A stretch of DNA of 39,163 bases, taken from sequence record OZ035749.1; one strand, 5' to 3'. A program made the translations under genes and the position numbers. The notes below the pieces were generated by a model. It searched no databases and had not been told where the DNA came from. It saw nothing but the letters and a program-made list of their open reading frames with translations. The stretch comes from Kayfunavirus PDP351P4. This document shows positions 1 to 39,163 of this stretch, piece by piece; positions within the stretch are counted from its first letter, which is position 1; each line of letters opens with the position of its first letter.

Positions 1-29
1 TACAAAACGATTAAAGGAGGTGGTAAAAC

Positions 30-293
30 ATGACGCAGATGGACTTAGAGAAGTTCCTCTTGATGTTAGATACTGAACGTGCTCGACTCATGCTGCAAGA
101 CCTGCGGGATGACTCTAAGCGTTCTCCTCAGCTTTACAACGCCATTGAGAAGCTGCTGGCTCGTCATAACTTTGTGTTAAGCAAGGTGTCTGTGGACGAG
201 AAGACGCTCGCTGATATGGAGGCCCTGAACGCAGAGTACGATAAGGTGCTCTCCGCTACGGAAGATAATGACACTGGATATGGAGTGCAGTAA
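30..293 (+). CDS. DNA packaging protein A / small terminase subunit (T7 gp18-like)
   Basis: 87-aa ORF with GGAGG Shine-Dalgarno upstream; translation contains the RSPQLYNAI.KLL.RH core remembered from T7 gp18; sits directly upstream of spanin and large terminase genes as in T7. Confidence 0.85.
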   Translation: MTQMDLEKFLLMLDTERARLMLQDLRDDSKRSPQLYNAIEKLLARHNFVLSKVSVDEKTLADMEALNAEYDKVLSATEDNDTGYGVQ

Positions 294-313
294 ATCCCTT
301 AAGTGTTAGACTC

Positions 314-340
314 AAGGTCATTACTATATGTAGTGGCCTT
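314..340 (+). promoter_or_regulatory. RNase III processing-site-like hairpin (R18.5 position)
   Basis: stem AAGGTCA / TGGCCTT (G-U wobble) with 13-nt loop, flanked by GACTC upstream and TATG downstream; same element recurs at 4934, 9167 and 16194, with a variant at 4081. Confidence 0.5.
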
Positions 341-403
341 TATGGCTAACACCAACTAGTGGAGGAGACTCTACGTGAAATCTGATAAACCGGGAGGGCA
401 TCT

Positions 404-853
404 ATGCTCGAATTTTTAAAGAGAGCGGCTCCGTGGTTACTTGCAGCAGTGATGTTTGCTGGGGGCTACCACACCGCTAACAATAAGTGGGAGGCTAAGG
501 TCAATGCAGAATACACCTCGAACCTTAAGGCATCGGAGGATACAAGGCTTGCTGTCCAAGCTGAAGTCAACAAAGTATCCAAACGGTTTCAGGACGAAAT
601 GTCCTCGCTGGAAGGCAGCACTGATAGGATTATTGCTGACCTTCAGTCTGACAATAAGCGGTTGCGCATCCGAGTCAAACCAACGAGTGGAACCACGCAA
701 AGTGACGGTCGATGCGTCATTGATGGTTACGCCGAACTTGACGAACGAGATGCTAAACGTCTTATCTCCATCGGACTGAAAGGAGACGCTTGGATTAAGG
801 CCCTTCAGGACACTGTGCGATCATTGCAGCAAGATAAGGAGGTGACGCATTGA
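404..853 (+). CDS. i-spanin, Rz-like lysis protein (T7 gp18.5 position)
   Basis: 149 aa; N-terminal hydrophobic segment ([12 protein letters not shown]) followed by charged, coiled-coil-like sequence; between gene 18 and gene 19. Confidence 0.75.
549..779 (+). CDS. candidate o-spanin (Rz1-like lipoprotein, gene 18.7 position) embedded in the +1 frame of the i-spanin gene; start codon uncertain
   Basis: alternate-frame ORF inside 18.5 encodes a hydrophobic stretch ending in lipobox-like LTISGC followed by a short mature domain; no in-frame ATG nearby, so a TTG at 549 is assumed. Confidence 0.4.
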   Translation: MLSKLKSTKYPNGFRTKCPRWKAALIGLLLTFSLTISGCASESNQRVEPRKVTVDASLMVTPNLTNEMLNVLSPSD

Positions 854-2613
854 GTAAAGACTTAGTGGCGCGGCAGGCGCTAATGACTACGCGTATGAAG
901 GCAGACTTCGTGTTCTTCCTGTTCGTCCTGTGGAAAGCTCTGTCACTCCCAGTCCCGACTCGCTGTCAGATTGACATGGCGAAGAAACTATCGGCTGGGG
1001 ACAACAGGCGCTTCATCCTACAGGCGTTCCGTGGTATCGGGAAGTCCTTCATTACGTGTGCCTTCGTTGTCTGGAAGCTATGGAACAACCCAGACTTGAA
1101 GTTCATGATTGTGTCGGCCTCAAAGGAACGAGCCGATGCTAACTCCATCTTCATCAAGCGAATCATCGACCTCATGCCTCAGCTTCAGGAACTCAAACCT
1201 AAGCAGGGACAGCGAGATGCGGTTATCAGCTTCGACGTTGGACCAGCCAAGCCAGACCACTCACCTTCGGTTAAGTCCGTTGGTATCACTGGTCAGTTGA
1301 CTGGTAGCCGTGCTGACATCCTGATTGCCGATGACGTGGAGGTTCCGAACAACTCAGCGACTCAGGCTGCACGAGACCGTCTATCAGAGCTTGTGAAAGA
1401 GTTCGACGCTATCCTGAAGCCGGGAGGTACGATCATCTATCTAGGTACTCCTCAGAACGAGATGACCTTGTATCGTGAGCTGGAAGGTCGTGGATATACC
1501 ACTACTATCTGGCCAGCTCGTTATCCACGCGACAGGAAGGACTGGCAGTCTTACGGCGACCGTCTGGCACCGATGCTTCAGGCAGAGCTTGAAGAGGACC
1601 CTGAGGCCTTCTACTGGCGTCCGACCGATGAAGTACGATTCGATGATACGGACCTGAAGGAACGTGAGCTGTCCTATGGTAAAGCTGGCTTCGCTCTACA
1701 GTTCATGCTTAACCCGAACCTGAGTGATGCCGAGAAGTACCCTCTGAAGCTCCGTGACCTTATCGTAGCAGACTTGGACCCAGCATCCAGCCCAATGGTC
1801 TACCAATGGTTGCCAAACCCTCAGAACAAGCGTGAGGACGTTCCTAACGTTGGACTCATGGGTGACTCATACCACACGTATCAGACTGTAGGTTCTGCCT
1901 TCAGTTCGTACACCCAGAAGATTCTGGTCATTGACCCTAGTGGTCGTGGTAAGGATGAAACTGGCTATGCGGTACTATACCAGCTCAACGGCTACATCTT
2001 CGCTATGGAAGTTGGTGGTATGCGCGGTGGTTATGAAGACTCTACTCTGGAAGCTCTAGCTAAGATTGGTCGTAAGTGGAAGGTCAACGAATACGTCATT
2101 GAGGGTAACTTCGGTGATGGTATGTACCTTGAGCTATTCAAGCCTGTAGCGGCCCGTATTCATCCTGCTGCTGTAACTGAAGTGAAGAGTAAGGGTCAGA
2201 AGGAACTCCGCATCTGTGACGTTCTGGAGCCTATCATGGGGTCTCACCGACTTATCGTTAACGCTGCTGCTATCGTCCAAGATTACCAGTCGGCCTCTGA
2301 TAAGGATGGTGTTCGTAACCCTATCTACTCTCTCTTCTACCAGATGACGCGTATCTCTCGTGAACGTGGAGCCTTGGCACACGATGACCGACTTGATGCT
2401 CTGGCTATCGGTGTACAGTTCTTCGTTGAGTCTATGGCTAAGGATGCCAACAAAGGCGAACGTGAAGTCACTGAGGAGTGGCTGGAGGAACAGATGGAGA
2501 ACCCACGGAAAGGCTTCGAGTCCATCCACACTGAGTTCTGGGACAATGGGGTCCGGGTAACCCACGATACGGACGACGAGCCGGGGCTAGGGTCCTACGT
2601 TACGTTCCACTAG
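850..2613 (+). CDS. DNA packaging protein B / large terminase subunit (T7 gp19-like)
   Basis: 587 aa (T7 gp19 about 586); Walker A-like GIGKS near the N-terminus; start overlaps the 18.5 stop. Confidence 0.93.
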
Positions 2614-2707
2614 CTGAATGAATAACTATGGGTGAAAGCTGCATGAATACGCAGTTAGTAACCTATGGTTACTACCAGTCTAACCTACTGTTTTACAAGG
2701 AGTTTGG

Positions 2708-2731
2708 ACTTAACTATCACTATAGGGAAGA
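2708..2731 (+). promoter_or_regulatory. phage RNAP promoter (phiOR-like position, after gene 19)
   Basis: TTAACTATCACTATAGGGAAG matches the 11-copy promoter family in this window. Confidence 0.65.
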
Positions 2732-2909
2732 CCCCCGGTTACTTATAGTATTACTGTAGTGAATATACATATGCAGACTTTATGCAAGACCTTAGGAGGC
2801 AGACTCCGAGTTCTTACCTAAGGCTTGCACCGATGGAAGGAGGTGATATTAATCATAATACCTCCAATACAGATAGTCACCGACCATAGATACAGGAGGT
2901 ATGTAGCAT

Positions 2910-3068
2910 ATGGAAAAGACCAAAGCTGTACTTAAAGCTCTGGCGACCAATCGAGCTACATACAGGTTTCTTGCTGCTGTTCTACTTGCTGCTGGCGTTA
3001 CTGCTGGAAGTCAGTGGGTCAGGTGGGTCGAGACCCTCGTATGTTCTCTGGTGTCTGAGTGTAATTAA
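2910..3068 (+). CDS. gene 19.5-like small membrane protein
   Basis: 52 aa; AGGAGG RBS 8 nt upstream; RATYRFLAAVLLAAG resembles the T7 gp19.5 RVTYRFLVV motif; last gene before the genome end in T7. Confidence 0.6.
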   Translation: MEKTKAVLKALATNRATYRFLAAVLLAAGVTAGSQWVRWVETLVCSLVSECN

Positions 3069-3101
3069 CGCAATCATGGTAACGATTCATGAGCGGAAGA
3101 C

Positions 3102-3145
3102 CTAAGGTCAGTACGTGGATAAAGACTCACTCTACTGACCTTAGC
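3102..3145. other. perfect 12-bp inverted repeat (CTAAGGTCAGTA ... TACTGACCTTAG) forming a hairpin with 20-nt loop in the genome-end region
   Basis: read directly; the two arms are exact reverse complements; function not assigned (terminator, RNA processing or packaging signal). Confidence 0.6.
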
Positions 3146-3497
3146 TACTGTAGTCAAGGACTTTAGGTAACACCTTAATAGAAGCTCACTTAGGGTCATC
3201 CTACTTACTGGTCTATCCTAGTGTCGCCTGACCTACGGTCCTTGACCTACAGTGGCTGTGGCCTACAGCAGTGACGATGAGTTTTGGACCAAAAGTTTGA
3301 GACCACATCTCACAGTTCAAGAACCTCAAGTCTCCCCATAGGCCCTCTTTCAGTCCAGACCAAAGGCCCTACCCCAGTCTATCATAAGGTTGGACCGATG
3401 GTCAATACTTAAGGTCGACGATAGGTCTAGGCTATGGCTGGAGGTCAGGACGATAGGTAGGGACTATTGGTCTTCTTTGAGTCTCTATCTGTATCAG

Positions 3498-3610
3498 ACC
3501 ATAGGTCACAACCATAGGTCACAACCATAAGTCATAACCTACATCTCACAACCATAAGTCATAACCTACAGCCTCAACCATAAGACACCTACAGTCTAAA
3601 CCTACAGTTA
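3498..3610. repeat. tandem array of about 8 degenerate 13-14 bp units (ACCATAGGTCACA / ACCATAAGTCATA / ACCTACAGCCTCA ...) in the genome-end/left-end region
   Basis: read directly; first two units are identical; related ACCTACRG units also at about 3231-3270. Confidence 0.7.
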
Positions 3611-3720
3611 ATAGACACAATGGCTATAGACTTAAGGTCTAAGACGTGTTAGTCAAAGACTATATCCTCTTACACCATGGGGCCGACGATGGCTCAATCA
3701 ATATTATTTCAACTTACCTA

Positions 3721-3750
3721 TTGACTATAGGTCTCGACTATGGCCTAATA
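3721..3750 (+). promoter_or_regulatory. candidate host sigma70 early promoter (weak)
   Basis: TTGACT at 3721 with a poor -10 (CCTAAT/CTAATA) about 17-18 bp downstream. Confidence 0.25.
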
Positions 3751-3860
3751 GCTTCCGTCAACACGACACGGCAACAACCGGATAGTGAAGACGCCGTGTC
3801 ATCCCGGTTAAGTAGACAGCCTGATAAGTCATACGAACAACAGGCAGATGACAGAAGTAG

Positions 3861-3895
3861 TTGACAAGATGTAAGACTTAACGTAGTATGATTCA
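3861..3895 (+). promoter_or_regulatory. candidate host sigma70 early promoter (A-type)
   Basis: TTGACA (3861-3866), 17-bp spacer, TAGTAT (3884-3889); upstream of gene 0.3 where T7 carries A1-A3. Confidence 0.5.
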
Positions 3896-3928
3896 CCAAG
3901 TAGTACAGCAAGCGAGTTAAGAAAGTGA

Positions 3929-3963
3929 TTGACAAGCTGGTTTGACTGTAGTAACTTATACGA
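3929..3963 (+). promoter_or_regulatory. candidate host sigma70 early promoter (A-type, weaker -10)
   Basis: TTGACA (3929-3934), 17-bp spacer, TAACTT (3952-3957). Confidence 0.35.
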
Positions 3964-4080
3964 CAAGCAAGATTAGTGAGTCCCAACACTGAAACGGGAT
4001 AGCACGGCGACGACAGCCAATGCGAATGCTCTTTAACAATTTGGATAAACTCTTAATGTGCGCCGATAGCGACTAACTAC

Positions 4081-4110
4081 AGGGTCTTTGAGTCTACATC
4101 TGAAGGCCCT
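4081..4110 (+). promoter_or_regulatory. RNase III-site-like hairpin variant upstream of gene 0.3 (R0.3 position)
   Basis: AGGGTC ... GGCCCT stem with wobble pairing, same architecture as the AAGGTCA/TGGCCTT elements. Confidence 0.35.
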
Positions 4111-4155
4111 GACTGATAGTCACTAACACATACTTAACTTTGAGAGGATATAACT

Positions 4156-4488
4156 ATGGAACGTAACGCTAACGCATACTATGACCTGCTGGCTGCAACC
4201 GTTGAAGCATTTAACGAGCGTATTCAGTGCGACGAAATAGCTGAAGGCGATGACTACTGCGATGCGCTGCATGAAGTCGTAGACGGTCAGGTTCCGCACT
4301 ATTACCACGAGATTTTCACGGTGATGGCTGCGGATGGTATCGACCACGAGTTCGAAGACTCTGGGCTGATGCCTGAGACCACGGACGTAACGCGTATACT
4401 ACAAGCTCGCATCTATGAGGCACTGTATAACGATGTGTCTAATAGCTCGGATGTAGTTTGGTTTGAGGCTGAAGAGGACTGCGAGTGA
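4156..4488 (+). CDS. ocr: Ocr, anti-restriction DNA-mimic protein (T7 gp0.3-like)
   Basis: 110 aa, acidic; [43 protein letters not shown] aligns closely with remembered T7 Ocr ([43 protein letters not shown]); first early gene. Confidence 0.9.
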   Translation: [110 protein letters not shown]

Positions 4489-4649
4489 TGGTAACTTATG
4501 GTCTCTACCAGCACCACGTAACCAACGCCCGGATTATGGTCAAGACCGGGCAGTTTAAGCATGACACGATGTTAGAGTTCCTGAAAGCGGTCTACGAGGG
4601 CCGCAAACGTATTCACGATAGTCTACACGCTGAGGATAAAACACAATGA
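4488..4649 (+). CDS. small early protein, unknown function (gene 0.4-0.6 region)
   Basis: 53-aa ORF whose ATG overlaps the ocr stop (TGATG); translationally coupled chain of small ORFs typical of T7 class I genes. Confidence 0.4.
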   Translation: MVTYGLYQHHVTNARIMVKTGQFKHDTMLEFLKAVYEGRKRIHDSLHAEDKTQ

Positions 4650-4795
4650 AACGATACGCTATACACATTCCGGGATGGTGTTACACAATGACTTGCTACG
4701 GATACAATGAGAGAGATGCGCGGTCTCGCTTCCGCGATCAGCAAGGATTCGGTAAACGTCTGCCTAATGGTACAGCTATCTGGGAGATTGACTAA
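4646..4795 (+). CDS. small early protein, unknown function
   Basis: 49-aa ORF with ATGA overlap to the previous ORF. Confidence 0.4.
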   Translation: MKRYAIHIPGWCYTMTCYGYNERDARSRFRDQQGFGKRLPNGTAIWEID

Positions 4796-4796
4796 C

Positions 4797-4922
4797 ATGT
4801 ACCAGATAACTTATAGCAGTGAACAGGAGTTCTACGATGGGTGCTACGAGATGATGAAGCGCGGGGCTTGCTACGTGGCTAATCACCATAGCCTGACCAT
4901 AACGCTGACAGGCGGGTACTGA
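4797..4922 (+). CDS. small early protein, unknown function
   Basis: 41-aa ORF (MYQITYSSEQEFYDGCYEMMKRGACY...) starting 1 nt after the previous stop; C-terminal part of track ORF 4707..4922. Confidence 0.35.
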   Translation: MYQITYSSEQEFYDGCYEMMKRGACYVANHHSLTITLTGGY

Positions 4923-4933
4923 GTGATAGACGA

Positions 4934-4959
4934 GAGGTCATCGACTGATAGGTGGCCTC
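4934..4959 (+). promoter_or_regulatory. RNase III processing-site-like hairpin (R0.5 position)
   Basis: GAGGTCA ... TGGCCTC stem, same architecture as the sites at 314, 9167 and 16194. Confidence 0.45.
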
Positions 4960-5078
4960 AAAGATTACCACTTGCATTAATAGGGGTTAACTATGAGTGT
5001 GGGATATTGGGTATGCCTAGCGCCAGTTATCTTGCTGATAGGGTATGGGCTATACGATTGTATTAAACGGAAATCACT

Positions 5079-5276
5079 ATGAGTCTTGCACTATTGATAG
5101 CAATAGGCTATGGACTTATCGCCTACATGCTGGTGAGAGACATCAACAAGGCACGTAAAGTCTACAAATTCAACTATGTACGTCTGGGCCGCTGGACTGT
5201 ACGTCAACCTAACGGACGATTCATGCGCAACTTAGCGAACGTCTGGGATATAGCAACACTTGGGAGCAAACTGTAA
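5079..5276 (+). CDS. small early membrane-like protein, unknown function
   Basis: 65 aa with hydrophobic N-terminus (LALLIAIGYGLIAYMLV) and basic C-terminal part. Confidence 0.45.
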   Translation: MSLALLIAIGYGLIAYMLVRDINKARKVYKFNYVRLGRWTVRQPNGRFMRNLANVWDIATLGSKL

Positions 5277-5602
5277 TGAGCAAGTCTTACGGGATTAATC
5301 TGGTACACTCTATGGACGCAGAAATGAACATGTTAAGCCTACTGGCTACCGGGTATCGTCACGGAACGTCAAGTCACTCCGCACGTCAACAGCAGGAGAG
5401 GGACCGGGTACTGCAAGCAAGACTCCGGGCTGAGGGCCATAAGTCCGAACTGATGTGTCTGGCGTATGGTGGACAACCAATCACCGAAGATGGTAAACTT
5501 CTGGTCTCAGGCTGGAAGGCGATAGACCAACGGTCAACCATCAAGCACACGACTCACGGTGACTTCAGTCATCTTCATGCTAACCCGCTGATATGCAAGT
5601 AA
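5276..5602 (+). CDS. early protein, unknown function (occupies the gene 0.7 position but much shorter than the T7 0.7 kinase)
   Basis: 108-aa ORF, start overlaps the previous stop; no kinase motifs recognised. Confidence 0.45.
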   Translation: MSKSYGINLVHSMDAEMNMLSLLATGYRHGTSSHSARQQQERDRVLQARLRAEGHKSELMCLAYGGQPITEDGKLLVSGWKAIDQRSTIKHTTHGDFSHLHANPLICK

Positions 5603-5617
5603 CTCTGACTTAACTAT

Positions 5618-5641
5618 CACTATAGGACTCAAGGTCTAAGA
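5618..5641 (+). promoter_or_regulatory. phage RNAP promoter immediately upstream of the RNAP gene
   Basis: TTAACTATCACTATAGGACTC, about 65 bp upstream of the gene 1 ATG; followed by a GACTCAAGGTC RNase III-like motif. Confidence 0.65.
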
Positions 5642-5699
5642 CTCCAAGTGAAAGACCAAAGAGACTTTAAGTGAAAGACTAATAACAAGGACTTTAAGT

Positions 5700-8381
5700 A
5701 TGAGCGTCATCTCTATTGATAAGCACGACTTCTCTGATGTGTCAAGCGCCATTGAGCCGTTTAACCTGCTGGCTGACCACTACGGGCAAGACCTTGCAGT
5801 CAAACAGCTTCAGCTTGAGCATGAGGCATACACTGAAGGCGAGCGACGTTTCATCAAGAACCTTGAGCGACAGACTGAGCGCGGGGAACTGGCAGACAAT
5901 CAGGTCGCCAAGCCTTTGATGCAGACTCTTGTACCTAAGATTGCGCAAGCCGTCAGGGAGTGGCATGAAGGTCCAGACGGGAAGCTGTCAACCTCTCGTC
6001 CTAGCGTAGCGTTCACCATGTTGAGCACTGAAGAGAAGGCCGTTAAAGATCGCTCTCTACGCATCTCCTGTGAGTCTGCTGCGGTTATCATACTGAAGGT
6101 CATCCTCTCCAAGCTGGTCAAGCCTGAAGGGATACCGATTACACCGATGGCCTCCGCGATAGGTCGCACACTTGAGGACGAAATCCGCTTCGGTCGCATC
6201 CGTGATAAGGAGAAGGAGCACTTCAAGAAGGCGATAGCTGAGAACCTGAACAAGCGTGCCGGGGCATCCTACAAGAAAGCCTACATGCAAGCGGTTGAGA
6301 CATCCATGCTGGAGCAGGGTCAACTGGAAGATGCGTGGGGGACTTGGAGTCCTACCGAGGCGGTACACGTTGGCATCAAGATGCTTGAGATTGTCATCCA
6401 GTCTACACAACTGGTCGAGCTTAAGCGGTACGGTGCTGGCAATGCAGCGGCTGACGTAGAGATGGTCCACCTGTCAGACTTCTGGGTAAAGAAGATGGCA
6501 CAACGAGGATTCAGCCTTGCGGGTATCGCTCCAGTATACCAACCTTGCGTCGTTCCACCTAAGCCGTGGACTGGTGTCGTAGGCGGGGGGTACTGGGCTA
6601 AAGGTCGCAGACCGCTACCACTGATTCGCTTAGGGTCTAAGTCTGCGGTGGCACGTTACGAAGACGTGTACATGCCTGAAGTCTATGACGCTGTGAATAT
6701 CATCCAGAATACACCTTGGAAAGTGAACAAGAAGGTTCTGGACGTGGTGAACATGGTCGAGAAGTTGAACAACACGCCTATTGATGACATCCCTCAGATG
6801 GAGCCACTGAAGCCTGAAGACTATGCGGGCGAGACTGAAGAGGAACTCAAGGCATGGAAGAAGGCTGCTGCTGGTATCTACCGCCGAGAGAAGGCCCGGC
6901 AGTCACGCAGATTGTCACTGAGCTTTATAGTTAACCAAGCGAACAAGTTCTCTCAGTTCAAAGCCATCTGGTTCCCGTATAACATGGACTGGCGCGGTCG
7001 CGTCTACGCTGTGCCGATGTTCAACCCTCAGGGTAACGACATGCAAAAGGGTCTCCTGACTCTGGCAGTCGGTAAGCCTATTGGTGCTGATGGTTTCAAA
7101 TGGCTGAAGGTCCACGGTGCAAACTGCGCGGGTATTGATAAAGTAACCTTCGAGGAGCGCATCAAGTGGGTGGAAGACAACCACGATAACATCATGGCTA
7201 CCGCTAAGGCACCGATGGATAGCATTGAGTGGTGGGGCAAGTTAGACTCTCCGTTCTGCTTCCTTGCGTTCTGCTTCGAGTATGCTGGCGTAATGCACCA
7301 CGGTTTGTCTTACTCCTGCTCGCTGCCGATAGCTTTCGATGGGTCCTGCTCTGGGATTCAGCACTTCAGCGCGATGCTTCGTGATCACATCGGTGGACAT
7401 GCAGTAAACCTGACGCCATCCGGTAAGGTCCAAGATATCTACCGCATCGTGTCTGACCGAATTGAGGAGGAGCTTAAAGTCCTTCTGGTTAACGGTACGG
7501 ATAACGAGATGGTGACTCACGAGGACAAGAAAACGGGTGAGATTACCGAGCGTCTCAAGCTGGGGACACGAGAGCTGGCCCGTCAGTGGCTGACCTACGG
7601 TATGTCTCGCAAGGTCACTAAGCGTTCAGTCATGACTCTGGCCTACGGGTCAAAAGAGTATGGCTTCGCAGACCAAGTGTACGAGGACATCGTGATGCCA
7701 GCGATTGACTCAGGGTCTGGCGCTATGTTCACTGAACCAAGCCAAGCGTCTCGCTTCATGGCTAAGATGATTTGGGAAGCTGTGAGCGTGACCGTAGTTG
7801 CTGCGGTTGACGCGATGAAGTGGCTTCAAGGTGCCGCCAAGCTGCTGGCTGCTGAAGTGAAGGACAAGAAGACTGGAGAAATCCTGAAGCCTTGCCTTCC
7901 GGTACACTGGGTAACACCTGATGGTTTCCCGGTCTGGCAGGAATACCGCAAGAAGGATACCACTCGTCTGAACCTGATGTTCTTAGGGTCATTCAACCTT
8001 CAGCCTACAGTCAACAAAGGCACGAAGAAAGAGCTGGACAAGCACAAGCAGGAGTCAGGCATTAGCCCGAACTTCGTCCACTCACAAGATGGAAGCCACC
8101 TACGCAAGACTGTAGTCCACACTCACCGCAAGTATGGCGTGATGTCATTCGCAGTGATTCACGATAGCTTCGGGACCATCCCGGCTGACGCTGAGTTCCT
8201 GTTCAAGGGAGTCCGTGAGACGATGGTCGAGACATACCGCGACAACGATGTGCTGCTGGACTTCTACGAGCAGTTTGAATACCAGCTTCATGAGAGCCAG
8301 CGCGACAAGTTGCCTGAGCTTCCGAAGAAAGGTAAACTGAATATAGAAGACATCTTGTCTTCAGACTTTGCATTCGCTTAA
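5700..8381 (+). CDS. single-subunit DNA-directed RNA polymerase (T7 gp1-like)
   Basis: 893 aa (T7 RNAP 883 aa); gene 1 position; C-terminus ends FAFA as in T7 RNAP; read as T7 RNAP-like along its length. Confidence 0.96.
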   Translation: MSVISIDKHDFSDVSSAIEPFNLLADHYGQDLAVKQLQLEHEAYTEGERRFIKNLERQTERGELADNQVAKPLMQTLVPKIAQAVREWHEGPDGKLSTSRPSVAFTMLSTEEKAVKDRSLRISCESAAVIILKVILSKLVKPEGIPITPMASAIGRTLEDEIRFGRIRDKEKEHFKKAIAENLNKRAGASYKKAYMQAVETSMLEQGQLEDAWGTWSPTEAVHVGIKMLEIVIQSTQLVELKRYGAGNAAADVEMVHLSDFWVKKMAQRGFSLAGIAPVYQPCVVPPKPWTGVVGGGYWAKGRRPLPLIRLGSKSAVARYEDVYMPEVYDAVNIIQNTPWKVNKKVLDVVNMVEKLNNTPIDDIPQMEPLKPEDYAGETEEELKAWKKAAAGIYRREKARQSRRLSLSFIVNQANKFSQFKAIWFPYNMDWRGRVYAVPMFNPQGNDMQKGLLTLAVGKPIGADGFKWLKVHGANCAGIDKVTFEERIKWVEDNHDNIMATAKAPMDSIEWWGKLDSPFCFLAFCFEYAGVMHHGLSYSCSLPIAFDGSCSGIQHFSAMLRDHIGGHAVNLTPSGKVQDIYRIVSDRIEEELKVLLVNGTDNEMVTHEDKKTGEITERLKLGTRELARQWLTYGMSRKVTKRSVMTLAYGSKEYGFADQVYEDIVMPAIDSGSGAMFTEPSQASRFMAKMIWEAVSVTVVAAVDAMKWLQGAAKLLAAEVKDKKTGEILKPCLPVHWVTPDGFPVWQEYRKKDTTRLNLMFLGSFNLQPTVNKGTKKELDKHKQESGISPNFVHSQDGSHLRKTVVHTHRKYGVMSFAVIHDSFGTIPADAEFLFKGVRETMVETYRDNDVLLDFYEQFEYQLHESQRDKLPELPKKGKLNIEDILSSDFAFA

Positions 8382-8393
8382 TAGGAGAGAGTT

Positions 8394-8594
8394 ATGAAAT
8401 TTGCACACAAGCAGACTGGCATTAAGGGTGGGACTCAAATCGTGACCGTAACAGAACACAACGGAAAGGGTCTGGTGAAGACCACAGTCATCCCTACCGA
8501 GATGTCAAAACAGCTTAAAGTCCCATTCAAGTGGCTGGTGCAGCAGGTTGAGCAGGCACACAAGCAAGCTCTTAAAGAGGCGGCAACCAAATGA
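8394..8594 (+). CDS. hypothetical protein (insertion between gene 1 and gene 1.1)
   Basis: 66-aa ORF with AGGAGAG RBS; no T7 counterpart at this position. Confidence 0.5.
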   Translation: MKFAHKQTGIKGGTQIVTVTEHNGKGLVKTTVIPTEMSKQLKVPFKWLVQQVEQAHKQALKEAATK

Positions 8595-8672
8595 CAGACC
8601 TACAGTTACTGGCCTTGTGGCTAGGAGCACTCGCAGTATTCACTTTAATCCAACGCAGAAGAGGTTAACCCT

Positions 8673-9143
8673 ATGTTCGGTAAGTCAAAACTTAAAGCAC
8701 AAATCAAAGAGTTGAACATGAAGGTGGCATACTTGGAGCGAGCCATAGAGGCCCGGGACAAGGACAATGAGCGGCTGAAGGATAAGCTCGCTGAATCCGA
8801 GCGTAAGCGCCTAACGCCACCAGCTGCTGTAACTGTCAAGCGTATGGTTGGCATCAAGTTCAAGGCACTGTTCGACGGGATGTACCAACCGACTGAGTTC
8901 AAGACTGGACCGGGTAACTGCGGTAAGAACGTTAAGCACTTCACAACATCGAAGACTGAGCGCACCATTACCATTCACCAGCACCACGTAGACGGGTCTC
9001 AGAAAGACTTTGAGTATCGACTTAGCGACATAGACGGTCGCATCCAGTATGACTACGAGATGATTAAGGTCTATGGCGAGGAGGCCGAACGTGAGCGAGA
9101 GCTTCAGGCAGCCATGCGGATAAGGCCGAAAATCCTCTTCTAA
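8673..9143 (+). CDS. hypothetical protein with N-terminal coiled-coil-like region (insertion between gene 1 and gene 1.1)
   Basis: 156-aa ORF; charged heptad-like N-terminus (KAQIKELNMKVAYLERAIEARDKDNERLKDKLAESERKR); no T7 counterpart. Confidence 0.5.
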   Translation: MFGKSKLKAQIKELNMKVAYLERAIEARDKDNERLKDKLAESERKRLTPPAAVTVKRMVGIKFKALFDGMYQPTEFKTGPGNCGKNVKHFTTSKTERTITIHQHHVDGSQKDFEYRLSDIDGRIQYDYEMIKVYGEEAERERELQAAMRIRPKILF

Positions 9144-9162
9144 ACTATCACTATAGGATTAG
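9139..9162 (+). promoter_or_regulatory. phage RNAP promoter (phi1.1 position)
   Basis: CTAAACTATCACTATAGGATT. Confidence 0.7.
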
Positions 9163-9166
9163 ACTC

Positions 9167-9193
9167 AAGGTCATGACTCAAAGTCGTGGCCTT
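9167..9193 (+). promoter_or_regulatory. RNase III processing-site-like hairpin (R1.1 position)
   Basis: AAGGTCA ... TGGCCTT stem with 13-nt loop, immediately downstream of the promoter. Confidence 0.5.
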
Positions 9194-9231
9194 CATGATC
9201 AACCCTAACTCATTCAATCAGGAGCTACACC

Positions 9232-9411
9232 ATGTATCAGAACACTATCAACTTCGAGCGCATCCGTGAACGTCAGCAGACTGAAGGTTACATTCCTAAG
9301 GGTCGCAAGCTGAACAAGACCAAACGTGGAGGCGGCATCAAGGGCGCTTTCCGTAACGCTGAAGGCAAAGACTCTCTGGTCAACCAAGAGAAATACTTCG
9401 TAGGAGCATAA
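9232..9411 (+). CDS. gene 1.1-like small basic protein
   Basis: 59-aa ORF (below the 60-aa track cutoff) with CAGGAG RBS; KGRKLNKTKRGGG matches the KGRKLNKTKR motif remembered from T7 gp1.1. Confidence 0.6.
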   Translation: MYQNTINFERIRERQQTEGYIPKGRKLNKTKRGGGIKGAFRNAEGKDSLVNQEKYFVGA

Positions 9412-9415
9412 CCAA

Positions 9416-9679
9416 ATGGGCCGACTTTATAGTGGCAACCTCAACGCTTTCAGAGCTGCATGTAACAGGCTTTATCAGTTAGACTTCGCTGTTATATCTC
9501 AGGAGTTTCAAGACCCTGCGTCACGCCAAGAGTGCATGAAACTCAGGGTGGAGGACCGAGCTGGTAACATCTTCGCGCTTGAGAACTTCGCACACTACGA
9601 TGAAGACGTGCTGTACAACACTGCAACAGACTTCCTTAACGGTCTCGCTGACCGACTCAACACATGGAGTAAATCATAA
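9416..9679 (+). CDS. gene 1.2 product, host dGTPase inhibitor (T7 gp1.2-like)
   Basis: 87 aa (T7 gp1.2 is 85); begins MGRLYSGNLNAFRAA, closely matching the T7 gp1.2 N-terminus (MGRLYSGNLAAFKAA) and aligning across the length. Confidence 0.8.
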   Translation: MGRLYSGNLNAFRAACNRLYQLDFAVISQEFQDPASRQECMKLRVEDRAGNIFALENFAHYDEDVLYNTATDFLNGLADRLNTWSKS

Positions 9680-10752
9680 TGACAACTATCAAAACCAACC
9701 CGCACCGCGCTGTAGATTACTCTGAGTCTGGCATTAAGAAGGCACTAGCTGCTGCCGGGTCTCTAGAAGCTGAAGTTAAATATGACGGTGTGCGCCTGAA
9801 TCTACCGGTCCTGAGTGAAGGTGAGACATACTGGCTGAGCCGTGCGTCTAAGCCTCTTCCAGCCTTGGAGTGGATGAACTCTGAGTTAGGGAATGCGTGG
9901 ACACAAGCTGACTGGAGATGGTTCCTGCGTCAAGCTGGCTACGAAGGTGTGGGCCTGATGATTGATGGCGAGGTCATGGTCAAAGGTGTGGACTTCAACA
10001 CCTCCGCAGGTCTCATCCGAACGAAGTGGCTCAAGCCTAGCAACGAGGAGTTCGCTGAATGCTATCCGGGCCGTGGCAATAAGGTCCCGTTCTGGGTTGC
10101 GCGGTCACGACTTCAGGTTGTGGTTTACGGTGTCGTCGACATGACAACCATTGCTGACCCGAAAGCCGAAGGTCCTATCCACAGCGTAACCCGACTGAAG
10201 GCCGAAGCTATCGTACCTCTCCTCCAGAAATACTTCCCGGAAATCGACTGGGTTCTGTCTGAGTCGCACACGGTCTATGACCTTGAGTCGCTCAACTCCC
10301 TGTACGAAGAGAAGCGTCTGGAAGGACACGAGGGTCTGGTAGTAAAGGACCCACTTGGCAAATACAAGCGTGGCAAGAAGTCAGGCATGTGGAAGATGAA
10401 GCCTGAGGAGACCATCGACGGGACCGTATGCGGCCTCGTGTGGGGGACTCCGGGTAAGGCCAACGAAGGCAAGGTCATTGGCTTTGAGGTGCTGCTTGAG
10501 GATGGCATGGTGGTCAATGCTTGTGGCCTGACTGAAGAACAGAAGAACGAGTTCACGGCAGAAGTATTTAACCGCAATGGGATTGACTCCCAGCGCGAGT
10601 ACGAGGAATTGCTTTGTATTGAGACTTTCAACCCTTACGGCGGGTGGCAGTGTGAAGTCCTCTTCATGGAGCGGTTCCCTGATGGCTCCCTTCGTCATCC
10701 CAGCTTCAAGTGCTGGCGTGGAACGGAAGACAATCCAACGGTGAAATCATGA
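9679..10752 (+). CDS. ATP-dependent DNA ligase (T7 gp1.3-like)
   Basis: 357 aa (T7 ligase 359); adenylation motif KYDGVR present (AEVKYDGVRLN). Confidence 0.9.
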   Translation: MTTIKTNPHRAVDYSESGIKKALAAAGSLEAEVKYDGVRLNLPVLSEGETYWLSRASKPLPALEWMNSELGNAWTQADWRWFLRQAGYEGVGLMIDGEVMVKGVDFNTSAGLIRTKWLKPSNEEFAECYPGRGNKVPFWVARSRLQVVVYGVVDMTTIADPKAEGPIHSVTRLKAEAIVPLLQKYFPEIDWVLSESHTVYDLESLNSLYEEKRLEGHEGLVVKDPLGKYKRGKKSGMWKMKPEETIDGTVCGLVWGTPGKANEGKVIGFEVLLEDGMVVNACGLTEEQKNEFTAEVFNRNGIDSQREYEELLCIETFNPYGGWQCEVLFMERFPDGSLRHPSFKCWRGTEDNPTVKS

Positions 10753-10928
10753 TCACACAACTTTATGTCGACACGGCAAGCGGTCAACTCTACGCAGTAG
10801 TAAACGGTGAGCTGTGGTATCGCCAACGCAAGAAGTGGGCCAAGTCCTACTACGACGAAGAGACAATATCAACCATGAGTCATCGCTACCGAAAGGCTGC
10901 TAAGGTGAACAACTTTAAGATGCGTTAA
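10749..10928 (+). CDS. small hypothetical protein (gene 1.4/1.5 position)
   Basis: 59 aa from the ATG overlapping the ligase stop (ATGA); N-terminal part of track ORF 10710..10928 is rejected as overlap. Confidence 0.4.
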   Translation: MITQLYVDTASGQLYAVVNGELWYRQRKKWAKSYYDEETISTMSHRYRKAAKVNNFKMR

Positions 10929-10930
10929 CG

Positions 10931-10970
10931 TCAACCCAGTGGTCTTATGACTGCTGGGTTTCTTTGCGTC
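10931..10970 (+). terminator. candidate intrinsic terminator (early terminator TE-like)
   Basis: AACCCAG ... CTGGGTT 7-bp perfect stem (extendable with mismatches) followed by TTCTTTG; located downstream of the ligase region as T7 TE. Confidence 0.5.
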
Positions 10971-10985
10971 TGGACCCAGCCTGAC

Positions 10986-11009
10986 CCTAAACTATCACTA
11001 TAGGACAAC
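10986..11009 (+). promoter_or_regulatory. phage RNAP promoter (phi1.5/1.6 position)
   Basis: CCTAAACTATCACTATAGGACAA. Confidence 0.7.
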
Positions 11010-11031
11010 CATCAAAACCTAAGGAGACTCT

Positions 11032-11292
11032 ATGTCTAAGAACTTAATGTTCAACCGTTATTCCAATACCTTCCACCTGTCCAACAACCCGTTCGCTTGC
11101 ATTAAGCGCAACGAGAAGCTGGGCTACTTCGGGAAGGCCGTGAAGTTATCACCCACAGTCTTCGCTCTGATTACTCCGGGCAAAGCTGAAGAGGCTCGCC
11201 AGAAGCGTGAGACCGACGTACCTGTGGTATACACCAAGTGGCCTCGCGTTCGTCTATTCATTGAGTACGTGAAGGAGGTGGTAAATGGCTAA
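11032..11292 (+). CDS. gene 1.6-like protein, unknown function
   Basis: 86 aa (T7 gp1.6 is 88); assigned by position and size only. Confidence 0.5.
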   Translation: MSKNLMFNRYSNTFHLSNNPFACIKRNEKLGYFGKAVKLSPTVFALITPGKAEEARQKRETDVPVVYTKWPRVRLFIEYVKEVVNG

Positions 11293-11620
11293 GCATAAGG
11301 AGGGGTGCCGCTCGGTCCTTAGCTTCGGTTCGTGCGACTGCGGTGCTGTTACCAGCATCATCGCCGCGTGTAATAAAGATGACGTGGTGCGCAAGCCGTC
11401 CCACTATCAGGTCTTTGACGGCGTGGAATCCATTGAGATTATCGCACGGTCAATGACTGTGAGTGAGTTCCGTGGGTTCTGCATGGGTAACGTCCTGAAG
11501 TATCGACTCCGGGCTGGGAAGAAGTCTGAGCTTGCGACAATCGAGAAGGACTTGGCTAAGGCTGACTTCTATAAGGAACTCTTCGCCAAACATAAAGGAG
11601 AGTGTCGTGCAGCCGAGTAA
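11285..11620 (+). CDS. DUF3310-like phage protein at the gene 1.7 position
   Basis: 111 aa; PSHYQ...IEII......F..GNVLKYRLRAGKK resembles the conserved DUF3310 core as I remember it; much shorter than the T7 1.7 nucleotide kinase. Confidence 0.45.
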   Translation: MAKHKEGCRSVLSFGSCDCGAVTSIIAACNKDDVVRKPSHYQVFDGVESIEIIARSMTVSEFRGFCMGNVLKYRLRAGKKSELATIEKDLAKADFYKELFAKHKGECRAAE

Positions 11621-11698
11621 GTGGTGTGAAATGATGTTCGAGAAGACGGGTAACACTGACTACCTTGAACTATACAACCAATGGAAGGAGCGAGGTTT

Positions 11699-11857
11699 AT
11701 GACTGAGGTTGAGAAGAAATACATCGTGGAGCTTGAGGGCCGCATTCAGTCCTTCGAGGTTCCGGTGTACGCAAAGTCTCTTGAAGAGGCTACCCTGAAG
11801 TCCCAAGAGTATGAGGACGCTGGGTTTGTGGTCGGTAGGATTCGTCCTGAGACCTAA
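11699..11857 (+). CDS. host RNA polymerase inhibitor (T7 gp2-like)
   Basis: 52-aa ORF (below track cutoff); [14 protein letters not shown]...[10 protein letters not shown] matches remembered T7 gp2 (SFEVPIYAETLDEA...AGFEVTRVRP); directly upstream of the SSB gene. Confidence 0.75.
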
Positions 11858-11876
11858 ACTATCACTGTAGGACAGA
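11853..11876 (+). promoter_or_regulatory. phage RNAP promoter variant (phi2.5 position)
   Basis: CTAAACTATCACTGTAGGACAG; one substitution at -3 (CACTGTAGG). Confidence 0.55.
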
Positions 11877-11914
11877 CGTCCAGTTCGTAACTTTAAATTA
11901 GGAGATTTACACAG

Positions 11915-12613
11915 ATGGCTAAAGAGCAACTGAAGACTTTCACCACTCCGGTAGCTGGTATCGTTGAGCCTTACGCATGGCTGAACAAAGCAGACACCAA
12001 GTTTAACGAGCGTGGTGAGCATAAGGTTAACCTGACATTCGACCTAAGCGACCCGAAGGTCCGTAAGATGATTGATGTCTTACAGAAGATTCACGACGAT
12101 GCGTATGCGAAAGCACTCGCAGACCACGAGAAGAACCCGCCTCAGGTTCAGCGTGGCAAGAAGCCTATCGAACCACGTGAAGGCGACATGCCGTGGATTG
12201 AGAACGGTGATGGCACTGTTACCCTGAAGTTCAAATGCTTTGCGTCTTACCTCAAAGACGGCAAGTCCGAGCCTATCGTATTACGGTTCTACGACACCGA
12301 TGCTAAACTCATCCGTGACGTCCCGAATATTGGAGCTGGGTCTAAGCTGAAGGTCAAGTTTAAAGTCCTTCCGTTCAAGTGGAACGCTGCGACTGGTGCA
12401 AGCGTTAAGCTCCAGCTTGAGTCATGCCTTCTGGTAGAACTGAAGGAGTGGAAAGGTGATGGTGCTGGTGGCGATGGTGGCTGGGGTGATGATGAAGACA
12501 TCGGTACTGGCTACAAAGCGTCAACTGATGGTGACTTCGGGTCTGATGACTTCGGTGACGATGGTTCCGAAGGTGGTGACGACTCCGGCTCTGGTGGCGA
12601 TTACGACTTCTAA
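11915..12613 (+). CDS. single-stranded DNA-binding protein (T7 gp2.5-like)
   Basis: 232 aa, identical length to T7 gp2.5; acidic Gly/Asp-rich C-terminal tail ending in DF. Confidence 0.9.
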   Translation: MAKEQLKTFTTPVAGIVEPYAWLNKADTKFNERGEHKVNLTFDLSDPKVRKMIDVLQKIHDDAYAKALADHEKNPPQVQRGKKPIEPREGDMPWIENGDGTVTLKFKCFASYLKDGKSEPIVLRFYDTDAKLIRDVPNIGAGSKLKVKFKVLPFKWNAATGASVKLQLESCLLVELKEWKGDGAGGDGGWGDDEDIGTGYKASTDGDFGSDDFGDDGSEGGDDSGSGGDYDF

Positions 12614-13068
12614 TGGCCCAATGGTCTGCAAAACGGGGGCACTCTGTGGGTGCCTACCGCTCTGGACTTGAAGCCAAGAACCAGCAGTGGCTGGAACAGA
12701 ACGGCGTCAAAGCGGAGTACGAAAGCCATTATATCAACTATGTGATTCCGGCTTCCGACCACAAGTATACACCAGACTTTATCCTTCCAAACGGCATCAT
12801 CGTGGAGACCAAAGGTATCTTCGATAGTGATGACCGTAAGAAGCACCTTCTGGTACGAGAACAGCACCCAGAGTTAGACATCCGGTTCGTGTTCTCAAGT
12901 TCACGCTCCAAGTTATACAAAGGGTCCCCGACCACGTATGGAGCATGGTGCGAAAAGAACGGCTTTAAGTTTGCCGACAAGTTTATCCCGGTTGAGTGGC
13001 TTCGAGAGGCGACTTTACGTCTGCCTTCCGGTATACTCATCCCTAAGAAGAAAGGAGCTACGAAATGA
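12613..13068 (+). CDS. endonuclease I, Holliday junction resolvase (T7 gp3-like)
   Basis: 151 aa; YTPDFILPNGIIVETKG...DDRKKHLLVREQHPELDIRFVFSSSRSKLYKGSPT aligns closely with remembered T7 gp3. Confidence 0.9.
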   Translation: MAQWSAKRGHSVGAYRSGLEAKNQQWLEQNGVKAEYESHYINYVIPASDHKYTPDFILPNGIIVETKGIFDSDDRKKHLLVREQHPELDIRFVFSSSRSKLYKGSPTTYGAWCEKNGFKFADKFIPVEWLREATLRLPSGILIPKKKGATK

Positions 13069-13520
13069 CTACCTGTAAAGACCTTGAAGTTGGAACACGT
13101 TACAGATTCTCAAAGAACACCCTGCTGAATAACCCCCAATTCACTGATGCTGTTTACGAAAAGCGAGAAGACCATAGCGTAATTGTGGAGAAGGGGTGGC
13201 ATCCTGAGGATTACATCGGTGAGACTGCCAGCTGGAATGGTCACGAGACCTACAGTGTAGAAGTTATTGACCAGCCTCAAGTCCTACCAGCTTCGAGCGT
13301 ACCGCCTGTGACTGTGAAGCGTGAAGTCCTGACCATCGACAAGATTGGTGTAGGTCAGACGTTCATCGTCCACGGAAAGCCTGAAGAAGTTTACGTGAAG
13401 ATCAGCAACTCTCACGTATTCAACCACAAGCGGCTCCAGATGCACACGACTGACGCACAGCGCTTCCAGTCACATCTGAATCTGGTGGTCGTAGAACTGG
13501 TGGTGTACAATGGGAAGTAA
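13065..13520 (+). CDS. hypothetical protein inserted between endonuclease I and lysozyme
   Basis: 151-aa ORF; ATGA overlap with the gene 3 stop and 11-nt overlap with the gene 3.5 start; no T7 counterpart recognised. Confidence 0.55.
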   Translation: MTTCKDLEVGTRYRFSKNTLLNNPQFTDAVYEKREDHSVIVEKGWHPEDYIGETASWNGHETYSVEVIDQPQVLPASSVPPVTVKREVLTIDKIGVGQTFIVHGKPEEVYVKISNSHVFNHKRLQMHTTDAQRFQSHLNLVVVELVVYNGK

Positions 13521-13968
13521 GGTCCAGTTCAACCCACGGTCCCGGACTGACGCTATCTTCGTTCACTGTTCGGCTACCAAACCAGATATGGACATCGGGG
13601 TAGAGACCATCCGTATGTGGCACAAGCAGCAAGGCTGGCTGGACGTAGGCTACCACTTTATCATCAAGCGTGATGGCACTGTGGAAGAGGGTCGCCCGGT
13701 CAATGTCGTAGGGTCACACGTTAAGGACTGGAACTCACGGTCTGTAGGCGTCTGCCTTGTAGGTGGAATTGACGCTAAGGGCAAGTTTGAAGCTAACTTC
13801 ACTCCGGCCCAGATGAACTCCCTGCGCAACAAGCTGGCTGACCTGAAGGTCATGTATCCTCAGGCAGAAATCAAAGCACACCATGACGTAGCACCAAAGG
13901 CGTGTCCAAGTTTCGACTTGCAACGCTGGTTGACTACCAACGAACTGGTCACTTCCGACCACGGTTAA
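13510..13968 (+). CDS. lysozyme, N-acetylmuramoyl-L-alanine amidase and RNAP inhibitor (T7 gp3.5-like)
   Basis: 152 aa; TDAIFVHCSATKP...WLDVGYHFIIKRDGTVE...GVCLVGGID.KGKF.ANFTPAQM...AHHDVAPKACPSFDL matches T7 lysozyme nearly residue for residue. Confidence 0.95.
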   Translation: MGSKVQFNPRSRTDAIFVHCSATKPDMDIGVETIRMWHKQQGWLDVGYHFIIKRDGTVEEGRPVNVVGSHVKDWNSRSVGVCLVGGIDAKGKFEANFTPAQMNSLRNKLADLKVMYPQAEIKAHHDVAPKACPSFDLQRWLTTNELVTSDHG

Positions 13969-13991
13969 TAAACTCTAAAGGAGAACACTAA

Positions 13992-14207
13992 ATGATTAAA
14001 CTTATCGAATTTCTTGGTCGTCTGGTGGTGCGTGGTTATCGTCGTGCTGCGGTTATGGAACGAAAGGTAGCAGAGAAGGCTGCTGACGGTGCGGCTGACG
14101 CTGCTGCTCTGGCTGACAAGCTGACCATCGCGTCACTGGAAGCTGGCATGAAGGCACGTCAAGCTGACACCAAAGCTGACCAGTTGGCTCAGTTCTTCAA
14201 AGCCTAA
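13992..14207 (+). CDS. hypothetical small protein (gene 3.8 position)
   Basis: 71-aa ORF with AAGGAG RBS; Ala/Lys-rich, no HNH motif recognised. Confidence 0.45.
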   Translation: MIKLIEFLGRLVVRGYRRAAVMERKVAEKAADGAADAAALADKLTIASLEAGMKARQADTKADQLAQFFKA

Positions 14208-14226
14208 ACTATCACCTTAGGGATGG
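14203..14226 (+). promoter_or_regulatory. phage RNAP promoter variant upstream of gene 4
   Basis: CTAAACTATCACCTTAGGGATG; two substitutions relative to the family consensus, so possibly weak. Confidence 0.4.
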
Positions 14227-14272
14227 GACCATGAGTCCTGTCCCTTTGTTCGCATTTGTGATTAAGGAGTGA

Positions 14273-15976
<1,704 letters not shown>

Positions 15977-16018
15977 GCGTGATATAGCTGATTATAAGAA
16001 TTTTATGGAGGACCGTTA

Positions 16019-16183
16019 GTGTTAAAGAAACTTAAAGCTCGATACCATCGGTTCATGTACAAATGGTGGAGCGATGAAGCAACCTGCCTGTCCAACATTC
16101 TGGGAGACCAAAGGTTCGACTCTGAGGCATGGAAGAAAGCTAACCGGAAGTTTATGTATCACTTCTTGCGTACAGACTTCTAG
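16019..16183 (+). CDS. small hypothetical protein (gene 4.3/4.5 position), GTG start
   Basis: 54-aa ORF from GTG with GGAGGA RBS 7 nt upstream; between gene 4 and gene 5. Confidence 0.35.
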   Translation: MLKKLKARYHRFMYKWWSDEATCLSNILGDQRFDSEAWKKANRKFMYHFLRTDF

Positions 16184-16193
16184 GTCTAGACTC

Positions 16194-16218
16194 AAGGTCA
16201 TTCACAGTGAGTGGCCTT
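16194..16218 (+). promoter_or_regulatory. RNase III processing-site-like hairpin (R4.7 position)
   Basis: AAGGTCA ... TGGCCTT stem, flanked by GACTC and TATG, upstream of the DNA polymerase gene. Confidence 0.5.
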
Positions 16219-16247
16219 TATGATTAGACTAAAGCGGAGGATTAACC

Positions 16248-18419
16248 ATGTTTGACCTTAAGGATATTTGGGGTTCGGACATCGAGACCAACGGTCTCCT
16301 TGACACCGTGTCCCAGTTCCATTGTGGGGTCCTGATTAATGCCGAGTCGAATGAGACCCTTAAGTATGGGGTAGCGCCGATGGTCGGTATCGTTGGCGGC
16401 TTCAAGGAGTATGTGCAGAAGGTGGAAGAGATTGCGGCAACACCTACGGGTATGCTGGTATTCCATAACGGTATCAACTATGACGTACCGGCTATAGACA
16501 AACTGAAGCGTCTGTACTTTGGGAAACGATTTAACTTCCCGAAACACAAGATGATTGATACCTTGGTGCTGGGCCGCTTGATGTATCCAAACATTAAGTT
16601 CTCAGACATGGGCGCGGTGAAAGCTGGTCGTCTGCCGCCTAAGATGATGGGACGCCAGTCTCTTGAGGCTTGGGGCTATCGTCTAGGTGAGATGAAGGGT
16701 GAGTACAAACACGATTACGTTGCCAAGTGCAAGGCCGAAGGTATCGAATATAAGTCTGGGGACGAATGGTTGTTCCCGTCTCAGGAGATGCTGGACTATA
16801 ACGTTCAAGACGTTGTGGTCACACTGGCATTGTTCAAGAAGTTCCTGACTGACAAGTATTACTTCCAGTCTGAACAGTTCGCTTTCGAACAGATTTATGC
16901 GTTGCGTCTGGAACATGATGCTGCGTGGACCTGTGCGAAGATGGAGCGTAACGGCTATCCGATGAACACCGAGATGGTCGAAGGCTTATATCGTGAACTC
17001 ACTGTCAAACGTGCGGAGTTACTGGACAAGCTGCGCTCTACTTTCGGTAGCTGGTACGCACCAAAGGGAGGCAAGGAGTTCTTCAGGCATCCACGGACAG
17101 GTAAGGACCTTCCGAAGTATCCGAGGGTCGTGTATCCTAAGGTTGGTGGCATCTTTAAGAAGCCGAAGAACAAAGCTCAACGCTTAGGTCTTGAACCTTG
17201 TGAACGCGATACGCGAGACACGATGGAGGGAGCACCATTCACGCCAATCACTTACGTTGAGTTTAATCCGGGAAGCGGAGACCACTTAGCGAAAGTCTTG
17301 ATGGAGCGTGGTTGGGAGCCTGTGGACTTCACTGACACTGGGAAACCTGTAGTCGATGACGAGACGTTGGAACACGTTAAGTTACCAGACGCAGAGGCTC
17401 AGGCTTGCGTAGAGCTGGTCCGTGAGTATCTGGTAGTCCAGAAGCGCATCGGGCAGGCTGCTGAAGGTAAGAACGCATGGTTGAAACTTGTGGGTCCAGA
17501 CGGACGTATGCACGGTTCAATCAACCCTTGTGGTGCAGTAACAGGACGTGCGACCCATAGTTCACCAAACATGGCTCAGGTCCCGGCTAACGGTGCTCCG
17601 TATGGGGAGACTTGCCGTGGTGCTTTCGGAGCAGCGTGGAACAAGAAGGACGGTAAGCCAGACCCTTGGATTCAAGTAGGTGTGGATGCTTCAGGTCTTG
17701 AGCTTCGTTGTCTGGGAAACCGAGCTGCTCCGTTTGATGGTGGCGACTATGCGAAGACTGTGGTCGAAGGTGACATCCATTGGGCCAACGCAGTCAACGC
17801 TGGGTTAGCACCTAACGTCCCACGCGATAAGTCGAGCCACGACCATGATGCTTTCCGTAACAACGCTAAGACGTTCATCTATGCGTTCCTGTATGGTGCA
17901 GGGGCCGCTAAGATTGGACTGATAGTTGGCGGTGGTAAGAAGGAAGGTGCTGCCCTGATGAAGAAATTCATTGAGGGTACACCAGCTATCAAGGATCTGC
18001 GAGAGGCTGTGCAGAACACGCTCATCTCAGAGTCGAAGTGGGTAGATGGTGAGAACATCGTGAAGTGGAAACGTCGCTGGCTAAAAGGTCTGGACGGTCG
18101 CCGCATTCACATCCGGTCGCCGCACTCAGCACTTAACGCCCTACTTCAGGGTGATGGTGCGGTAGTCTGTAAGCACTGGATTGTCGAGACCGAGCGTATG
18201 CTCGAAGAGGCCGGTTATGTCCACGGCTGGGAAGGAGACTTCGCGTACATGGCTTGGGTTCACGATGAGCTACAGATTGCGTGTCGTACTCAGGAGATTG
18301 CCGAAGAAGTCGTCAAGATTGCTCAACTTGCTATGCGTAAGGTGGGTGAGTTCTATAACTTTAAATGTGTCCTTGATACCGAAGGTAAGATTGGACCAAC
18401 GTGGAAGGAGTGTCACTAA
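16248..18419 (+). CDS. DNA polymerase, family A (T7 gp5-like)
   Basis: 723 aa (T7 gp5 is 704); N-terminal exonuclease motif (DIETNGLLD...FHCGV), LEAWGYRLGEMKGEYK, and C-terminal FAYMAWVHDE...C-terminal H all align with remembered T7 gp5. Confidence 0.96.
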   Translation: MFDLKDIWGSDIETNGLLDTVSQFHCGVLINAESNETLKYGVAPMVGIVGGFKEYVQKVEEIAATPTGMLVFHNGINYDVPAIDKLKRLYFGKRFNFPKHKMIDTLVLGRLMYPNIKFSDMGAVKAGRLPPKMMGRQSLEAWGYRLGEMKGEYKHDYVAKCKAEGIEYKSGDEWLFPSQEMLDYNVQDVVVTLALFKKFLTDKYYFQSEQFAFEQIYALRLEHDAAWTCAKMERNGYPMNTEMVEGLYRELTVKRAELLDKLRSTFGSWYAPKGGKEFFRHPRTGKDLPKYPRVVYPKVGGIFKKPKNKAQRLGLEPCERDTRDTMEGAPFTPITYVEFNPGSGDHLAKVLMERGWEPVDFTDTGKPVVDDETLEHVKLPDAEAQACVELVREYLVVQKRIGQAAEGKNAWLKLVGPDGRMHGSINPCGAVTGRATHSSPNMAQVPANGAPYGETCRGAFGAAWNKKDGKPDPWIQVGVDASGLELRCLGNRAAPFDGGDYAKTVVEGDIHWANAVNAGLAPNVPRDKSSHDHDAFRNNAKTFIYAFLYGAGAAKIGLIVGGGKKEGAALMKKFIEGTPAIKDLREAVQNTLISESKWVDGENIVKWKRRWLKGLDGRRIHIRSPHSALNALLQGDGAVVCKHWIVETERMLEEAGYVHGWEGDFAYMAWVHDELQIACRTQEIAEEVVKIAQLAMRKVGEFYNFKCVLDTEGKIGPTWKECH

Positions 18420-18703
18420 TGGCTATTACTAAACGTATTCGTGTAAGTTTCGACCTGAAGATGGTTGTCAACTCAAAAGAAGAAGAGACCATGTGTCTCC
18501 AACTGGCTGGGATAACTAAAGCCTACGCTGAGGGTGAGAAGCTGGATGGACTTCAGTTGGCTCTGGTCAAAGCAGCAATCGAGTCAGGCCCTGAGTCTGC
18601 CCTTGAGATTGCCGCCAAGAAGGTCATCAAGGAGGGGCTGGTAGACGCCTTTGATGATGGCAAGTTCGGAGTATCCAACCTGCGATTCGAGGTCAAGCAA
18701 TGA
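18419..18703 (+). CDS. gene 5.5-like protein (position/size based)
   Basis: 94 aa from the ATG overlapping the gene 5 stop; T7 gp5.5 is 99 aa; assignment is positional. Confidence 0.45.
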   Translation: MAITKRIRVSFDLKMVVNSKEEETMCLQLAGITKAYAEGEKLDGLQLALVKAAIESGPESALEIAAKKVIKEGLVDAFDDGKFGVSNLRFEVKQ

Positions 18704-18909
18704 GTGAATACTTACGGGTCCTAGCGGCCCTTAAGTCCTGCCCGAAGACCTTCCAGTCCAACTATGTGCGCAACAACGCTGCACTTGTGGCTGAGGCTGC
18801 GAGTCGTGGACATCTGAGCTGCCTGTCTATGGATGGGCGTAACAACGGTGCGTGGGAAATTACCGCTGCTGGCACCAAGTTCCTGAACCAACACGGAGGC
18901 TGTCTATGA
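18700..18909 (+). CDS. gene 5.7-like protein
   Basis: 69 aa, same length and position as T7 gp5.7. Confidence 0.6.
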   Translation: MSEYLRVLAALKSCPKTFQSNYVRNNAALVAEAASRGHLSCLSMDGRNNGAWEITAAGTKFLNQHGGCL

Positions 18910-19142
18910 GTGAACTGGATTTACTGAAGAAGTTTGACGAGCTTATGTCCCACCTTAATGGTGAAGAGAACTCAATGGCTGAAGAGTTCCGCGAGGCTCT
19001 AGCAGCTAAGTTAGACAGTGCCGCTGATGATAGACTCTGGCGGAAGTGCTTGGAGTCTGGCGGGGTGGACAACTGGTCTTGGTTCTCTGAGTCACTGTCT
19101 GAAGGTGGATACTACAAGGAGGACGACGATGACTTCGAATAA
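18906..19142 (+). CDS. acidic small protein at the gene 5.9 position (possible RecBCD-inhibitor analogue)
   Basis: 78 aa from the ATG overlapping the 5.7 stop; Asp/Glu-rich with DDDDFE C-terminus; no sequence identity to T7 gp5.9 recognised. Confidence 0.4.
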   Translation: MSELDLLKKFDELMSHLNGEENSMAEEFREALAAKLDSAADDRLWRKCLESGGVDNWSWFSESLSEGGYYKEDDDDFE

Positions 19143-19998
19143 GAAGATAGCTCTGGTACTGGATGGCGACTATCTGGTCTATTCTTCTATGGCTGCTGCC
19201 GAGGACGAGACTGACTGGGGTGATGACATCTGGACCCTTACCTGCGACCACGAGAAGGCTCGTCGTATCCTTGAGAACACCATCGCTGAAATCGTTAAGA
19301 AGCGAAAGGCGTGGAAAGACGCTAAGATTGTGATGTGCTTCACTGATGATTATAACTGGCGCAAGGACGTCCTGCCTACCTATAAGGCCAACCGTAAAGG
19401 TTCTCGCAAGCCTGTAGGTTACAAGAAGTTCGTAGCCGAAGTGATGGCTGACCCACGGTTCAACAGCTTCCTTCGTCCTACGCTTGAGGGGGATGACTGC
19501 ATGGGTATCATCGGGACACGACCTCAGATTGTAGGTTGTGACCATGCGGTTCTGGTATCATGCGATAAGGACTTCAAGACCATCCCGAACTGTGAGTTCT
19601 TCTGGTTAACCACTGGTGAAATCCTGAGTCATACGACTGCTGAGGCAGACTACTGGCACATGGAGCAAACCATCAAGGGTGACACTACAGATGGCTACGG
19701 TGGCATTCCGGGGATGGGTGAGGATACCACTCGTGCGTTCCTTGACGAGCCGTACTACTTCGTTCAGGAGAGCCGTGAGCTTAAGACTGGTAAGAACAAA
19801 GGCCAGATTAAGACTGAGTGGAAGAAGTATCCAAAGCGTGAAGACATGACGCTTTGGGACTGCATGGTGACTCTGGCCGCTAAAGCTGGGATGACCGAGG
19901 AGGAACTTCTGGTCCAAGCTCAGGTCGCTCGTATTTGCAGAGCCTCCGACTACGACCCTAAGTCCAAGGAGGTCATCCTATGGACACCATCCATGTAA
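19129..19998 (+). CDS. 5'-3' exonuclease (T7 gp6-like)
   Basis: 289 aa from the ATG preceded by AAGGAGG; KPVGY.F, CDKDFKTIPNC.F, TIKGD.TDGY.GI.G and WDC...AKAGMTEE align with remembered T7 gp6. Confidence 0.9.
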   Translation: MTSNKKIALVLDGDYLVYSSMAAAEDETDWGDDIWTLTCDHEKARRILENTIAEIVKKRKAWKDAKIVMCFTDDYNWRKDVLPTYKANRKGSRKPVGYKKFVAEVMADPRFNSFLRPTLEGDDCMGIIGTRPQIVGCDHAVLVSCDKDFKTIPNCEFFWLTTGEILSHTTAEADYWHMEQTIKGDTTDGYGGIPGMGEDTTRAFLDEPYYFVQESRELKTGKNKGQIKTEWKKYPKREDMTLWDCMVTLAAKAGMTEEELLVQAQVARICRASDYDPKSKEVILWTPSM

Positions 19999-20124
19999 TA
20001 TACTGGGCCGGACTTCTGGCCCTTTACTGCATGTATAAGTGGTTCGGGTCGAACAACCGTCCTAAACACTGAGTCTAACTGATAGTCATATCCTATCAAT
20101 CCAACAGTCATCCATAGGTGAAAC

Positions 20125-20148
20125 ACTAAACTATCACTATAGGGACTT
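20125..20148 (+). promoter_or_regulatory. phage RNAP promoter (phi6.5 position)
   Basis: CACTAAACTATCACTATAGGGACT. Confidence 0.7.
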
Positions 20149-20208
20149 TAGGACCTAAGATATGACTATAAGATAGACTTTAGTCTTAACTTAAAGAGGA
20201 GATTCAAG

Positions 20209-20481
20209 ATGGCGATTAATGCTATTGAAAATGTTGTTAAGCAGTTACAGGAAGAAAGACTTGATGTCCCTAACATCTCCCAGTCTGCCCTCCAGTTCCT
20301 GCACGTACTGTTCAACGCAAGCTACGCTGATAAGATGGGAGCTATCAGTCTCCTCAAGCAGCAAGGCTACAGCGATGCGTTCATTGCCGGGTTCATCAAG
20401 GGTCTCCAGTATTGTTCTGACACTCTCGACTCTGCAATCGCTATGCGTCGTGAGCTTAAAGATACCGTTCAGTTCGATTAA
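20209..20481 (+). CDS. gene 6.5-like protein, unknown function
   Basis: 90 aa; positional assignment only. Confidence 0.5.
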   Translation: MAINAIENVVKQLQEERLDVPNISQSALQFLHVLFNASYADKMGAISLLKQQGYSDAFIAGFIKGLQYCSDTLDSAIAMRRELKDTVQFD

Positions 20482-20495
20482 CTGTAGGAGGGACT

Positions 20496-20720
20496 ATGTG
20501 TTTCAGTCCAAAGATTAGCACTCCGAAGCCTTCGGTCCAAGCACCTGAACCAGCACCTCTGAGTGAGGAAGTTGCGTCAGTTGACATCGGGGCTGAATCG
20601 GATGTGGACACCAATGAGACCAAAGGTATCAAAGACCTTAAGGTTAAGAAGGAGTCTGCACCTAAAGATAAATCGTCAGTGAGTCGCGCTATGCGGGCCT
20701 CTGGCGTAAACATGGGGTAA
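20496..20720 (+). CDS. virion protein (T7 gp6.7-like)
   Basis: 74 aa beginning MCFSPKI as remembered for T7 gp6.7; low-complexity charged C-terminal part. Confidence 0.7.
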   Translation: MCFSPKISTPKPSVQAPEPAPLSEEVASVDIGAESDVDTNETKGIKDLKVKKESAPKDKSSVSRAMRASGVNMG

Positions 20721-20724
20721 GACA

Positions 20725-21129
20725 ATGCTACCATATCTCAACTCACGCGAAGGTCGCCACATGTGCGCTTGTCGCCTCTGGGAAGACGGGCAGTCTAACT
20801 TCAAGTCATTCGAGGACTTCAAGGCTCATACTTACCGTATGGCTGACGAGTTCGACGGTGAAGAGTACACAATCTATGATGTCTCAGGTCAACCAGTAGC
20901 GTATCTCTACATGCTGGCTACCGCATCTTGGCACCGACCGACTCCCGGTCTTGACCTTTCAATCATCGCTATTCGTCGTGACTCGCAGTCCTCCCGCAAG
21001 GTTCTTGAGACTGTCAGGCATATCATATACGAAGAGTGCAAGCGTTGGGGTCTTGGCTGGTATTCTCGTGTCAAGCATGTTTCTGGGTCGGTAGACATCG
21101 TAACAACTAAGGAGATTAACCGTGGGTAA
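20725..21129 (+). CDS. gene 7-position protein (host range / virion protein in T7)
   Basis: 134 aa (T7 gp7 is 133); positional assignment. Confidence 0.5.
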   Translation: MLPYLNSREGRHMCACRLWEDGQSNFKSFEDFKAHTYRMADEFDGEEYTIYDVSGQPVAYLYMLATASWHRPTPGLDLSIIAIRRDSQSSRKVLETVRHIIYEECKRWGLGWYSRVKHVSGSVDIVTTKEINRG

Positions 21130-21370
21130 ATCAATCAGTAAGGCTTTCAAGAAAGTAGTAAAAGGTGCGTTAGGGACAGTTGGTCTTGGAGCTGACGATG
21201 CACCTAAGGTTGTTGAGGCTCAGACCCCAGCAGCACCAGTGGAAGTCCCGAACGACCAAGTTGAAGATGTGGATACTGAAGCAACCGCATCTGACGAGAA
21301 GAAAGTGAAGCGCTCAGGTAAGCGTAGCCTTCAGGTCTCTCGCACTTCTGGTGGCGGTATTTCTATTTAA
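21122..21370 (+). CDS. tail assembly / virion protein (T7 gp7.3-like), GTG start
   Basis: 82 aa beginning (M)GKSISKAFKKVVKG and ending SGGGISI, parallel to T7 gp7.3 (MGKKVKKAVKKV ... SGGGINI); AAGGAG RBS. Confidence 0.7.
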   Translation: MGKSISKAFKKVVKGALGTVGLGADDAPKVVEAQTPAAPVEVPNDQVEDVDTEATASDEKKVKRSGKRSLQVSRTSGGGISI

Positions 21371-21381
21371 GGAGGTGACGA

Positions 21382-22950
21382 ATGGCTGAACGTGAAGGGT
21401 TCGCTGCTGAAGGAGCCAAAGCGGTCTATGACCGACTGAAGAACGGTAGACAGCCATATGAGACACGCGCTCAGAACTGTGCTGCTGTCACTATCCCGTC
21501 ACTGTTTCCTAAGGAGTCCGACAACTCGTCTACTGAGTACACCACTCCGTGGCAGTCTGTAGGTGCTCGCTGCTTGAACAACTTGGCTGCAAAGCTGATG
21601 TTGGCGTTATTCCCTCAGTCACCGTGGATGCGACTGACAGTCTCCGAATATGAGGCAAAGACCTTGAGTCAGGACTCAGAGGCGGCTGCTCGTGTTGACG
21701 AAGGGCTGGCTATGGTAGAGCGTGTGCTGATGGCCTACATGGAGACTAACAGTTTCCGTGTCCCATTGTTCGAGGCTCTGAAGCAGCTTATCGTCTCTGG
21801 TAACTGTCTGCTCTACATTCCAGAGCCTGAACAGGGAACCTACAGTCCCATGCGAATGTACCGCTTAGTGTCTTACGTTGTTCAACGTGATGCTTTCGGT
21901 AATATCTTGCAGATTGTGACTCTCGACAAGGTAGCGTTTAGTGCTCTACCGGAAGACGTGAAGTCTCAACTCAACGCAGACGACTATGAGCCTGACACCG
22001 AGCTGGAAGTGTATACGCACATCTACCGTCAGGACGACGAGTATCTACGCTACGAGGAAGTGGAAGGCATTGAGGTAGCAGGGACCGATGGTTCCTACCC
22101 GCTGACTGCATGTCCATACATCCCGGTACGAATGGTTCGACTGGATGGTGAAGACTACGGTCGTTCTTACTGCGAGGAGTATCTGGGCGACCTCAACTCG
22201 CTGGAGACGATTACAGAAGCTATCACCAAAATGGCTAAGGTAGCCTCCAAGGTGGTGGGCCTCGTTAACCCGAACGGTATCACGCAACCTCGACGTCTGA
22301 ACAAGGCGGCTACAGGTGAGTTCGTGGCTGGTCGCGTTGAGGACATCAACTTCCTGCAACTGACGAAAGGTCAGGACTTTACGATTGCCAAGTCAGTGGC
22401 TGACGCTATCGAGCAACGTTTAGGCTGGGCCTTCCTTCTTAATAGTGCTGTTCAGCGTAATGCCGAGCGGGTCACTGCTGAAGAGATTCGTTATGTTGCT
22501 GGCGAACTGGAGGCGACCTTAGGTGGCGTGTACTCAGTACAGTCACAAGAGCTTCAGTTACCTATCGTCCGCGTGTTGATGAACCAGCTTCAGTCCGCTG
22601 GCATGATCCCTGACCTTCCGAAAGAAGCGGTAGAGCCTACGGTCTCCACTGGTCTTGAAGCGTTAGGTCGTGGTCAAGACTTAGAGAAGCTGACTCAGGC
22701 AGTCAACATGATGACCGGGCTACAGCCTCTGCAACAGGACCCAGACATTAACTTGCCGACCCTGAAGCTTCGACTGCTGAATGCCTTAGGTATTGACACC
22801 GCTGGCCTGCTGCTGACTCAGGACGAGAAGTTGCAACGTATGGCTGAACAATCCGCTCAAGGAGCTGTGGTCAACGGTGCGTCTGCTGCTGGTGCTAACA
22901 TGGGCGCTGCTGTAGGTCAGGGAGCTGGTGAGGACATGGCTCAAGCCTAA
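21382..22950 (+). CDS. head-to-tail connector / portal protein (T7 gp8-like)
   Basis: 522 aa (T7 gp8 is 536); between gene 7.3 and the scaffold gene. Confidence 0.85.
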   Translation: MAEREGFAAEGAKAVYDRLKNGRQPYETRAQNCAAVTIPSLFPKESDNSSTEYTTPWQSVGARCLNNLAAKLMLALFPQSPWMRLTVSEYEAKTLSQDSEAAARVDEGLAMVERVLMAYMETNSFRVPLFEALKQLIVSGNCLLYIPEPEQGTYSPMRMYRLVSYVVQRDAFGNILQIVTLDKVAFSALPEDVKSQLNADDYEPDTELEVYTHIYRQDDEYLRYEEVEGIEVAGTDGSYPLTACPYIPVRMVRLDGEDYGRSYCEEYLGDLNSLETITEAITKMAKVASKVVGLVNPNGITQPRRLNKAATGEFVAGRVEDINFLQLTKGQDFTIAKSVADAIEQRLGWAFLLNSAVQRNAERVTAEEIRYVAGELEATLGGVYSVQSQELQLPIVRVLMNQLQSAGMIPDLPKEAVEPTVSTGLEALGRGQDLEKLTQAVNMMTGLQPLQQDPDINLPTLKLRLLNALGIDTAGLLLTQDEKLQRMAEQSAQGAVVNGASAAGANMGAAVGQGAGEDMAQA

Positions 22951-22969
22951 ACTATCACTATAGGAACAA
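22946..22969 (+). promoter_or_regulatory. phage RNAP promoter (phi9 position)
   Basis: CCTAAACTATCACTATAGGAACA. Confidence 0.7.
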
Positions 22970-23039
22970 CGTCTGGTCTACAATTTGTAGGTTTCTAGTA
23001 CCGTTGTTCCTACCATTTCAATCAAAGGAGAATGACTCA

Positions 23040-23924
23040 ATGTCTCAATCAGTTTATGCCGAGTTCGGCGTTAGCTCTAATGCAATCACTGGTTCCGTTG
23101 AGGACCTGAACGAACACCAGAAGTCTATGCTTGAACAGGACGTAGCGGTTCGCGATGGCGATGATGCTATTACCTTCAAGCAACTGGAAGCCGAAAACGA
23201 AGAGGCTACCGAAGAAGACGAGAACGTCGAAGAGACTGAGGGTGAAGAAGACCACGAGTCCGATGACGAAGAGTCTGAGACCGATGGTGAGCAGACTGAG
23301 TTCATCGAACTAGGTGATGCACCTAAAGAGCTTACCGAAAGTGTCACCGCTCTAGATGAAAACGAAGCTGCATTCGATGACATGGTGTCTTCTGCTGTAG
23401 AAGCCGGCAAGGTCACTGCTGATGAAATTACCGCTATCAAGGCTGAATACGCCAAGGACGGTAAGCTTTCTGACGCATCCTACGCTAAGTTGCAGGAAGC
23501 AGGTTACACAAAGCGTTTCGTAGATTCGTTTGTCCGTGGTCAGGAAGCTCTGGCTGAACAGTATGCTGCTGGTGTGGTTCGCTACGCTGGTGGAGCCGAA
23601 CAGTTTAATCGCATCCTGTCCCACCTTGAGTCAACCGACCCGTCAACTCGTGAGGCACTGGAATCTGCTATCGTTCGTAAGGACATTGCGACTACCAAAG
23701 CTCTGCTGAATCTGGCTGGCAAGACTCTGGGTAAAGCTGTAGGAGTTAAACCCCAGCGCACCATCACCACTCAGGCCAAACCTGTGGTCGCACCTAAGGC
23801 TCCTCAGACCGAAGCATTCAGCTCTAAGGCTGAAATGATTAAGGCTATGAGTGACCCGCGCTATCTGCGTGACTCTAAGTACACGATGGAAGTTCGCGCT
23901 AAGGTAGCTGCCTCAAGCCTGTAA
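23040..23924 (+). CDS. capsid assembly scaffolding protein (T7 gp9-like)
   Basis: 294 aa from the ATG preceded by AAGGAG; highly acidic, low-complexity N-terminal half; the track ORF start at 23004 is a TTG lacking an RBS. Confidence 0.8.
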   Translation: MSQSVYAEFGVSSNAITGSVEDLNEHQKSMLEQDVAVRDGDDAITFKQLEAENEEATEEDENVEETEGEEDHESDDEESETDGEQTEFIELGDAPKELTESVTALDENEAAFDDMVSSAVEAGKVTADEITAIKAEYAKDGKLSDASYAKLQEAGYTKRFVDSFVRGQEALAEQYAAGVVRYAGGAEQFNRILSHLESTDPSTREALESAIVRKDIATTKALLNLAGKTLGKAVGVKPQRTITTQAKPVVAPKAPQTEAFSSKAEMIKAMSDPRYLRDSKYTMEVRAKVAASSL

Positions 23925-23925
23925 G

Positions 23926-23949
23926 ACTAAACTATCACTATAGGGAGAC
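23926..23949 (+). promoter_or_regulatory. phage RNAP promoter (phi10 position, strongest consensus with GGGAGA start)
   Basis: ACTAAACTATCACTATAGGGAGAC immediately upstream of the major capsid gene. Confidence 0.8.
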
Positions 23950-24052
23950 AAAGAGAGATCGACTCAATGTTTCCCTATTACTTCAGTCCATACGGATTGG
24001 GCGCACAGTAAGTAATAAACTTTATCTTTCAATCGAATAGGAGAATTATCAT

Positions 24053-25096
24053 ATGGCAAACGTTCCGGGTCAGAAAATTGGTACAGACCAAGGTAAAGGC
24101 AAAGCTGGTTCCGACGCTCTGGCGTTGTTCCTGAAGGTATTTGCTGGTGAAGTCCTGACCGCATTCACTCGCCGCTCTGTAACTGCCGACAAGCATATTG
24201 TCCGTACCATTCAGAACGGTAAGTCTGCTCAGTTCCCGGTCATGGGTCGCACCTCTGGTGTGTATCTGGCTCCGGGTGAGCGACTGTCCGATAAGCGTAA
24301 AGGTATCAAACATACCGAGAAAGTGATTACCATTGACGGTCTGCTGACTGCCGATGTGATGATTTTCGACATTGAAGACGCGATGAACCACTATGACGTG
24401 GCTGGCGAGTATTCCAACCAGTTAGGTGAAGCGCTGGCTATCGCTGCTGATGGTGCGGTTCTGGCTGAAATGGCTATCTTGTGTAACCTCCCTGCCGCTT
24501 CCAACGAGAACATCGCTGGTCTGGGCACTGCGTCAGTACTGGAAGTTGGTAAGAAAGATGACCTCGATACCCCGGCTAAACTGGGTGAAGCAATCATTGG
24601 TCAATTGACCATTGCTCGTGCTAAGCTGACCTCCAACTACGTTCCTGCTGGCGACCGTTACTTCTACACCACGCCTGACAACTACTCTGCAATCCTCGCG
24701 GCTCTGATGCCGAACGCTGCTAACTATGCTGCACTGATTGATCCAGAGACTGGTAACATCCGTAACGTGATGGGCTTCGTTGTTGTTGAAGTTCCGCATC
24801 TGGTACAGGGTGGTGCTGGTGAGACTCGTGGTGACGATGGTATCACTATCGCTTCCGGTCAGAAACACGCATTCCCGGCGACTGTTACTGGCGACGTTAA
24901 AGTTGCTATGGACAACGTTGTGGGCCTCTTCTCTCACCGTTCTGCTGTGGGTACTGTGAAGCTGCGTGATTTGGCGCTGGAACGTGACCGTGACGTCGAT
25001 GCTCAGGGCGACCTGATTGTTGGTAAGTACGCTATGGGTCACGGTGGTCTGCGTCCTGAAGCGGCTGGCGCACTGGTTTTCAGTCCAGCGGCGTAA
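24053..25096 (+). CDS. major capsid protein 10A (T7 gp10A-like)
   Basis: 347 aa (T7 10A is 345); SAQFPV.GRT...YLAPGE...DKRK.IKHTEKVITIDGLLTADV.I.DIEDAMNHYDV...YS.QLGE.LA.AADGAVLAE align with T7 10A. Confidence 0.96.
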   Translation: MANVPGQKIGTDQGKGKAGSDALALFLKVFAGEVLTAFTRRSVTADKHIVRTIQNGKSAQFPVMGRTSGVYLAPGERLSDKRKGIKHTEKVITIDGLLTADVMIFDIEDAMNHYDVAGEYSNQLGEALAIAADGAVLAEMAILCNLPAASNENIAGLGTASVLEVGKKDDLDTPAKLGEAIIGQLTIARAKLTSNYVPAGDRYFYTTPDNYSAILAALMPNAANYAALIDPETGNIRNVMGFVVVEVPHLVQGGAGETRGDDGITIASGQKHAFPATVTGDVKVAMDNVVGLFSHRSAVGTVKLRDLALERDRDVDAQGDLIVGKYAMGHGGLRPEAAGALVFSPAA

Positions 25097-25227
25097 GCAC
25101 CTTTAGCCAACCTAACGTCGCTACAGTAGCGGCTGCACCTGAAGAGGAGACTCTGAGTCCTCAACAGAAAGCTGCGCGTACTCGTGCTGCGAACAGGGCC
25201 GCTAAACTGGCTGAGTCCAACAACTAA
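24053..25227 (+). CDS. minor capsid protein 10B, predicted -1 programmed frameshift extension of 10A
   Basis: slippery GGTTTTC at 25075-25081, 15 nt before the 10A stop; the -1 frame stays open for about 50 more codons to TAA at 25225-25227, the same size of extension as T7 10B. Confidence 0.5.
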
Positions 25228-25231
25228 TTGA

Positions 25232-25270
25232 AACCCCTTGGGTGCCTTCGGGTGCTTGAGGGGTTTTTTG
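25232..25270 (+). terminator. T-phi-like terminator for the phage RNAP
   Basis: AACCCCTTGGGTGCCTTCGGGTGCTTGAGGGGTTTTTTG: GC-rich G-U-containing hairpin plus T6 tract, closely resembling T7 T-phi and located just after gene 10. Confidence 0.8.
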
Positions 25271-25388
25271 CTTAAGTAGGAGGAACTATGTTCCTTATTT
25301 ACACATGGTTAGTACTATTCGTCTTATTCTGGGCGTACCTGCTGCCCAGCTCACCGTCTAGCCCCTATGACCGTTAAGGAGTAAACCT

Positions 25389-25955
25389 ATGTCTCAATAC
25401 ATTCCACTGAATGCTAACGATGACTTAGATGCCATCAACGATATGTTAGCTGCTATCGGTGAACCAGCAGTCCTACAGCTTGACGAAGGCAATGCTGATG
25501 TCTCGAATGCTCAACGCATCCTGCATCGTGTCAATCGTCAGGTCCAAGCTAAAGGCTGGAACTTTAACATCAACGAAGCTGCTGTCCTGACACCTGATGT
25601 CCAAGACAACAGGATTCGATTCCTACCGTCATACCTTCGTGTAATGACTGCTGGGGCCACCAGCTATTATAGCAACATGGGTGGATACCTGTACGACCTG
25701 TCCACTCAGTCAACCACTTTCACCGACCCTATAACAGTAGAGCTTGTTGAGATGAAACCATTCTCTGAGATGCCAGTGGTCTTCAGGGACTACATCGTTA
25801 CCAAGGCTAGCCGTGAGTTCAACGCTAAGTTCTTCGGTAGCCCAGAGTCTGAACTGTACCTTCGTGAGCAGGAAGCAGAACTCTATCAGCAGGTCATGGA
25901 ATATGAGATGGACACTGGTCGCTACAACATGATGTCCGACATCGGGAGGGACTAA
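25389..25955 (+). CDS. tail tubular protein A / gatekeeper (T7 gp11-like)
   Basis: 188 aa (T7 gp11 is 196); first gene after T-phi. Confidence 0.8.
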   Translation: MSQYIPLNANDDLDAINDMLAAIGEPAVLQLDEGNADVSNAQRILHRVNRQVQAKGWNFNINEAAVLTPDVQDNRIRFLPSYLRVMTAGATSYYSNMGGYLYDLSTQSTTFTDPITVELVEMKPFSEMPVVFRDYIVTKASREFNAKFFGSPESELYLREQEAELYQQVMEYEMDTGRYNMMSDIGRD

Positions 25956-26182
25956 TGGCAGCGCATAATCTGAAGATTCACCGCCAGCACTTTGGTCCGG
26001 TACAACTAGGTCTAAAGACAGCAGAGCTGAGACTTAACGACCGGGACTTTAAGGTTGGCGACTGGCTTATTCTGAATGAGTGGGACAACGGGTATACTGG
26101 ACAACAGGTAGCACGTAAGGTTGTCCACATTGCTGACGTTGGTGACATCGCTGAGGGATACGTCCTAATGAGTATGATTTAA
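25955..26182 (+). CDS. DUF3850/ASCH-like (PUA-fold) small protein inserted between genes 11 and 12
   Basis: 75 aa; H.FGPV..G.KTAELRLNDRDFKVGDWLILNEWD.G.YTG fits the DUF3850 pattern as I remember it; ATGG overlap with the gene 11 stop. Confidence 0.55.
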   Translation: MAAHNLKIHRQHFGPVQLGLKTAELRLNDRDFKVGDWLILNEWDNGYTGQQVARKVVHIADVGDIAEGYVLMSMI

Positions 26183-26191
26183 GGAGGGCCT

Positions 26192-28549
26192 ATGCCACTT
26201 ATCACACAAAGCATAAAAAATCTTAAAGGTGGAATTAGCCAGCAGCCTGACATCCTGAGGTTCTCAGACCAAGGCGAGGAGCAAGTTAACTGCTGGTCAT
26301 CAGAGAGTGATGGCCTCCAGAAGCGTCCACCTACAGTCTTCAAGCGACGTCTTAACATCGACGTTGGTAGTAACCCTAAGTTCCACCTGATTAACCGTGA
26401 TGAGCAGGAGCAGTATTACATCGTGTTCAACGGGTCCAACATTCAGGTAGTTGACTTGAGTGGTAATCAATACTCCGTTTCCGGTGCGGTAGATTACGTT
26501 AATTCGTCCAACCCGCGAGATGACATCCGTGTAGTTACCGTTGCAGACTATACGTTCATCGTGAACCGTAAGGTTGTCGTTAAAGGTGGAAGCGATAAGT
26601 CACACTCTGGTTATAATCGTAAAGCTCGCGCTTTAATCAACCTGCGTGGTGGACAGTATGGTCGCACCCTTAAGGTAGGAATCAACGGAGGCGTTAAGGT
26701 TTCGCATAAGTTGCCAGCAGGTAATGATGCCGAGAATGACCCACCTAAGGTGGATGCGCAGGCCATCGGTGCAGCTCTGAGAGACCTTCTTGTTGCTGCT
26801 TACCCTACCTTCACGTTCGACCTTGGGTCTGGCTTCCTGTTGATCACTGCCCCTTCAGGGACTGACATTAACTCAGTGGAGACGGAGGATGGCTACGCTA
26901 ACCAGCTAATCAGCCCAGTACTCGACACGGTGCAAACAATCTCTAAGTTGCCTCTTGCAGCTCCAAATGGGTATATCATTAAGATTCAAGGTGAGACAAA
27001 CAGTAGCGCCGATGAATACTACGTGATGTATGACTCCAACACTAAGACGTGGAAGGAGACAGTGGAGCCGGGAGCCGTTACTGGGTTCGATGTCGCCACA
27101 ATGCCACATGCTCTGGTCAGAAAGTCTGATGGCTCATTTGAGTTCAAGACTCTGGATTGGTCCAAGCGTGGTGCTGGTAACGATGACACAAACCCTATGC
27201 CTAGCTTCGTGGATGCTACGATTAATGATGTGTTCTTCTACAGGAACAGACTTGGGTTCTTGTCAGGCGAGAACGTAATCATGAGCCGTTCAGCAAGCTA
27301 CTTTGCGTTCTTCCCTAAGAGTGTGGCGACACTGAGTGATGATGATCCTATTGACGTAGCTGTAAGTCACCCTAGAATCTCAATCCTTAAGTATGCCGTT
27401 CCGTTTAGTGAGCAGCTACTACTTTGGTCGGATGAGGTTCAGTTCGTGATGACAAGCTCTGGGGTACTTACATCGAAGTCTATCCAGCTTGATGTAGGCT
27501 CAGAGTTTGCCTTAGGCGATAATGCCAGACCGTTCGCTGTAGGACGCTCAGTCTTCTTCTCAGCGCCTCGTGGGTCATTCACCAGCATTAAGCGATACTT
27601 CGCTGTAGCAGATGTGTCTGATGTGAAGGATGCTGATGATACCACTGGCCACGTACTGTCCTATATCCCTAACGGGGTGTTTGACATTCAAGGTACAGGT
27701 ACTGAGAACTATATCTGCGTCAACTCTACAGGTGCATACAACCGAATCTACATCTACAAGTTCTTGTTTAAGGATGGCGTACAGCTTCAAGCCTCTTGGT
27801 CGCACTGGGAGTTCCCTAAAGCTGATAAGATTCTGGCATCTGCGTCTATTGGCTCTACCATGTTCATTGTTCGTCAGCACCAAGGCGGCGTGGACCTTGA
27901 GCACCTTAAGTTCATCAAGGAGGCAACTGACTTTCCGTTAGAGCCATATAGACTCCACGTTGACTCCAAGGTGTCTATGGTAATACCAATTGGCTCATAC
28001 AACGCTGACACCTATAAGACTACGGTTGACATTGGTTCTGCTTATGGTGGAAACGCTCCGTCTCCCGGTCGGTACTATCTTATTGACAGTCAGGGTGCTT
28101 ATGTAGACCTTGGTGACCTGACTAGCACATCCACTGTGGTTACCATTAATGGCGATTGGTCAGGACGTACAGTGTTCATCGGACGGTCTTATCTGATGTC
28201 CTACAAGTTCTCACGGTTCCTGATTAAGATTGAAGACGAGAGTGGTACTCAGTCTGAAGACACTGGACGCCTACAACTTCGTCGGGCTTGGGTCAACTAC
28301 AAGGACACTGGCGCTCTTAGACTCATTGTCAGAAACGGTGAGCGGGAGTTCGTGAACACCTTTAATGGGTACACCCTTGGTCAGCAAACCATCGGGACTA
28401 CCAACATTGGGGATGGTCAGTATCGCTTCGCTATGAATGGTAACGCATTAACCACGAGTCTAACCTTAGAGTCAGATTATCCTACCCCAGTGTCCATCGT
28501 TGGCTGTGGCTGGGAGGCGTCATACGCTAAGAAAGCTCGTTCCGTCTAA
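26192..28549 (+). CDS. tail tubular protein B / nozzle (T7 gp12-like)
   Basis: 785 aa (T7 gp12 is 794); gene 12 position. Confidence 0.88.
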   Translation: MPLITQSIKNLKGGISQQPDILRFSDQGEEQVNCWSSESDGLQKRPPTVFKRRLNIDVGSNPKFHLINRDEQEQYYIVFNGSNIQVVDLSGNQYSVSGAVDYVNSSNPRDDIRVVTVADYTFIVNRKVVVKGGSDKSHSGYNRKARALINLRGGQYGRTLKVGINGGVKVSHKLPAGNDAENDPPKVDAQAIGAALRDLLVAAYPTFTFDLGSGFLLITAPSGTDINSVETEDGYANQLISPVLDTVQTISKLPLAAPNGYIIKIQGETNSSADEYYVMYDSNTKTWKETVEPGAVTGFDVATMPHALVRKSDGSFEFKTLDWSKRGAGNDDTNPMPSFVDATINDVFFYRNRLGFLSGENVIMSRSASYFAFFPKSVATLSDDDPIDVAVSHPRISILKYAVPFSEQLLLWSDEVQFVMTSSGVLTSKSIQLDVGSEFALGDNARPFAVGRSVFFSAPRGSFTSIKRYFAVADVSDVKDADDTTGHVLSYIPNGVFDIQGTGTENYICVNSTGAYNRIYIYKFLFKDGVQLQASWSHWEFPKADKILASASIGSTMFIVRQHQGGVDLEHLKFIKEATDFPLEPYRLHVDSKVSMVIPIGSYNADTYKTTVDIGSAYGGNAPSPGRYYLIDSQGAYVDLGDLTSTSTVVTINGDWSGRTVFIGRSYLMSYKFSRFLIKIEDESGTQSEDTGRLQLRRAWVNYKDTGALRLIVRNGEREFVNTFNGYTLGQQTIGTTNIGDGQYRFAMNGNALTTSLTLESDYPTPVSIVGCGWEASYAKKARSV

Positions 28550-28573
28550 CTTATTGAAGGGCCTATAGATTTA

Positions 28574-28597
28574 CCTTAACTATCACTATAGGGACTA
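28574..28597 (+). promoter_or_regulatory. phage RNAP promoter (phi13 position)
   Basis: CCTTAACTATCACTATAGGGACTA. Confidence 0.7.
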
Positions 28598-28625
28598 TAG
28601 GCCCTTAAGGTTATAAGGAGACTTT

Positions 28626-29081
28626 ATGTATATTCGCAAGGCTACAGATGTAGACGTTTGGTACGCTGCTGCACAACTTACAGATGACGACTTAGAGGAG
28701 TGTAAAGCCAACTATGGGACCACTGAAGGTCTCACCGAAAGGCTGCAAGCACACCTAACGTCGACATCTGTGGTTTTGACTAACGCTCTTGGAGAGATTT
28801 ACGCCTATGGTGGCAACCAAGGTGACAACGTTTGGTTCCTGACGACCAGAATGACCGAGCGTCTCACACCTGAAGGTAAGCGAGAGTTCCGTGAGAGAAT
28901 CATGGAGTATCGTGACAAGATGCTGGAGGATTATCAGGTACTATGGAACTACGTCTGGGAAGGCAATACGTCCCACATCCGGTTTCTCAAGTCAATAGGC
29001 GCTAAGTTCCACGACGATAAGTGGACCAGAAGTCCAGTTACTGGAGAAGTATTCATTCTATTTACAATCACCAAGGAGTAA
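28626..29081 (+). CDS. internal virion protein (T7 gp13-like)
   Basis: 151 aa (T7 gp13 is 138); positional assignment. Confidence 0.6.
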   Translation: MYIRKATDVDVWYAAAQLTDDDLEECKANYGTTEGLTERLQAHLTSTSVVLTNALGEIYAYGGNQGDNVWFLTTRMTERLTPEGKREFRERIMEYRDKMLEDYQVLWNYVWEGNTSHIRFLKSIGAKFHDDKWTRSPVTGEVFILFTITKE

Positions 29082-29083
29082 AG

Positions 29084-29485
29084 ATGACCAAGGTTTGTTT
29101 AACTTGTGGTCTGGAGAAACCAATCACTGAGTTTCACAAACAGGCCACCAAGAAAGACCAAAACAGGAGAAAGCCTCATTGCAGAAGCTGCTGGTCCAAG
29201 ATACGGAAGGATAGAACCCCAGAGCACAACAGGCGGTATAACCTGAAGAAAGGCTACGGAATAACACCTGAGGAGTATGATAAGATGCTTCGTGAGCAAG
29301 GTGGGACATGTGCCATCTGCCATGGTACAGAGTCGGTAGGAAGACTAGCGGTAGACCATTGCCATTCCACTGGAAAGGTTAGAGGGCTGCTATGTACCAA
29401 CTGCAATCAAGCTATAGGCAAGCTGAAGGATGACGCTCAGTTGCTTAGGAACGCTATCAACTATCTGGAGGTGAGCCGTGTGTGA
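29084..29485 (+). CDS. endonuclease VII-family (HNH-like) nuclease, putative homing endonuclease
   Basis: 133 aa from the ATG preceded by AAGGAG; CAICHG...L.VDHCH.TGKVRGLLCTNCN..IGKL matches the zinc/HNH core of T4 endonuclease VII (C.IC...L..DH.H....GKVRGLLC..CN); Arg codons mostly AGA/AGG and Ile ATA, unlike neighbouring genes. Confidence 0.8.
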   Translation: MTKVCLTCGLEKPITEFHKQATKKDQNRRKPHCRSCWSKIRKDRTPEHNRRYNLKKGYGITPEEYDKMLREQGGTCAICHGTESVGRLAVDHCHSTGKVRGLLCTNCNQAIGKLKDDAQLLRNAINYLEVSRV

Positions 29486-30065
29486 ACCAGTATCCATCGG
29501 TTTAGGAATCATGTCAGTGGCTGGTGCCACTATGTCTGCGTCCAGCCAAGCTAAGGCCGAAGGTGCAGCAATTGACGCTCAGAACCGTCAGTCTCAGGAG
29601 ATGGTTAAGCAGATGAACTACTCTGACGCCAACCTGAAGATGCAGGAGCGAGACCTGAAGGAGCAGCAGATGGCTGAACTGACAGAGACCACGTTAAACG
29701 GTATCCGCAATCAGGGTATGGTCCGAGCTGCGGTAGCTGAGTCCGGTCTGGAGGGTAACTCTATGGACAGGATTGAACGTCAGGTCGAGGGAGACACAGT
29801 CAAGGAGAGAGCCGGGATTACCGAAAGCTACAACCGTGACTATGCGGCTATCTTCGGGAACCGTATCACCAACATTGAGAACACCAAGTCTGCTATCCGT
29901 GGTCAAGGTAAAATCATCAAGACCAGCCCACTAGCTCATGCACTTAATGTTGCTAACGCCGGGATGCAAGGGTACGCTGCTGGTAAGTCACTATCTGGAG
30001 CATCAAGCTATGGTGGTGCTGCACCGATTAGTGCTGCTAAAGGCACACCTACAGGTCATAGCTAA
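29478..30065 (+). CDS. internal virion protein A (T7 gp14-like), GTG start
   Basis: 195 aa (T7 gp14 is 196); begins (M)CEPVSIGLGI resembling T7 gp14 MCWAAAIPIAI; MDRI.R motif shared. Confidence 0.8.
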   Translation: MCEPVSIGLGIMSVAGATMSASSQAKAEGAAIDAQNRQSQEMVKQMNYSDANLKMQERDLKEQQMAELTETTLNGIRNQGMVRAAVAESGLEGNSMDRIERQVEGDTVKERAGITESYNRDYAAIFGNRITNIENTKSAIRGQGKIIKTSPLAHALNVANAGMQGYAAGKSLSGASSYGGAAPISAAKGTPTGHS

Positions 30066-30076
30066 GAGGAGGACTA

Positions 30077-32359
30077 ATGGCTAGTAATATTGAATCAGCT
30101 CTGGCTAATCGGACTATGGGTCGTGGCAGAGCGCCGGGTAAAACTATCGCCGTCAACTATCAAGCAGCCAGCGTTCAGGCTCCAACTGGTGACTCAGGTC
30201 TGGCTCGGGCGTTAACCAACTTCGTTGAGTCTGGTACTGGATTATACAAGCAGTTCAAAGACGAGGAGAAGACACGGGCTGACGAGCGGTCTAACGAGAT
30301 TATCCGTAAGCTGACACCTCAGCAAAGACGTGAGGCTATCCAGAACGGCACACTGCTGTATCAGGACGACCCTTACGCTATGGAAGCACTTCGAGTCAAG
30401 ACTGGTAGAAACGCTGCCTTTGCGGTAGACGATGAGATTAACGTTAAGATTCAGAACGGTGAGTTCCGTACACGTCAGGACATGGAAGAGTATCGCCACC
30501 AGAGACTTCAGGACGCCGCTAAGTCCTATGCTGAAGAGGCGGGTATTAACCCTACCGATGAGTTCTTCCAGCGAGGGTTCAACGATAACATCACAGACCG
30601 CAACATCGCTATCTATGGGTCCTTCAATAAGTATTTCAGTAAGCAGTCTGAAGAGACCGCAATGTTGAACACTCGTATTGAGATGAACTCATTCCTGAAC
30701 GATGGCGACCTGATGCGTTCACCTGAGTCAGGTAAGACCTTCATGGCCTACCTTCGTGATGGATTGACTACTGCTGCTATCCCTTCGGACCAGCGAGCAC
30801 GAGAGGTCATTACCCAGACGGTCCGTGACGCAATCCAGAAGTCTGGTGGCTCAAACTTCCTACAGCAAGTACGAGGCGAGCGAATCACCCTTAACGGTGT
30901 GGACGCTACAGTCGAAGAGATTGTAGGACCTGATGTCTTCAACGCTGCTATTGTTGAGGCACAAGGAACTGAGTACAAGCTGGTGGCTAAGTATCAGGAG
31001 GACTTAGCGTTAGGCGTCCAGTCTGCGATTCTTCAGGATGACCCGACCATCGGTCTTGCCCAGATTCAGAAACTCAAGGAGCAGAACAACCTGCTTCAGC
31101 CGGGTGAAGAACTCACGCCTCAGCGTCAGATGCTTATTAATGCCGAAGCCAGCTTACTGGAAGCGGTCAAGCGTAAGTCCGCTGAACAGGCGAAGGAGAA
31201 CACTAAGTTAATCCAGACGCAGAACAAGCAACTGGTCATTGACCAAGTGTATCAGCGACGTCTGGCTGGGGACAACGTGTCCACCAACTATGAGGACCTT
31301 CCGGTCTCAGACGCTACAGGCGAGTTCAAACGTTCGGACATGAACAACTACGCGTCTGCCAAGCTACAGCAGATTGACCAGATGGACATCCCTGAGGCTG
31401 CTAAAGACGCTCAGAAGGTGGCATTGTTAAGAGCTGACACTAACAACGGTCCGTTCCGTAATGCCTTCCAGACTCTAACTCAGGACGCTGCTGGCGAGTG
31501 GCAAGCTGCGGTCATCCGTGGACAGTACGACCCAGACAAGATGCAACGCTTCGAGTCTCTTCGTCGTGCCTACACTCAGGACCCTTCAAGTTTTGCTGCT
31601 CTGTATCCTGACCAAGCTCAGTTGTTCTCTACGTTCGACCAGATGGACAAGATGGGTCTGGACCCTCAGACGATGATTGAAGCTGATAAGCAAGCTGCAA
31701 GTCAAAGCCGTGAGATGCGCATGGAGTCAGACAAGGCGTGGCAGGAGTTGAAGAACGACTCCAAGAACACCCAGTTGTCTCGCCTCCCAACGTCTCTGGA
31801 CGCAAGTGCTCGTAAGGTATGGGACTCATGGTACTATCGTACAGGTAACGCGGACGCTGCAACGCAGCAGACTCAACGCTGGCTTAACGAGAACACAGTA
31901 ACGTTCCAATCTGAAGGTTCGGACGGTAAGTCCATCGGCATGGTGTCCAAACACCAGCTTATGGTCGGGGATAACCCAGAGTCGTGGCAGGTGGGTCGAG
32001 ACATTATAGACACCGCTCGTAAGCAGCTCATTAAGGCCAACCCTTGGGTAGTGAACTCTCAATTGTCCGTTGTTGAACAGAACGGCTCTATCTTCCTCCA
32101 AGACGCTACAGGTACTATTCGTATTCGATACGATAAAGAACTTGTAGGTAAACTCTACCGCGAACAACAGCAGAAGGCACAAGATGCCGCATATGCTCAG
32201 GCAGAACGTGACGCTAACAAGCGAGCGCGTATAGTCGGGACTAAAGCTGCTGGTGACAAGCGTCGAGCTGACCGAGAGGCCAACATCGAGAAGAGCGGTG
32301 GGATGTACAATGACGTCTCACTGGAGGGTATCGCAAACGTACTAATTGGTAAGGAGTAA
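30077..32359 (+). CDS. internal virion protein B (T7 gp15-like)
   Basis: 760 aa (T7 gp15 is 747); AGGAGG RBS; gene 15 position. Confidence 0.85.
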   Translation: MASNIESALANRTMGRGRAPGKTIAVNYQAASVQAPTGDSGLARALTNFVESGTGLYKQFKDEEKTRADERSNEIIRKLTPQQRREAIQNGTLLYQDDPYAMEALRVKTGRNAAFAVDDEINVKIQNGEFRTRQDMEEYRHQRLQDAAKSYAEEAGINPTDEFFQRGFNDNITDRNIAIYGSFNKYFSKQSEETAMLNTRIEMNSFLNDGDLMRSPESGKTFMAYLRDGLTTAAIPSDQRAREVITQTVRDAIQKSGGSNFLQQVRGERITLNGVDATVEEIVGPDVFNAAIVEAQGTEYKLVAKYQEDLALGVQSAILQDDPTIGLAQIQKLKEQNNLLQPGEELTPQRQMLINAEASLLEAVKRKSAEQAKENTKLIQTQNKQLVIDQVYQRRLAGDNVSTNYEDLPVSDATGEFKRSDMNNYASAKLQQIDQMDIPEAAKDAQKVALLRADTNNGPFRNAFQTLTQDAAGEWQAAVIRGQYDPDKMQRFESLRRAYTQDPSSFAALYPDQAQLFSTFDQMDKMGLDPQTMIEADKQAASQSREMRMESDKAWQELKNDSKNTQLSRLPTSLDASARKVWDSWYYRTGNADAATQQTQRWLNENTVTFQSEGSDGKSIGMVSKHQLMVGDNPESWQVGRDIIDTARKQLIKANPWVVNSQLSVVEQNGSIFLQDATGTIRIRYDKELVGKLYREQQQKAQDAAYAQAERDANKRARIVGTKAAGDKRRADREANIEKSGGMYNDVSLEGIANVLIGKE

Positions 32360-32363
32360 CATA

Positions 32364-35300
32364 ATGGCGACTCGTGGTATTCGCAATAACAATCCGGGGA
32401 ACATCCGTGTAAGTAAGGACCAATGGGAAGGAATGACTGGAGATGATGGCGCATTCGTCACCTTCGATAGTCCAGAGTCTGGCGTCCGAGCTTTAGGTAA
32501 AAACCTGCTGTCCTACGGTCGCCAAGGTTATGACTCCATCGAGAAGATTATCAACCGATGGGCACCTCCTAATGAGAACGACACTCAGGCTTATATTGAC
32601 TCAGTGGTGGCTGCGACTGGTATTCCAGCTACCCAGAGTCTAGACCTCTCGAATCCGGACACCCTGTCTTCTCTGGCGCAAGCTATCAGCTTCCATGAGA
32701 CAGGCTCCCGGTACAACCCTGAAGTCTACCAACAGGGAGTCGCAAGAGCACTTAACGGTATCAGCCCAAAGACTCCACCAGTAAGCGCTAACGTATTTGA
32801 CGCACTCACGGAAGGACTCAAGGCTAAACCTAAAGTATCTCTGGGTGAGAACCTTCCGACCGCTGCTGGTCTGAACATTGAGGGTCAAGCACCTGAAGCT
32901 CCCAACGAATCGTTCGGTGAGATGTTCTATAAGGCTACTGGAGAGACCATGCAGGAGCGAGAGGACCGCTCTACGTGGTTCGGTTTCGGTGCGGCTACAG
33001 AAGCTGAAGTGAAGAACTCTATGGTCGGCGTGGCTATCCGAGCTGGCCAGACTGAGGATTCACTGGATGTCATTGGCGATGTGTTCAACCCGACCAGATG
33101 GAACAACCATAAGTGGTCTCGTGAGGAGCTGGACCAGATTCGTAACGCTGGGGTGCTGCCTCAGTATTACGGAGTCATTACTGGTGGTTCTCCTCAGAAC
33201 CTGACCGAGCTTATTAACTTGGCGCTTGAGAACCAGAAGTTGGACCAAGAGAAGGCCAAGTCCGGGACTGGTGCTCAGTTAGCTGCTGGTGTGATTGGAA
33301 CTGGTGTGGACCCTCTGACCTACGTTCCTATCGCTGGACAGGTGGGTAAAGGAGGTAAACTGGTCAACAAGATGTTCACCGTGGCTGCTCAATCTGGAGC
33401 ACTGGCTGGTGTGTCAGAGATGGCCCGTACCTCAGTGGCTGGTGGTGATGCTCATGTGGCTGAAGCTATCCTTGGTGGTGCTCTCTTCGGTGGTGGCATG
33501 ACTGCTATCGCTGATGGGCTAGGCAGAGCCTTAGGTCGCAACACTAATGAGTTTGCTGGCCCAGCTACACGTCTGGAAGCTCGTGAGACCGCTCGTAACG
33601 TTGATGGTCAGGACCTGTCTCGTCTCCCTATTCAGGAAGGTGAGCAGACCTTTAGTCATCAAGGCGTTAAGTTCGCAGACGTTCCTAACGAGCCGGGCAG
33701 TGTACGACTGGAAGATGGTTCAATCCTAATTGGTGAGAACCCTCTGAACCCTAAGACACGTCAAGTCTTTGACGAAGTGATTGAGCCTGAACGTGCCGCT
33801 GCTGGTGTGAACCTTGGTGGGCTGACTGAGATTGGTCTGAAGCTGCTTCGGTCTGAGAACCTTGAGATTCGTGGGGTAGCTGCTGACTTAGTGCGTTCAC
33901 CGACTGGTATGCAGTCAGGGGCCTCAGGTAAAATAGGGACCACTGCGTCAGACGTATTCGAGAGACTTCGTGCTGTGGACCACCGGTTCTACAACGACAT
34001 CGACGATGCGGTTACTGAGGCGCTCAAGGACCCATACTTCCAGACAGCATTCTGGCGAGACTCTGGAGCATTCCGTCAGGACATCTACCAGCGCGTGTCT
34101 ATGGCTATCGAAGATGGTAGCGGAAACCTGAAGGCTGAACTGACTCCGGGAGAACTGAAAGTCTATGACCTGCTGAAGAACCAGTTCGACGCCAAGCGTG
34201 AGATGATGGAGAATCCAGCTATGTTTGGTCGCCCAGACGCTCAGTCTATCTTTCCGGGTAGTCGCTTCAAGGGAACCTACGTCCCGCATGTGTATAGCAA
34301 ACAGATGAAGGAGCTGTACATTAAGGAGCTTGGAAGTCCAGAGGCGTTGCAGGAGGCCATCAAGAAGTCATGGTTGACCAGCTATGCGTCTCGACCTGAA
34401 GTCAAGAAACGCGTGGACGAGGCACTTTTAGAGGCTGACCCTACGTTGACTCCAGAGGGACTTGCTGCTGCGGTCGATAAATACGCCAACGATAAGGCTT
34501 ACGGTATCTCTCACACCGAGCAGTTCGAACGTTCATCCGTAATGGAAGAGAACATCAACGGTCTGGTGGGTCTGGAGAACAATAGCTTCCTTGAGGCTCG
34601 TAACCTGTTCGATAGCGATATGTCAATCGTCCTGCCTAACGGTCAGACCTTCAGTGTCAACAACCTGCGTGAGTGGGACATGGACAAGATTGTCCCGGCC
34701 TACAACCGTCGAGTTAATGGCGACATTGCTATCATGGCTGGTACAGGAAAAACCACGAAGGAAATGAAGGACTTGGTTGAGACCATGATGAACAAGGCTG
34801 GTGATGATGGCAAGTTGAAAGGTGAGGTCTCGACCTTACGTGATACCCTGAAGATTCTCACTGGTCGTGCTCGACGTGATGGTGCTGACGATGCTGCCTT
34901 CGCTACCGTGATGCGCACAATGACAGACCTATCGTTCTTCGCTAAGAATGCCTACATGGGTGTTCAGAACTTAACGGAGATTGGTGGTATGCTGGCTCGT
35001 GGTAACGTTCGTGCGCTGCTACATGGAGTCCCGATGTTCCGTGACCTAGCCTTCCGTAACAAGAAGGTAGGGGCCTCAGAGATTAAGGACCTGCACAATG
35101 TTATATTTGGTAAGGAACTGGATGACTCAATCCGTCCGTCTAAACAGGATGTCATTGACCGTCTGAGATCTTACAGTGACCTCGGCCGTGGTACAGCCAC
35201 AGCTCTGGGGACTGCCAAGTATTACACTGGTGAACTTGCAGTACGCTCTCCGTTCACTAAAGTCCTCAACGGTACGACCAACTACCTGTTAGATGCTGGA

Positions 35301-36251
35301 CGTCAGGGATTCCTGTCTGACATCGTGGAGCATAGTCTGACTGGCAGTAAGCGTCGGTTCGATGACCGCTGGCTGAAGACCGCTGGTATCTCTGACGAGC
35401 AGTGGAAGGGCATTAAGTCCCTAATCCGTGAGTCAGTGACTCGTGGGCCAGACGGGAAGTACACCATCAAGGATAAGAAGGCGTTCAGTCAGGACCCAAG
35501 GGCTATGGACCTGTGGCGTATGGGTGACACCATCGCTGACGAAACGTTACTCCGGCCCCACAAGCTGTCAAACATGGACGCCAAGGCTTATGGTCCTCTT
35601 GCTAAGACTGTCCTTCAGTTTAAGAACTTCGTCATCAAGTCCATCAATGGGCGAACCATGCGAACCTTCTACAACGCCACGAAGAACAACCGAGCGATGG
35701 ACGCTGCCTTGTCCACTGTGATGTCTATGGGTCTTGCTGGTATCTACTACATGGCTCAGGCGCATGTCAAGGCTTATGCTATGCAGGATGGTCGAGACCG
35801 TGACTACCTTAAGCAAGCTCTGGACCCGACGATGATTGGATATGCAGCCCTATCACGTAGTTCACATCTGGGTGGCCCACTTGGGGTAGCTAACATTCTG
35901 GGTGGCATCGCTGGGTATGAGGACACTAAGATGCTCCGTTCGTCTATCCTACCTCGTTCGCCTACAGAGAAGCCTGAACGTGCCATCGCGTATGGTGCAG
36001 CTACAAGTGACCCTGTGATGAATGTTGTTGGTAACTTCTTGGAGCAGGTTCCAGCTTTCGGATATGCTGCTAACGTTGGCGCTTCGGCTTACAACTTGGC
36101 TGGCTACCTCAAGGCTGATACTCGTGTCAACGAGCGTGACTACATGACCGGGATGTATAATACGTTCCGTGAACTGGTTCCGAACGACCCGATTACTCAG
36201 AAGTTGCTACTGGGAACGTTTGAGGAGCAAGGTATCCACATCAAGGACTAA
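32364..36251 (+). CDS. internal virion protein C/D (T7 gp16-like)
   Basis: about 1295 aa from the ATG preceded by AAGGAG; RLEARETARN, LVRSPTGMQSGASGK, ENPAMFG, KGTYVPHVY, NSFLEARNLFDSD, NGDIAIM, TGKTTKE, ILTGRARR, DPTMI.YAALSRSS and VPNDP.TQ all align with remembered T7 gp16; the N-terminal roughly 130 aa do not resemble the T7 transglycosylase domain. Confidence 0.9.
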   Translation: MATRGIRNNNPGNIRVSKDQWEGMTGDDGAFVTFDSPESGVRALGKNLLSYGRQGYDSIEKIINRWAPPNENDTQAYIDSVVAATGIPATQSLDLSNPDTLSSLAQAISFHETGSRYNPEVYQQGVARALNGISPKTPPVSANVFDALTEGLKAKPKVSLGENLPTAAGLNIEGQAPEAPNESFGEMFYKATGETMQEREDRSTWFGFGAATEAEVKNSMVGVAIRAGQTEDSLDVIGDVFNPTRWNNHKWSREELDQIRNAGVLPQYYGVITGGSPQNLTELINLALENQKLDQEKAKSGTGAQLAAGVIGTGVDPLTYVPIAGQVGKGGKLVNKMFTVAAQSGALAGVSEMARTSVAGGDAHVAEAILGGALFGGGMTAIADGLGRALGRNTNEFAGPATRLEARETARNVDGQDLSRLPIQEGEQTFSHQGVKFADVPNEPGSVRLEDGSILIGENPLNPKTRQVFDEVIEPERAAAGVNLGGLTEIGLKLLRSENLEIRGVAADLVRSPTGMQSGASGKIGTTASDVFERLRAVDHRFYNDIDDAVTEALKDPYFQTAFWRDSGAFRQDIYQRVSMAIEDGSGNLKAELTPGELKVYDLLKNQFDAKREMMENPAMFGRPDAQSIFPGSRFKGTYVPHVYSKQMKELYIKELGSPEALQEAIKKSWLTSYASRPEVKKRVDEALLEADPTLTPEGLAAAVDKYANDKAYGISHTEQFERSSVMEENINGLVGLENNSFLEARNLFDSDMSIVLPNGQTFSVNNLREWDMDKIVPAYNRRVNGDIAIMAGTGKTTKEMKDLVETMMNKAGDDGKLKGEVSTLRDTLKILTGRARRDGADDAAFATVMRTMTDLSFFAKNAYMGVQNLTEIGGMLARGNVRALLHGVPMFRDLAFRNKKVGASEIKDLHNVIFGKELDDSIRPSKQDVIDRLRSYSDLGRGTATALGTAKYYTGELAVRSPFTKVLNGTTNYLLDAGRQGFLSDIVEHSLTGSKRRFDDRWLKTAGISDEQWKGIKSLIRESVTRGPDGKYTIKDKKAFSQDPRAMDLWRMGDTIADETLLRPHKLSNMDAKAYGPLAKTVLQFKNFVIKSINGRTMRTFYNATKNNRAMDAALSTVMSMGLAGIYYMAQAHVKAYAMQDGRDRDYLKQALDPTMIGYAALSRSSHLGGPLGVANILGGIAGYEDTKMLRSSILPRSPTEKPERAIAYGAATSDPVMNVVGNFLEQVPAFGYAANVGASAYNLAGYLKADTRVNERDYMTGMYNTFRELVPNDPITQKLLLGTFEEQGIHIKD

Positions 36252-36270
36252 ACTATCACTATAGGAAACG
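36247..36270 (+). promoter_or_regulatory. phage RNAP promoter (phi17 position)
   Basis: ACTAAACTATCACTATAGGAAACG. Confidence 0.7.
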
Positions 36271-36314
36271 GAGGCGCTACCATAGGTCTCCATTTAAATC
36301 ACAAAGGAGGCATA

Positions 36315-38804
36315 ATGTCCACGATTACACAATTCCCTTCAGGAAACACTCAGTACAGGATTGAGTTCGACTACCTAGCCAGAACGTTTGTTGTTGTTAC
36401 GCTGGTGAATAGCTCTAACCTTACCCTGAACCGTGTACTGGAAGTTGGTCGAGATTACCGATTCCTTAATCCAACGATGATTGAGATGCTGGTTGACCAA
36501 TCAGGTTTCGACACCGTTCGTATTCACCGTCAGACTGGAACTGACTTAGTGGTAGACTTCAGGAATGGCTCAGTGTTGACAGCTAGTGACCTGACCAATG
36601 CAGAGCTTCAGGCTATCCATATTGCAGAAGAAGGTCGAGACCAAACGGTTGACTTAGCGAAGGAATATGCTGATGCTGCTGGTATCTCTGCTGGCAACGC
36701 TAAGGATAGCGAGGACGAAGTACGACGAATCGCTGCGAATATCAAGGCATCTGGTCAAATTGGCTATATTGCCCGTCGCTCCTTCGAGAAAGGCTTCAAC
36801 GTTACAACATGGAACGAGGCCCTGCTATGGGAAGAGGATGGTGAGTATTACCGCTGGGATGGCACGCTTCCAAAGAACGTTCCTGCTGGTTCAACTCCTG
36901 AATCATCTGGTGGTATTGGGCTGGGTGCGTGGGTTAGTGTTGGTGATGCGACACTTAGAGGGGAAATCTCTTCTAAATATGGATTATCAATTATTGGTGG
37001 GTTTGAATCAATAGATGATATTAGATCATATTCATCAACAGCCAGCTTGCCAAACGGTGCAAGAGCATTCTTGTTTAGTTTTCATGCTGGTAAAAACACT
37101 GGTGGTGGTGTGTTTCAGTGGTACAGCAACGCGACAACATCCGATGACGGTTTCTCTGTTATTAAGCCATCATCTGTTTCTGGGGCGGGCCGGTGGATTA
37201 ACGTTAAGCGTGGCAGGCTAACTCCGGAAGAATGTGGTTGCGTACCTAATGACCCATCATTTGATAACGGTGTACCACTTAATAGATGGGCATCACAACA
37301 GCACTGTATTGGTTCCGTTGGCGTCTTTTATAAAACAACTGCTTTAATACCCTCACCGCCAGCGTATCCGCAGTATATAGACGCTAAGGGTATGCGGCTG
37401 ATGACTACCGTACCTGACGTAAACGGGCTGGAACTCCCCCCTGCTACGTCCAGACGTATCACTATTGAGGGCCTTGAGTCGTTCGGTGACCCATCATTAA
37501 CAGTAACAAATCGTAATAAAGCCAACGGCTTCTATATCGCAGGTAGCCGTGAAGTTACGTTAAAGAATATTCGCTGTGAGGGGTGGAAAAACTCTGGTGT
37601 CTGGTGGTTTGAAGTCAACAATATGACCATAGACGGTTTTATTGGGTGGAGGAATGATTGGGATGGTTCAACGCTATTCTCCTCTGGCGGTGATTTAGTT
37701 GAATGGACTTCGAGCGCCGGGTTGGCGAAATCATGCAGTATAAATAATTTTGCGTGTTTTTCAGACGGCAGCCAGAGCATTTCAGTAAACTCACTTTCTT
37801 TTGGGAGAAACATATTAATTAGCAATGGACGTTGCTTCACGTATGACGCCACAGATTTTACGCCAAAGACTCGTTCAGATATCAAAGCTCGTCACGGAAT
37901 TACGATAGGTTACAGCTCCAATCAGACATATGGTGGGGGAGTCAAAGTCAGCAATGTCATTATCAGAGATAAGGGATGGACTGGTATTTATCGGTCCGGC
38001 GGCCTAGATGGAGCTGTTCGATACCAACCAGCAACAGTCTCTAACGTTTCCGTGTACGATTGCGGTTTTGGTATAAATCAAGACAACATCGGTGCTGGTA
38101 TTCTGTTCGGTGACGTAGTGGACGGAGACATGATCAACAACTGTTATGTGGAAGGATTCGCTAACGCTAATAACGGTGCGTATAAAATTCAGGATTCTGT
38201 AGGTACAGGTAAGCTGACAATAGCTAACTGTGTTGATAAAAGCTCTGCTGGCTACGGGGTGCATATAGCAACAGAGTCGGTTAACGTAATGGTTATTGGG
38301 CACAGAAGCATAGAACCAACCGGAGCAGGTATTTTTCTTGAGGCAAAAGGCGGCGCAACACTATTCCGGTCGCATACTATTGACGGATGCCGTATTGAGC
38401 GTGTGACGGACGGTTACGGAATATTGTTGTCTAACGGCGTACTTAGCGCAAATATTAAAAACAACGAAATCCGTGGTACTTCTACGAACTCCACAACAAA
38501 CTGTGCTATTCGGGTAAACCAAAACGGGCAAAACATAAATATCAGAGGAAATCAGATTTACGGTTTTGCATACGGGTTGTGGTACAATACCTATGTGGAT
38601 ACCACAACAATATTCCCGTGGGGTAACAACCAATTCTTCGGCTGCATTAACGCACACCGTTTCGCAAGGACGACCGGCACCAGCGTAGCCAAGGTAGAAC
38701 CAAACTACTACGATGGAGGAACTACAAACATGTTCTCCAACGGTGGCGTGGGAACGAGTAACGGAACGGAAGAATTTAGAGTTAATGGTGCTCCTGTGAC
38801 CTAA
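36315..38804 (+). CDS. tail fiber / tailspike: T7 gp17-like N-terminal adaptor fused to a large beta-helix (depolymerase-like) C-terminal domain
   Basis: 829 aa (T7 gp17 is 553); the N-terminal roughly 150 aa align with T7 gp17 (F.YLAR.FVVVTL, LV.DF.NGS.L.A.DL, EEGRD); the remainder is unrelated, rich in N/G/S/T with repeated rung-like segments ([38 protein letters not shown]) and a visibly more AT-rich nucleotide composition. Confidence 0.88.
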
Positions 38805-38810
38805 CAATAA

Positions 38811-38836
38811 CCCAGCTTCGGCGGGTTTTGTTTATC
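38811..38836 (+). terminator. candidate intrinsic terminator after gene 17
   Basis: CCCAGC-TTCG-GCGGG hairpin (UUCG-type loop, one bulge) followed by TTTTGTTTAT. Confidence 0.35.
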
Positions 38837-39001
38837 ATCGGAAGGGTATTGAATCGTCGAAGTCCATCGGCGGTTCGTTGTATCCTTGTGGGCTTTGTTG
38901 TTTTGGTGGTTGATGTTGTGGAGGTAGAGGCTAACTACACGCTGACCAACGTATGGTAACAACTCTGGGTCACGGACGACCCGCTTTAAACTGGAGGTTT
39001 T

Positions 39002-39163
39002 ATGATTGAGTTAGACTTCAAGAATGAGGTCCTTAAAGCCTCTCCTATCGTCGGGACCGCTGCGGCTGATGGTGCCAGTCGGTTCTTCTTCGGACTCACA
39101 CTGAACGAATGGTTCTACGTTGCGGCTATCGCGTACACCGTTGTCCAGATTGGTGTGCTAGTC
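39002..39163 (+). CDS. class II holin (T7 gp17.5-like), 5' portion only; the gene runs off the window end
   Basis: 54 codons in window; FFFGLTLNEWFYVAAIAYTVVQIG matches remembered T7 gp17.5 (LFFGLSLNEWFYVAAIAYTVVQIG); GGAGG RBS. Confidence 0.85.
   Translation, partial: MIELDFKNEVLKASPIVGTAAADGASRFFFGLTLNEWFYVAAIAYTVVQIGVLV

What the first reader, a model, noticed from the sequence alone, without database searches (positions are those of the whole stretch)
2708..36270. Eleven-copy promoter family with a specificity region distinct from T7 and T3
The motif TAAACTATCACTATAGG(G/A)A recurs at 2708, 5618, 9139, 10986, 11853, 14203, 20125, 22946, 23926, 28574 and 36247, always on the + strand and at positions syntenic with T7 phi promoters. 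The -7 to +2 core (CACTATAGG) is T7-like, but the -11 to -8 region read by the RNAP specificity loop is CTAT here, versus GACT in T7 and CCCT in T3, with an A-rich -14 to -12. That implies an RNAP/promoter pair with its own specificity, potentially orthogonal to T7 and T3 systems. Most copies start GGA rather than GGG; only phi10 has the full GGGAGA.
Basis: partly seen in the sequence, partly recalled or inferred. Interest (0 to 1): 0.5.

Follow-up and report, generated by a model that had tools for sequence, protein, structure and literature searches.

The report
K1F-type phage RNA polymerase promoters
The eleven repeats are the promoters that a K1F-like (Kayfunavirus) coliphage uses with its own T7-type RNA polymerase; the pair does differ from T7 and T3, but it has already been described, tested in vitro and used in synthetic biology, so the finding is correct but ordinary.

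Summary
Exactly 11 sites match AACTATCACTATAGG with at most 2 mismatches, all on the + strand (0.08 expected by chance). A weight-matrix scan separates them cleanly, at 31-37 bits against 12 bits for the next best site.

The window is a circularly permuted genome of a Kayfunavirus (K1F-like T7 relative). Phage K1F carries the same 11 sites, one-to-one, with near-identical flanks. The window's RNA polymerase (5700-8381) is 98.8% identical to K1F's and 64% to T7's. Its specificity loop is identical to K1F's and differs from T7 by Q754S, R756N and I761V.

This pair is already known:
- Temme et al. 2012 grafted the K1F loop into T7 RNAP and showed that the variant, with its ACTAT promoter, is orthogonal to T7, T3 and N4.
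- Takatsuki et al. 2025 purified the native RNAP of Kayfunavirus Ro45lw (94.6% identical) and defined the minimal promoter ACTTAACTATCACTATAGGGA, starting at G. That 21-mer occurs exactly at window 2708-2728.

One correction: ten sites are syntenic with T7 promoters. The eleventh lies 75 nt upstream of the RNAP gene, has no T7 counterpart, and is conserved across the genus.

The parts
2708..2730 (+). Promoter phiOR equivalent (-17..+6; +1 = 2725), downstream of gene 19 (terminase large subunit, ends 2613) and about 580 nt before the terminal repeat
   Evidence: 35.5 bits. Bases 2708-2728 are an exact copy of the experimentally defined Ro45lw minimal promoter ACTTAACTATCACTATAGGGA. The K1F counterpart is at 38856.
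5608..5630 (+). Promoter directly upstream of gene 1 (+1 = 5625, 75 nt before the RNAP ATG at 5700); it has no T7 counterpart and is probably an autogenous promoter
   Evidence: 34.2 bits. Conserved at the same distance in K1F, Vec13 and Ro45lw, and in 10 of 10 distinct Kayfunavirus-type loci. In L124 it has switched to CCCT together with the RNAP loop.
5700..8381 (+). Gene 1: single-subunit DNA-dependent RNA polymerase, 893 aa
   Evidence: Pfam RNA_pol (2e-106) and RPOL_N. Full-length match to T7 RNAP structures such as 1cez and 1aro. 98.8% identical to K1F gp1, 64% to T7 and 94.6% to Ro45lw. D537, D812, K631, Y639 and H784 are conserved.
7944..8039 (+). Codons for the specificity loop (window aa 749-780 = T7 aa 739-770): YRKKDTTRLNLMFLGSFNLQPTVNKGTKKELD
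   Evidence: Identical to K1F. Within T7 residues 744-761 it differs from T7 by Q754S, R756N and I761V; R746, N748 and Q758 are retained.
9139..9161 (+). Promoter, phi1.1/1.3 equivalent (+1 = 9156), upstream of small ORFs and the ligase gene (9679)
   Evidence: 32.9 bits; K1F counterpart at 5556.
10986..11008 (+). Promoter, phi1.5/1.6 equivalent (+1 = 11003), upstream of gene 1.6 (11032)
   Evidence: 36.6 bits; K1F counterpart at 7187.
11853..11875 (+). Promoter, phi2.5 equivalent (+1 = 11870), a variant with G at -3 (CACTGTAGG)
   Evidence: 33.2 bits. The same variant occurs at the same place in K1F, Vec13, Ro45lw and L124.
14203..14225 (+). Promoter upstream of gene 4 primase/helicase (+1 = 14220), a variant with C at -4 and T at -3 (CACCTTAGG)
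   Evidence: 30.9 bits, the weakest member. K1F has the same variant at 10870.
20125..20147 (+). Promoter, phi6.5 equivalent (+1 = 20142)
   Evidence: 36.1 bits; K1F counterpart at 17181.
22946..22968 (+). Promoter, phi9 equivalent (+1 = 22963), at the 3' end of gene 8
   Evidence: 37.4 bits; K1F counterpart at 20002.
23926..23948 (+). Promoter, phi10 equivalent (+1 = 23943), the only site with the initially transcribed sequence GGGAGA; upstream of the major capsid gene (24053)
   Evidence: 35.3 bits; K1F counterpart at 21001.
25245..25272 (+). Tphi-like intrinsic terminator downstream of gene 10 (hairpin followed by GTTTTTTGCT)
   Evidence: This is a consensus scan only; function is inferred from the T7-like position.
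28574..28596 (+). Promoter, phi13 equivalent (+1 = 28591)
   Evidence: 35.1 bits; K1F counterpart at 25325.
36247..36269 (+). Promoter, phi17 equivalent (+1 = 36264), upstream of the tailspike gene (36315)
   Evidence: 36.7 bits; K1F counterpart at 32601.

Best explanation
The 11 repeats are the class II and class III promoters of a Kayfunavirus (K1F-like member of Studiervirinae). They are recognised by the phage's own T7-type single-subunit RNA polymerase, encoded at 5700-8381.

Proposed sequence of events, by analogy with T7 (inferred, not shown here):
1. Host RNAP transcribes the early region, including gene 1.
2. The phage RNAP binds the 23-bp promoters.
3. Its beta-hairpin specificity loop reads -12..-8 (ACTAT) in the major groove, and an N-terminal loop reads the A/T-rich -17..-13.
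4. The -4..-1 TATA is melted and transcription starts at the first G of GG(G/A).

Specificity relative to T7 comes mainly from R756N, matching the change at -9 from C to A, in a loop that also carries Q754S and I761V. Shown here: the sequences, their statistics, synteny, the identity of the loop with K1F, and natural covariation in a relative. Shown in the literature for near-identical parts: in vitro initiation and the minimal promoter (Ro45lw RNAP), and orthogonality of the K1F loop/promoter pair to T7, T3 and N4 in a T7 scaffold.
For: - Eleven + strand sites against 0.08 expected, with a bimodal weight-matrix distribution.
- All sites lie upstream of gene clusters, in the same order as T7 promoters.
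- The window is 93-95% identical to many Kayfunavirus genomes.
- K1F has the same 11 sites one-to-one, including the two weakened variants.
- The RNAP has the Pfam RNA_pol and RPOL_N domains and matches T7 RNAP structures over its full length. Catalytic residues are conserved.
- The specificity loop is identical to K1F.
- PMC11880802 Table 2 lists the K1F graft as 754S/756N/761V with cognate ACTAT, which are exactly the residues and bases seen here.
- PMC3458549 reports 17-fold induction for T7(K1F) and orthogonality to non-cognate promoters.
- PMC12272871 reports that purified Ro45lw RNAP transcribes from ACTTAACTATCACTATAGGGA with +1 G. That sequence is present exactly at 2708-2728, and Ro45lw RNAP is 94.6% identical with the same contact residues.
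- Natural covariation: in Enterobacter phage vB_Ecl_MII_004 (RNAP 88% identical) the promoters read AACCCTCACTATAGG and the loop carries N748D, S754T and N756R.
Against: No transcription data exist for this particular phage. The initiation sites, the relative strengths and the class II/III assignment are inferred. PMC11880802 notes that the grafted K1F/T3/N4 set shows only limited orthogonality, and orthogonality of the native enzyme to T7 and T3 promoters was not found in the papers read. The original K1F genome paper (Scholl & Merril 2005) could not be read.
Confidence: 0.97

Rival explanations
1. The RNAP/promoter pair in this window has a new specificity, not yet characterised and distinct from all known T7-like classes. 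This is the implicit claim of the first reader.
For: -11..-8 CTAT differs from T7 GACT and T3 CCCT. No T7-type promoter occurs in the window and no K1F-type site occurs in T7.
Against: The loop is identical to K1F and the promoter set is identical to K1F. The K1F class has already been engineered and tested, and a native congeneric enzyme has been characterised on an identical promoter. About 205 deposited phage genomes encode an RNAP at least 90% identical.
Confidence: 0.01
2. The repeats are not promoters. They would be another kind of dispersed cis element, such as RNA processing sites, packaging or replication signals, or binding sites for some other protein.
For: No direct transcript mapping exists for this genome. 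Some sites overlap the 3' ends of coding sequences.
Against: The -7..+2 core is the T7 core CACTATAGG. Orientation and placement copy the T7 promoter map. An identical sequence drives transcription by a 94.6%-identical RNAP in vitro. The sites switch together with the RNAP specificity loop in a relative. The 5' UTR downstream of site 5625 shows no unusual structure (z = -0.21), and there are no Rfam matches.
Confidence: 0.01
3. The sites are functional promoters but are not specific: T7 or T3 RNAP would recognise them nearly as well, so the pair is not meaningfully orthogonal.
For: N748, R746 and Q758 are retained and the -7..+2 core is identical to T7. PMC11880802 rates the orthogonality of the grafted set as low (value 8, against 245 for their own design) and says non-cognate pairs kept relatively high activity. 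PMC12272871 attributes background signal to cross-reactivity of T7 RNAP with the tested promoters.
Against: PMC3458549 reports each of T7, T7(T3), T7(K1F) and T7(N4) as highly orthogonal. Three of the five bases at -12..-8 differ from T7. R756, the contact to -9 by established structural knowledge (Cheetham et al. 1999, as cited in PMC11880802), is replaced.
Confidence: 0.15

Closest known systems
Escherichia phage K1F (Kayfunavirus K1F, NC_007456): its promoter set and gp1 RNA polymerase
   Same: The same 11 promoter sites in the same order, with near-identical flanks and the same two weakened variants. The RNAP is 98.8% identical, with identical specificity loop, AT-rich recognition loop and intercalating hairpin. 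Gene order is the same.
   Different: Eleven amino-acid substitutions in the RNAP, all outside the promoter-contact loops. The K1F phi1.6-equivalent site has G at -12 (AGCTAT) where the window has A. The tailspike, some early genes and the DNA polymerase architecture differ. Genome-wide DNA identity to the nearest deposited relatives is about 93-95%.
Escherichia phage Ro45lw RNAP and its minimal promoter ACTTAACTATCACTATAGGGA (Takatsuki et al. 2025, PMC12272871)
   Same: The exact 21-nt minimal promoter occurs at window 2708-2728. The RNAP is 94.6% identical, with the same residues at T7 positions 746, 748, 754, 756 and 758. +1 = G was determined experimentally.
   Different: 48 substitutions, including M750L (T7 numbering) in the loop. 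In Ro45lw the site upstream of gene 1 has A at -2.
T7(K1F) / P_K1F engineered orthogonal pair (Temme et al. 2012, PMC3458549; K1FR sigma fragment, Segall-Shapiro et al. 2014, PMC4299498)
   Same: The same loop substitutions (754S, 756N, 761V) and the same -12..-8 ACTAT.
   Different: The engineered system is a T7 scaffold with T7 flanking promoter sequence. The native promoter here has CTWAA at -16..-12 instead of T7's AATAC, and the native enzyme has a different AT-rich recognition loop.
T7 phi promoters and T7 RNAP; T3 promoters and T3 RNAP
   Same: 23-bp architecture, the -7..+2 core CACTATAGG, G start, the promoter map (10 of 11 positions), and the enzyme fold and catalytic residues.
   Different: -11..-8 is CTAT rather than GACT (T7) or CCCT (T3). 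The loop has N756 instead of R756. There are 11 promoters rather than the 17 annotated in T7, no phiOL, and an extra promoter upstream of gene 1.

Membership tests
K1F-class (Kayfunavirus) single-subunit RNAP promoters | Conserved ~23-bp element with the T7-like core CACTATAGG at -7..+2 and ACTAT at -12..-8 | tested here: met
   ACTATCAC (-12..-5), TA (-2/-1) and GG (+1/+2) are invariant in 11 of 11 sites; only -4 (1 site) and -3 (2 sites) vary. ACTAT is the cognate element listed for the K1F loop.
K1F-class (Kayfunavirus) single-subunit RNAP promoters | Cognate RNAP with the K1F-type specificity loop encoded in the same genome | tested here: met
   The loop YRKKDTTRLNLMFLGSFNLQPTVNKGTKKELD is identical to K1F; the RNAP is 98.8% identical.
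K1F-class (Kayfunavirus) single-subunit RNAP promoters | Sites co-oriented with the genes and located at the K1F promoter positions | tested here: met
   One-to-one correspondence of the 11 sites with K1F.
K1F-class (Kayfunavirus) single-subunit RNAP promoters | Transcription by the cognate RNAP initiates at the predicted +1 G | not testable with these tools
   Shown in vitro for Ro45lw RNAP on an identical 21-mer (PMC12272871); not measured for this phage.
K1F-class (Kayfunavirus) single-subunit RNAP promoters | Discrimination against T7 and T3 promoters (orthogonality) | not testable with these tools
   Reported for the loop graft in a T7 scaffold (PMC3458549), and rated as limited by PMC11880802. 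Data for the native enzyme were not found.
T7-like single-subunit RNA polymerase (Pfam RNA_pol PF00940 / RPOL_N PF14700) | Domain architecture and catalytic residues D537, D812, K631, Y639, H784 (T7 numbering) | tested here: met
T7-specificity promoter class | -11..-8 GACT, read by N748/R756/Q758 | tested here: not met
   -11..-8 is CTAT and residue 756 is N. The best T7-promoter-like match in the window has 2 mismatches and lies at an unrelated site.
T3-specificity promoter class | -11..-8 CCCT with D748 | tested here: not met
   CTAT with N748. The related phage L124 does meet this definition: CCCT, D748 and R756.
Genus Kayfunavirus (Studiervirinae) | High nucleotide identity and synteny with K1F-like genomes | tested here: met
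   93-95% identity over 90-93% of the first 25 kb to many Kayfunavirus records. All K1F core genes are found in order.

The most novel reading that the evidence does not exclude
The most novel reading not excluded concerns the promoter 75 nt upstream of the RNAP gene (5608-5630), which has no T7 counterpart. It would be a functional, selected autogenous promoter that gives Kayfunavirus RNAP a natural positive-feedback loop, and possibly also serves as the first entry point for RNAP-driven genome internalisation in place of T7's phiOL. It is conserved across the genus. In a relative whose RNAP loop changed to the T3 type, this site changed to CCCT along with all the other promoters, which argues for selection on its promoter function.
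Probability: 0.3. Interest if true: 0.3.

Novelty: already known. Interest (0 to 1): 0.07.

Why it matters
It matters little beyond annotation. The result correctly marks the 11 phage promoters, the RNAP and its specificity loop in a new Kayfunavirus genome. K1F-type RNAP/promoter pairs are already part of the synthetic-biology toolkit. The native enzyme of a congeneric phage has been characterised as an in vitro transcription reagent with more homogeneous RNA ends than T7. Two modest points could be of use. First, the conserved promoter in front of the RNAP gene suggests natural autoregulation. Second, a close relative has switched the same scaffold to T3-like CCCT specificity through N748D and N756R, with S754T alongside. 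That is a compact natural example of the covariation rules at residues 748 and 756 described by DCA studies.

Tried and rejected
- Reading the original K1F genome paper by DOI and by a guessed PMC id, and Chen & Schneider 2005 (PMC1275584): none is held. Whether those papers list the gene-1-upstream promoter therefore remains unknown.
- The supplement of Temme et al. for the exact P_K1F sequence: not held. Table 2 of PMC11880802 was used instead.
- A 13-mer search with 3 mismatches is uninformative, giving 17 hits against 9.2 expected. The 15-mer with at most 2 mismatches and a weight matrix were used instead.
- A search for extra, weaker family members such as a phiOL equivalent found none. 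The next best site scores 12.4 bits, at 20154-20176.
- The 5' UTR of gene 1, folded to look for an RNase III-type hairpin, shows no signal (z = -0.21).
- An Rfam scan of the whole window gave no matches.
- The sigma-70 promoter and terminator scans are at or below shuffle expectation overall. Only the Tphi-like hairpin after gene 10 is positionally meaningful.
- Four IMG/VR loci containing the exact 15-mer belong to a different promoter class, with consensus ATTAGGTAGCACTATAGG and a different loop. They carry the 15-mer only once, so not every database hit to the 15-mer is a K1F-class phage.
- Two literature checks in phage-genome papers (PMC4925675, PMC4837284) gave nothing relevant.

Full report
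**Observation**

A search for AACTATCACTATAGG allowing two mismatches finds 11 sites, all on the + strand. Dinucleotide-preserving shuffles give a mean of 0.08, and none of 100 reaches 11. The sites start at 2712, 5612, 9143, 10990, 11857, 14207, 20129, 22950, 23930, 28578 and 36251, which puts +1 at 2725, 5625, 9156, 11003, 11870, 14220, 20142, 22963, 23943, 28591 and 36264.

The exception is 5618, which should be 5608.

A weight matrix from -17..+6 carries about 32 bits. It scores the 11 sites at 30.9-37.4 bits, and the next best position on either strand scores 12.4 bits. The family therefore has exactly 11 members.

The quoted 19-mer is exact at only four sites. Position -14 is A in 8 sites and T in 3. 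Two sites carry core variants (CACTGTAGG at 11857, CACCTTAGG at 14207). Position +4 is A in 7 of 11. C at -16 and T at -15 are invariant, so the real consensus is CTWAACTATCACTATAGGR. Six sites start GGA and five start GGG; only the phi10 site reads GGGAGA.

**What the window is**

The first 25 kb match dozens of Kayfunavirus genomes at 93-95% identity over 90-93% of the query. Mapping K1F proteins onto the window recovers the whole T7-like gene order, circularly permuted:
- The window begins in the holin/terminase region: gene 18 at 30-293 and gene 19 ending at 2613.
- It crosses the physical genome end. The terminal repeat lies at about 3308-3486.
- It continues through the early region to gene 1 (RNAP, 5700-8381) and on to gene 17 (36315-38804) and the start of gene 17.5.

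With that map, ten sites correspond to T7 phiOR, phi1.1/1.3, phi1.5/1.6, phi2.5, phi3.8/4, phi6.5, phi9, phi10, phi13 and phi17. The eleventh (5608-5630) lies 75 nt upstream of the RNAP start codon, where T7 has no phage promoter. A Tphi-like hairpin followed by a T-run sits after gene 10, at 25245-25272.

**Identity with the K1F system**

Phage K1F (NC_007456) carries the same 11 sites, one-to-one, with near-identical flanks. It has the same two weakened variants at the phi2.5 and gene-4 positions.

The window RNAP has the Pfam RNA_pol and RPOL_N domains. It aligns over its full length to T7 RNAP structures and keeps D537, D812, K631, Y639 and H784. It is 98.8% identical to K1F gp1 and 64% identical to T7 RNAP. 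Its specificity loop, AT-rich recognition loop and intercalating hairpin are all identical to K1F.

Within T7 residues 744-761 the loop differs from T7 by Q754S, R756N and I761V. R746, N748 and Q758 are retained.

**Prior characterisation**

- Temme et al. 2012 (PMC3458549) mined phage RNAP loops and predicted promoters, and grafted the K1F loop into T7 RNAP. They reported 17-fold induction on the cognate promoter and orthogonality to T7, T3 and N4 promoters.
- Table 2 of PMC11880802 records this variant as 754S/756N/761V with cognate ACTAT at -12..-8. These are exactly the residues and bases found here. The same paper rates the orthogonality of that grafted set as modest. It also restates the structural basis: R746, N748, R756 and Q758 make the base-specific contacts.
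- Segall-Shapiro et al. 2014 (PMC4299498) reused the K1F loop as a 'sigma fragment'.
- Takatsuki et al. 2025 (PMC12272871) purified the native RNAP of Kayfunavirus Ro45lw. They mapped +1 to G and trimmed the promoter to ACTTAACTATCACTATAGGGA. That 21-mer occurs exactly at window 2708-2728, and Ro45lw RNAP is 94.6% identical to the window enzyme with the same contact residues.
- A 2026 genome report gives CTWAACTATCACTATAGG as the repeat consensus of another Kayfunavirus (PMC13298934).
- The group is large. About 205 deposited phage genomes encode an RNAP at least 90% identical.

**Mechanism**

By homology with T7 (established knowledge, Cheetham et al. 1999 as cited), the beta-hairpin loop reads -12..-8 in the major groove. 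Loss of the arginine at position 756, which contacts the G of the -9 C:G pair in T7, matches the change at -9 from C to A.

A natural control supports this. Enterobacter phage vB_Ecl_MII_004 has an RNAP 88% identical overall and 93% identical in the C-terminal half. Its promoters read AACCCTCACTATAGG, and its loop carries N748D, S754T and N756R, which is the T3-type solution. That record appears to have frameshifted gene calls, so it should be used with care.

The temporal roles of the promoters (class II versus class III) and their relative strengths are inferred from position and from the conserved weakened variants. They have not been measured.

**Side observation**

The site in front of gene 1 is conserved at the same distance in K1F, Vec13 and Ro45lw, and in 10 of 10 distinct Kayfunavirus-type loci examined. 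In vB_Ecl_MII_004 it has switched to CCCT together with the other promoters. This argues that it is a selected promoter, and so that the RNAP gene is probably under positive autoregulation. Its 5' UTR shows no unusual structure. I could not check whether the original K1F paper lists it.

**Verdict**

Novelty: already known. Interest: low.

Noticed in passing
window 5608-5630 (+1 5625), upstream of gene 1 at 5700: A phage promoter lies directly in front of the phage RNAP gene, with no T7 counterpart. It is conserved in 10 of 10 Kayfunavirus-type loci, and it has co-switched to CCCT in a relative whose RNAP loop is T3-like. This suggests natural positive autoregulation of the RNAP.
   Followed up: partly
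L124 (Enterobacter phage vB_Ecl_MII_004, PQ039555) 2741, 7387, 8323; RNAP 2829-5492: A close relative (RNAP 88% identical) uses T3-like promoters (AACCCTCACTATAGG) and has N748D, S754T and N756R in the specificity loop. This is a natural specificity switch within the lineage. In that record the RNAP is annotated as three fragments, probably because of sequencing frameshifts.
   Followed up: partly
window 1-30 and 39002-39163; 3308-3486: The window is a circular permutation of the phage genome. The holin gene 17.5 is split across the window ends. The physical left end and the ~179-bp direct terminal repeat map to about 3308-3486.
   Followed up: yes
window 36315-38804: Gene 17 (829 aa) shares only its N-terminal 223 aa (T7 tail-fibre adaptor) with the K1F endosialidase. 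The rest is a Tail_spike_N domain plus a right-handed beta-helix, implying a different capsule or O-antigen receptor from K1F.
   Followed up: partly
window 25955-26182: A 75-aa DUF3850/ASCH-domain ORF is inserted between tail genes 11 and 12. K1F annotates no gene at this position.
   Followed up: no
window 8673-9143: A 156-aa ORF with a phage T3 gene 1.05 domain (PF25755) lies just upstream of the phi1.1-equivalent promoter. The K1F annotation has no counterpart.
   Followed up: no
window 16248-18419: The DNA polymerase gene is uninterrupted (723 aa). In K1F it is annotated as a two-piece join around an HNH endonuclease gene.
   Followed up: no
window 20154-20176: A degenerate promoter-like half-site (CCTAAGATATGACTATAAGATAG, 12.4 bits) lies 29 nt downstream of the phi6.5 start. 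It is far below the real sites and is probably non-functional.
   Followed up: no
window 5625-5640 and 9156-9175: The transcripts initiated at the gene-1 and phi1.1 promoters share the motif GACTCAAGGTC near their 5' ends. Its significance is unknown.
   Followed up: no
L031, L017, L045, L087 (IMG/VR): Phages of another promoter class (consensus ATTAGGTAGCACTATAGG; loop RLKLTFLGQANVFMT) each carry one isolated site, ATAAAGAYAACTATCACTATAGGTCT, next to a canonical promoter. It contains the K1F-type 15-mer.
   Followed up: no

Follow-up and report, generated by a model that had tools for sequence, protein, structure and literature searches.

The class I operon of T7 reportedly contains the RNase III sites R0.3, R0.5 and R1, and T7 Gp0.4 is an inhibitor of FtsZ. 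T7 gp0.6 is an inhibitor of MreB, and gp2 and gp5.7 inhibit the host RNA polymerase in T7. The Gp0.4 protein of T7 consists of two antiparallel helices (PMC13423816), and its residues V15, V22, W28, M32, L35 and Y39 are needed for FtsZ inhibition (Zhang et al. 2026, PMC13423816). W28 is essential: the W28L and W28A variants are no longer toxic and do not bind FtsZ (PMC13423816). Infection with the therapeutic-model phage K1F leads to filaments with approximately four Z-rings per cell and mislocalised FtsZ, and the inhibitor was stated to be unknown (PMC9372555). Based on BLAST, Dhanoa et al. (2022) concluded that K1F is devoid of gene 0.4 and that its inhibitor must be a new one (PMC9372555).

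The early region of Kayfunavirus PDP351P4 was compared with these systems. The window, i.e. the whole stretch of DNA analysed (39,163 nt, OZ035749.1), exhibited 93-95% nucleotide identity to Kayfunavirus genomes and by this measure is itself a Kayfunavirus genome, that of a K1F-type, T7-like phage. Positions 4488-5602 are the usual host-transcribed class I early block of Kayfunavirus, built on the T7 plan. As a whole, the block is probably best explained as a class I operon with a 53-aa FtsZ-binding inhibitor, several accessory genes and a kinase polymorphism. Apart from the gene 0.4 homolog, the early region is ordinary.

Layout of the class I early block

The features of the region are as follows.

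3721-3757, 3861-3898 and 3929-3962, plus strand: three host (sigma-70) early promoters (90-100% identity to EcoDS1 'host RNAP promoter' features)
4067-4125, plus strand: putative RNase III site, an R0.3-like hairpin ahead of ocr (fold of 4040-4155)
4156-4488, plus strand: gene 0.3 (ocr), encoding a 110-aa anti-restriction protein that mimics DNA (Pfam PF08684, E = 1.4e-29; phrog_2568)
4488-4649, plus strand: 53-aa Gp0.4-family protein (EcoDS1 'gp0.35', CR44b '0.4'), predicted FtsZ-binding division inhibitor (phrog_5058)
4646-4795, plus strand: 49-aa basic protein, mobile accessory gene (phrog_13225; homologs in AP10, vB_Eco_1RS and myophages)
4797-4922, plus strand: 41-aa protein (phrog_33188; intact in 16/16 loci having the gene, pN/pS 0.24)
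4921-4973, plus strand: predicted RNase III-type processing hairpin, T7 R0.5 homolog (alignment to T7 1427-1485)
4993-5082, plus strand: 29-aa single-pass membrane peptide in the T7 gene 0.5 position (hydrophobicity 1.99)
5079-5276, plus strand: 65-aa protein with N-terminal membrane helix and basic tail of pI 11 (phrog_2385; EcoDS1/K1F/AP10 'gp0.6')
5276-5602, plus strand: 108-aa orphan with conserved 83-aa core and variable N-terminus (phrog_7066, E = 5e-45; EcoDS1 'gp0.38')
5608-5630, plus strand: first promoter for the phage RNAP, ahead of gene 1 (100% identity to the EcoDS1 'phi' promoter)
5700-8381, plus strand: gene 1, T7-type RNA polymerase, 893 aa (62% identity to T7 gp1, full length)

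Terminal repeat and promoters were located by mapping from EcoDS1. The stretch 3861-3889 fits TTGACA-17-TAGTAT, and about nine more partial copies of the phi promoter are present elsewhere in the window. Ocr is 95% identical to EcoDS1 gp0.3 and 50% identical to T7 Ocr. It is followed by six plus-strand ORFs of 53, 49, 41, 29, 65 and 108 aa, as the original prediction of a translationally coupled chain of small class I genes had it. The stop/start offsets from ocr to the 108-aa ORF are, in order, -1, -4, +1, 70, -4 and -1 nt, so that the chain is coupled except at a single 70-nt gap. All listed ORFs from ocr to the 108-aa ORF start with ATG, preceded at 7-14 nt by a GGAG/GAGG-like motif. The six ORFs are located downstream of the host-RNAP promoters (3721-3962) and ahead of the first phage promoter. 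Pooled pN/pS values were computed against 25 related loci for ocr (0.21) and for the ORFs of 53 aa (0.31), 41 aa (0.24), 29 aa (0.26), 65 aa (0.33) and 108 aa (0.32). With 0.04-0.05 for the 49-aa ORF, purifying selection acts on all six ORFs (pN/pS 0.04-0.33). These data support the view that the six ORFs are genuine early genes of class I, coupled in translation.

The 70-nt gap contains a hairpin which, by alignment, is the homolog of T7 R0.5; cleavage by RNase III would be expected from this homology. A lower stem (GAGUGAUAGAC / GAUUAYCACUU) and an upper stem are shared with T7 1427-1485, four of the 18 consensus pairs show compensatory changes, and the relatives possess a single copy per locus at the same position. 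Rfam gave no match on 3500-5800, and the hairpin was thus established through the direct T7 alignment. Upstream of ocr, the segment 4040-4155 folds with -30.8 kcal/mol (z = -3.4) in the architecture that T7 shows ahead of its gene 0.3. Before gene 1, a candidate hairpin of the R1 type was not convincing (z = -0.7).

In gene order, the host promoters are followed by the R0.3-like hairpin, ocr, the Gp0.4-like gene and a pair of small accessory genes. Next come the R0.5-type hairpin (predicted RNase III site), the membrane peptide in gp0.5 position, an AP10-type 'gp0.6' membrane protein and the orphan gp0.38, and the block ends with the phage promoter and the RNA polymerase gene. The locus resembles the T7 class I operon in the host promoters, the hairpin before ocr, the R0.5 homolog that separates the genes on the 0.4 side from those on the 0.5 side and the overlap geometry of 0.3/0.4 and 0.5/0.6. 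It differs in lacking the 0.7 kinase, a T7-type gp0.6 and a convincing R1-like hairpin before gene 1, and in having two extra small genes before R0.5. EcoDS1, K1F and other Kayfunavirus genomes present gp0.3, gp0.35, the 29-aa peptide, gp0.6, gp0.38, the phi promoter and gene 1 in identical order, with 70-97% identity among the shared early proteins. In comparison with the sampled Kayfunavirus loci, the window adds a rare 49-aa gene (0/25) and a 41-aa gene (16/25), and its gp0.38 is the 108-aa N-terminal variant.

Accessory genes shared with other phages

The Yersinia phage AP10 (Apdecimavirus), a kinase-bearing phage, has early-gene homologs of the 49-aa ORF (ORF4, 92% identity), the 41-aa ORF (ORF6, 45%) and the 65-aa ORF ('gp0.6', 33%), in the same relative order and with the same PHROGs as in the window. 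Unlike the window, AP10 encodes a T7-type gp0.4, an extra ORF3 and 0.45 and a full 0.7 kinase, and it lacks the 108-aa family. The 49-aa gene, which none of the 25 sampled Kayfunavirus loci contains, is carried by vB_Eco_1RS (96% identity) and has homologs of approximately 50% identity in myophages of 140-150 kb. A PDB sequence search with the 49-aa ORF gave no match.

The five ORFs other than the 53-aa ORF may belong to a gene pool common to the Studiervirinae, as non-essential genes with accessory or host-takeover roles. Literature searches on gp0.35, gp0.38 and gp0.45 and on screens of early proteins from T7-like phages retrieved no functional data. Several of these small genes, above all those of 49, 41 and 108 aa, could instead be anti-defence genes against specific immune systems. 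They are neighbours of ocr in the region where the genome is most mosaic, the 49-aa gene is common to another genus and to unrelated myophages and is under very strong purifying selection, and the 108-aa family has modular N-termini, with proteins of 86, 108, 130 and 139 aa. Host-takeover morons are equally expected to be patchily distributed, however, and the ORFs lacked similarity to characterised anti-defence or defence proteins (Pfam, PHROGs, NCBIfam, PADLOC) and to PDB/BFVD folds. We consider this explanation possible, though rather doubtful.

The Gp0.4-family protein encoded after ocr

The original prediction had found none of the small ORFs recognisable as a known early factor. For the 53-aa ORF this does not hold: its product belongs, on profile and model evidence, to the T7 Gp0.4 family (PF26807). 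By blastp, T7 gp0.4 and the 53-aa ORF share 36.6% identity over 41 aa. T7 gp0.4 matched phrog_5058 (E = 9e-5), and the 53-aa ORF matched phrog_7202, the family of T7 gp0.4 (E = 0.0065). An alignment of the 53-aa family with T7 gp0.4 by hhalign reached a probability of 91.5% (E = 8.7e-7, 41 columns), and in precomputed Pfam annotation PF26807.1 was assigned to 47/47 homologs of the 53-aa ORF and to 43/43 homologs of T7 gp0.4. The AF2 model is a helical hairpin with helices at 8-19 and 25-52 (pLDDT 86.6). At 4488, the sequence TGATG creates a 1-nt overlap between ocr and the 53-aa ORF, as in T7 0.3/0.4. Membership in the family was concluded from the shared PF26807, the hhalign probability, the position after ocr, the hairpin model and the identity, at the family consensus, of five of the six FtsZ-contact residues.

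This assignment was the yield of the profile searches suggested for the ORFs; scans of all six with Pfam (a copy without PF26807), NCBIfam and PADLOC gave nothing above noise. A PDB sequence search with the Gp0.4 profile had no match. Structure prediction, also suggested earlier, provided the hairpin of the 53-aa protein and a helical model of the 108-aa protein with no fold match outside its own family.

The protein resembles T7 Gp0.4 in its size of approximately 50 aa, its location right after ocr with the 1-nt overlap, the PF26807 domain, the predicted two-helix hairpin and, at the family consensus, the conserved equivalents of V15, V22, M32, L35 and Y39. It differs in an overall identity of only about 35%, in one extra residue in the inter-helix turn, in a longer, basic C-terminal tail and in the replacement of the essential W28 by His, which occupies this position in 96% of the Kayfunavirus family. 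In addition, of the six CapRelEbc-contact residues of T7 Gp0.4, the 53-aa family retains a single one (1/6). The T7 residues V15, V22, W28, M32, L35 and Y39 align with V11, V18, H25, L29, L32 and Y36 of the window protein. At the family consensus, five of these six FtsZ-contact positions are identical to T7; the window protein retains four, with an M to L change at L29, where most family members have M. The identity at the FtsZ-contact columns (5/6) exceeds that of the other columns (11/35; one-sided Fisher p = 0.026), a comparison resting on six residues only.

K1F encodes a member of this family at 1623-1772 (YP_338091). The profile evidence identifies the gene that directly follows ocr in K1F-type phages as a diverged gene 0.4. 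This reduces the question of the K1F inhibitor to a one-gene experiment and suggests the diverged Gp0.4 as a concrete candidate for the K1F cell-division inhibitor. Like T7 Gp0.4, the 53-aa protein would probably fold into a two-helix hairpin and attach to the synergy-loop face of monomeric FtsZ. Such binding would block Z-ring polymerisation, stop the division of the infected cell and could account for the filamentation and FtsZ mislocalisation reported in K1F infection. More tentatively, we propose that the Gp0.4-like protein is a K1F-type FtsZ inhibitor in which the FtsZ-binding face has been kept and the face read by CapRelEbc has been replaced. If this is true, Kayfunaviruses could stop host division without triggering CapRelEbc immunity. 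As a natural Gp0.4 variant, the protein may also serve to probe FtsZ-binding surfaces versus CapRelEbc-recognition surfaces (PMC13423816).

The replacement of W28 by His implies that FtsZ binding of the 53-aa protein may be altered or lost. The protein could be a true Gp0.4 homolog that has acquired a different target or lost its activity against FtsZ, with the division block of K1F-type infections coming from another early product, e.g. the 29-aa or 65-aa membrane protein or a K1F-specific gene like phrog_7319. The invariance of the His at this essential position and the low overall identity to T7 Gp0.4 are compatible with such a shift; genes for two small membrane proteins follow closely downstream, and K1F possesses an extra 55-aa early gene which is absent from the window. 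Yet five of the six FtsZ-face residues were kept while the remaining surface diverged, the heptad spacing of these residues is preserved apart from a single 1-residue loop indel, and purifying selection acts on the family (pN/pS 0.31). Taken jointly, retargeting and a different division blocker appear unlikely.

Membrane ORFs and the gp0.7 kinase

Only the 29-aa and 65-aa ORFs contain hydrophobic segments (Kyte-Doolittle 17-residue maximum 1.99 and 2.39), in agreement with the two membrane proteins foreseen for this region. The 29-aa ORF agrees with T7 gp0.5 in its position after R0.5, in its hydrophobicity and in a 4-nt overlap with the following gene, as in T7 0.5/0.6A; there was no sequence match to T7 gp0.5, and the ORF is too short for a profile test. 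The 65-aa protein is 97% identical to EcoDS1 gp0.6 and 33% identical to AP10 gp0.6 (E = 2e-9, same PHROG), and its family is widespread among T7-like phages of Klebsiella, Erwinia and Yersinia. A blastp comparison with T7 gp0.6A yielded no match, and phrog_2385 and phrog_8393 had no cross-matches; judged by these comparisons, the 65-aa ORF is not related to T7 gp0.6A. A PDB sequence search with the 65-aa ORF also had no match. The name 'gp0.6' in EcoDS1 and K1F fits the AP10-type gp0.6 only.

It is highly improbable that some of the shortest ORFs, those of 29 and 41 aa, are open by chance within a non-coding leader: although they lack Pfam matches and the EcoDS1 annotators picked a different frame over the 29-aa region, the 29-aa ORF, with a pN/pS of 0.26, is intact with its ATG in 18/18 loci, the 41-aa ORF is intact in all loci having it, and the alternative frame is not conserved. 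This EcoDS1-style 47-aa GTG ORF (4923-5066) was rejected as coding; it is broken in 7/17 loci, has a pN/pS of 0.56 and crosses the conserved hairpin.

The window is devoid of the gp0.7 kinase, as originally predicted. A tblastn search with T7 gp0.7 against the window gave a best E value of 2.4, and the same comparison found gp1, gp1.2, gp1.3, gp2, gp5.7 and others. The accompanying statement that only a 108-aa ORF sits in place of the kinase is correct for the map position and otherwise misleading, as this position is the only likeness to the Ser/Thr kinase and shutoff protein of T7. The 108-aa ORF is a Kayfunavirus-restricted orphan. Its 153 close homologs are all found on phage contigs of roughly 40 kb, and a profile search of 1.8 billion representatives retrieved no more than 14 clusters, none of them outside this small family. 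The conserved 83-aa core of the gp0.38 family, which ends GDFSHLHANPLICK, is present in the ORF according to the alignment. A PDB sequence search with the 108-aa profile had no match, and Foldseek against PDB and BFVD recovered only the own family, a soft negative given the weak model (pLDDT 67).

A GDF motif and a basic helix, which gave faint similarities in blastp, were followed up as a possible remnant of the gp0.7 C-terminal shutoff domain. This candidate was rejected at hhalign probabilities of 0.9% and 0.3%, obtained with a gp0.7 alignment of 76 sequences from 80 loci in full length and as C-terminal domain. In relatives such as SFPH2 and vB_VIPECLMC06, a short kinase is encoded upstream and the 108-aa gene is still there. 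The short kinase of these Kayfunavirus relatives (244-255 aa) aligns to T7 gp0.7 residues 4-219 only and lies in a different place; since both genes occur together in some relatives, the 108-aa gene is not a kinase replacement. The idea that the basic, helical 108-aa protein, located between the gene in gp0.6 position and gene 1, is a functional replacement or remnant of the gp0.7 kinase and shutoff function is therefore hardly tenable, given the hhalign probabilities below 1%, the co-occurrence with a short gp0.7-type kinase and the gp2 and gp5.7 homologs present in the window. Most members of the genus seem to lack the kinase, and its absence looks like one state of a presence/absence cassette polymorphism that is not peculiar to Kayfunavirus PDP351P4. 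Two database errors were corrected in the course of the analysis, i.e. ocr labelled as 'protein kinase' and one ORF annotated over the predicted RNase III site.

Reading frames between the host and phage promoters

Nucleotide comparison identifies the window as a circularly permuted Kayfunavirus genome of the K1F/EcoDS1 group (Studiervirinae), with 93-95% identity to several Kayfunavirus records over its first 25 kb and 90-94% identity to many over 85-90% of the length of positions 3600-6000. The window is permuted relative to the T7 convention, and its physical left end lies near position 3308, as judged by the large terminase subunit and by the sequence homologous to the EcoDS1 terminal repeat. 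Positions 4488-5602 lie wholly between the host-RNAP promoters and the first phage promoter, which on this map makes them a class I region transcribed by the host RNAP, in agreement with established T7 biology. The region as such is already known; more than 200 genomes carry annotations for it, most of them 'hypothetical'.

Early-region features of the window (repeat and promoters mapped from the EcoDS1 annotation)
850-2613, large terminase subunit
3308-3486, terminal repeat
3721-3757, 3861-3898 and 3929-3962, three host-RNAP promoters
4488-4649, + strand, 53-aa ORF, pN/pS 0.31
4646-4795, + strand, 49-aa ORF, pN/pS 0.05 (against AP10) and 0.04 (against vB_Eco_1RS)
4797-4922, + strand, 41-aa ORF, pN/pS 0.24
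4993-5082, + strand, 29-aa ORF, pN/pS 0.26, intact with ATG in 18 of 18 loci
5079-5276, + strand, 65-aa ORF, pN/pS 0.33
5276-5602, + strand, 108-aa ORF, pN/pS 0.32
5608-5630, first phage promoter

All six ORFs after ocr were present exactly as in the original prediction, with gene-to-gene offsets from ocr on of -1, -4, +1, 70, -4 and -1 nt and a purine-rich Shine-Dalgarno-like motif 5' of every start. The two predicted membrane proteins were likewise recovered, as only the 29-aa and 65-aa products contain a hydrophobic 17-residue window of the membrane-helix type (1.99 and 2.39, respectively). Pooled pN/pS was measured against the window using 22 related IMG/VR loci and three GenBank loci; the 49-aa ORF was compared with Yersinia phage AP10 and vB_Eco_1RS because the gene occurs in none of these 25 sampled Kayfunavirus loci. 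The values, alongside 0.21 for ocr, indicate that all six ORFs are real protein-coding genes.

The 53-aa ORF and T7 Gp0.4

None of the six ORFs had been considered recognisable as a known early gene. This does not hold for the first, which profile comparison identified as a homolog of T7 Gp0.4. Alignment of the 53-aa family with the T7 gp0.4 family by hhalign gave a probability of 91.5% (E = 8.7e-7, 41 columns), and the sole gap, of one residue, fell in the inter-helix turn. In blastp, T7 gp0.4 and the 53-aa ORF shared 36.6% identity over 41 residues. A member of phrog_5058, the ORF weakly matched phrog_7202 (E = 0.0065), the family of T7 gp0.4; T7 gp0.4 in turn matched phrog_5058 (E = 9e-5). 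In a collection of 5.8 billion proteins, precomputed Pfam annotation assigned PF26807.1 to 47 of 47 homologs of the 53-aa ORF and to 43 of 43 homologs of T7 gp0.4; the Pfam scan of the 53-aa ORF itself was empty because PF26807 lies outside the Pfam set scanned. AlphaFold2 on the joint alignment predicted with confidence a two-helix hairpin (pLDDT 86.6, helices 8-19 and 25-52), the fold described for T7 Gp0.4 by Zhang et al. (2026; PMC13423816), and the closest BFVD structures were small proteins from other T7-like phages. The EcoDS1 counterpart (84% identity) is named 'gp0.35'. Database curators partly anticipated the homology, through the gene name '0.4' in Citrobacter phage CR44b and through Pfam PF26807. 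What is new is that this first ORF is assigned to the Gp0.4 family and that the presumptive FtsZ face is preferentially conserved.

According to the T7 study, a single substitution at V15, V22, W28, M32, L35 or Y39 of Gp0.4 leads to loss of toxicity and abolishes FtsZ-dependent signalling, while substitutions at A12, T14, L16, S19, R23 or K36 affect only the activation of the guard system CapRelEbc (PMC13423816). With the two sets taken from that text, the FtsZ residues align to V11, V18, H25, L29, L32 and Y36 of the 53-aa ORF, and 77% of the Kayfunavirus family have Met at the L29 position. At the family consensus five of the six FtsZ positions are identical, compared with 11 of the 35 other columns (one-sided Fisher p = 0.026, a value resting on six residues) and with one of six in the CapRel set. 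The sole exception in the FtsZ set is W28, essential in T7, which is His in 96% of the family.

Cells infected with K1F turn into filaments carrying about four Z-rings each, and the phage was stated to lack the inhibitor known from T7 (it 'lacks the 0.4 genes'), the inhibitory peptide being one that 'is currently unknown' (Dhanoa et al. 2022; PMC9372555). The Gp0.4 assignment contradicts this statement and opens a direct experiment, since K1F carries a member of the 53-aa Gp0.4-like family at 1623-1772, directly 3' of gene 0.3. Our literature search found no later paper naming the K1F inhibitor. The best reading is that the 53-aa Gp0.4-family protein is the FtsZ inhibitor of K1F-type phages; beyond the homology, which the profile comparison establishes, we regard FtsZ inhibition by this protein as slightly favoured over its absence.

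RNase III-type hairpins and the kinase cassette

Folding of positions 4915-5000, around the 70-nt gap, yielded an irregular hairpin at 4921-4973 with visible homology to the T7 sequence that separates gene 0.4 from gene 0.5. This T7 interval contains the RNase III site R0.5. Window and T7 have the same lower stem (GAGUGAUAGAC ... GAUUAYCACUU) and the same upper stem (AGGUC ... GGCCU). RNAalifold predicted 18 pairs in a 14-sequence alignment including T7; four of them showed changes on both sides with pairing kept, such as columns 26/36, which were C-G in seven sequences and U-A in seven. The gap is a putative RNase III site, and an R0.3-like hairpin was found 5' of ocr (z = -3.4).

In the EcoDS1 record, an annotated 47-aa GTG ORF of 'unknown product' (1493-1636; window 4923-5066, + strand) spans the conserved hairpin in a frame other than that of the 29-aa membrane peptide. 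Given that its frame is interrupted in 7 of 17 relatives and shows a pN/pS of 0.56, this ORF is regarded as spurious and is probably a mis-annotation. The layout thus mirrors that of T7: ocr and the 0.4-side genes occupy the segment between R0.3 and R0.5, the second segment opens with a small membrane peptide in the place of gp0.5, and the overlaps of 1 nt (0.3/0.4) and 4 nt (0.5/0.6) are the same. The 29-aa peptide is a positional analogue of T7 gp0.5 only. T7 carries a further site, R1, between the phage promoter and gene 1, whereas no convincing R1-type hairpin was found in this interval of the window (5603-5699, z = -0.7).

The T7 gene 0.7 kinase is missing, as predicted: no part of the window matched gp0.7 (best E = 2.4), and matches were obtained for T7 gp1, gp1.2, gp1.3, gp1.6-gp1.8, gp2, gp2.5, gp3, gp3.5, gp4, gp5, gp5.7 and gp6. 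A short gp0.7-type kinase occurs in 7 of the 25 related loci. In Shigella phage SFPH2 and Enterobacter phage vB_VIPECLMC06 it comprises 244-255 aa and aligns only to T7 gp0.7 residues 4-219 (31% identity in SFPH2). In these phages the kinase cassette separates the 41-aa gene from the R0.5-type hairpin and is flanked by two RNase III-type hairpins, while the 65-aa and 108-aa genes keep their place; the order in vB_VIPECLMC06 is ocr, Gp0.4-like gene, 41-aa gene, 244-aa kinase, 65-aa gene and 108-aa gene. This arrangement points to the gain and loss of cassettes at the hairpins that flank the kinase. At 60% identity or more, this kinase type was found in about 44 phage records versus 223 for the 108-aa family, so the kinase-less arrangement of the window appears to be the majority state in a cassette polymorphism.

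Kinase, its slot and mislabelled ocr in the compared loci
L011 (SFPH2), 1883-2650, short kinase
L112 (compared locus), 1369-2103, short kinase
Window, 4922-4993, matching slot
L113 (Vec13), 169-501 (MH400309, 1610-1942), ocr labelled as kinase
L114 (IME177), 1-501, ocr labelled as kinase

The left end of the sampled relatives comes in alternative cassettes. Both ocr and the Gp0.4-like gene are absent from all seven kinase-bearing sampled loci; vB_VIPECLMC06, with ocr, Gp0.4-like gene and kinase together, is an exception. SFPH2, the sole kinase locus looked at closely, carries a SAM lyase (PF23780; L011 622-1074) in place of ocr, as well as a DUF7300 protein and an HTH protein. The label 'protein kinase' given to ocr in several GenBank Kayfunavirus records does not denote a gp0.7 homolog.

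The remaining small genes

Of the five ORFs other than the 53-aa ORF it can only be said that they are conserved, early, non-structural accessory genes; Pfam, NCBIfam and PADLOC scans of all five gave no match. The 108-aa ORF (phrog_7066, EcoDS1 gp0.38) had been placed, as an ORF of unknown function, at the position of gene 0.7. The window does lack a kinase, but this ORF is not a remnant of one (hhalign probability below 1% against a 76-sequence gp0.7 alignment). Its family combines an 83-aa conserved core with interchangeable N-termini in products of 86, 108, 130 and 139 aa, and alignment A1 (window 5276-5350) shows at least four alternative N-terminal modules on the fixed core. The 86-aa form in vB_Eco_1RS is preceded by a separate Cys-rich ORF of 73 aa. 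All 153 close homologs reside on phage contigs of roughly 40 kb, and the profile retrieved only 14 clusters from 1.84 billion representatives. The AF2 model was helical but weak (pLDDT 67), and PDB and BFVD searches returned no relative outside the family.

The 65-aa ORF (phrog_2385) shares 33% identity with AP10 'gp0.6' (E = 2e-9), and members of its family are also frequent among T7-like phages of Klebsiella, Erwinia and Yersinia. It is unrelated to T7 gp0.6A (phrog_8393), the MreB inhibitor. The 41-aa ORF (phrog_33188) matches AP10 ORF6.

Judged by its distribution, the 49-aa ORF (phrog_13225) is a mobile accessory gene (4646-4795 in the window, 1501-1650 and 1501-1653 in the compared loci L027 and L029). 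It is 96% identical in vB_Eco_1RS and shares 92% protein and 78% nucleotide identity with ORF4 of AP10 (Apdecimavirus); myophages of 140-150 kb, for example Cronobacter phage PBES02 (Certrevirus), carry genes with about 50% identity to it. A small gene under strong constraint, it moves between unrelated phage families.

Follow-up and report, generated by a model that had tools for sequence, protein, structure and literature searches.

In the textbook model of T7 development, host polymerase makes the phage RNA polymerase (RNAP), which takes over, and gene 1 is strictly early. The T7 promoter phiOL is located at nt 405, 2.8 kb upstream of gene 1 and before the host promoters, and phi1.1B is found 3′ of gene 1. 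A preliminary description of the locus studied here had stated that host-RNAP transcripts alone reach gene 1 in T7; this is overstated, as phiOL is annotated upstream of the gene in the T7 record. The synthetic T7 autogene combines a cognate promoter, the RNAP gene and an independent trigger for the first molecules, and autocatalytic amplification was shown for it (PMC1500874, citing Dubendorff and Studier 1991). In the Pseudomonas phage LUZ100, the phi1 start was mapped experimentally directly upstream of the RNAP gene and a positive feedback loop was proposed. LUZ100 is a distant, temperate-like relative of the phage analysed here, and the loop is proposed there to be gated by a MarR-like repressor. 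A published promoter of phiIBB-PF7A is likewise named phi1 (PMC3080317). Within Kayfunavirus, the Sparklingdew paper (2026) gives the consensus CTWAACTATCACTATAGG, one copy of which lies at the 3′ end of the gene preceding the RNAP gene (PMC13298934), and in Citrobacter phage CR44b (NC_023576) positions 1814–1836, directly before gene 1, are annotated as ‘predicted promoter’. Self-amplification is undiscussed in the accessible texts on K1F, CR44b and Sparklingdew.

The DNA analysed here, called the window throughout (39,163 bp), is a complete but rotated Kayfunavirus (K1F-like, Studiervirinae) genome, and its positions 5000–8400 show 94–96% identity to many Kayfunavirus records. The physical left end was placed at ~3308, the window position with which the initial 25 nt of K1F align. 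Genes 18 to 19 occupy 30–2613 and are followed by a phiOR-like promoter (+1 at 2725). The early region extends from ~3308 to 5602 and includes an Ocr-like protein and small proteins without assigned function; near the left end, at 3490–3610, it carries arrays of ~13–15-nt repeats (CACAACCATAGGT / CATAACCTACAG), which correspond to the repeats at the left end of T7. Two sigma-70-like promoters of the TTGACA type are found on the + strand at 3861–3889 and 3929–3957, ~550–650 nt from the left end, a position similar to that of A1–A3 in T7 (498–750 in the T7 record). Both are consensus matches only, and the regional count of such sites is no higher than in shuffles; they are the likely host-RNAP triggers for the first gene 1 mRNA. 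Elsewhere in the genome, a T-phi-like terminator with a GC-rich stem followed by GTTTTTTG was observed 3′ of the major capsid gene (25245–25262), and a search of the whole window against Rfam at gathering thresholds gave no match.

Gene 1 (5700–8381, + strand) encodes a single-subunit RNA polymerase of 893 aa with 63% identity to T7 RNAP, whose specificity loop carries R/N/N/Q at T7 positions 746/748/756/758. The Shine-Dalgarno sequence AAGGA (5687–5691, + strand) is located 8 nt 5′ of the ATG, in a block, AAGGACTTTAAGTATG, that is unchanged in 12 of 13 aligned relatives. The last early ORF (5276–5602, + strand, 108 aa) corresponds to phrog_7066 (E = 5e-45) and is separated from gene 1 by a gap of 97 nt. 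Inside this gap we found a K1F-class phage RNAP promoter, which covers −17 to +6 at 5608–5630 on the + strand (T7 convention, scored with the genome's own matrix); the stop codon of the early ORF is only 6 nt 5′ of position −17. Promoter and leader are nearly those of K1F itself (NC_007456, ~2470–2565): the promoter is identical and the leader differs at one base.

The 18-mer TTAACTATCACTATAGGA at 5610–5627 has 10 matches on the + strand at up to 3 mismatches, against 0.01 expected. A position weight matrix built from these matches retrieved 11 sites with CTWAACTATCACTATAGGR, all on the + strand, with +1 positions at 2725, 5625, 9156, 11003, 11870, 14220, 20142, 22963, 23943, 28591 and 36264. 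The gene 1 promoter scores 36.9 bits, and the ten strong sites span 31.6–41.5 bits. The remaining one (+1 at 14220) is a weak variant, CACCTTAGG, of 26 bits, and the promoter with +1 at 28591 (28584–28601) has a second core-like sequence, GACTATAGG, directly behind it. At positions −12 to −7 the gene 1 promoter reads ACTATC, consistent with a K1F-type loop (N748, N756); T7 RNAP that had received the specificity loop of K1F was reported to activate a promoter with the K1F −12 to −7 consensus (PMC3458549). By its GGA start and variable −2/−3 positions the gene 1 promoter groups with the class II-type promoters before DNA-metabolism genes, and it is unlike the GGGAGA type before the capsid gene. 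Its −15/−14 positions are TT, as in the promoters with +1 at 2725 and 28591, instead of the commoner TA, and this feature counts against a working promoter at gene 1.

Alignment to the T7 convention (TATA, then +1 G) places the predicted transcription start at G 5625, 75 nt 5′ of the gene 1 ATG (5700), so that the predicted transcript begins with GGACUCAAGG. The consensus promoter announced in the preliminary description is thus present, at 75 nt instead of the ~65 bp given for its distance to the ATG, and initiation, which had been put at about 5635, is predicted 10 nt earlier. Similarly, the feature delimited at 5618–5699 begins too late, position 5618 being already within the promoter core and the promoter starting at 5608. 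No terminator-like site was found on the + strand from 5625 to 9500.

Between the predicted +1 and the ATG, the 5′ leader is built of degenerate GACTNNAAGTNNAA units of ~13–14 nt, six in number, which run from +2 to the ATG (5626–5699, + strand). The sequence AAGTGAAAGAC is found exactly at 5646–5656 and 5669–5679 and corresponds to the short direct repeats noticed twice in the first reading; both copies are members of this longer degenerate array. Another repeat, GACTTTAAGT, occurs on the + strand at 5663–5672 and 5690–5699. Tandem Repeats Finder reported no array in 5500–5800, the leader repeats being too degenerate. A genome-wide enrichment of CTT[TA]AAG (16 copies versus 4.9 expected) lies mostly within genes and was set aside as uninformative on the leader.

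We observed a significant similarity of this leader to the leader between phi1.1B and gene 1.1 of T7, with an alignment score of 23 against 6.8 ± 2.5 for shuffled sequences, none of 1000 of which reached 23. Removal of the Shine-Dalgarno end lowered the score to 13 (shuffles 5.4 ± 2.1, reached by 4 of 1000). By this similarity, the cassette looks like a relative of phi1.1B set before, not after, gene 1. The T7 phi1.1B–gene 1.1 leader is also part of the T7 primary origin, and the cassette might hence serve DNA replication in the first place, as an origin or a primer promoter comparable to T7 phi1.1A/phi1.1B with their AT-rich region, feedback on gene 1 being a side effect. When the leader (5628–5699) is compared with the initial 6.5 kb of T7, its best match is exactly that T7 leader, its A+T content is 64% compared with 50% for the genome, and one copy of the T7-type primase site TGGTC is present on the minus strand at 5654. 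However, the other promoter leaders of the genome have 54–67% A+T, which makes the gene 1 leader unexceptional, whereas the T7 leader reaches 73%; by our own estimate, chance alone would give about 0.65 primase pentamers per 111 nt; and the similarity to phi1.1B falls largely in the translation-start block GGACTTTAAGTATG. We consider a main role as an origin improbable.

Conservation and specificity of the site were examined in 80 IMG/VR loci around RNAP homologues and in named genomes. Since k-mer de novo promoter finding picked the left-end repeat arrays in 12 loci, explicit promoter cores were used instead. A full-strength cognate site was present before gene 1 in all 23 loci of the Kayfunavirus clade (22 scanned by score, and K1F; RNAP identity 85–100%), with +1 located 75–82 nt before the ATG and scores of 35–41 bits, which is the average score of the promoters in the respective genome. 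The comparison with gene 1 upstream regions of related phages, which had been proposed as a check, thus bore out the promoter. In contrast, none of 59 T7-, T3- and K11-type loci (RNAP identity 58–64%) carried such a site: the best score between −400 and 0 was at most 7.1 bits, for a site mean of ~36, and the nearest promoter 5′ of gene 1 was typically of the phiOL type, 2.2–3.5 kb away.

The identity of the site follows that of the polymerase. K1F-type RNAPs carry N748/N756 (T7 numbering) and their promoters read AACTATCACT, with T at −10 and A at −9. The RNAPs of EcpYZU01 (L005) and of locus L019 have D748/R756, as in T3, together with a T7-like N-terminal recognition loop, and in these two genomes the promoters read AACCCTCACT at every copy, that of gene 1 included, with C at both −10 and −9 (ACCCTC at −12 to −7). 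This Kayfunavirus sub-lineage has switched promoter specificity, all its promoters being TAAACCCTCACTATAGG and not TAAACTATCACTATAGG. Tracking of the RNAP specificity by the gene 1 site constitutes strong, although indirect, evidence of a working site: a site that has followed a change in specificity is no silent relic. In the Dev2-type phages (L004, 2386–2450; L014, L015, L016 and L021), an A at −2 was found in the gene 1 promoter alone (CACTAAAGG), which could weaken that promoter.

A related sequence is found on the + strand at 3616–3660, behind the left-end repeat arrays and at the position of phiOL in T7. It reads ACAATGGCTATA-GACTTAAGGTCTAAGAC... and corresponds to a paralog of the gene 1 cassette that has decayed (local alignment score 23 versus 10.1 ± 2.0; 0 of 1000 shuffles reached 23), whose promoter half is degraded and stays below the 8 bits from which the promoter matrix lists a site. 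At least 7 other Kayfunavirus loci keep the same decayed form, so that a function other than that of a promoter may be attached to it. Such a paralog demonstrates that cassettes of this kind can duplicate and then decay, and the gene 1 site might by the same token be a non-functional remnant of a duplicated cassette. But the decayed copy at 3616–3660 also illustrates what neglect looks like. The gene 1 copy has stayed intact in all 23 loci, whereas the few bases directly 5′ of −17 vary among them, it scores as high as the other promoters of the genome, and it changed along with the RNAP specificity. A remnant is hence extremely improbable, and a chance match or a relic was rejected as an account of the gene 1 promoter on grounds of conservation, score and specificity co-variation. 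Taken together, the sequence data argue that the site is quite likely a functional K1F-class promoter, used by the RNAP of this phage and placed 75 nt before the RNAP gene.

An RNase III-like motif had also been noted in the leader. The motif is real: GACTCAAGGTC, the 5′-arm motif of RNase III-type hairpins, is found exactly at 5626–5636 on the + strand and is identical to the 5′ arm of T7 R1.1. A canonical site is not formed, however, as the 3′ arm is missing. While the longer 5′ arm GACUCAAGGUCAU is matched at 11 of 13 bases, with an exact match over GACTCAAGGTC, neither the 3′ arm GTGGCCTT nor the complementary 3′ arm (GUGGCCUU...AUGAU) of a ~20-bp two-part hairpin is present in the gene 1 leader. 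Genome-wide, GACTCAAGGTC gave 17 matches at up to 1 mismatch compared with 1.13 expected, several of them on the minus strand within genes. The canonical AAGGTCA...GGCCTT form is confined to 314, 9167 and 16194. These positions belong to three near-identical, strong hairpins that have TAGACTCAAGGTCAT...GTGGCCTTTATGAT in common: one at 303–352, between genes 18 and 18.5 (−32.2 kcal/mol, z −4.7), one of the R1.1 type at ~9160–9205 on the + strand, behind the promoter with +1 at 9156 (9139–9205 together; z −2.29 and −2.84), and one at 16183–16232. They look like T7-type RNase III sites, analogues of R18.5 and R1.1 and one more.

The gene 1 leader is predicted to form another, irregular hairpin at 5614–5677 (+ strand), in which UCACUAUAGG of the promoter pairs with CUUUAAGUGA. 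Its free energy of −17.4 kcal/mol (z −2.56) was not reached by any of 200 shuffles in one folding window, whereas other windows over the leader gave z values around −0.2. As its 5′ arm includes promoter positions −11 to +2, the complete form would be restricted to transcripts initiated further 5′ than this promoter. The element could accordingly be chiefly an RNA processing or stability hairpin, a counterpart of T7 R1 acting in host-RNAP read-through transcripts, with the promoter-like sequence kept as its 5′ arm. Besides the opening of the three canonical hairpins by GACTCAAGGTC, this would account for the UCACUAUAGG/CUUUAAGUGA hairpin being more stable than shuffles in three sub-lineages, the z values of the analogous hairpins in the Dev2-type and L019-type lineages being −2.27 and −2.17, and for the arms of the Dev2-type hairpin, which form a perfect 11-bp inverted repeat, TATCACTAAAG / CTTTAGTGATA. 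In the Dev2-type downstream box one A was lost and another base changed, and these differences together with the A at −2 produce the perfect repeat.

Several observations are nevertheless difficult to reconcile with a hairpin as the chief role. No canonical 3′ arm is available in the leader; no pair of 5614–5677 showed a compensatory change in an explicit hairpin model; and RNAalifold on 13 relatives returned, at −3.96 kcal/mol, only a weak long-range pairing, again devoid of covariation. EcpYZU01 keeps the promoter and is devoid of the hairpin. Moreover, a role as hairpin would explain neither the conservation of −17 to −12, outside the stem, nor the tracking of RNAP specificity by −10/−9. 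We thus regard this explanation as distinctly improbable, while promoter and hairpin roles could coexist. A two-level element can be imagined, which would act as a promoter in DNA and whose −11 to +2 segment would serve as a hairpin arm in RNA coming from upstream (host RNAP or phiOR read-through); we hold it to be a rather unlikely possibility. If it were true, the gene 1 mRNAs made early by the host and those made by the phage RNAP in the middle period would be distinguished by their 5′ structure, or by the way they are processed, stabilised or translated, providing a built-in hand-over between both polymerases. An evolutionary reading tied to it, in which the gene-1-proximal promoter is ancestral in Studiervirinae and was lost in the T7, T3 and K11 lineages, is equally doubtful, the two being judged jointly.

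Returning to the promoter role, a model of gene 1 expression can be proposed. Host RNAP would start at the sigma-70-type promoters of the left end and read the early genes into gene 1, giving rise to the first RNAP molecules. The phage RNAP would then start at G 5625 and produce a GGACUCAAGG... transcript carrying the leader, the ribosome-binding site and gene 1, which probably runs on into class II genes. Gene 1 would be in this way the first gene of the phage-RNAP regulon, self-amplifying and freed from the host polymerase. If the analogy with the class II promoters of T7 holds, the loop would stay active during the middle period, after which the lysozyme homologue would damp it. Given a Shine-Dalgarno sequence and an ATG with no terminator-like site on the way, initiation at 5625 would yield a translatable gene 1 mRNA and hence positive feedback, which we infer to be a natural consequence of the layout. 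Searchable literature contained no transcript data on any Kayfunavirus; firing of the promoter during infection, the strength of the feedback and its eventual damping are what we infer from the arrangement described above. That T7, T3 and K11 thrive without a gene 1-proximal promoter counts against the model.

The same wiring as in the T7 autogene was found here: a cognate promoter 5′ of the RNAP ORF, a 75-nt leader, a ribosome-binding site and no terminator-like site between them. The T7 autogene is engineered, whereas the phage loop would be natural and inserted in a timed lytic programme. Compared with LUZ100, where the phi1 start is experimentally mapped, the start at 5625 is predicted from sequence, and neither a MarR-like repressor nor its operator is evident in the present phage.

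Gene 1-proximal promoters were further found in genomes of Ghunavirus, Pifdecavirus, Pijolavirus and Serkorvirus. Consensus cognate promoters are located ~100–150 nt before the RNAP ATG in the Pseudomonas phages phi 21A, SNK, shl2 and PspYZU08 and in Ralstonia phage 10RS305A, the latter with two such promoters in tandem. These phages differ from the window in promoter specificity (AACCCTCAC..., ACCCACACTA...) and their RNAPs have 46–57% identity to that of the window. In the four Pseudomonas phages, the leader contains units of the CTTAAAGAC / CTTTAAGTAAAAGC / CTCTTAG type in repeated copies, similar to the leader units here, which suggests a conserved property of the gene 1 leader. In SP6 and K1-5, no gene 1-proximal site was found and the nearest SP6-type sites are ~1–1.3 kb upstream of the RNAP gene.

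Thus the layout, already annotated and widespread outside the T7, T3 and K11 clades, is not novel; it is not peculiar to this phage and represents no new kind of element. The additions made here are modest: the split between clades (23 of 23 versus 0 of 59), the finding that the site changes together with the RNAP specificity residues, and the similarity of the leader to that of phi1.1B, to which a promoter doubling as an RNA hairpin arm in read-through transcripts would possibly be added. According to this survey, the textbook wiring is limited to the T7, T3 and K11 groups, and K1F-like phages together with several Pseudomonas and Ralstonia phages would represent a natural ‘autogene’. Such wiring is relevant to models of how gene expression is timed in T7-type phages, to the robustness of host takeover by therapeutic phage candidates where host promoter recognition differs, and to synthetic biology, in which K1F-type polymerase/promoter pairs are already used.

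Some particular cases were encountered during the survey. One T3-like IMG/VR contig (L045; 8421, 9373) has almost no early region, with no ORF of at least 40 aa between 8728 and 9974, and its phiOL-like promoter is located 628 bp before gene 1. Among L087, L088, L090 and L091 (Ghunavirus, Pifdecavirus and Pijolavirus), the leaders contain CTTAAAGAC three times, CTTTAAGTAAAAGCT twice and CTCTTAG twice. Finally, the gene 1 leader of phi 21A folds into a long hairpin of ~26 bp (z −3.4).

Follow-up and report, generated by a model that had tools for sequence, protein, structure and literature searches.

ORF66 and a homologue of T3 gene 1.05 between the RNA polymerase gene and gene 1.1 of a Kayfunavirus

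We analysed the region between the RNA polymerase gene and gene 1.1 in a 39,163-nt stretch of DNA from Kayfunavirus PDP351P4 (OZ035749.1), which is referred to throughout as the window. The genome is a Kayfunavirus of the K1F/EcoDS1 group. Gene 1 (5700..8381) encodes an 893-aa single-subunit phage RNA polymerase with 90-99% identity to the polymerases of K1F, EcoDS1 and yong1. It is followed by ORF66 (66 aa, 8394..8594; phrog_8082), for which a Shine-Dalgarno sequence, AGGAG, was read at 8383..8387, 6 nt upstream of the ATG. A conserved 78-nt spacer (8595..8672) separates ORF66 from a 156-aa ORF (8673..9143, stop codon 9141-9143) that encodes a homologue of T3 gp1.05 and is preceded by the Shine-Dalgarno sequence AAGAGG (8659-8664), 8 nt upstream of its ATG. 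The downstream boundary is gene 1.1 (9232..9411; PF08200, E 6.1e-11; phrog_4383, E 7.7e-42). All of these features, from gene 1 to gene 1.1, are on the + strand, and gene 1.2 (PF10922) occupies 9416-9679. Both ORFs were found where a preliminary description of this DNA had placed them, each with a well-placed ribosome-binding site (RBS), and both are missing from T7, as it had said.

The phage RNA polymerase promoter core, ACTATCACTATAGG, is present in exactly nine copies in the whole window, for which chance alone would give 3.2 matches when up to three mismatches are permitted. One exact match (5613..5626, + strand; context CTTAACTATCACTATAGGAC) lies immediately 5' of gene 1 and is the nearest phage promoter able to drive gene 1, ORF66 and gp1.05. 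Between 5626 and 9144 no phage promoter was found, even with three mismatches permitted. A phi1.1-type promoter (9139..9161, + strand, covering -17 to +6 with +1 at 9156 and an exact core at 9144-9157) overlaps the gp1.05 stop codon; a promoter overlapping the end of 1.05 is also found in EcoDS1, T3 and phiSG-JL2. It is followed by an R1.1-type hairpin (9167..9193, + strand; 12-pair stem, -16.1 kcal/mol, z -4.7), a candidate RNase III site that aligns with the annotated T3 R1.1 RNase III site, and then by gene 1.1. A copy related to this hairpin lies at 294-357.

No + strand terminator was found upstream of ORF66 and gp1.05, and sigma-70-like early promoters lie upstream, for example at 3861-3889. 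The early transcription unit that holds both genes closes at a TE-like early terminator hairpin followed by a T-rich tract (10933..10960, + strand; -20.8 kcal/mol, z -5.6), and the EcoDS1 annotation puts TE at the same place, 3' of gene 1.3. Because there is neither a phage promoter between 5626 and 9144 nor an upstream + strand terminator, ORF66 and gp1.05 must be read from upstream transcripts. The preliminary description was therefore sound in placing a phi1.1-type promoter after the two ORFs and in having them expressed from upstream. Host RNA polymerase would produce early transcripts that run through both genes and end at TE after the ligase gene, and the phage polymerase could start at the 5613 promoter and read through both. 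As a structured RNA the spacer at 8595-8672 gave an insignificant predicted fold (z +0.68), and no Rfam family matched within 8200-9500.

The 156-aa ORF matched PF25755 (Phage_T3_1_05) with 86.5 bits against a cut-off of 27 (E 1.2e-24), its residues 58-128 covering profile positions 2-73 of 73, and matched phrog_8103 with E 1.4e-60. These profile matches identify it as T3 gene 1.05 in its Kayfunavirus form. PF25755 was the sole domain in 96 of 96 matches to the profile, and the 245 clusters of gp1.05 homologues are nearly all of fixed length and on contigs of ~40 kb. The annotated gp1.05 of EcoDS1 is a direct orthologue, with 86.5% identity and the same order and spacing, and T3 gp1.05 (phrog_8103/6379) is 35% identical to the protein over the core and shares its conserved motif. 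T3 and phiSG-JL2 share the order gene 1, 1.05, phi1.1 overlapping the end of 1.05, R1.1, 1.1 and 1.2. The gene analysed here sits at this ancestral Studiervirinae position, between gene 1 and phi1.1/R1.1/gene 1.1. T3 gp1.05 is a 90-aa protein consisting of the core only, whereas the protein here is extended by a coiled coil of 50 residues and by a helix at the C-terminus, like the 169-aa gp1.05 of phiSG-JL2. T3 also has its own phi1.05 promoter and its primary origin just upstream of 1.05, whereas ORF66 lies there in this genome and there is no promoter. An upstream phi1.05 promoter is likewise present in AP5 and phiSG-JL2. This promoter is a feature of Teetrevirus genome organisation and not a trait of the protein family, so that family membership is unaffected by its absence here.

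The PF25755 core is strongly conserved among phages of Enterobacteria, Pseudomonas, Sphingomonas, Aeromonas and Ralstonia. Genes of this family lie 3' of the RNA polymerase gene in Teetrevirus, Kayfunavirus and Berlinvirus, and directly 5' of it in Pifdecavirus and in an integrated T7-like prophage. They are found away from it in Pienvirus, in Scottvirus, where the homologue is between the primase/helicase genes and the DNA polymerase gene, and in a T5-like phage, where it belongs to an early block near the dNMPase gene.

The preliminary description had presented the two ORFs as an insertion, and this part of it did not survive. Rather than being peculiar to this genome, the arrangement is the standard Kayfunavirus layout, with ORF66 homologues in ~219 phage records; the 156-aa gene is a T3 gene 1.05 homologue at T3's position; and the polymorphism seen within Kayfunavirus looks like loss of gp1.05 rather than gain. 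The accompanying remark that neither protein resembles a recognised T7 protein is correct for T7 but fails for T3, given the relationship of the 156-aa ORF to gene 1.05.

Full-length gp1.05 was found in 83 records, compared with 219 for ORF66, and is carried by ~40% of Kayfunavirus records. In a spread sample of 60 of the 215 records, 35 had an identical empty junction and 25 were occupied. Kayfunaviruses that have no gp1.05, K1F included, show a clean 470-bp gap and keep an orphan RBS. The K1F sequence corresponds to the window up to 8669, a single c, and the window from 9141 onwards, so that the RBS and the TAA/promoter are retained. Its spacer is identical to 8595-8672 over the full length despite a differing ORF66 3' end, and, taken jointly, the 3' 35 nt of the spacer and the promoter reach 95% identity or more in 213 of 215 records. 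Because the empty gap keeps an orphan RBS, loss of gp1.05 is, on these alignments, more likely than gain within Kayfunavirus. The gene would then be an accessory one, lost from the rest of the genus by a clean 470-bp deletion. Since the flanks are identical in Kayfunaviruses with and without gp1.05, natural isogenic pairs exist, and these make its function cheap to test. The BASEL collection holds one Kayfunavirus only.

ORF66 is covered end to end by phrog_8082 (E 5.6e-39, residues 1-66 on profile positions 1-66 of 66), and searches against Pfam gave zero matches at E up to 1. Its 154 homologue clusters, like those of gp1.05, are nearly all of fixed length and on ~40 kb contigs. The unnamed 66-71-aa ORFs of K1F, EcoDS1 and CR44b are direct orthologues (74-94% identity, same order and spacing), although in EcoDS1 and one further locus, L015, an extra ORF of ~76 aa separates the ORF66 homologue from gene 1. 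Identity across the compared related loci was 50-89%, and two divergent allele classes were recognised, at ~75-94% and ~44-55% identity. The protein is very basic (pI 10.1, net charge ~+7), with a confidently predicted fold of three beta strands followed by two helices. ORF66 is a genus-wide small basic alpha/beta protein, conserved across Kayfunavirus. It most likely binds nucleic acid or an acidic host protein, we suggest. In comparison with the AP2/integrase-type beta3-alpha DNA-binding fold, only generic beta3-alpha substructures were matched. Two database labels on ORF66 homologues were rejected: "gp1.1" in EcoDS1, since ORF66 has no PF08200 match and the true gene 1.1 of the window is 9232-9411, and "1.05" in CR44b, which is unsupported.

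The AlphaFold model of gp1.05 (pLDDT 85) begins with a leucine-zipper-like helix at residues 2-47 (8676..8813; pLDDT 77-92 for this block), presumed to be a dimerisation module. A six-stranded antiparallel beta domain follows at residues 53-133 (8829..9071), forming the PF25755 core, and then a C-terminal helix at residues 135-150 (9075..9122), all encoded on the + strand. The heptad positions L7, I11, L14, V18, L21, I25, L35 and L39 are compatible with a zipper; the modelled helix and this register agree with the coiled-coil-like N-terminus that the preliminary description had noticed. In the homologue alignment the N-terminus occurs as alternative sequence types that have been exchanged between lineages, and the tail past residue 150 is variable. 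Of the 53 family representatives, at least 14 carry a transmembrane helix at the N-terminus with a coiled coil behind it, and T3 and many other members, at 75-110 aa, are core only, with neither element.

The conserved core motif is F76-K-x-G79-x-G81-x-C83-G-K ... Q103-x-[H/C]105-x-D107-G ... K111-x-F113-x-Y115 ... G122-R123. All 53 representatives have the same residue at seven positions (G79, C83, V87, Q103, F113, G122 and R123), D107 occurs in 51 of them, and position 105 is His in 35, Cys in 15 and Thr in 3. The protein analysed here has all of the family residues (G79, C83, V87, Q103, [H/C]105, D107, K111, F113, Y115, G122 and R123). Candidate metal ligands in the core (C83, [H/C]105 and D107) number only two or three per chain, and the closeness of C83 to H105 was reasoned from the strand topology of the predicted fold. 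No convincing structural match to the beta domain was found. SH3/Sm/Tudor-like small beta barrels scored no higher than noise, given the size of the domain, and the gp1.05 domain, with six long meander strands predicted, gives no sequence signal for such a relationship.

Searches of Pfam, PHROGs, NCBIfam and PADLOC returned nothing for either protein beyond PF25755, phrog_8103 and phrog_8082. Neither protein matched any family of defence-system components in PADLOC-DB at E up to 1, and PDB sequence searches with single sequences and a profile gave no homologue. An HNH or homing endonuclease, the identity that the preliminary description had named as contrary to its reading, was checked for, and no nuclease domain appeared in Pfam, PHROGs, NCBIfam or PDB sequence searches. 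Several other identities for gp1.05 were rejected. The GxGxCGK[T] motif does not behave as a Walker A P-loop: K85 is replaced in 9 of 53 representatives (by Leu in 6), residue 86 may be T, N, E, V, D or Y, and the motif lies in a loop of an all-beta domain; the sole P-loop trace was a kinesin P-loop match with E 0.41. A cysteine-protease-like arrangement of Cys, His, Gln and Asp was put aside in view of the Cys and Thr residues found at position 105. The GenBank label "microtubule-binding protein", attached to the homologues of yong1, TM1 and others, found no significant family match; there were sub-threshold coiled-coil matches only (TMF, ERM and TACC at 11-16 bits against cut-offs of 30-40, confined to residues 4-45). 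P0285, a 588-aa match in the representative search, is a repeat protein matched by chance through a GACGG motif.

To assess selection we compared 11-12 related phage loci, a limit set by the IMG/VR search, which gave only 8 close loci. The dN/dS values were 0.18 for ORF66, 0.19 for gp1.05 and 0.105 for the gp1.05 core domain; gene 1 and ligase gave 0.07 and 0.21, respectively. Both ORF66 and gp1.05 are under purifying selection. Residues 2-47 of gp1.05 evolve fast, with a dN/dS of 0.39 against 0.105 for the core. Identity across the related loci was 60-87% for gp1.05, 93-98% for gp1.1 and 90-99% for RNA polymerase. ORF66 and gp1.05 are genuine genes of the early region, translated, and part of the normal Kayfunavirus gene set. 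We are highly confident of the identity, ancestry and expression route of the two genes taken jointly.

Evidence on function comes from T3, where two ligase-deletion lines were evolved on a ligase-defective host (PMC2696425). One of these, line A, deleted 5659-6041, comprising phi1.05, 1.05 and phi1.1, and the other fixed the change F22S in 1.05; both changes were rated strictly compensatory for the loss of ligase, and T3 gene 1.05 is dispensable (PMC2696425). Because the line A deletion also took two promoters and the annotated primary origin, only F22S speaks for gp1.05 itself. T3 F22 aligns with F63 of the gp1.05 analysed here, a conserved residue in the IKF strand. This single missense change is thin evidence for a link between gp1.05 and ligase. 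A tie to DNA metabolism is also suggested by the neighbourhood of the homologues in Scottvirus and in the T5-like phage described above. We found no published paper that gives gp1.05 a function.

Our best reading is that ORF66 and gp1.05 are non-essential early modulators and that gp1.05 is tied to DNA metabolism. We propose that the N-terminal leucine zipper would join two gp1.05 chains in a parallel dimer; in many relatives a transmembrane helix would instead tether the protein to the cytoplasmic face of the inner membrane. The dimer would display two small beta domains, on which the conserved loops GxGxCGK and Q-x-[H/C]-x-DG would make up a site, perhaps one holding a metal, that binds a target linked to DNA metabolism. 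Such an activity would be dispensable and would turn costly once DNA ligase limits. gp1.05 would then belong to the functional class of gp1.2, modulating DNA transactions of the host or the phage without being essential, and would not be a housekeeping enzyme. When identity, ancestry, expression and mechanism are combined, this explanation as a whole falls just on the probable side; the specific mechanism for gp1.05 is put forward tentatively and may well be wrong. A broader proposal, which we think unlikely to hold in full, is that PF25755 represents an uncharacterised fold and effector class of virulent phages, a Cys/His beta domain deployed as a zipper dimer or tethered to the membrane, which would hit DNA-nick, ligation or repair processes conserved in bacteria, or damage-sensing immunity, with ORF66 as a second, genus-specific effector that has a new target. 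If true, interference with DNA-nick or ligation processes would explain why T3 discards 1.05 when ligase limits.

We weighed this reading against several others. That the ORFs are chance reading frames or decaying, functionless remnants is almost certainly wrong: gp1.05 is dispensable in T3 (PMC2696425) and is missing from many relatives, but the purifying selection on both ORFs effectively refutes this idea, and their fixed length over hundreds of homologues, the well-placed Shine-Dalgarno sequence of each, confident fold predictions for both and the retention of the gp1.05 motif in distant genera also speak against it. A possible, though not probable, explanation is that one or both proteins are early counter-defence factors directed against an immunity system found in some hosts only. 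Both are early-region genes that evolve faster than the flanking core genes, gp1.05 comes and goes among near-identical phages and has an N-terminal module with elevated dN/dS, and ORF66 exists in two divergent allele classes. PF25755 has furthermore spread into unrelated early regions, including those of a T5-like phage and a T7-like prophage, and the nearby gene 1.2 itself encodes a host-protein inhibitor and PifA trigger (PMC11990801). However, in the searches described above neither protein was similar to any characterised anti-defence or defence-related family, and the sequences of both are absent from the supplements of the accessory-gene screen of Silas et al. The conservation of the PF25755 core across host groups suits a conserved target of the housekeeping type better than an immune protein restricted to certain strains, ORF66 is fixed genus-wide rather than variable, and the sole recorded phenotype, in T3, concerns ligase limitation and not defence.

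The proteins might alternatively serve the phage's own programme, as accessory factors that regulate the phage RNA polymerase, the switch from early to middle expression or initiation at the primary origin. PF25755 genes adjoin the RNA polymerase gene in three distinct arrangements, the T3 primary origin overlaps the start of gene 1.05, the primary origins of T3 and T7 fall within this interval, and both proteins are basic (pI 9.5 for gp1.05 and 10.1 for ORF66). We consider this quite unlikely, as T7 and ~60% of Kayfunaviruses do without gp1.05 despite nearly the same polymerases (93-99% identity) and promoters, the gene is not beside the RNA polymerase gene in Pienvirus, Scottvirus and the T5-like phage, and membrane-anchored relatives are hard to square with a polymerase or origin factor. 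Those same relatives suggest superinfection-exclusion or envelope factors acting at the cytoplasmic face of the inner membrane, from which the soluble coiled-coil form would be derived. In the representatives with a transmembrane helix, positive charges follow the helix and predict that the C-terminus is inside the cell, the coiled coil and core domain come after both, and gp1.05 is an early-expressed, accessory protein. The gp1.05 of this genome, however, has no hydrophobic segment, and the core-only form of T3 and many other members has neither transmembrane helix nor coiled coil, which leaves an envelope role very improbable.

These results correct the idea of a special insertion at this locus, together with the misleading labels "microtubule-binding protein", "gp1.1" for the ORF66 homologue and "1.05" in CR44b. 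PF25755 comprises compact domains specific to phages, which share a sharply conserved Cys/Gln/His/Asp/Arg signature and have no structural analogue; the N-termini of the proteins are modular: none, a coiled coil, or a transmembrane helix plus coiled coil. The family is tied genetically to ligase limitation by one published evolution experiment, and a function for gp1.05 would add to the still incomplete map of early functions in the T7 group. Other known proteins with which ORF66 and gp1.05 can be compared are gp1.2 of T7 and T3, a dGTPase inhibitor, and other small class I/II host-directed proteins of T7-like phages. There is no relationship to these in sequence or fold, but they belong to the same transcription unit and, like ORF66 and gp1.05, are small, non-essential, expressed early or in the middle period and variable between relatives; gp1.2 works by binding a host protein, and the other class I/II proteins are presumed to do so.

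ORF66 (8394–8594, 66 aa) and the 156-aa ORF (8673–9143) are real genes, and both lie exactly where the preliminary description had placed them. Its good ribosome binding sites were also borne out, with AGGAG 6 nt before ORF66 and AAGAGG 8 nt before the 156-aa ORF, both well spaced. Upstream, the RNA polymerase gene (gene 1, 893 aa) ends at 8381; from 9232 on, gene 1.1 (PF08200) and gene 1.2 (PF10922) are followed by ligase. Over 11–12 Kayfunavirus loci, dN/dS by the Nei-Gojobori method was 0.18 for ORF66 and 0.19 for the 156-aa ORF, compared with 0.07 for gene 1, 0.08 for gene 1.1 and 0.21 for ligase. Inside the 156-aa ORF the ratio was 0.39 for the coiled coil and 0.105 for the core domain. 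A search of 5.8 billion proteins yielded 154 clusters for ORF66 (exactly 66 aa in all but 4 of the 120 listed) and 245 for the 156-aa ORF, mostly from contigs of ~40 kb for both.

The 156-aa protein scored 86.5 bits (cut-off 27) against PF25755, 'Enterobacteria phage T3 gene 1.05 protein', and also matched phrog_8103. Its EcoDS1 orthologue is annotated gp1.05, and direct BLASTP against T3 gp1.05 gave 35% identity across the core. In the T3 record, gene 1 is followed by the phi1.05 promoter, the primary origin and gene 1.05, whose end is overlapped by the phi1.1 promoter; the RNase III site R1.1, 1.1 and 1.2 come next, and phiSG-JL2 has the same order. The 3′ half of the region is therefore T3-type synteny and holds no novelty. 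ORF66 had phrog_8082 as its only match (E 5.6e-39), with no Pfam family. By tblastn it was detected in 219 phage records, essentially the entire genus, in two allele classes of ~75–94% and ~44–55% identity, and it is fixed in Kayfunavirus. Database labels of both genes are unreliable: 'microtubule-binding protein' on gp1.05 homologues stems from sub-threshold coiled-coil matches, and the labels 'gp1.1' (EcoDS1) and '1.05' (CR44b) on the ORF66 homologue are both unsupported.

Megablast of 8300–9300 matched 222 phage records, led by Hafnia phage yong1 (90.7%), Escherichia phage Bas105 (89.4%) and EcoDS1 (88.2%), all of the genus Kayfunavirus in the T7 supergroup. Several public records appear mislabelled: near-identical Kayfunavirus sequences are filed under Enterococcus, Staphylococcus or Acinetobacter phages, and the T7-type polymerase is frequently called 'N4-like RNA polymerase'. 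Relative to the canonical T7-type map, the window is a circularly permuted genome sequence that opens with the late genes. ORFs of 87, 149 and 587 aa at 30–2613 have the sizes of genes 18, 18.5 and 19, the last (850–2613) being large-terminase-sized. A phage promoter follows at 2713, the early region begins only past ~3600 and gene 1 only at 5700. No terminal direct repeat of at least 60 nt was found in the window.

Exactly nine copies of the phage promoter core ACTATCACTATAGG are present in the window. One copy, at 9144–9157, overlaps the stop codon of the 156-aa ORF, so that a phi1.1-type promoter does follow both ORFs as had been described. A 12-pair hairpin after it (9167–9193, z −4.7) aligns with the annotated T3 R1.1 site. 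Expression of both genes from upstream transcripts, as originally proposed, agrees with the absence of a phage promoter core between 5626 and 9144 and of any + strand terminator-like site from 2600 to 9143. A sigma-70-like promoter lies at 3861–3889, an exact phage promoter core at 5613–5626, ~75 nt upstream of gene 1, and a strong terminator hairpin at 10933–10960, after ligase (z −5.6), where EcoDS1 annotates the early terminator TE. From this layout, read against the T7 paradigm, ORF66 and gp1.05 should be expressed first from early transcripts of the host polymerase and later from those initiated at 5613. The 5613–5626 promoter would allow the RNA polymerase to boost its own synthesis together with that of ORF66 and gp1.05; T7 is not known to have a phage promoter immediately ahead of its gene 1.

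Several other features were noted around this region. The 64-nt stretches at 294–357 and 9147–9210 are 75% identical, and each has a degenerate promoter-like sequence and then a strong hairpin (z −5.0 and −4.7, respectively). The former lies between the gene 18- and 18.5-sized ORFs and so resembles an RNase III site of the R18.5 type that is related to R1.1. A small ORF of ~59 aa (10750–10928, ATG at 10750) sits between ligase and the terminator hairpin. The slot of gene 1.2, the dGTPase inhibitor gene (9416–9679), is mosaic: among 11 related loci, a homologue of the window's gp1.2 was found in 2 only, yong1 and K1F, and the EcoDS1 ORF at this place ('unknown product') is unrelated. EcoDS1 also carries an additional ~76-aa ORF between gene 1 and its ORF66 homologue (1598–1828 of that locus), and an IMG/VR phage (L015) has ~250 extra nt at the same place, between the gene 1 end (~3455) and 3707. 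The gene 1 junction is therefore a second variable spot.

The preliminary description had taken the two genes for an insertion, which does not hold: both are ordinary Kayfunavirus occupants of this position, and gp1.05 belongs to a recognised T3-type family. Phage K1F has the ORF66 homologue and lacks gp1.05. Its sequence follows the window to 8669, has a single C and rejoins the window at 9141, so that the two differ by 470 bp, with a 1-nt microhomology. This empty site retains the Shine-Dalgarno sequence, now without a gene, and the TAA forming part of the promoter. Such a site could in principle reflect gain of gp1.05 by the other phages or its loss; because of the T3 synteny, loss is the more parsimonious explanation. 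Of 60 records sampled evenly from the 215 that match the K1F junction, 35 had the contiguous empty junction and 25 were occupied, in agreement with full-length gp1.05 in 83 records versus ORF66 in 219. Thus gp1.05 is an accessory gene kept by ~40% of the genus.

The AlphaFold model of gp1.05 (35 sequences, pLDDT 85) has a helix at residues 2–47, six antiparallel strands in 53–133 and a helix at 135–150. The coiled-coil-like N-terminus described earlier corresponds to this predicted single long helix over residues 2–47, with a clean heptad (L7, I11, L14, V18, L21, I25, L35, L39). The Foldseek matches in BFVD were all uncharacterised phage proteins belonging to this family, with hosts including Klebsiella, Pectobacterium, Dickeya, Pseudomonas, Ralstonia, Aeromonas and Delftia. 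Among 1.84 billion representatives, an exhaustive HMMER scan found only 61 relatives; a profile search found 96, with PF25755 as sole domain in all 96. G79, C83, V87, Q103, F113, G122 and R123 are invariant in 53/53 representatives, D107, K111 and Y115 occur in 51/53, and position 105 carries His (35 representatives), Cys (15) or Thr (3). The His/Cys alternation, together with the invariant Cys nearby, is suggestive of a site dependent on a metal or a thiol which, judging from topology, would be built by the strand 2–3 and 4–5 loops at the same edge of the meander sheet. A Walker A reading of GxGxCGKT was rejected as superficial, K85 and residue 86 being unconserved and the domain all-beta. 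Family members differ in their N-terminal module: the T3 protein and many others consist of the core alone (75–110 aa), the window type adds the coiled coil, and at least 14 of the 53 representatives have a transmembrane helix, then positive charges and a coiled coil, a layout from which a cytoplasmic domain anchored to the inner membrane is predicted.

PF25755 genes always lie among early or DNA-metabolism genes, without one fixed neighbour. They follow gene 1 in Teetrevirus, Kayfunavirus and Berlinvirus, directly precede it in Pifdecavirus, fall within the early block in Pienvirus, and in Scottvirus have the primase/helicase genes on one side and the DNA polymerase gene on the other. On a 160-kb bacterial contig (GCA_049897105.1; locus L016, 3240–11270), the gene directly precedes a T7-type RNA polymerase gene next to an integrase. 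With its Bro-N protein, ligase, RNA polymerase inhibitor, SSB, endonuclease I and amidase genes, this element looks like an integrated T7-like prophage. An 81-aa core-only protein is encoded in the early small-gene block of a T5-like phage (L017/L018, 8001–8246; contigs of up to ~115 kb with a T5-type dNMPase), and the domain therefore extends beyond T7-like phages.

The only functional data on gene 1.05 come from two ligase-deleted T3 lines evolved by Harcombe et al. on a ligase-defective host (PMC2696425). One acquired a deletion of 5659–6041, covering phi1.05, gene 1.05 and phi1.1, and in the other the gene 1.05 substitution F22S went to fixation; the two changes were classed as strictly compensatory, with no benefit when ligase was present (PMC2696425). 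T3 F22 aligns with F63 of the window protein in a conserved IKF strand, and F22S therefore probably causes loss of function. It follows that the phage can do without gene 1.05 under laboratory conditions and that the gene's activity is costly when ligation capacity is limiting. The deletion line is confounded, because two promoters and the origin were removed too. A host-takeover role for ORF66 and gp1.05 is plausible. For gp1.05 we favour, with low confidence, a link to DNA transactions over a dedicated anti-defense role. ORF66 (model pLDDT 92.6) has three strands and then two helices, a predicted fold that names no function; with a pI of 10.1 and a net charge of ~+7, binding to nucleic acid or an acidic protein is a reasonable guess.

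Both genes are normal for the genus and their novelty is low. The remaining value lies in a well-defined PF25755 signature without structural analogue and in the membrane-tethered variants, and natural variants with and without gp1.05 offer an easy genetic test. The 78-nt spacer before gp1.05 (8595–8672) is identical to K1F though the adjacent ORF66 3′ end differs, and 213/215 records share at least 95% identity over its 3′ half. The spacer, whose predicted RNA fold was not significant, may act in cis or mark a recombination joint. In T3 the annotated primary replication origin occupies the corresponding position, just before and into gene 1.05. T3 and AP5 have a phi1.05 promoter, whereas the window has no phage promoter between gene 1 and gp1.05.

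Follow-up and report, generated by a model that had tools for sequence, protein, structure and literature searches.

Between the genes for endonuclease I and the T7-type lysozyme of Kayfunavirus PDP351P4 (sequence record OZ035749.1), a further reading frame of 151 codons is found where phage T7 has none, which raises the question of what this gene is and what its product might do. The analysis covered the whole stretch of 39,163 nucleotides, referred to here as the window, and took up an earlier note on the same DNA. As that note had described, the ORF listing and the raw sequence place a 151-aa frame between the two genes, with an overlap on each side. It occupies 13065–13520 on the plus strand, runs from an ATG start to a TAA stop, and encodes a protein of 17.3 kDa with a pI of 6.2. 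On the same strand it is preceded by gene 3 (12613–13068), encoding endonuclease I, a Holliday-junction resolvase (Phage_endo_I, PF05367, E = 1.7e-81; phrog_945), and followed by gene 3.5 (13510–13968), encoding an N-acetylmuramoyl-L-alanine amidase of the T7 lysozyme type (Amidase_2, PF01510; phrog_822). The ATG at 13065–13067 overlaps the TGA of gene 3 (13066–13068) in the configuration ATGA, and a Shine-Dalgarno sequence, AAGGAG, can be read within the end of gene 3 (13052–13057, plus strand), 7 nt before this ATG. At its 3' end the frame overlaps the start of gene 3.5 by 11 nt, the weak ribosome-binding site of the latter, GGTGGTG, being embedded in the last codons of the ORF. The order reported for T7 is likewise correct, since gene 3 (10257–10706) abuts gene 3.5 (10706–11161) there, with nothing in between.

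The transcriptional surroundings of the gene are defined by K1F-type phage RNA polymerase promoters (CTAAACTATCACTATAGG), of which the window contains 11 against an expectation of 0. One of them, at 11854–11873 on the plus strand (CTAAACTATCACTGTAGGAC, two mismatches to the K1F consensus), is the equivalent of phi2.5, which the EcoDS1 annotation shows at the matching position, and the next one found by the promoter scan, at 14204–14223 on the same strand, lies upstream of gene 4 and closes the unit. Together they bracket a class II unit comprising genes 2.5, 3, the ORF, 3.5 and, as its last member, a small gp3.7-like gene of 71 aa (13992–14207, plus strand; phrog_1950, 8.2e-25). The counterpart of this small gene is labelled gp3.7 in EcoDS1 and Dev2. 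The tight operon packing proposed earlier is thereby borne out, and the overlap signals are typical of translational coupling. Inside the ORF, scans of the window revealed no promoter, plus-strand terminator-like site, Rfam family or tRNA. The ORF is a class II (middle) gene, presumably transcribed from the phi2.5-type promoter with genes 2.5, 3, 3.5 and 3.7, and it is probably translated in a chain of overlapping frames straight after endonuclease I.

When compared with catalogued proteins, the ORF is a member of the gp3.2 family of K1F-like (Kayfunavirus) phages; that it had already been catalogued, as gp3.2 or 3.01 and in two PHROG families, was missed in the earlier note. The two PHROG families, phrog_16385 (E = 2.3e-51, residues 68–151) and phrog_15211 (E = 5.7e-41, residues 82–151), are families without an assigned function. 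Full-length proteins with 96% identity are encoded by Vec13, PH1061 and PDP351P3 and were deposited as "hypothetical protein", whilst other relatives carry the names gp3.2 (EcoDS1, ACF15799; K1F, AM084414; Dev2, YP_009005126) or 3.01 (CR44b), or elsewhere again "hypothetical protein". With tblastn, homologs were found in 220 phage records, and homologs are present in at least 254 protein clusters; all contigs that contain them are T7-like genomes of about 39–40 kb. An exhaustive phmmer search over 1.84 billion representative proteins returned 13 clusters only. Another search, word-indexed and started from the homolog of Providencia phage PSTCR2, returned 34 proteins of a divergent clade that shares the same design, a conserved core with variable N-terminal modules, and a search with a profile of the core alone gave no third clade. 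A wider family or informative fusions were also considered and set aside, as phmmer was confined to its 13 clusters, the profile search added nothing new, and the type-B cassette described below occurs at this locus only. A relocated T7 gene was rejected too, as no frame of T7 contains a detectable homolog (the core profile, run in hmmsearch with filters off over the six-frame ORFs of T7, reached a best E of 0.96). In the literature searched, gp3.2 is mentioned only in a genome table (PMC4925675), where it is listed as hypothetical, and the BASEL paper that covers Kayfunavirus Bas105 is silent on this gene (PMC11990801). The literature search retrieved no report of a gp3.2 phenotype, of binding or of host-factor inhibition.

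Conservation at the locus, which the earlier note had proposed as a check, is strict on one side of the gene. In every context examined, in Kayfunavirus as well as in the Providencia clade, the gene directly follows Phage_endo_I, with stop and start overlapping or abutting: the overlap amounts to 4 nt in EcoDS1, K1F, Dev2, PSTCR2, phiYIO1-1, IME278, L012 and L013, and to 1 nt in ASO2B, CR44b and PH1061. On the other side, gp3.2 and the amidase gene are separated in PH1061 by an inserted gene for an HNH endonuclease, and two further small ORFs lie between the gp3.2 homolog and the amidase in the Providencia clade. Since these two ORFs separate gp3.2 from the amidase, the conserved linkage is to gene 3 and not to gene 3.5.

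From a structural point of view, gp3.2 is a two-module protein whose N-terminal half has been swapped, a feature also missed before; this architecture, a near-invariant core plus a swappable N-terminal cassette, is what the present analysis newly adds. The conserved C-terminal core comprises residues 82–151 (13308–13517, plus strand). Across the two clades, which share about 35% identity, residues Y110, S114, N115, S116, H117, F119, N120 and R133 are invariant, and G97, F100, Q125-M126-H127-T128-T129 and F134 are nearly so. They form the motif Y..SNSHxFN..QMHTT..RF, whose full form, G..F...(x)Y...SNSHxFN....QMHTT...RF, is present in the window protein; the core of the Providencia clade reads LPAGTFFRVNGKHxPLYLVMSNSHVFNLTEKQMHTT..RFK. 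The core is the ancestral and strongly constrained part, able to exist alone: Dev2 and SH4 (Dev2-like phages) encode core-only proteins of 74–75 aa, and one cassette-less form (P0167) stands for 74 member sequences. With an alignment including the divergent clade, AF2 modelled the core at a mean pLDDT of 84.5 as five strands and a short helix, and it is predicted to be an SH3-like, five-stranded small beta-barrel. With the first alignment, AF2 had failed on the near-invariant core, residues 1–70 being confident there. The structures nearest to the core model include those of ribosomal protein L2, EF-P, KOW, the DtxR C-domain and FeoA, all with scores under the usual homology threshold.

Upstream of the core, a Pro-rich linker, PQVLPASSVPP (residues 71–81; 13275–13307, plus strand), has low pLDDT and marks the right boundary, at which homology resumes; it is conserved in all cassette-bearing Kayfunavirus members aligned. 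Residues 1–70 (13065–13274, plus strand) constitute the exchangeable cassette, here of type A, delimited by the AF2 model, the loss of homology and hhalign, and predicted to fold as an acidic small beta domain that includes a single short helix (block-mean pLDDT 86–92). The nucleotide homology of 94–96% to EcoDS1, K1F, ASO2B, phiYIO1-1 and CR44b is lost at 13068–13071 and is back at 13269–13278, a gap that holds for type-B, type-D and C-only relatives; from these breaks it follows that the cassette has been replaced exactly between the gene 3 stop/ORF start and the linker. BLAST clustering of 159 N-terminal parts yielded 12 clusters: B with 60 members, A, the window's type, with 31, P1 with 29, D/E with 16, C with 13 and P3 with 3, plus singletons. 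Families A, B, C, D/E and P1 are unrelated to one another and to the core (hhalign probability <5%), and the small sixth family P3 is related to P1 (hhalign 95.6%). Cassettes from five or more families with no relation to one another have been swapped by recombination at fixed boundaries, and the replacement probably took place via the conserved flanking DNA, which is provided on the left by the last part of gene 3 and on the right by the linker. Tandem forms with two cassettes also occur (B+A, 226 aa; C+A, 222 aa). The possibility that the N-terminal domain is a diverged copy of the core was rejected at the sequence level (no BLASTP alignment, hmmsearch -1.0 bits, hhalign 1.1%).

At the annotated Kayfunavirus loci (EcoDS1, K1F, CR44b and Dev2), gp3.2 or 3.01 resembles the window protein in its place between genes 3 and 3.5 and in a core that is 80–97% identical, and the difference resides in the N-terminal part. 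Vec13, PH1061 and PDP351P3 have the same type-A cassette as the window protein, whereas EcoDS1, K1F and CR44b have the unrelated type B, and Dev2 and SH4 have no cassette. ST31 and CR44b carry type B although their flanks are 94–95% identical to the window, and more distant Enterobacter and Salmonella phages, with flanks of 84%, carry type A. Type A is found in phages of E. coli K1 and K-12, Klebsiella, Enterobacter and Salmonella, and type B in phages of E. coli, Citrobacter, Hafnia, Kosakonia and Pectobacterium. Since near-identical flanks go with different cassettes and distant flanks with the same one, cassette type is decoupled from both genome phylogeny and host genus. The cassettes also evolve faster than the core, mean pairwise identity being 70.8% in the N-terminal part versus 94.8% in the core for type B, and 54.4% versus 90.3% for type A. 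Positive selection of the cassettes was not detected, as the pairwise NG86 omega values ranged from 0.08 to 0.45 and none exceeded 1.

Profile and structure searches, which the earlier note had recommended, yielded the two PHROG families and the predicted SH3-like barrel, but no characterised family. Its statement that no motif can be recognised holds for Pfam, NCBIfam, PADLOC and PDB-sequence searches alike. Pfam gave no match at E<=1 for the window protein and none that was accepted across 34 diverse members, the NCBIfam and PDB sequence and profile searches were empty for the window protein and for diverse members, and PADLOC returned 0 matches for 6 diverse members. A similarity to Imm11, a polymorphic-toxin immunity family, in 4 of the 34 members (E = 0.13) was discarded as noise, and membership in the FeoA/DtxR C-terminal domain family was rejected, the Pfam and PDB profile searches being empty. 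With the full model, Foldseek against the PDB gave no match at E<=0.001, the best not falling under E = 1.9, and the matches in BFVD were confined to members of the family and further unnamed phage proteins of about 75 aa. Going by the models, each half resembles a small barrel of the kind that binds proteins or ligands; the fold by itself points to no one function. Charge is not conserved in this family. Type A has a net charge of -6 and a pI of 4.8, the other cassette families have pI values of 6.4–7.2, and the core has a pI of 9.5 with five His in Kayfunavirus and a pI of 7.6 with a net charge of about 0 in the Providencia clade. Given that charge varies across cassette types and clades, and that the core is basic or neutral, an Ocr-like DNA mimic was rejected, as was a generic nucleic-acid binder deduced from charge.

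Before any function is assigned, it has to be asked whether the protein matters at all. The idea of a chance ORF, or of a frameshifted remnant of a known gene, could draw on the absence of a Pfam match, but its probability is practically negligible: the gene is conserved in 220 phage records, it has a consensus Shine-Dalgarno sequence upstream, both of its domains are modelled confidently by AF2, and similarity to T7 proteins is absent in every frame. Above all, the 67 C-terminal codons show a dN/dS of 0.097 at a mean dS of 0.69 (pairwise NG86 among eight phages, dS 0.25–1.6), comparable values from the same set being 0.075 for gene 3 and 0.136 for gene 3.5, and gp3 itself being almost invariant (dN 0.019). 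A low dN/dS at high dS means that purifying selection on the protein accounts for the conservation, rather than some nucleotide element or artefact. The earlier note had named a frameshifted remnant and a lack of conservation as outcomes that would overturn its reading, and neither was found; the ORF is a real gene and not a remnant. A hidden promoter, RNA or overlapping gene as the cause of the core's conservation was rejected on the high dS and on the lack of promoter, terminator or Rfam matches. For much the same reasons it is very unlikely that the frame serves mainly as a spacer through which translational coupling adjusts the synthesis of the amidase gp3.5, the protein itself having little function. 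Such a role would suit the position of the gene 3.5 start and its weak ribosome-binding site within the last codons, as well as the 11-nt overlap, which is identical at all Kayfunavirus loci examined. Yet purifying selection extends over the whole 70-residue core at the protein level, the motifs are invariant across both clades, and in PH1061 and the Providencia clade the amidase gene does not follow gp3.2 directly, other genes being placed in between.

Another rival account makes the constant neighbour of the gene the partner of its product. The core might bind gp3 or its branched DNA and modulate the activity, timing or toxicity of the resolvase, with the cassette as an add-on. This is consistent with the gene's position after Phage_endo_I in both clades, with its place in the same class II unit as gene 3, and with the basic Kayfunavirus core, and since the gene is always linked to endonuclease I, a role in DNA metabolism stays in play. 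Close packing after gene 3 is, however, the default in T7-like genomes, where overlapping neighbours are the rule, and need not point to a shared function. The endonuclease I of T7 and that of T3 do their work without such a partner, T7 has no homolog of gp3.2, and the window's own gp3 is a full-length, ordinary Phage_endo_I (Pfam positions 1–147 of 149); an association with gp3 would also leave the exchange of cassettes unexplained while gp3 itself hardly changes. This account is judged unlikely. Slightly less probable still is a small nucleic-acid-binding protein of the Sso7d, KOW or Tudor kind, acting on phage DNA or RNA in replication or maturation: the predicted SH3-like fold with its nearest structures, the pI and histidines of the Kayfunavirus core, and the location of the gene among DNA-metabolism genes all speak for it, but the core of the Providencia clade does not share the basic charge, and a cationic surface is not what the invariant residues suggest: S, N, H, Q, T, F and Y, all polar or aromatic, accompanied by one Arg.

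The reading that we favour, tentatively and as a possibility rather than a probability, is that of gp3.2 as a modular adaptor with a conserved docking core and an exchangeable head that binds a host or defence factor. It is preferred because the family has a lineage-restricted spread, the cassette is dispensable, unrelated cassettes are exchanged at fixed boundaries, and the cassette evolves faster than the core. The identity and the architecture of the protein are established; its binding partners and its counter-defence role are what we infer beyond them. On this account, gp3.2 would be a non-essential accessory protein made of two independent small beta domains joined by the Pro-rich linker. 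The core would dock on one conserved partner via its invariant polar SNSHxFN/QMHTT/RF surface, candidates being a class II phage protein, for instance endonuclease I, and a host protein that is itself conserved. The head would bind a host factor that varies, the most plausible being a target of defence or host takeover specific to the strain, and would either bring it to the partner of the core or block it. The swappable cassettes and the narrow lineage range tip the balance towards host interaction or counter-defence, the latter being one of three roles already suggested for the ORF, next to genome maturation and the breakdown of host nucleic acids, and gp3.2 can reasonably be regarded as a candidate host-interaction protein. 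Counting against the adaptor are the lack of a match to any known anti-defence, defence or characterised family in these searches and the cassette omega values below 1, and since cassette type does not track host genus, a host specificity of the head is not supported.

A more specific form of the adaptor, unlikely as it stands, would be a plug-and-play counter-defence device in which the barrel sits on a conserved hub and each cassette captures a different immunity or restriction factor. The hub would be endonuclease I, another class II phage enzyme, or a conserved host protein such as a protease or RNA polymerase. Were this reading true, recombination of cassettes would suffice for Kayfunaviruses to retarget one effector platform, and the forms with two cassettes in tandem would have dual specificity.

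By analogy, gp3.2 most plausibly works like the accessory proteins of T7. Ocr (gp0.3), gp1.2, gp2, gp4.5, gp5.5, gp5.7 and gp5.9 are class I/II accessory proteins of host takeover or counter-defence, each of which binds one host protein, and, like gp3.2, they are small, non-structural, lineage-variable products of early or middle genes. They show no sequence similarity to gp3.2, and to our knowledge none of the T7 accessory proteins combines a conserved core with an exchangeable N-terminal cassette. The evolutionary logic is the same as that of tail fibres and tailspikes, in which an N-terminal anchor is joined to a variable receptor-binding domain and modules are swapped via conserved flanking DNA, irrespective of how the remaining genome is related; in gp3.2, by contrast, the variable part is N-terminal, and the protein has about 17 kDa, is encoded by a middle gene in a DNA-metabolism operon and is, as far as known, not part of the virion. 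With the SH3-like barrels (FeoA, the DtxR/IdeR C-terminal domain, EF-P domain I/KOW, ribosomal L2, Tudor and CarD-RID), the Pfam and PDB profile searches gave no sequence relationship, and the SNSHxFN..QMHTT..RF motif is a feature of gp3.2 that, as far as the searches show, is not present in those families.

The Kayfunaviruses K1F, LM33_P1 and CLB_P1 serve as therapeutic and engineering chassis. An accessory protein that swaps cassettes is a natural candidate for a determinant of host range or anti-defence beyond the tailspike, and it could be used as an existing scaffold that presents binding modules within infected cells. Should the core instead turn out to be a partner of endonuclease I, a resolvase known from textbooks would be subject to additional control specific to this lineage. 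The defined motif and boundaries give a testable anatomy for deletion, swap and interaction work.

As regards the genome as a whole, megablast of the segment 12613–13968 against phage genomes matched 304 records, the best being Kayfunavirus at 95–96% identity (216Ecol046PP, BDX03P1, PhiNW-B1, Vec13 and Pipis). Relative to Vec13, which it resembles, the genome in the window is circularly permuted, position 1 of the window corresponding to Vec13 position 36198, and the junction of the genome ends lies in the window at about 3300–3500.

The junction between gp3.2 and gene 3.5 is occupied by further genes in some relatives. As a separate observation, phage PH1061 carries an HNH homing-type endonuclease gene (2246-2617 of its locus, L009; phrog_59, E=2.9e-29) between gp3.2 and the amidase gene, and this gene starts at the 11-nt-overlap position, which is normally the start of gene 3.5. 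The insertion indicates that the gp3.2-3.5 junction tolerates additional coding sequence. In the divergent Providencia-phage clade, gp3.2 is separated from the endolysin gene by two additional small ORFs of about 112-117 and 79 aa (2705-3278 in the PSTCR2 locus, L004; 3432-3990 in L013), the second of which matches phrog_1950 and phrog_5965, the family of the gp3.7-like gene of the window. A member of this family lies between gp3.2 and the endolysin gene in that clade, whereas in the window it follows the amidase gene (13992-14207). In Enterobacter phage IME278, the depositor annotated a pseudo-tRNA (GTG) after the gp3.7-like gene and ahead of the primase/helicase gene (L008, 2695-2770); ARAGORN detected no tRNA in the window itself.

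Other observations concern gp3.2 itself. Three metagenomic proteins (P0076, P0089 and P0121) have two cassettes in tandem upstream of the gp3.2 core, in the combinations C+A (222 aa) and B+A (226 aa), which implies that cassettes can be stacked in frame. P0067 appears to be a type-B cassette that runs out of frame over part of its interior. The K1F gene as deposited in DQ111067 (1270-1740 of locus L002) departs from the frame of the family past residue ~129 and ends ...QMHTTGRTTLHPAHESSGRRIGGVQW before its stop codon, probably owing to a sequencing frameshift in that record; in the other K1F record, AM084414, the gene is annotated as gp3.2.

As judged from alignment, the window is a complete, circularly permuted Vec13-like Kayfunavirus genome: positions 36198-39271 of Vec13 match window 1-3083 (holin, gene 18, Rz and terminase), and the terminal-repeat junction lies at ~3300-3500. 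Homology to Vec13 ends at window position 36949, within the tailspike gene (36315-38804; 829 aa), so the receptor-binding part is unlike that of Vec13. Within 2709-36267 of the window, eleven phage promoters fit the pattern CTAAACTATCACTATAGG(R)A, all on the plus strand, where chance alone would give 0; they lie at positions 2709, 5609, 9140, 10987, 11854, 14204, 20126, 22947, 23927, 28575 and 36248.

Follow-up and report, generated by a model that had tools for sequence, protein, structure and literature searches.

Between genes 11 and 12 of a T7-like phage lies a small reading frame (positions 25955-26182) that is, judged from its sequence, a genuine gene and not a chance frame, because its protein is scored as DUF3850 by Pfam and because it holds a fixed position at this junction in all 26 other carrier loci examined. 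Our preferred explanation, which we regard as reasonably probable, is that of a translated late accessory gene whose product would be a non-structural, PUA-like binder of a base or nucleotide and would act as a host-dependent fitness factor.

Taken alone, the ORF is an ordinary, already annotated gene, and its value is a practical one, as a good knock-out target. What is new here is modest, namely a map of the 11-12 junction in four states, a Shine-Dalgarno signature written in synonymous codons, and natural isogenic pairs. Together, these make the function of DUF3850 directly testable.

A conserved gene between two tail genes

The window, by which we mean the whole stretch of 39,163 nucleotides that was analysed, is by sequence identity a Kayfunavirus, a K1F-like relative of T7; over a 1.1-kb region it shares 93-96% identity with many genomes of Kayfunavirus (K1F-like Studiervirinae). 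The features that matter for the ORF are collected in Table 1. We refer to its place as 'gene 11.5', a position label coined in this analysis.

Table 1. Features around the junction of genes 11 and 12 and the neighbouring late region, in window coordinates.
Feature	Position	Strand	Remarks
phi10-type phage-RNAP promoter, ACTAAACTATCACTATAGGGAGA	23926..23948	+	nearest upstream; repeat families D1, D2, D4
Tphi-like intrinsic terminator, genes 10/11	25230..25273	+	17-bp stem and U run; hairpin 25230-25267
gene 11 (tail tubular protein A / adaptor)	25389..25955	+	Pfam Tube E=3.6e-46
Shine-Dalgarno GGGAGG of the ORF	25944..25949	+	5 nt before the ATG/overlapping TAATG
DUF3850 ORF	25955..26182	+	75 aa, ATG start; stand-alone minimal ASCH/PUA-like domain
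Shine-Dalgarno AAGGAGG of gene 12	26181..26187	+	separate; overlaps the ORF stop; kept in relatives
gene 12 (tail tubular protein B / nozzle)	26192..28549	+	Pfam Phage_nozzle E=0; downstream neighbour of the ORF
gene 13	28626-29081	+	gp13 94% identical to EcoDS1 gp13
endonuclease VII ORF	29084-29485	+	133 aa; Pfam Endonuclease_7 E=4e-28; between genes 13 and 14

Gene 11 ends in ...GGG AGG GAC TAA, with the stop codon at 25953-25955, and the final A of this stop is at the same time the A of the ORF's ATG, which gives a one-base TAATG overlap. Near its end, gene 11 encodes Gly-Arg as GGG AGG, and these two codons form the Shine-Dalgarno sequence of the ORF. Downstream, the ORF stop codon (26180-26182) is separated from the ATG of gene 12 by 9 nt. 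An initial annotation of this DNA had proposed that the gene is coupled to gene 11 through an 'ATGG' overlap and that T7 has no gene at this position. The coupling stands, in the form of TAATG plus Shine-Dalgarno, with the overlap corrected to the one-base TAATG, and the T7 junction is indeed a 23-nt spacer with no gene in between.

The gene is far from rare. A tblastn search with the ORF protein matched 486 phage records, 154 of them at 80% identity or more, and all inspected records among these 154 were T7-like genomes of roughly 40 kb in which annotated tail genes flank the gene. In about 150 GenBank phages the gene occupies the identical 11-12 junction and is named hypothetical, DUF3850 or RNA-binding protein. 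Beside the window, the same junction carries it in 26 distinct T7-like phages or contigs drawn from IMG/VR, ENA, Logan and GenBank, down to 68% protein identity. Most members of the genus Kayfunavirus, by a large margin, carry the DUF3850 gene, which is already annotated in well over 100 GenBank genomes.

A complete minimal DUF3850 domain

The family assignment in the initial annotation was borne out by profile searches. Pfam PF12961 (DUF3850) matches with E=1.5e-19 and 70.4 bits, above a gathering threshold of 22.9, and residues 3-73 of the ORF protein align to model positions 1-76 of 77, that is, to the whole model. The related PF04266 (ASCH) matches with E=1.4e-5 over model positions 2-61 of 103, i.e. 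its first 60% only, and PHROG 986 ('RNA-binding protein') with E=5e-35. The Pfam scan of the protein returned DUF3850 and ASCH and no other domain; NCBIfam returned nothing, and PADLOC gave a sub-threshold match only (PDC-M07B, E=0.0074, 14 bits over 34 residues). The ASCH superfamily (PF04266) reportedly goes back to Iyer et al. in 2006. DUF3850 itself is a big family: clustering at 50% identity gives 5,333 clusters (E<=1e-3), mostly from phages and prophages.

The sole solved sequence relative is 3IUW (E=1e-10 with a single sequence, 2.7e-19 with a profile), and the predicted fold of the ORF protein matches it, in agreement with the PUA-like fold expected at the outset: an ASCH-type, PUA-like beta-barrel. 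As a DUF3850 domain the ORF product is complete and minimal, a short barrel of this kind. The ASCH motif GxKxxExR (described in PMC5615036 and PMC9599836) is present as G19-L-K21-T-A-E24-L-R26 and is followed by N28-D29-R30. An alignment of the query with DUF3850 family representatives at the 50% clustering level, 153 sequences in all, shows at least 90% conservation for H4, L6, K7, G19, K21, E24, R26, N28, D29, R30, G35, D36, L40, E42 and G49; T48 lies slightly below 90%. All of these roughly 16 family-conserved positions are kept in the window protein, and the same positions are invariant in the T7-like set. Residues 21-30 are the most conserved stretch, yet also the lowest-confidence part of the predicted model (pLDDT 57).

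What would such conserved residues do? In our preferred explanation, the PUA-like barrel would take up a base or nucleotide in its conserved polar pocket, probably a base that is flipped or modified in a single- or double-stranded nucleic acid. Nucleic acids and modified bases are known ligands of ASCH and PUA-like domains (PMC4738411, PMC7641849, PMC5615036). A point against this explanation is that eleven near-invariant polar residues in a protein of 75 suit an enzyme equally well as a binder. The protein could then be no reader but a small hydrolase with a modified base, nucleoside or nucleotide as its substrate, and there are precedents: YqfB and EOLA1 deacetylate N4-acetylcytidine using a Lys21-Thr24-Glu74 triad (PMC9599836), the 5hmC glycosylase BapA, which is ASCH-like, has a role in defence (bioRxiv 10.64898/2026.02.25.707755), and ZmASCH from Zymomonas is a weak ssRNA nuclease (PMC5615036). 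In a profile alignment with YqfB, K21 and R26 fall on the catalytic Lys21 and Arg26 of YqfB, but the nucleophile Thr24 is replaced by Glu24, the canonical ASCH residue, and the 75-aa protein stops short of the region that bears the YqfB acid Glu74. On this alignment, a YqfB/EOLA1-type amidohydrolase was rejected, the triad being incomplete, with Glu24 for Thr24 and no counterpart of Glu74. An enzyme of some kind is nevertheless the likeliest of the rivals to a binder, although we hold it to be unlikely; a near-neutral passenger and a tail role follow in this order.

Reading and translating the ORF

Phage-RNAP promoter copies (CTAAACTATCACTATAGG...) are found at 23926, before gene 10, and next at 28574 (phi13), before gene 13, with none between the two. 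No sigma-70-like site or terminator adjoins the ORF, the only promoter-like site in 24900-28800 being at 27351, and an Rfam search over the whole window found nothing. The terminator scan and folding assign the Tphi-like hairpin a dG of -25.8 kcal/mol (z = -3.3). The ORF has no promoter or terminator of its own. It would be transcribed late, on one RNA with genes 11 and 12, through read-through at the Tphi-like terminator. Phage RNA polymerase starting at phi10 and at promoters further upstream would pass through this terminator and produce an 11-'11.5'-12 mRNA. In class III transcription of T7, genes 11 and 12 are likewise reached by terminator read-through.

These signals also bear on how the gene is to be called. 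The initial annotation had described it as moron-type, and this description had to be given up: as it lacks a promoter and a terminator of its own, the gene is accessory but not a strict moron, and is simply spliced into the 11-12 cistron pair. The same annotation had placed it in a highly expressed late operon. The operon is the late structural one; the position of the ORF downstream of a strong Tphi-like hairpin, however, qualifies the level of expression.

Translation of the ORF would proceed by termination-reinitiation coupling at TAATG, with a Shine-Dalgarno sequence provided by rare synonymous codons inside gene 11. In every locus examined, wherever a gene starts at TAATG, the preceding Gly-Arg of gene 11 is encoded GGG AGG or GGG AGA, rare codons that form the Shine-Dalgarno sequence, and the sequence is GGGAG[G/A]GACTAATG in 26/26 other loci that carry DUF3850. 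Where Kayfunaviruses have a T7-type spacer instead (Dev2, IMM-002, SH4, Ro45lw), these two residues are written GGT CGA. We take this association as a sign, at the sequence level, that the TAATG start is used. Mass spectrometry of virions of the carrier phage B1 covered selected excised gel bands only.

Four states of the 11-12 junction

Within the genus, the junction occurs in four states. In state A it is a T7-type spacer without the ORF (...GGT CGA GAC TAA T AGGAGG N5-6 ATG), as seen in about 18 phages, among them Dev2, IMM-002, SH3/4/5, SFPH2, SFP20/21, GW1, EP1 and Ro45lw, and further Ro103C3lw, RDN8.1, MopsHU1, IME278 and EcpYZU01. State B has the ORF and comprises about 150 records, including the window. 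State C lacks exactly the stretch from the ORF's ATG to the ATG of gene 12, which places the start of gene 12 at the TAATG (GGGAGGGACTAATGCCGCTT); this is the state of K1F and at least 12 others (ZG49, IME177, BUCT788, phiYIO1-1, vB_EcoP-R1, ST1749, ST0223, pO2, SR04, Zappy, PR_Kaz2018 and 216Ecol046PP). State D, in KM02 and Enterobacter phage B1, has the ORF and an extra endonuclease-like ORF before gene 12; the B1 genes are ORF40 and ORF41 (PMC12785254).

The second inserted ORF of state D (146-158 aa) lies between the DUF3850 gene and gene 12 and overlaps the gene 12 start. In KM02 (L094, 2095-2535) it is annotated 'endonuclease' and in B1, as ORF41, 'hypothetical protein'; an NCBIfam search with it gave no match.

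How states B and C are related can be read from their flanks. Those of K1F are 98.4% and 95.8% identical to those of the carrier FFK3, whose own flanks are less close to the window (94.5% and 91.9%). State C therefore falls within the diversity of state B, and we infer that it is secondary, the result of a deletion by microhomology in which the coupled start was retained.

The survey of the junction upholds the accessory status proposed for the gene, which is absent from K1F, ZG49, BUCT788, Dev2, SH4, Ro45lw and others. Since close, viable relatives with near-identical gp11 and gp12 do without it, the gene is dispensable for making infectious phage and neither essential nor an obligatory tail factor. 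A helper of tail assembly or a minor tail protein working with gp11 and gp12 is hardly to be expected; a tail-structural role was rejected on the natural deletions of K1F type and on the non-tail context of the family elsewhere.

The same survey supplies the experimental material. Kayfunaviruses are easily engineered and provide natural near-isogenic pairs with and without the bare DUF3850 domain, for example vB_EcoP_F or FFK3 versus K1F, both on K1 E. coli; K1F and vB_EcoP_F both encode the K1 endosialidase tailspike. A clean knock-out or knock-in in such pairs could assign a function to the whole DUF3850 family.

Selection, composition and mosaicism

For the ORF the mean pairwise NG86 dN/dS is 0.14, practically that of gene 12 (0.15), with gene 11 at 0.09. 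The 75-aa ORF first noticed between genes 11 and 12 is thus real and conserved, and its substitution pattern indicates purifying selection while it diverged to 68% identity at a fixed position. Its GC content is 0.489, and its GC, GC3 and codon adaptation match those of the neighbouring late genes (CAI like that of genes 12 and 13), which points to an old resident. A recent horizontal acquisition was rejected on this ameliorated composition and codon usage.

Mosaicism is seen among the relatives. In one relative (L083), gp11 is 99.5% identical to that of the window, the DUF3850 protein 68% and gp12 74%, a pattern that places a recombination breakpoint at the boundary of gene 11 and the ORF. 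Across mosaic relatives, the DUF3850 allele co-varies and travels with the gene 12 allele.

Could the gene then be a passenger in a hot spot of recombination and insertion, persisting by linkage and horizontal spread, as homing-endonuclease genes at this junction do, with little benefit to the phage? Its distribution within Kayfunavirus is patchy, the same slot holds the extra endonuclease ORFs in KM02 and Enterobacter phage B1, a homing endonuclease adjoins gene 12 in a Klebsiella phage (H146), and the mosaic breakpoint falls exactly at the gene 11/ORF boundary. Against this, the proteins differ by more than 30% and yet the dN/dS is low and no family-invariant residue has been lost, codon usage is ameliorated, a dedicated Shine-Dalgarno sequence is maintained through rare synonymous codons, and neither a homing-endonuclease domain (HNH, GIY-YIG, LAGLIDADG, EndoVII or the like) or other nuclease domain nor a mobility domain was found in the ORF (Pfam, NCBIfam, PADLOC). 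We therefore consider a passenger very unlikely.

Further features of the genome

ORF calling shows in the window an apparently complete, circularly permuted genome of some 39 kb, with genes 18, 18.5 and 19 (terminase; 1-2613) at its beginning and gene 17 (36315-38804) at its end. Gene 17 has 829 aa, against 1064 aa for the K1F endosialidase; being shorter, it points to a receptor-binding protein different from that of K1F. A cluster of short direct repeats at 3498-3570 (units such as TCACAACCATAAGTCATAACCTACA, 13 and 27 nt apart; families D5 and D9) lies in a non-coding stretch upstream of the early genes and may be part of a terminal-repeat or concatemer-junction region. A 64-nt direct repeat at 294-357 and 9147-9210 (75% identity; common GACTCAAGGTCAT...GTGGCCTT; families D6 and D11) overlaps a phage promoter at 9139 in its second copy and has no recognised promoter in its first; a third, partial copy lies at 16181.

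The endonuclease VII ORF starts with the ATG at 29084 behind AAGGAG, overlaps the start of gene 14 and is 97% identical to gene 13.5 of EcoDS1. The window gp13 is close to that of EcoDS1, but its identity to the gp13 proteins of K1F, Ro45lw and the majority of the other relatives is no more than 58-66%; the gp13 allele therefore travels with the endonuclease. Such a linkage is as expected for a homing endonuclease with co-conversion.

Possible functions

The initial annotation had considered a reader of RNA modifications or an anti-defence factor as possible roles. If the protein is a binder, what does its context say about the target? Outside the T7-like phages, about 60 viral loci with DUF3850 genes (144 neighbour proteins scanned) hold P2 GPA, NinB, NinG, RecU, Mu Gam, GemA and Mom, and further three kinds of DNA adenine/N4-N6 methylases (Dam/D12/N6_N4), DUF3987, DUF927, sigma-70 region 4 regulators and HNH proteins. 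DUF3850 neighbourhoods elsewhere are thus modules of replication, recombination and DNA modification, not tail modules. They argue for a non-structural role, and they make DNA at least as likely a target as RNA. The label 'RNA-binding' is an annotation inherited from PHROG 986/ASCH and has no better support than DNA binding.

GATC occurs 17 times in the window against about 147 expected and CCWGG once against about 106, and the depletion is equally extreme in nine other Kayfunavirus genomes, carriers and non-carriers alike. A link of the ORF to Dam/Dcm methylation was rejected, as the avoidance does not separate the two groups.

A comparison of 5 carrier and 5 non-carrier Kayfunavirus genomes found no second gene co-distributed with the ORF, the best candidates being an Ocr-like 0.3 (5/2) and gp3.2 (4/1). 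This suggests that the protein acts alone, and in our preferred explanation it would be a fitness factor in nucleic-acid handling or counter-defence and not a component of the tail. Its late timing speaks against this explanation in so far as it is unusual for a counter-defence gene. In the literature on DUF3850, on ASCH in phages, on RNA-binding proteins of Kayfunavirus and on T7-like accessory regions we found no DUF3850 experiment, and an accessory-gene screen (bioRxiv 10.1101/2023.04.06.535777) does not mention the gene; a literature match to 'gp11.5' was rejected as an unrelated gene of K1E.

Fusions of ParB-CTPase to DUF3850 are enriched in prophages, where they lie beside parA, and a role in anti-defence has been speculated (bioRxiv 10.1101/2025.10.10.680097).

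A bolder idea goes further. DUF3850 might be a widespread single-domain counter-defence module that, by means of its invariant pocket, sequesters, masks or chemically alters a nucleotide or modified base on which host immunity relies, and that moved into the Kayfunavirus tail operon to be co-produced with the late proteins that trigger the defence. Possible targets in such a scenario are an immune signalling nucleotide, a DNA or RNA modification installed by the defence, or the ligand of PUA-type modification sensors. We regard this as speculative and distinctly unlikely.

Comparison with known systems

Measured against Pfam DUF3850 and PDB 3IUW, the latter an 83-aa structural-genomics protein of the E. 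faecalis EF_0920 type named 'activating signal cointegrator', the ORF protein is a plain member with no difference of substance. Many longer members bear extra domains, such as DUF551 and DUF7415, themselves uncharacterised, or a ParB-CTPase, whereas the ORF protein is the bare domain (bioRxiv 10.1101/2025.10.10.680097). Its GenBank counterparts in Kayfunavirus (such as PE3-1 PE3_037, EcoDS1 AS9_0040, Vec13 gp42 and vB_EcoP_F gp44) are 95-99% identical in protein and share position, TAATG overlap and gene 12 spacer with it, without any difference.

Within the ASCH superfamily (YqfB, EOLA1, ZmASCH), the ORF protein is shorter and lacks the C-terminal helices; compared with YqfB it has Glu at the Thr24 nucleophile and carries the DUF3850-specific N-D-R extension. 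The modified-base readers EVE, YTH and SRA belong to the same PUA-like clan and have no sequence similarity to it, and the aromatic-cage residues of YTH and EVE were not identified in the ORF protein. In genome organisation there is a parallel with the free-standing homing-endonuclease genes of T7-like phages, such as the endonuclease VII gene 13.5 in the window and the endonuclease at the 11-12 junction of KM02: like them, the ORF is an optional small frame amid conserved late genes, with a patchy distribution and associated mosaic breakpoints. Unlike them, it has no nuclease domain, its substitution pattern indicates long-term purifying selection, and it is found in most of the genus.

Follow-up and report, generated by a model that had tools for sequence, protein, structure and literature searches.

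The closest described systems to the gene studied here are nucleases that carry the endonuclease VII (Endo VII) motif, which is defined as CX2-4C…D-H-x-H…R…CX2C-N and for which roles have been assigned to the individual residues (PMC6083498). One such enzyme, F-CphI of cyanophage S-PM2, has been characterized as a homing endonuclease that works through this motif, and the study that described it proposed a "DHHRN" family, of which F-CphI is the founding member (Fang et al., 2018; PMC6083498). The same authors recognized two clades, a resolvase clade in which the motif is N-terminal and an endonuclease clade in which it is C-terminal; every podovirus with a protein in the latter clade was noted to encode T7 endonuclease I, which makes a resolvase function improbable for the Endo VII-like protein (Fang et al., 2018; PMC6083498). 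Gp13.5 of Escherichia phage EcoDS1 (ACF15821) is included in Table S1 of that study with its motif recorded as C-terminal (PMC6083498). Two enzymes of solved structure are also pertinent: T4 endonuclease VII (gp49; PDB 1EN7, 2QNC), which resolves branched DNA and has an N-terminal motif, and Hpy99I (PDB 3FC3/3GOX), which is encoded on a bacterial chromosome and has a methyltransferase partner.

The preliminary description of the DNA analyzed here rightly stated that T7 has no gene between genes 13 and 14, yet other T7-like phages, such as phiYeO3-12 and EcoDS1, have long had a named gene 13.5. In the Yersinia phages phiYeO3-12 and vB_YenP_AP5 (Teetrevirus), gene 13.5 occupies the same slot as the gene described below and belongs to the same protein family; the annotation of the phiYeO3-12 gene gives T4 endonuclease VII as a homolog, but its product has only 50% amino acid identity to ours and comes from a different genus. 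A near-identical gene in Hafnia phage yong1 is listed only as "endonuclease VII" in the paper on that phage (PMC8861465). Our search of the literature found annotations only, and no experimental work, for any gp13.5.

Gene 13.5 and its genomic context

The DNA that we analyzed (hereafter the window; 39,163 nucleotides, record OZ035749.1) represents, in circularly permuted form, the genome of a T7 relative that is K1F-like and belongs to the genus Kayfunavirus. Positions 28000–30600 have 95% identity to EcoDS1, and the first 25 kb have 93–95% identity to several Kayfunavirus records. The 133-residue open reading frame previously reported between genes 13 and 14 is present, with the motifs quoted for it, at 29084–29485 on the + strand (133 codons, with ATG at 29084 and TGA at 29483–29485). 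This frame is gene 13.5, and its product, gp13.5, is predicted from its sequence to be an Endo VII-motif (DHHRN) beta-beta-alpha-metal endonuclease and a putative free-standing homing endonuclease. The left neighbor, gene 13 (28626–29081, +), encodes the internal virion/scaffold protein gp13 (Pfam Phage_T7_Gp13, PF11090, E = 1e-36; phrog_308) and the right neighbor, gene 14 (29478–30065, +), encodes the internal virion protein gp14 (Pfam T7_gp14, PF24072, E = 2.5e-45, residues 1–179). Gene 14 of the window starts with GTG and overlaps the 3′ end of the endonuclease gene, including its stop codon, by 8 nt. EcoDS1 gp13.5 (YP_002003777/ACF15821, annotated as "endonuclease VII") is also 133 residues in length and its gene has the same 13/14 position and the same overlap with gene 14; the two proteins have 97% amino acid identity, with four differences, whereas gene 14 of EcoDS1 starts with ATG.

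A phage RNA polymerase promoter, phi13, is located upstream of gene 13 at 28576–28595 (+). It is an exact match to the 20-nt phage promoter consensus of the window, which has seven sites in the window against zero expected, and the EcoDS1 annotation places phi13 at the equivalent position. Between positions 28400 and 30200, neither a terminator nor, on the + strand, a sigma-70-like promoter was found. Genes 13, 13.5, and 14 are carried on the late transcript from phi13, and the endonuclease gene lacks a separate promoter. Elsewhere in the window, gene 3 (12613–13068, +) encodes a T7-type endonuclease I (Pfam PF05367, E = 1.7e-81); as this is the phage's Holliday-junction resolvase, such an activity is already present and a resolvase role for gp13.5 is unnecessary.

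Motifs and predicted fold of gp13.5

The proposed membership of gp13.5 in the endonuclease VII family was borne out by HMM searches, in which Pfam Endonuclease_7 (PF02945) matched residues 54–129 at 98.1 bits (cut-off 23.6; E = 2.7e-28) and phrog_2633, "endonuclease VII," matched at E = 8.5e-45. The sequence CAICHG corresponds to residues 76–81 and VDHCHSTGKVRGLLCTNCN to residues 90–108, and the Endo VII motif as a whole spans residues 76–108 of 133, that is, the C-terminal part of the protein. All elements of the Endo VII/DHHRN motif are present in this catalytic core (29309–29407, +): the zinc ligands are C76, C79, C104, and C107 and the active-site residues are D91, H92, H94, R100, and N108. 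These residues align with C23/C26, D40, H41, H43, R54, C58/C61, and N62 of T4 Endo VII, and when 52 homologs from metagenomes are aligned, each is either invariant or conserved to at least 90%. At the N-terminus, gp13.5 has a zinc ribbon with four cysteines (29096–29191, +; C5, C8, C33, and C36), unlike T4 Endo VII, and we presume this ribbon to be a DNA-binding module. Three of its cysteines (C5, C8, and C33) are invariant in the 52-homolog alignment and C36 is at least 90% conserved.

An AlphaFold2 model of gp13.5 built from the alignment has a mean pLDDT of 93. In this model, the zinc ribbon comprises beta strands at residues 2–4, 11–13, 17–19, and 29–33, and the core is predicted to have a beta-beta-alpha-metal fold with strands at residues 89–92 and 99–103 followed by a helix at residues 105–113. 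Hpy99I is the closest solved relative by both sequence and fold. In sequence comparisons it was the best match among solved structures (E = 2.9e-8), with residues 3–129 of gp13.5 aligned to residues 76–196, so that the zinc ribbon, which aligns from Hpy99I residue 76 on, and the beta-beta-alpha-metal core are both covered; Hpy99I differs in having ~75 extra N-terminal residues. The sequence match to T4 Endo VII was confined to residues 62–117 of gp13.5 (T4 residues 9–71), a region in which the catalytic core and zinc site correspond, and the C-terminal part of the T4 enzyme beyond residue 71 has no counterpart. A Foldseek search with the predicted model identified both enzymes at a probability of 1.00, Hpy99I with E = 1.4e-5 and T4 Endo VII with E from ~1e-3 to 1e-2; other than Hpy99I, nothing was returned at E ≤ 0.001 except for T4 Endo VII near that limit. 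The T4 Endo VII superposition had an rmsd of 2.6–3.4 Å over ~87 aligned columns. The overall superposition on Hpy99I was loose (rmsd 12.8 Å), and the domain arrangement of the two proteins may therefore differ. Gp13.5 is an intact protein with a predicted two-zinc, beta-beta-alpha-metal nuclease architecture.

As judged by the description of its motif, F-CphI resembles gp13.5 in being free-standing, in the C-terminal placement of its Endo VII motif, and in its D-H-H-R-N and CX2C…CX2C residues. The C-terminal motif of gp13.5 and the separate endonuclease I of the phage are the features of the endonuclease (non-resolvase) clade.

Structure of the insertion

The preliminary description held that gene 13.5 had been inserted between genes 13 and 14, and this is substantiated by the uninterrupted junction found in the majority of close relatives, which enabled the borders to be defined at the nucleotide level. 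Alignments of occupied and empty junctions delimit 394 bp of inserted DNA (29084–29477, +), which begin with the co-opted start codon and end immediately ahead of the new gene 14 start codon, and the corresponding span of the empty-site record is 393 bp shorter than that of the window. In Salmonella phage ST66, which has an empty site, the stop codon of gene 13 is followed by one base and then the ATG of gene 14. The left border was set by aligning an empty IMG/VR locus (L008) with the carrier vB_EcoP-101136BS1, both of which have the same gene 13 cassette, and it falls exactly at the gene 14 start codon: the empty site reads AAGGAGGACGT-ATG-TGC-GAG, leading into gene 14, and the occupied site reads AAGGAGGACGT-ATG-ACG-AAG…, leading into the endonuclease. 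At the right border the sequence is …CTGGAGGTGA(A/G)CC-(G/A)TG-TGT-GAA.

These borders alter how translation signals at the junction are assigned. The Shine-Dalgarno sequence AAGGAG (29073–29078, +), located 5 nt upstream of the endonuclease ATG, had been taken to be the gene's own strong ribosome-binding site, an attribution that fails because AAGGAG is also present in genomes with empty sites and is the ancestral Shine-Dalgarno sequence of gene 14. The insert has thus appropriated the old ribosome-binding site and ATG of gene 14 and provides a replacement for them. The new Shine-Dalgarno sequence of gene 14, GGAGGTGA (29467–29474, +), is very strong, falls among the codons that end the endonuclease gene (…L-E-V-S…), and is kept in all seven alleles of the type found in the window (hereafter W-type). 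The start codon of gene 14 is GTG in five and ATG in two of the seven W-type carriers; among the empty-site loci sampled it is ATG in 23 of 24, the other being GTG (L007).

As a guide to the target site, the flanks were examined for polymorphisms that separate carriers from empty sites. Polymorphism is unusually high over the first ~35 nt of gene 14, where most carriers differ from most empty genomes, the variants being GTA TCC … C/TTA GGA and GTA AGT … ATG GGT. The correspondence with occupancy is imperfect, as the "empty-type" sequence is seen in one carrier (L051) and the "carrier-type" sequence in two genomes with an empty site (L020 and L021), and part of the difference arises because the stop codon of gene 13 overlaps gene 14 in empty genomes.

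Other types of mobile element were considered. A repeat search of the flanks of the 394-bp insert identified no convincing terminal inverted repeats or target-site duplication, and a transposon or insertion sequence was excluded on the grounds that the insert has neither. An intron-encoded homing endonuclease was likewise rejected, as gene 13.5 is intergenic between two intact genes and an Rfam scan of the entire window identified no group I intron or member of any other family. The lack of an intron at gene 13.5 distinguishes it from F-CphI.

Occurrence and alleles of gene 13.5

There are ~215 phage records with a Kayfunavirus-type gene 14, and the 13/14 junction is occupied in ~15 of them; in the remaining Kayfunavirus records that we sampled it is empty. 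The W-type allele (≥88% amino acid identity) is present in seven records representing six phages. The copies compared are those of the window, EcoDS1, TH20, vB_EcoP-101136BS1, Hafnia phage yong1, Kayfunavirus PDP21P1, and Enterobacter phage vB_VIPECLMC06. All seven copies are intact, with pairwise dN/dS values of 0.06–0.2, and gp13.5 is under purifying selection. A second allele of 128 residues, the HC13 type, occupies the same slot in another seven records and is 40–45% identical to the W-type, depending on the alignment. One further record, KM02, has an HC13-type allele that has lost its catalytic core through an in-frame deletion. In IMG/VR, we retrieved 42 T7-like loci using gp13 as the query and the 13/14 junction was empty in 40 of these, including L036 (39,937 bp). 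The two others were a locus with a third allele (L025; 40–44% identical, again depending on the alignment) and a locus in which nothing but the 3′ end of the endonuclease gene is left, joined to a truncated gene 13 (L027). Overall, three alleles that are 40–44% identical share one slot and two decayed copies (KM02 and L027) are known. This sporadic presence with precise empty sites, together with the degenerate copies, fits a free-standing homing endonuclease gene.

Genes of the same family in the 13/14 slot are also found in several Klebsiella phages, and related genes reside at other junctions of T7-like genomes: between Rz (18.5) and the large terminase gene (19) in ECA2 and Serratia phage 2050H2, and at the 0.6/1 junction of Kayfunavirus Baskent_phicoli_1, where the flanking genes are an early gene and that for RNA polymerase. 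Amino acid identity among the 13/14-slot alleles is 38–50% vs. 35–52% between these alleles and the copies at other junctions. That the 13/14 alleles are no closer to each other than to genes in other slots points to repeated colonization of the junction as opposed to descent from one ancestral gene.

Relationship to flanking genes and codon usage

Gene 13 exists in the genus as two cassettes with ~62% DNA identity and sharp edges, one at approximately codon 8 and the other at the AAGGAG sequence. The window, EcoDS1, and TH20 have one cassette, while vB_EcoP-101136BS1, yong1, PDP21P1, and vB_VIPECLMC06 have the other. We had considered that gene 13.5 might be linked to a single class of gene 13 alleles, and these four additional carriers with the other cassette rule this out; their endonuclease genes have 90–95% (vB_EcoP-101136BS1, yong1, and PDP21P1) or 82% (vB_VIPECLMC06) nucleotide identity to that of the window. 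Empty sites are also seen with both cassettes, and since each cassette occurs both occupied and empty, all four combinations of cassette and occupancy exist. The history of gene 13.5 is thus uncoupled from that of its left neighbor. On the right flank, a neighbor-joining tree of 1.4 kb has the carriers scattered, with six of the seven having a non-carrier as nearest neighbor. In all pairs compared, genes 13.5, 14, and 15 have approximately the same dS, and in none of these pairs was there a peak of similarity by dS centered on gene 13.5, which would be the signature of co-conversion. A dS similar to that of the right flank gives no sign of very recent transfer, and old residence combined with repeated loss and recombination of the flanks could explain much of the same pattern.

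The codon usage of gene 13.5 had been described as atypical. The arginine codons bear this out, as 10 of the 12 are AGA, AGG, or CGG (five, three, and two, respectively, with two CGT), compared to 137 of 626 (22%) in the other genes (Fisher p = 1.4e-5), although the count originally given, eight of 12, was too low. The reported abundance of ATA among isoleucine codons was also upheld (three of six vs. 58 of 572 elsewhere; p = 0.018). The contrast that had been drawn with the neighboring genes applies to only one side of the insert: gene 13.5 is clearly different in its rare arginine codons from genes 14 (2 of 10), 15 (9 of 53), and 16 (11 of 78), but not from genes 13 (5 of 10) and 12 (15 of 38) upstream. 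When the synonymous choices of each gene were scored against the rest of the genome, gene 13.5 (z = −3.8) ranked as the third most atypical among 43 genes, behind the gene for the tail fiber (z = −9.4) and that for Rz, within which Rz1 is embedded (z = −4.0). The ranking excludes an open reading frame at 20219–20518 that seemed still more atypical, as it lies out of frame over gene 6.5 (20209–20481) and has no family matches. A possible alternative to a foreign origin for the unusual arginine and isoleucine codons of gene 13.5 is that the gene is poorly expressed and its codons are only weakly selected.

Discussion

As gene 13.5 of the window is a 97% ortholog of an annotated gene, and as the family to which it belongs has been published with precisely this role predicted, the element is already known. 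The anatomy of the insertion at the nucleotide level and the finding that its slot holds multiple alleles are modest additions. Our preferred reading, which we consider probable, is that gene 13.5 of this K1F-like (Kayfunavirus) phage is a free-standing homing endonuclease gene that is mobile by homing. In a mixed infection, the enzyme would cut the genome of a co-infecting relative without the gene, at or near its uninterrupted 13/14 junction, and the carrier genome would be protected because the insert splits or alters the cut site. With the carrier genome as template, recombinational repair of the break would then copy the gene and some of the flanking DNA into the genome that had been cut. 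Over time copies would decay and vanish, producing a patchy distribution. That the gene is a free-standing homing endonuclease gene was already the proposal of the preliminary description, and comparison of the genomes now lends it support, in that the gene is patchy, has several divergent and decayed alleles, and is uncoupled from the gene 13 allele beside it. The same description had named two findings that would count against it, a lack of any HMM match or carriage of the gene by all relatives with host-like codons, and neither was what we observed.

Taken literally, the database name denotes a true resolvase of Holliday junctions, as T4 endonuclease VII is, and this reading agrees with the Pfam family name and with the conserved catalytic core. 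We nevertheless regard it as very improbable, because the phage encodes T7 endonuclease I, the motif of gp13.5 is C-terminal as in the non-resolvase clade, and most relatives dispense with the gene; moreover, the sequence similarity to T4 Endo VII is limited to a 56-residue core and does not extend over the full length of gp49. A nuclease that has been domesticated, and that benefits the phage with no homing involved, perhaps by degrading host DNA or by cutting the genomes of competing phages or resident defense elements, has a somewhat better claim, although we still consider it unlikely. Such a role would be in keeping with the strength of the purifying selection (dN/dS of 0.06–0.2), with a divergence like that of the flanks and hence consistent with long residence, with the late expression of the gene together with the virion genes, and with the nature of the nearest solved relative, Hpy99I, which is a sequence-specific restriction enzyme. 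Against this, approximately 90% or more of close relatives grow without the gene, decayed copies occur, and a general benefit does not account for the presence of different alleles in exactly one slot. Breakdown of DNA, furthermore, is already served by gene 3 and, in T7, by gene 6 also.

It is also conceivable, albeit improbable, that gene 13.5 is an ancestral resident of the T7-like structural operon that has often been lost, is not mobile, and is possibly no longer an active nuclease. The family's presence as gene 13.5 at the 13/14 junction of the Teetrevirus phages phiYeO3-12 and AP5, of Klebsiella phages, and of Kayfunavirus would be expected of such a gene, as would a divergence that follows that of the right flank. 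However, the alleles at this junction (38–50% amino acid identity) are no nearer to each other than to the copies at other junctions (35–52%), one allele is found on two gene 13 cassettes that both also occur empty, carriers are scattered on the flank tree, and the codon usage is atypical. In addition, all the catalytic residues are conserved and the protein is under purifying selection. Divergence among the slot's occupants also raises the possibility, which we put forward tentatively and hold to be rather doubtful, that the 13/14 junction is a homing hotspot across T7-like genera that at least four divergent lineages (38–50% amino acid identity) have colonized independently. Were this so, each lineage would capture from gene 14 both its ribosome-binding site and its start codon and leave behind a substitute start, and the selfish gene would in addition change the amount or the N-terminus of a core protein that is ejected. 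The substitute start of gene 14 would differ among lineages: a strong Shine-Dalgarno sequence with GTG in the W-type and, in the others, either what looks like an ATT or an ATG farther downstream, which in HC13-type phages is at codon 12.

Returning to gene 13.5 as a probable homing endonuclease gene, the practical consequences are mainly for annotation, as the name "endonuclease VII" suggests a recombination resolvase, while a selfish homing nuclease is what the evidence favors. For the engineering and comparison of K1F-like therapeutic phages, it is relevant that gene 13.5 is dispensable, that it marks a recombination boundary, and that it alters the translation of gene 14. The family of homing endonucleases with the Endo VII motif has so far been based on one characterized cyanophage enzyme, F-CphI, and if homing by gene 13.5 is true, the family would gain a tractable coliphage example. 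If the junction is indeed a hotspot, then the natural carrier, empty, and decayed variants among closely related coliphages would constitute a ready experimental system in which to study both homing and marker exclusion for phages of the T7 group.

The gene 13 cassette and the left junction of the endonuclease gene

Gene 13 (28626-29081 in the window) is a clean mosaic module that adjoins the slot of the endonuclease gene (gene 13.5, 29084-29485). Comparison of the window with loci L001-L052 of T7-like relatives revealed two gene 13 cassettes in the genus, which have a DNA identity of only ~62% and dS>1.5, and whose edges are sharp, lying at ~codon 8 and at the AAGGAG (29073-29078) that precedes gene 14. 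Despite this split, genes 12, 14, and 15 keep ~93-96% identity in most of the pairs compared.

At the left junction, a 10-nt near-repeat is present, with one copy at the end of gene 13 (ATCACCAAGG, 29067-29076) and the other at the start of the endonuclease gene (ATGACCAAGG, 29084-29093), the two being identical at 9/10 positions. The N-terminus M-(T)-K-V-C is common to all three Kayfunavirus endonuclease alleles. The near-repeat may represent microhomology at the left junction, or it may be a coincidence.

In an IMG/VR Kayfunavirus contig (L027, 2423-3022), a deletion has left gene 13 truncated at ~codon 108 and fused to the final third of an endonuclease gene of the HC13-type, the second Kayfunavirus allele. 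Either the C-terminus of gene 13 is dispensable, or this genome is defective or mis-assembled.

The start of gene 14 in phages with other alleles

In carriers of the HC13-type allele or of the third allele, and in those with the remnant, the start codon of gene 14 reads ATT (…TAG GAA ATT TGC GAA CCA…), as read at L002 (1969-2010), L004, L025 (third allele), and L027 (remnant) in the region homologous to 29478-29513 of the window. The next in-frame ATG in these phages is codon 12. Most gene 14 alleles linked to an occupied site have (C/T)TAGGA at codons 9-10, which places AGGA 3 nt before the ATG of codon 12, and most empty genomes have ATGGGT at these codons. In these phages, gene 14 may be initiated at ATT, or its product may be shorter by 11 residues.

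Endonuclease relatives at other junctions

Relatives of the endonuclease (45-52% at the amino acid level) sit in other tight gene junctions of T7-like phages, namely Rz/terminase-large and early gene/RNA polymerase, as found in ECA2 (L054, 1471-1896), 2050H2 (L055, 1471-1896), and Baskent_phicoli_1 (L056, 1501-1926). According to the paper on Hafnia phage Ca, plaque size correlates with the loss of a 397-bp HNH gene; the position of this HNH gene matches that of the relative immediately upstream of the large terminase gene.

Genome layout and codon usage

Compared with Escherichia phage EcoDS1, the sequence of the window is circularly permuted, its first base falling within the gene 18 region. 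Terminase (883-2613) and gp19.5 are followed by ~1.1 kb without ORFs (3069-4155) and then by an ocr-like gene 0.3 (4156-4488); the terminal-repeat junction and, upstream of gene 0.3, the early host promoters are expected within this ORF-free interval. Between genes 11 and 12 lies a 75-aa ASCH/DUF3850-domain gene (25955-26182; PF12961, E=1.5e-19), annotated in EcoDS1 as 'RNA-binding protein'; T7 is not known to have a counterpart. A 99-aa ORF (20219-20518) was rejected as a false gene call because no family matches were found for it, its codon usage is extreme, and it overlaps the real gene 6.5 (20209-20481) out of frame.

The tail-fibre gene (36315-38804, z=-9.4) is far more atypical in its codon usage than any other gene of the genome: 21/45 of its Arg codons are rare, 14/59 of its Ile codons are ATA, and its GC3 is 0.43. 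Such usage would fit a host-range module that is exchanged horizontally.

Follow-up and report, generated by a model that had tools for sequence, protein, structure and literature searches.

A K1F-type anchor joined to a mobile beta-helix module of probable OgN5 (Onovel1) specificity in the gene 17 tailspike of Kayfunavirus PDP351_P4

Sequence comparisons resolve the gene 17 product (gp17) of Kayfunavirus PDP351_P4 into two evolutionary units, an anchor conserved throughout the genus (residues 1-212) and a mobile receptor-binding module (residues 213-829). We place at roughly 0.65 the probability that gp17 is a tailspike of this two-unit kind, with a module brought in by recombination whose beta-helix binds and cleaves the OgN5 (= Onovel1) O-antigen of Escherichia coli. 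The DNA analysed (the window) is a stretch of 39,163 nt, sequence record OZ035749.1. A preliminary description of the window had viewed gene 17 as a T7-type adaptor fused to a foreign beta-helix domain. As a whole, this interpretation is supported by the data below, with some changes in the boundaries. Features are listed in Table 1.

Table 1. Features of gene 17 and of the exchanged segment (positions in the window)
Feature	Positions	Strand	Basis
Gene 17, tailspike, 829 aa	36315..38804 (incl. stop codon)	+	ORF list; identical 829-aa protein on record
T7 gp17-type tail-docking adaptor, residues ~1-150	36315..36764	+	PF03906, 7boz, K1F DNA
Tail_spike_N domain (TSP1/gp66 type), residues 155-211, closing the conserved anchor	36777..36947	+	PF18668
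Conserved junction block, left crossover of the cassette; tight core GGTGCGTGGGTTAGTGTTGGTGATGC at 36924-36949	36881..36949	+	Multi-phage alignment
Cassette exchanged relative to K1F, comprising the receptor-binding module and 110 nt of non-coding DNA 3' of the gene	36950..38914	+	blastn breakpoints
Sub-domain at the N-terminus of the module, residues 213-327, beginning with the conserved segment xLRxxLxxxxGxSxIGxFxS	36951..37295	+	AF2, junction alignment
Predicted right-handed parallel beta-helix, residues ~330-787, presumed catalytic body	37302..38675	+	
Predicted C-terminal cap, residues 788-829	38676..38801	+	AF2
Post-stop GC-rich hairpin (AACCCAGC-TTCG-GCGGGTT) followed by a T-tract, terminator-like	38803..38836	+	Fold
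Extra 3' flank brought with the cassette; right crossover at ~38914	38846..38914	+	Shared with L004

Anchor and exchanged cassette

The open reading frame named in the preliminary description exists and lies in the T7-like gene position, with gene 16 before it and the holin gene 17.5 after it. The T7-type character ascribed to its N-terminus is real: PF03906 matches residues 10-114 with 58.5 bits (curated Pfam cut-off 25.2), residues 6-124 match the T7 gp17 chain 7boz (E 2.9e-17), and the adaptor DNA is 96-100% identical to that of K1F. The remainder of the anchor is a separate, conserved Tail_spike_N domain that is not T7-like (PF18668, 73 bits, cut-off 25). This region is matched by the TSP1, TSP3 and TSP4 chains of CBA120 and is common to K1F and to PDB entry 9vvr_A. 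The latter, an 843-aa "Tail spike protein", is nearly identical to the gp17 anchor over residues 1-224 (435 bits, E 4e-129), so that a solved structure is available for the anchor; past residue 224 the two proteins show no similarity, 9vvr_A bearing another receptor-binding module. In K1F, the type species of the genus, the endosialidase tailspike gene has the same position and flanks, and its anchor is collinear with that of gp17 over residues 1-212 (95.7% DNA identity), PF18668 ending in GAWVSVGDA. The T7/K1F-type anchor and the solved relatives suggest that gp17 is a trimer; the structure model considered below is that of a monomer.

As determined by blastn, DNA homology to K1F stops at position 36949, in codon 212, and resumes at 38915. 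The start of the foreign part had thus been placed exactly, at 36950, the protein boundary falling at 212/213 rather than at about residue 215. Exchange of the segment is likewise borne out, but its end is not at 38804: the exchanged DNA passes the stop codon. Both breakpoints relative to K1F are sharp, identity going from 96% to no homology within a few bases. On the left, K1F diverges right after the junction block, which is nearly invariant in PDP351_P4, K1F, PDP351_P3 and an unrelated 42-kb phage. The cassette is 77-95% identical to the 42-kb phage L004, per 100-nt bin, over most of 36900-38899, non-coding tail included; three bins are lower (69-73%). The 3' flank is found in PDP351_P4 and L004 and is missing from PDP351_P3 and K1F. 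The crossover points of the sister phages PDP351_P3 and PDP351_P4 differ on both sides, and in the initial 1.3 kb of exchanged DNA their alleles share only 79-91% identity, as against 96-99% in the flanking backbone.

Hairpins equivalent to the post-stop hairpin of gene 17 are found behind its homologs in the 42-kb phage, PDP351_P3 and the N4-like phage, making four phage types in all. The folding energy is not significant by itself (z -1.1), and a generic terminator scan missed the hairpin because its stem carries a mismatch; we retained it as a feature solely on account of its conserved position in the four phage types.

Modular E. coli tailspikes made of an anchor and an RBD, with horizontal transfer across genera and conserved recombination motifs, have been described by Pas, Latka, Fieseler and Briers (2023; PMC10408124). 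The junction block matches their motif 1/2 in position and the post-stop hairpin corresponds to their motif 3, equation with the published logos being by position and description only. The genera involved are likewise represented here: Kayfuna-, Lederberg-, Uetake- and Gamaleya-like viruses and the Ackermannviridae. While these authors did not find the motifs in prophages, the P22-like prophage alleles analysed here keep the boundary at residue 212. The block shared at the anchor end, together with the hairpins found across phage types, fits cassette exchange at conserved RBP motifs. In our reading, the module and its terminator-like 3' hairpin entered a K1F-like backbone via recombination, crossing over on the left inside the conserved end of Tail_spike_N (between GAWVSVGDA and xLR) and on the right about 110 nt beyond the stop codon, and the incoming module displaced one of the endosialidase type.

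Fold and distribution of the module

Structure prediction with AF2, followed by a Foldseek search, agrees with the beta-helix proposed initially. The C-terminal body is predicted to adopt the right-handed parallel beta-helix of pectin-lyase-like phage tailspikes. Of the two motifs cited in the preliminary description, NIKNNEIRG occupies residues 713-721 (38451-38477) and the other, of 11 residues, 740-750 (38532-38564). The last 18 residues (module residues 600-617) are modelled with low confidence (pLDDT <50). The best Foldseek match, with E 8e-9 and probability 1.00, is the O157-specific TSP2 of CBA120 (ORF211; PDB 6w4q, 5w6p), which is also closer to gp17 in sequence than any other structural neighbour (16-19% identity). 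TSP2 resembles the gp17 module in being a beta-helix spike, directed at O-antigen, preceded by small N-terminal domains; the similarity is remote only, and both serogroup and anchor are different. A C-terminal chaperone/autoprotease domain is absent, and gp17 has no Pfam match to an endosialidase or a chaperone. It differs from the K1F-type endosialidases (GH58): the K1F module is annotated as an endosialidase acting on the K1 capsule, with a C-terminal chaperone that is cleaved off, whereas gp17 carries an unrelated 617-aa beta-helix module, with no homology to K1F gp17 past codon 212.

Within the module, sequence matches to other tailspikes are confined to the N-terminal sub-domain, whose opening segment is conserved in the junction alignment of nine carrier architectures. 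A search of PDB sequences with a profile built from 26 homologs reached the anchors and the LRxDL..IG opening segment but not the beta-helix; a single-sequence search against the PDB returned nothing past residue 277. Among the 25 listed of 39 PHROGs family matches, none extends past about residue 314, so that no functional family among them covers the helix. Invariant acidic residues are found within the helix (D448 and D450 of the NDWD sequence at 447-450, D460, D484) and just upstream (E306, D313, D317). No alignment of the module to any characterised active site was obtained, the best solved relatives being at most 19% identical. The module is presumably an enzyme, and probably an endoglycosidase.

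Judging from sequence, the module is common to at least five other kinds of phage. The homologous 617 aa start at the equivalent of gp17 residues 211-217 behind differing anchors: the P22 head-binding domain in 729-aa prophage proteins, an epsilon15/phiV10-type anchor (825 aa), and the anchors of an N4-like phage with vRNAP (860 aa), of the 42-kb phage, which has ERF and NinX genes (741 aa), and of gp1 of the Agtrevirus ChubbyThor. The P22-like prophage alleles (84-89% protein identity) are fused to PF09008 and occupy the position of the P22 tailspike, in the manner of the P22/Sf6/HK620-type spikes (Lederbergvirus-like endoglycosidases). In contrast to these spikes, gp17 lacks the head-binding domain, and its beta-helix has no detectable sequence similarity to the helices of P22, Sf6 and HK620. 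The ChubbyThor module is 54% identical to that of gp17 over all 617 residues; this Shigella phage was isolated on Shigella boydii and belongs to a genus of myoviruses with genomes of roughly 160 kb and four branched TSPs. Full-length matches to the RBD among 50,697 phage records were limited to ChubbyThor and one sister Kayfunavirus; with Salmonella phage heyday the match covers just the first 96 aa.

Host range and the OgN5/Onovel1 locus

PDP351_P4 was isolated on E. coli PDP351 (ST410, ONT:H9, R1 core), and this ST410 ONT:H9 strain was the isolation host of both lytic carriers, PDP351_P3 and PDP351_P4. The host range is narrow. In a panel of about 400 strains, MLC 3 (individual plaques, lowest MOI) was recorded on PDP351 only, all other strains scoring 0-2. 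Two other ST410 strains with R1 core, of types O8:H9 and O8:H27, score 0; a receptor specific to the ST lineage was rejected, as these strains are not lysed. Since the panel has a single productive host, the host-range evidence amounts to one positive and two matched negatives. Weak lysis (MLC 1-2) was seen on 22 other strains, rough BL21 among them, so that some lytic effect at high titre does not strictly depend on the O-antigen.

All three complete E. coli genomes with a DNA-detectable homolog of the module carry one and the same wzx/wzy pair, against a background of 62 in 5426 genomes (hypergeometric p 1.4e-6; 1.2e-4 on a conservative count). The three prophages are of two types and occupy three different sites, in isolates from Korea, Galapagos and France; in two of these lysogens, which may be related strains, wzx/wzy are 100% identical. 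The cluster is that of OgN5, as Iguchi's wzy primers (GGTTTAAGCGACCCGTATCG and CCAATTCCAGCCAGTGATGAG) yield the exact 650-bp amplicon by in-silico PCR. The same cluster occurs in strain 19-7, which served Ba et al. as Onovel1 reference, and in a strain with a name matching GDG24A-39-1PT, typed Onovel1. Hence the host serogroup, OgN5/Onovel1, is kept across transferred RBD copies, as in a serogroup-specific RBD subtype. The subtypes defined by Pas et al. (2023; PMC10408124) are O2, O8, O16, O18, O22, O26, O45, O77, O78, O103, O104, O111, O145 and O157, with none for OgN5. The structure of the OgN5 repeat unit was not found in the literature searched; from its gene cluster, L-fucose and O-acetyl groups are predicted. 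The cluster itself holds no uronic-acid pathway genes. It encodes two O-acetyltransferases, and an acyltransferase adjoins a homologous prophage spike, so that acetylation may matter at the OgN5 receptor.

The Agtrevirus P-32M-3-Y uses the Onovel1 O-antigen of ST410 as its receptor: of 25 strains with Onovel1 it lyses 24, and the mutations of 13 of 14 resistant mutants lie in the O-antigen locus (PMC12753057). ST410 has been reported with many O-types (PMC12753057), strains other than O8 often being Onovel1 with H9 (Ba et al. 2024). PDP351 itself is probably OgN5, because it combines ST410, ONT and H9, and OgN5 would then be the receptor of gp17.

Alternative readings and significance

The module stands out in composition, as stated in the preliminary description. 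Its GC content (0.453, genome 0.503) falls at the 0.3rd percentile of equal-length sliding windows, and GC3 is 0.418 versus 0.564. AGA accounts for 10 of 31 Arg codons (41 of 563 elsewhere; Fisher p 1e-4) and ATA for 14 of 47 Ile codons (47 of 498; p 2e-4), while Asn, Gly and Thr make up 29.5% of residues compared to 17.9% elsewhere (p 1e-11). The gene could in principle have evolved in place, with no horizontal transfer, the shift merely mirroring the unusual residue make-up of a beta-helix. There are indeed strong differences at GC1 (0.455 vs 0.578) and GC2 (0.486 vs 0.402), reflecting richness in Asn, Gly, Ser and Ile, and the unrelated module of K1F shows a like anomaly. Such an origin deserves almost no credence, having already been refuted by the comparative sequence data, namely the sharp K1F breakpoints, the differing crossovers of PDP351_P3 and PDP351_P4, and modules 73-91% identical in protein behind unrelated anchors in unrelated phage genomes. 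Moreover, the synonymous signal (GC3, AGA/ATA) fits the temperate-phage alleles. Composition was nonetheless rejected as a clock, because low GC3 is also found in the K1F endosialidase module and in the shared anchor. Of the recent horizontal acquisition originally claimed, the transfer stands, on the breakpoints and the homologs behind unrelated anchors; dating it as recent by composition does not.

Transfer being accepted, the module might recognise OgN5 without being an endoglycosidase, acting instead as a lyase, as an esterase that removes O-acetyl groups from the acetylated OgN5 repeat, or as an adhesin with no catalytic activity. The catalytic residues could not be assigned, the beta-helix is common to hydrolases, lyases, epimerases and adhesins such as PfbA, and the acetylation genes mentioned above point to acetylation at this receptor. 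We consider this unlikely. The invariant acidic residues cluster in the helix as they would in a glycosidase, and the nearest structural neighbour with sequence support is the O157-specific TSP2. The known phage O-antigen deacetylase, that of G7C, has an SGNH fold and not a beta-helix, and a cluster devoid of uronic-acid pathway genes is contrary to a lyase. It is more doubtful still that the module depolymerises a capsule or other exopolysaccharide (K antigen, colanic acid, ECA), its link to OgN5 being indirect through lineage. The strain table lists no capsule type for PDP351 and gives K types for other hosts, two ST410 strains of differing O-type escape infection, and the three lysogens combine a common O-locus with different prophages at different sites. 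P22-like and epsilon15-like tailspikes are classically directed at the O-antigen, which is the target of those of P22, HK620, Sf6 and epsilon15. Finally, Onovel1 has been shown genetically to serve as a phage receptor in ST410 (PMC12753057).

We thus favour an OgN5-cleaving tailspike. Cleavage of OgN5 by the beta-helix would allow the virion to penetrate the LPS layer as far as the outer membrane, and the specificity for OgN5 would restrict productive infection to OgN5 strains. For the module family as a whole, down to about 53% identity and behind six anchors, a role as OgN5/Onovel1-specific O-antigen depolymerase seems to us slightly better than an even bet.

Mosaicism of gene 17 is an ordinary, well-described process, of which we provide a clean example rather than a new kind; what is new is the probable specificity. 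A receptor-binding cassette with its own 3' hairpin moves among lytic and temperate phages, in at least six architectures and with a constant cut residue. The practical value would lie in the probable OgN5/Onovel1 specificity. This O-type is untypeable by classical sera and common in ETEC (Iguchi 2017), and the ST410 B5/H24RxC clone, which is spreading globally, has acquired it (Ba 2024). A defined 617-aa module, putatively binding or cleaving OgN5, may be usable for typing, for host-range engineering into other phage or tailocin scaffolds and for the design of cocktails against that clone. If the specificity holds for the family, the module would be the first molecular reagent for an O-type that escapes classical serotyping, ranks second in frequency among the O-genotypes of a global ETEC collection and is a marker of the ST410 B5/H24RxC clone, which is hypervirulent and carbapenem-resistant; and PDP351_P3 and PDP351_P4, phages of one host, would have captured the module independently.

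Domain structure and base composition of the gene 17 product

The window holds the complete K1F-like genome of PDP351_P4, a Kayfunavirus with E. coli PDP351 as its isolation host (Gaborieau et al., bioRxiv 10.1101/2023.11.22.567924, supplementary table). The record was opened within gene 17.5, and the two parts of this gene, once joined, encode exactly the K1F gp17.5 protein. Hence the window is circularly permuted relative to the usual T7-like map and has genes 18 and 19 at its start. Features are listed in the table.

Positions of features in the window and, where named, in other genomes
Feature	Position	Score or value	Remark
Gene 17	36315..38804 (+)		829 aa
T7 tail-fibre N-terminal domain, PF03906	gp17 residues 10-114	58.5 bits	Pfam
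Tail_spike_N, PF18668	gp17 residues 155-211	73 bits	Pfam
Beta_helix, PF13229	gp17 residues 606-762	34 bits	Pfam
Left-joint DNA block	36881-36949		core GGTGCGTGGGTTAGTGTTGGTGATGC; near-invariant in the window, K1F, PDP351_P3 and an unrelated 42-kb phage
Gene 17.5, class II holin	39002-39163 + 1-33
Conserved gp17 anchor	36315-36950	GC3 0.448
Conserved gp17 anchor of K1F	L001:2817-3452	GC3 0.453
Lowest-GC stretch outside the gp17 module	~2600-4450	GC 0.452	1.85 kb
Spike genes of the N4-like 77-kb contig	L005:9272-15018
Acyltransferase gene, E. coli F138 prophage	L010:10250-11368 (minus strand)

The reading frame proposed in the preliminary description is present, and the protein motifs quoted there lie at residues 713-721 and 740-750 of gp17. 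That description had recognized a T7-type N-terminus followed by a beta-helix; both were recovered, but Pfam gives three modules rather than two, all exceeding the curated cut-offs. No fibrous T7-like distal fibre was found in gp17, and none of the 25 PHROG families listed (of 39 hits) reached past residue ~314. Sequence searches with the helix matched no solved structure, so that a hydrolase, a lyase and an adhesin cannot be told apart. Acidic residues invariant in the module (E306, D313, D317, D448, D450, D460 and D484) are candidate catalytic residues.

A quantitative profile confirmed the compositional break noticed within gene 17. The final 617 codons have a GC content of 0.453 (genome mean, 0.503), placing the module at the 0.3rd percentile among sliding windows of that length, and GC3 is 0.418 as compared to 0.564 elsewhere. 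AGA accounts for 32% of Arg codons in the module and 7.3% elsewhere (p 1e-4), ATA for 30% and 9.4% of Ile codons (p 2e-4), while Asn, Gly and Thr make up 29.5% of residues versus 17.9% elsewhere. The endosialidase module of K1F is similar (GC 0.448, GC3 0.378, AGA 13/50, ATA 11/43). GC3 is also low in the conserved anchor of both phages relative to the remainder of the genome (0.56); gene 17 is therefore atypical over its whole length, beyond the swapped part. Low GC and rare codons thus characterize the swappable part of gene 17 in general, and since the K1F module and the shared anchor are also skewed, composition does not mark this transfer as recent, as had been proposed. AGA and ATA usage in the window is close to that of alleles from P22-like prophages and the 42-kb phage (AGA in 10-12 of 31 Arg codons, ATA in 14-18 of ~50 Ile codons) and unlike that of an N4-like allele, which fits temperate phages of ~45% GC as the pool of donors. 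The low-GC stretch near the start of the window probably spans the genome ends and the early region.

Cassette exchange at conserved junctions

The window and K1F are 95.7% identical in DNA across gene 16 and codons 1-212 of gene 17. Homology ends at 36949 and restarts at 38915, 110 nt beyond the gene 17 stop codon. The start of the foreign part had been placed exactly, at 36950, but the conserved anchor comprises the T7 adaptor plus Tail_spike_N, not the adaptor alone. At the protein level, the left joint reads GAWVSVGDA, then the module. A GC-rich hairpin with its T-tract lies directly 3' of the stop codon, and the 42-kb phage, PDP351_P3 and an N4-like phage have counterpart hairpins 3' of their homologs of the gene. 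The conserved left block and the post-stop hairpin correspond to conserved motifs described as possible recombination hotspots in the exchange of receptor-binding domains (RBDs) (Pas et al. 2023, PMC10408124). The window also has 100 nt of 3' non-coding DNA in common with the 42-kb phage (77% identity), which argues that the unit transferred is the module together with hairpin and flank.

PDP351_P3 (39,050 bp, OZ035732.1), a second phage from E. coli PDP351 (bioRxiv 10.1101/2023.11.22.567924), is 96-99% identical to the window in the flanking backbone and just 79-91% over ~36800-38100; it is absent from the best eight matches listed for the 14-24 kb region. It leaves K1F at ~36840-36880 and returns directly past the hairpin, so that crossover points on both sides differ from those of the window. 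The simplest reading is that the two phages gained or regained the same module type independently.

In 50,697 phage records, the 617-aa module has only two full-length matches: the PDP351_P3 protein, 93% identical, and, at 54%, gp1 of ChubbyThor, an Agtrevirus of 159 kb. In Salmonella phage heyday, similarity is confined to the first 96 aa. A large protein collection yielded 36 relatives. In carriers whose N-termini are unrelated, homology starts at gp17 residue 211-217. Carriers include 729-aa proteins with a P22 head-binding domain in P22-like prophages, 825-aa proteins of an epsilon15/phiV10-like prophage, a 989-aa protein and an 860-aa protein in an N4-like genome with a virion RNA polymerase, where it adjoins a second, Tail_spike_N spike. 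In a 741-aa protein of the 42-kb phage, which has ERF and NinX, homology starts earlier, within Tail_spike_N. The paired adjacent spikes of the N4-like genome resemble those of phage G7C. Here, a small PF26986 Cap_depo gene is followed by the 860-aa module spike and then by a 793-aa Tail_spike_N + WcaM-like spike; the pair has a G7C-like branched layout, with the module-bearing protein lacking Tail_spike_N. In the epsilon15/phiV10-like prophage of F138, an OgN5 strain, the gene for the 825-aa tailspike is immediately followed by that for an acyltransferase, a candidate O-antigen modifier (seroconversion or superinfection exclusion) acting at the same receptor.

Restricted host range and association with OgN5

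In the matrix of phage-host interactions published by Gaborieau et al., MLC 3 (individual plaques at the lowest MOI) is recorded for PDP351_P4 on PDP351 alone, its one productive host in the panel. PDP351 itself belongs to ST410, types as ONT:H9 and has an R1 core; its entry names no capsule type (bioRxiv 10.1101/2023.11.22.567924). The panel's other ST410 R1-core strains, O8:H9 and O8:H27, both scored 0 (n = 2). Scores of 1-2 were obtained on 22 strains including BL21, most of them also lysed by many other Autographiviridae, and 0 on the remainder. BL21 is a B strain that we take to be rough and devoid of O-antigen. Its weak lysis suggests either a secondary receptor reachable without O-antigen or lysis from without at high titre; PDP351_P4 scores 2 in the BL21 row (Gaborieau et al. 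Supplementary Table 3). According to the same table, PDP351_P3 weakly lyses (MLC 1-2) many strains strongly lysed by the K1-capsule phages T145_P2 and AL505_P3 (e.g. ECOR-24, -36, -61, -62, IAI06, IAI35, IAI39, IAI46, IAI65, IAI69 and LF7074), on which PDP351_P4 scores 0. Yet PDP351_P3 gp17 lacks an endosialidase and has the same beta-helix module.

Host range, lysogens and cluster identity converge on the E. coli O-antigen OgN5 (Onovel1) as the most likely target of the module. Only 3 of 5,426 complete E. coli genomes contain a module homolog detectable at the DNA level. The prophages are of two kinds and occupy three sites (argW/yfdC, next to dacD/sbmC, and near yfgI) in strains from Korea, the Galapagos and France. 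Between galF and gnd, the first lysogen has an O-antigen cluster with wzx, wzy, the GDP-fucose synthesis genes gmd-fcl-gmm-manC-manB and two acetyltransferases. The wzx/wzy pair of this cluster is present in 62 of the 5,426 genomes, including all three lysogens (hypergeometric p 1.4e-6, or 1.2e-4 when the first genome is counted as defining the set). In silico, Iguchi's OgN5-specific wzy primers give the exact published 650-bp product on this cluster. The same pair is found in strain 19-7, the reference for ST410 B5/H24RxC, in which O8 gave way to Onovel1, and in a strain with a name matching GDG24A-39-1PT, which was typed as Onovel1 (PMC12753057). Genetic data identify Onovel1 as the receptor of Agtrevirus P-32M-3-Y: this phage lyses 24/25 Onovel1 strains, and the O-antigen locus is mutated in 13 of the 14 resistant mutants (PMC12753057). 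Among the papers found that use either name of this antigen, none ties it to a defined phage protein.

RBD exchange as a phenomenon, its junction motifs and the genome of this phage are already published. Our literature search did not find this RBD family, its occurrence behind six types of anchor or its OgN5 link; the novelty thus lies in this RBD, not in the process. The analysis shows the modular layout of gp17, exchange of the cassette at conserved joints, the fold of the beta-helix, a narrow host range and the association with OgN5; the steps proposed beyond these are inferred. The trimeric spike would dock to the tail via its T7-type adaptor, and its beta-helix would bind chains of the OgN5 O-antigen and probably cleave them as an endoglycosidase, as the spikes of P22, HK620 and CBA120 suggest by analogy. 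Binding and cleavage would bring the tail to the outer membrane.
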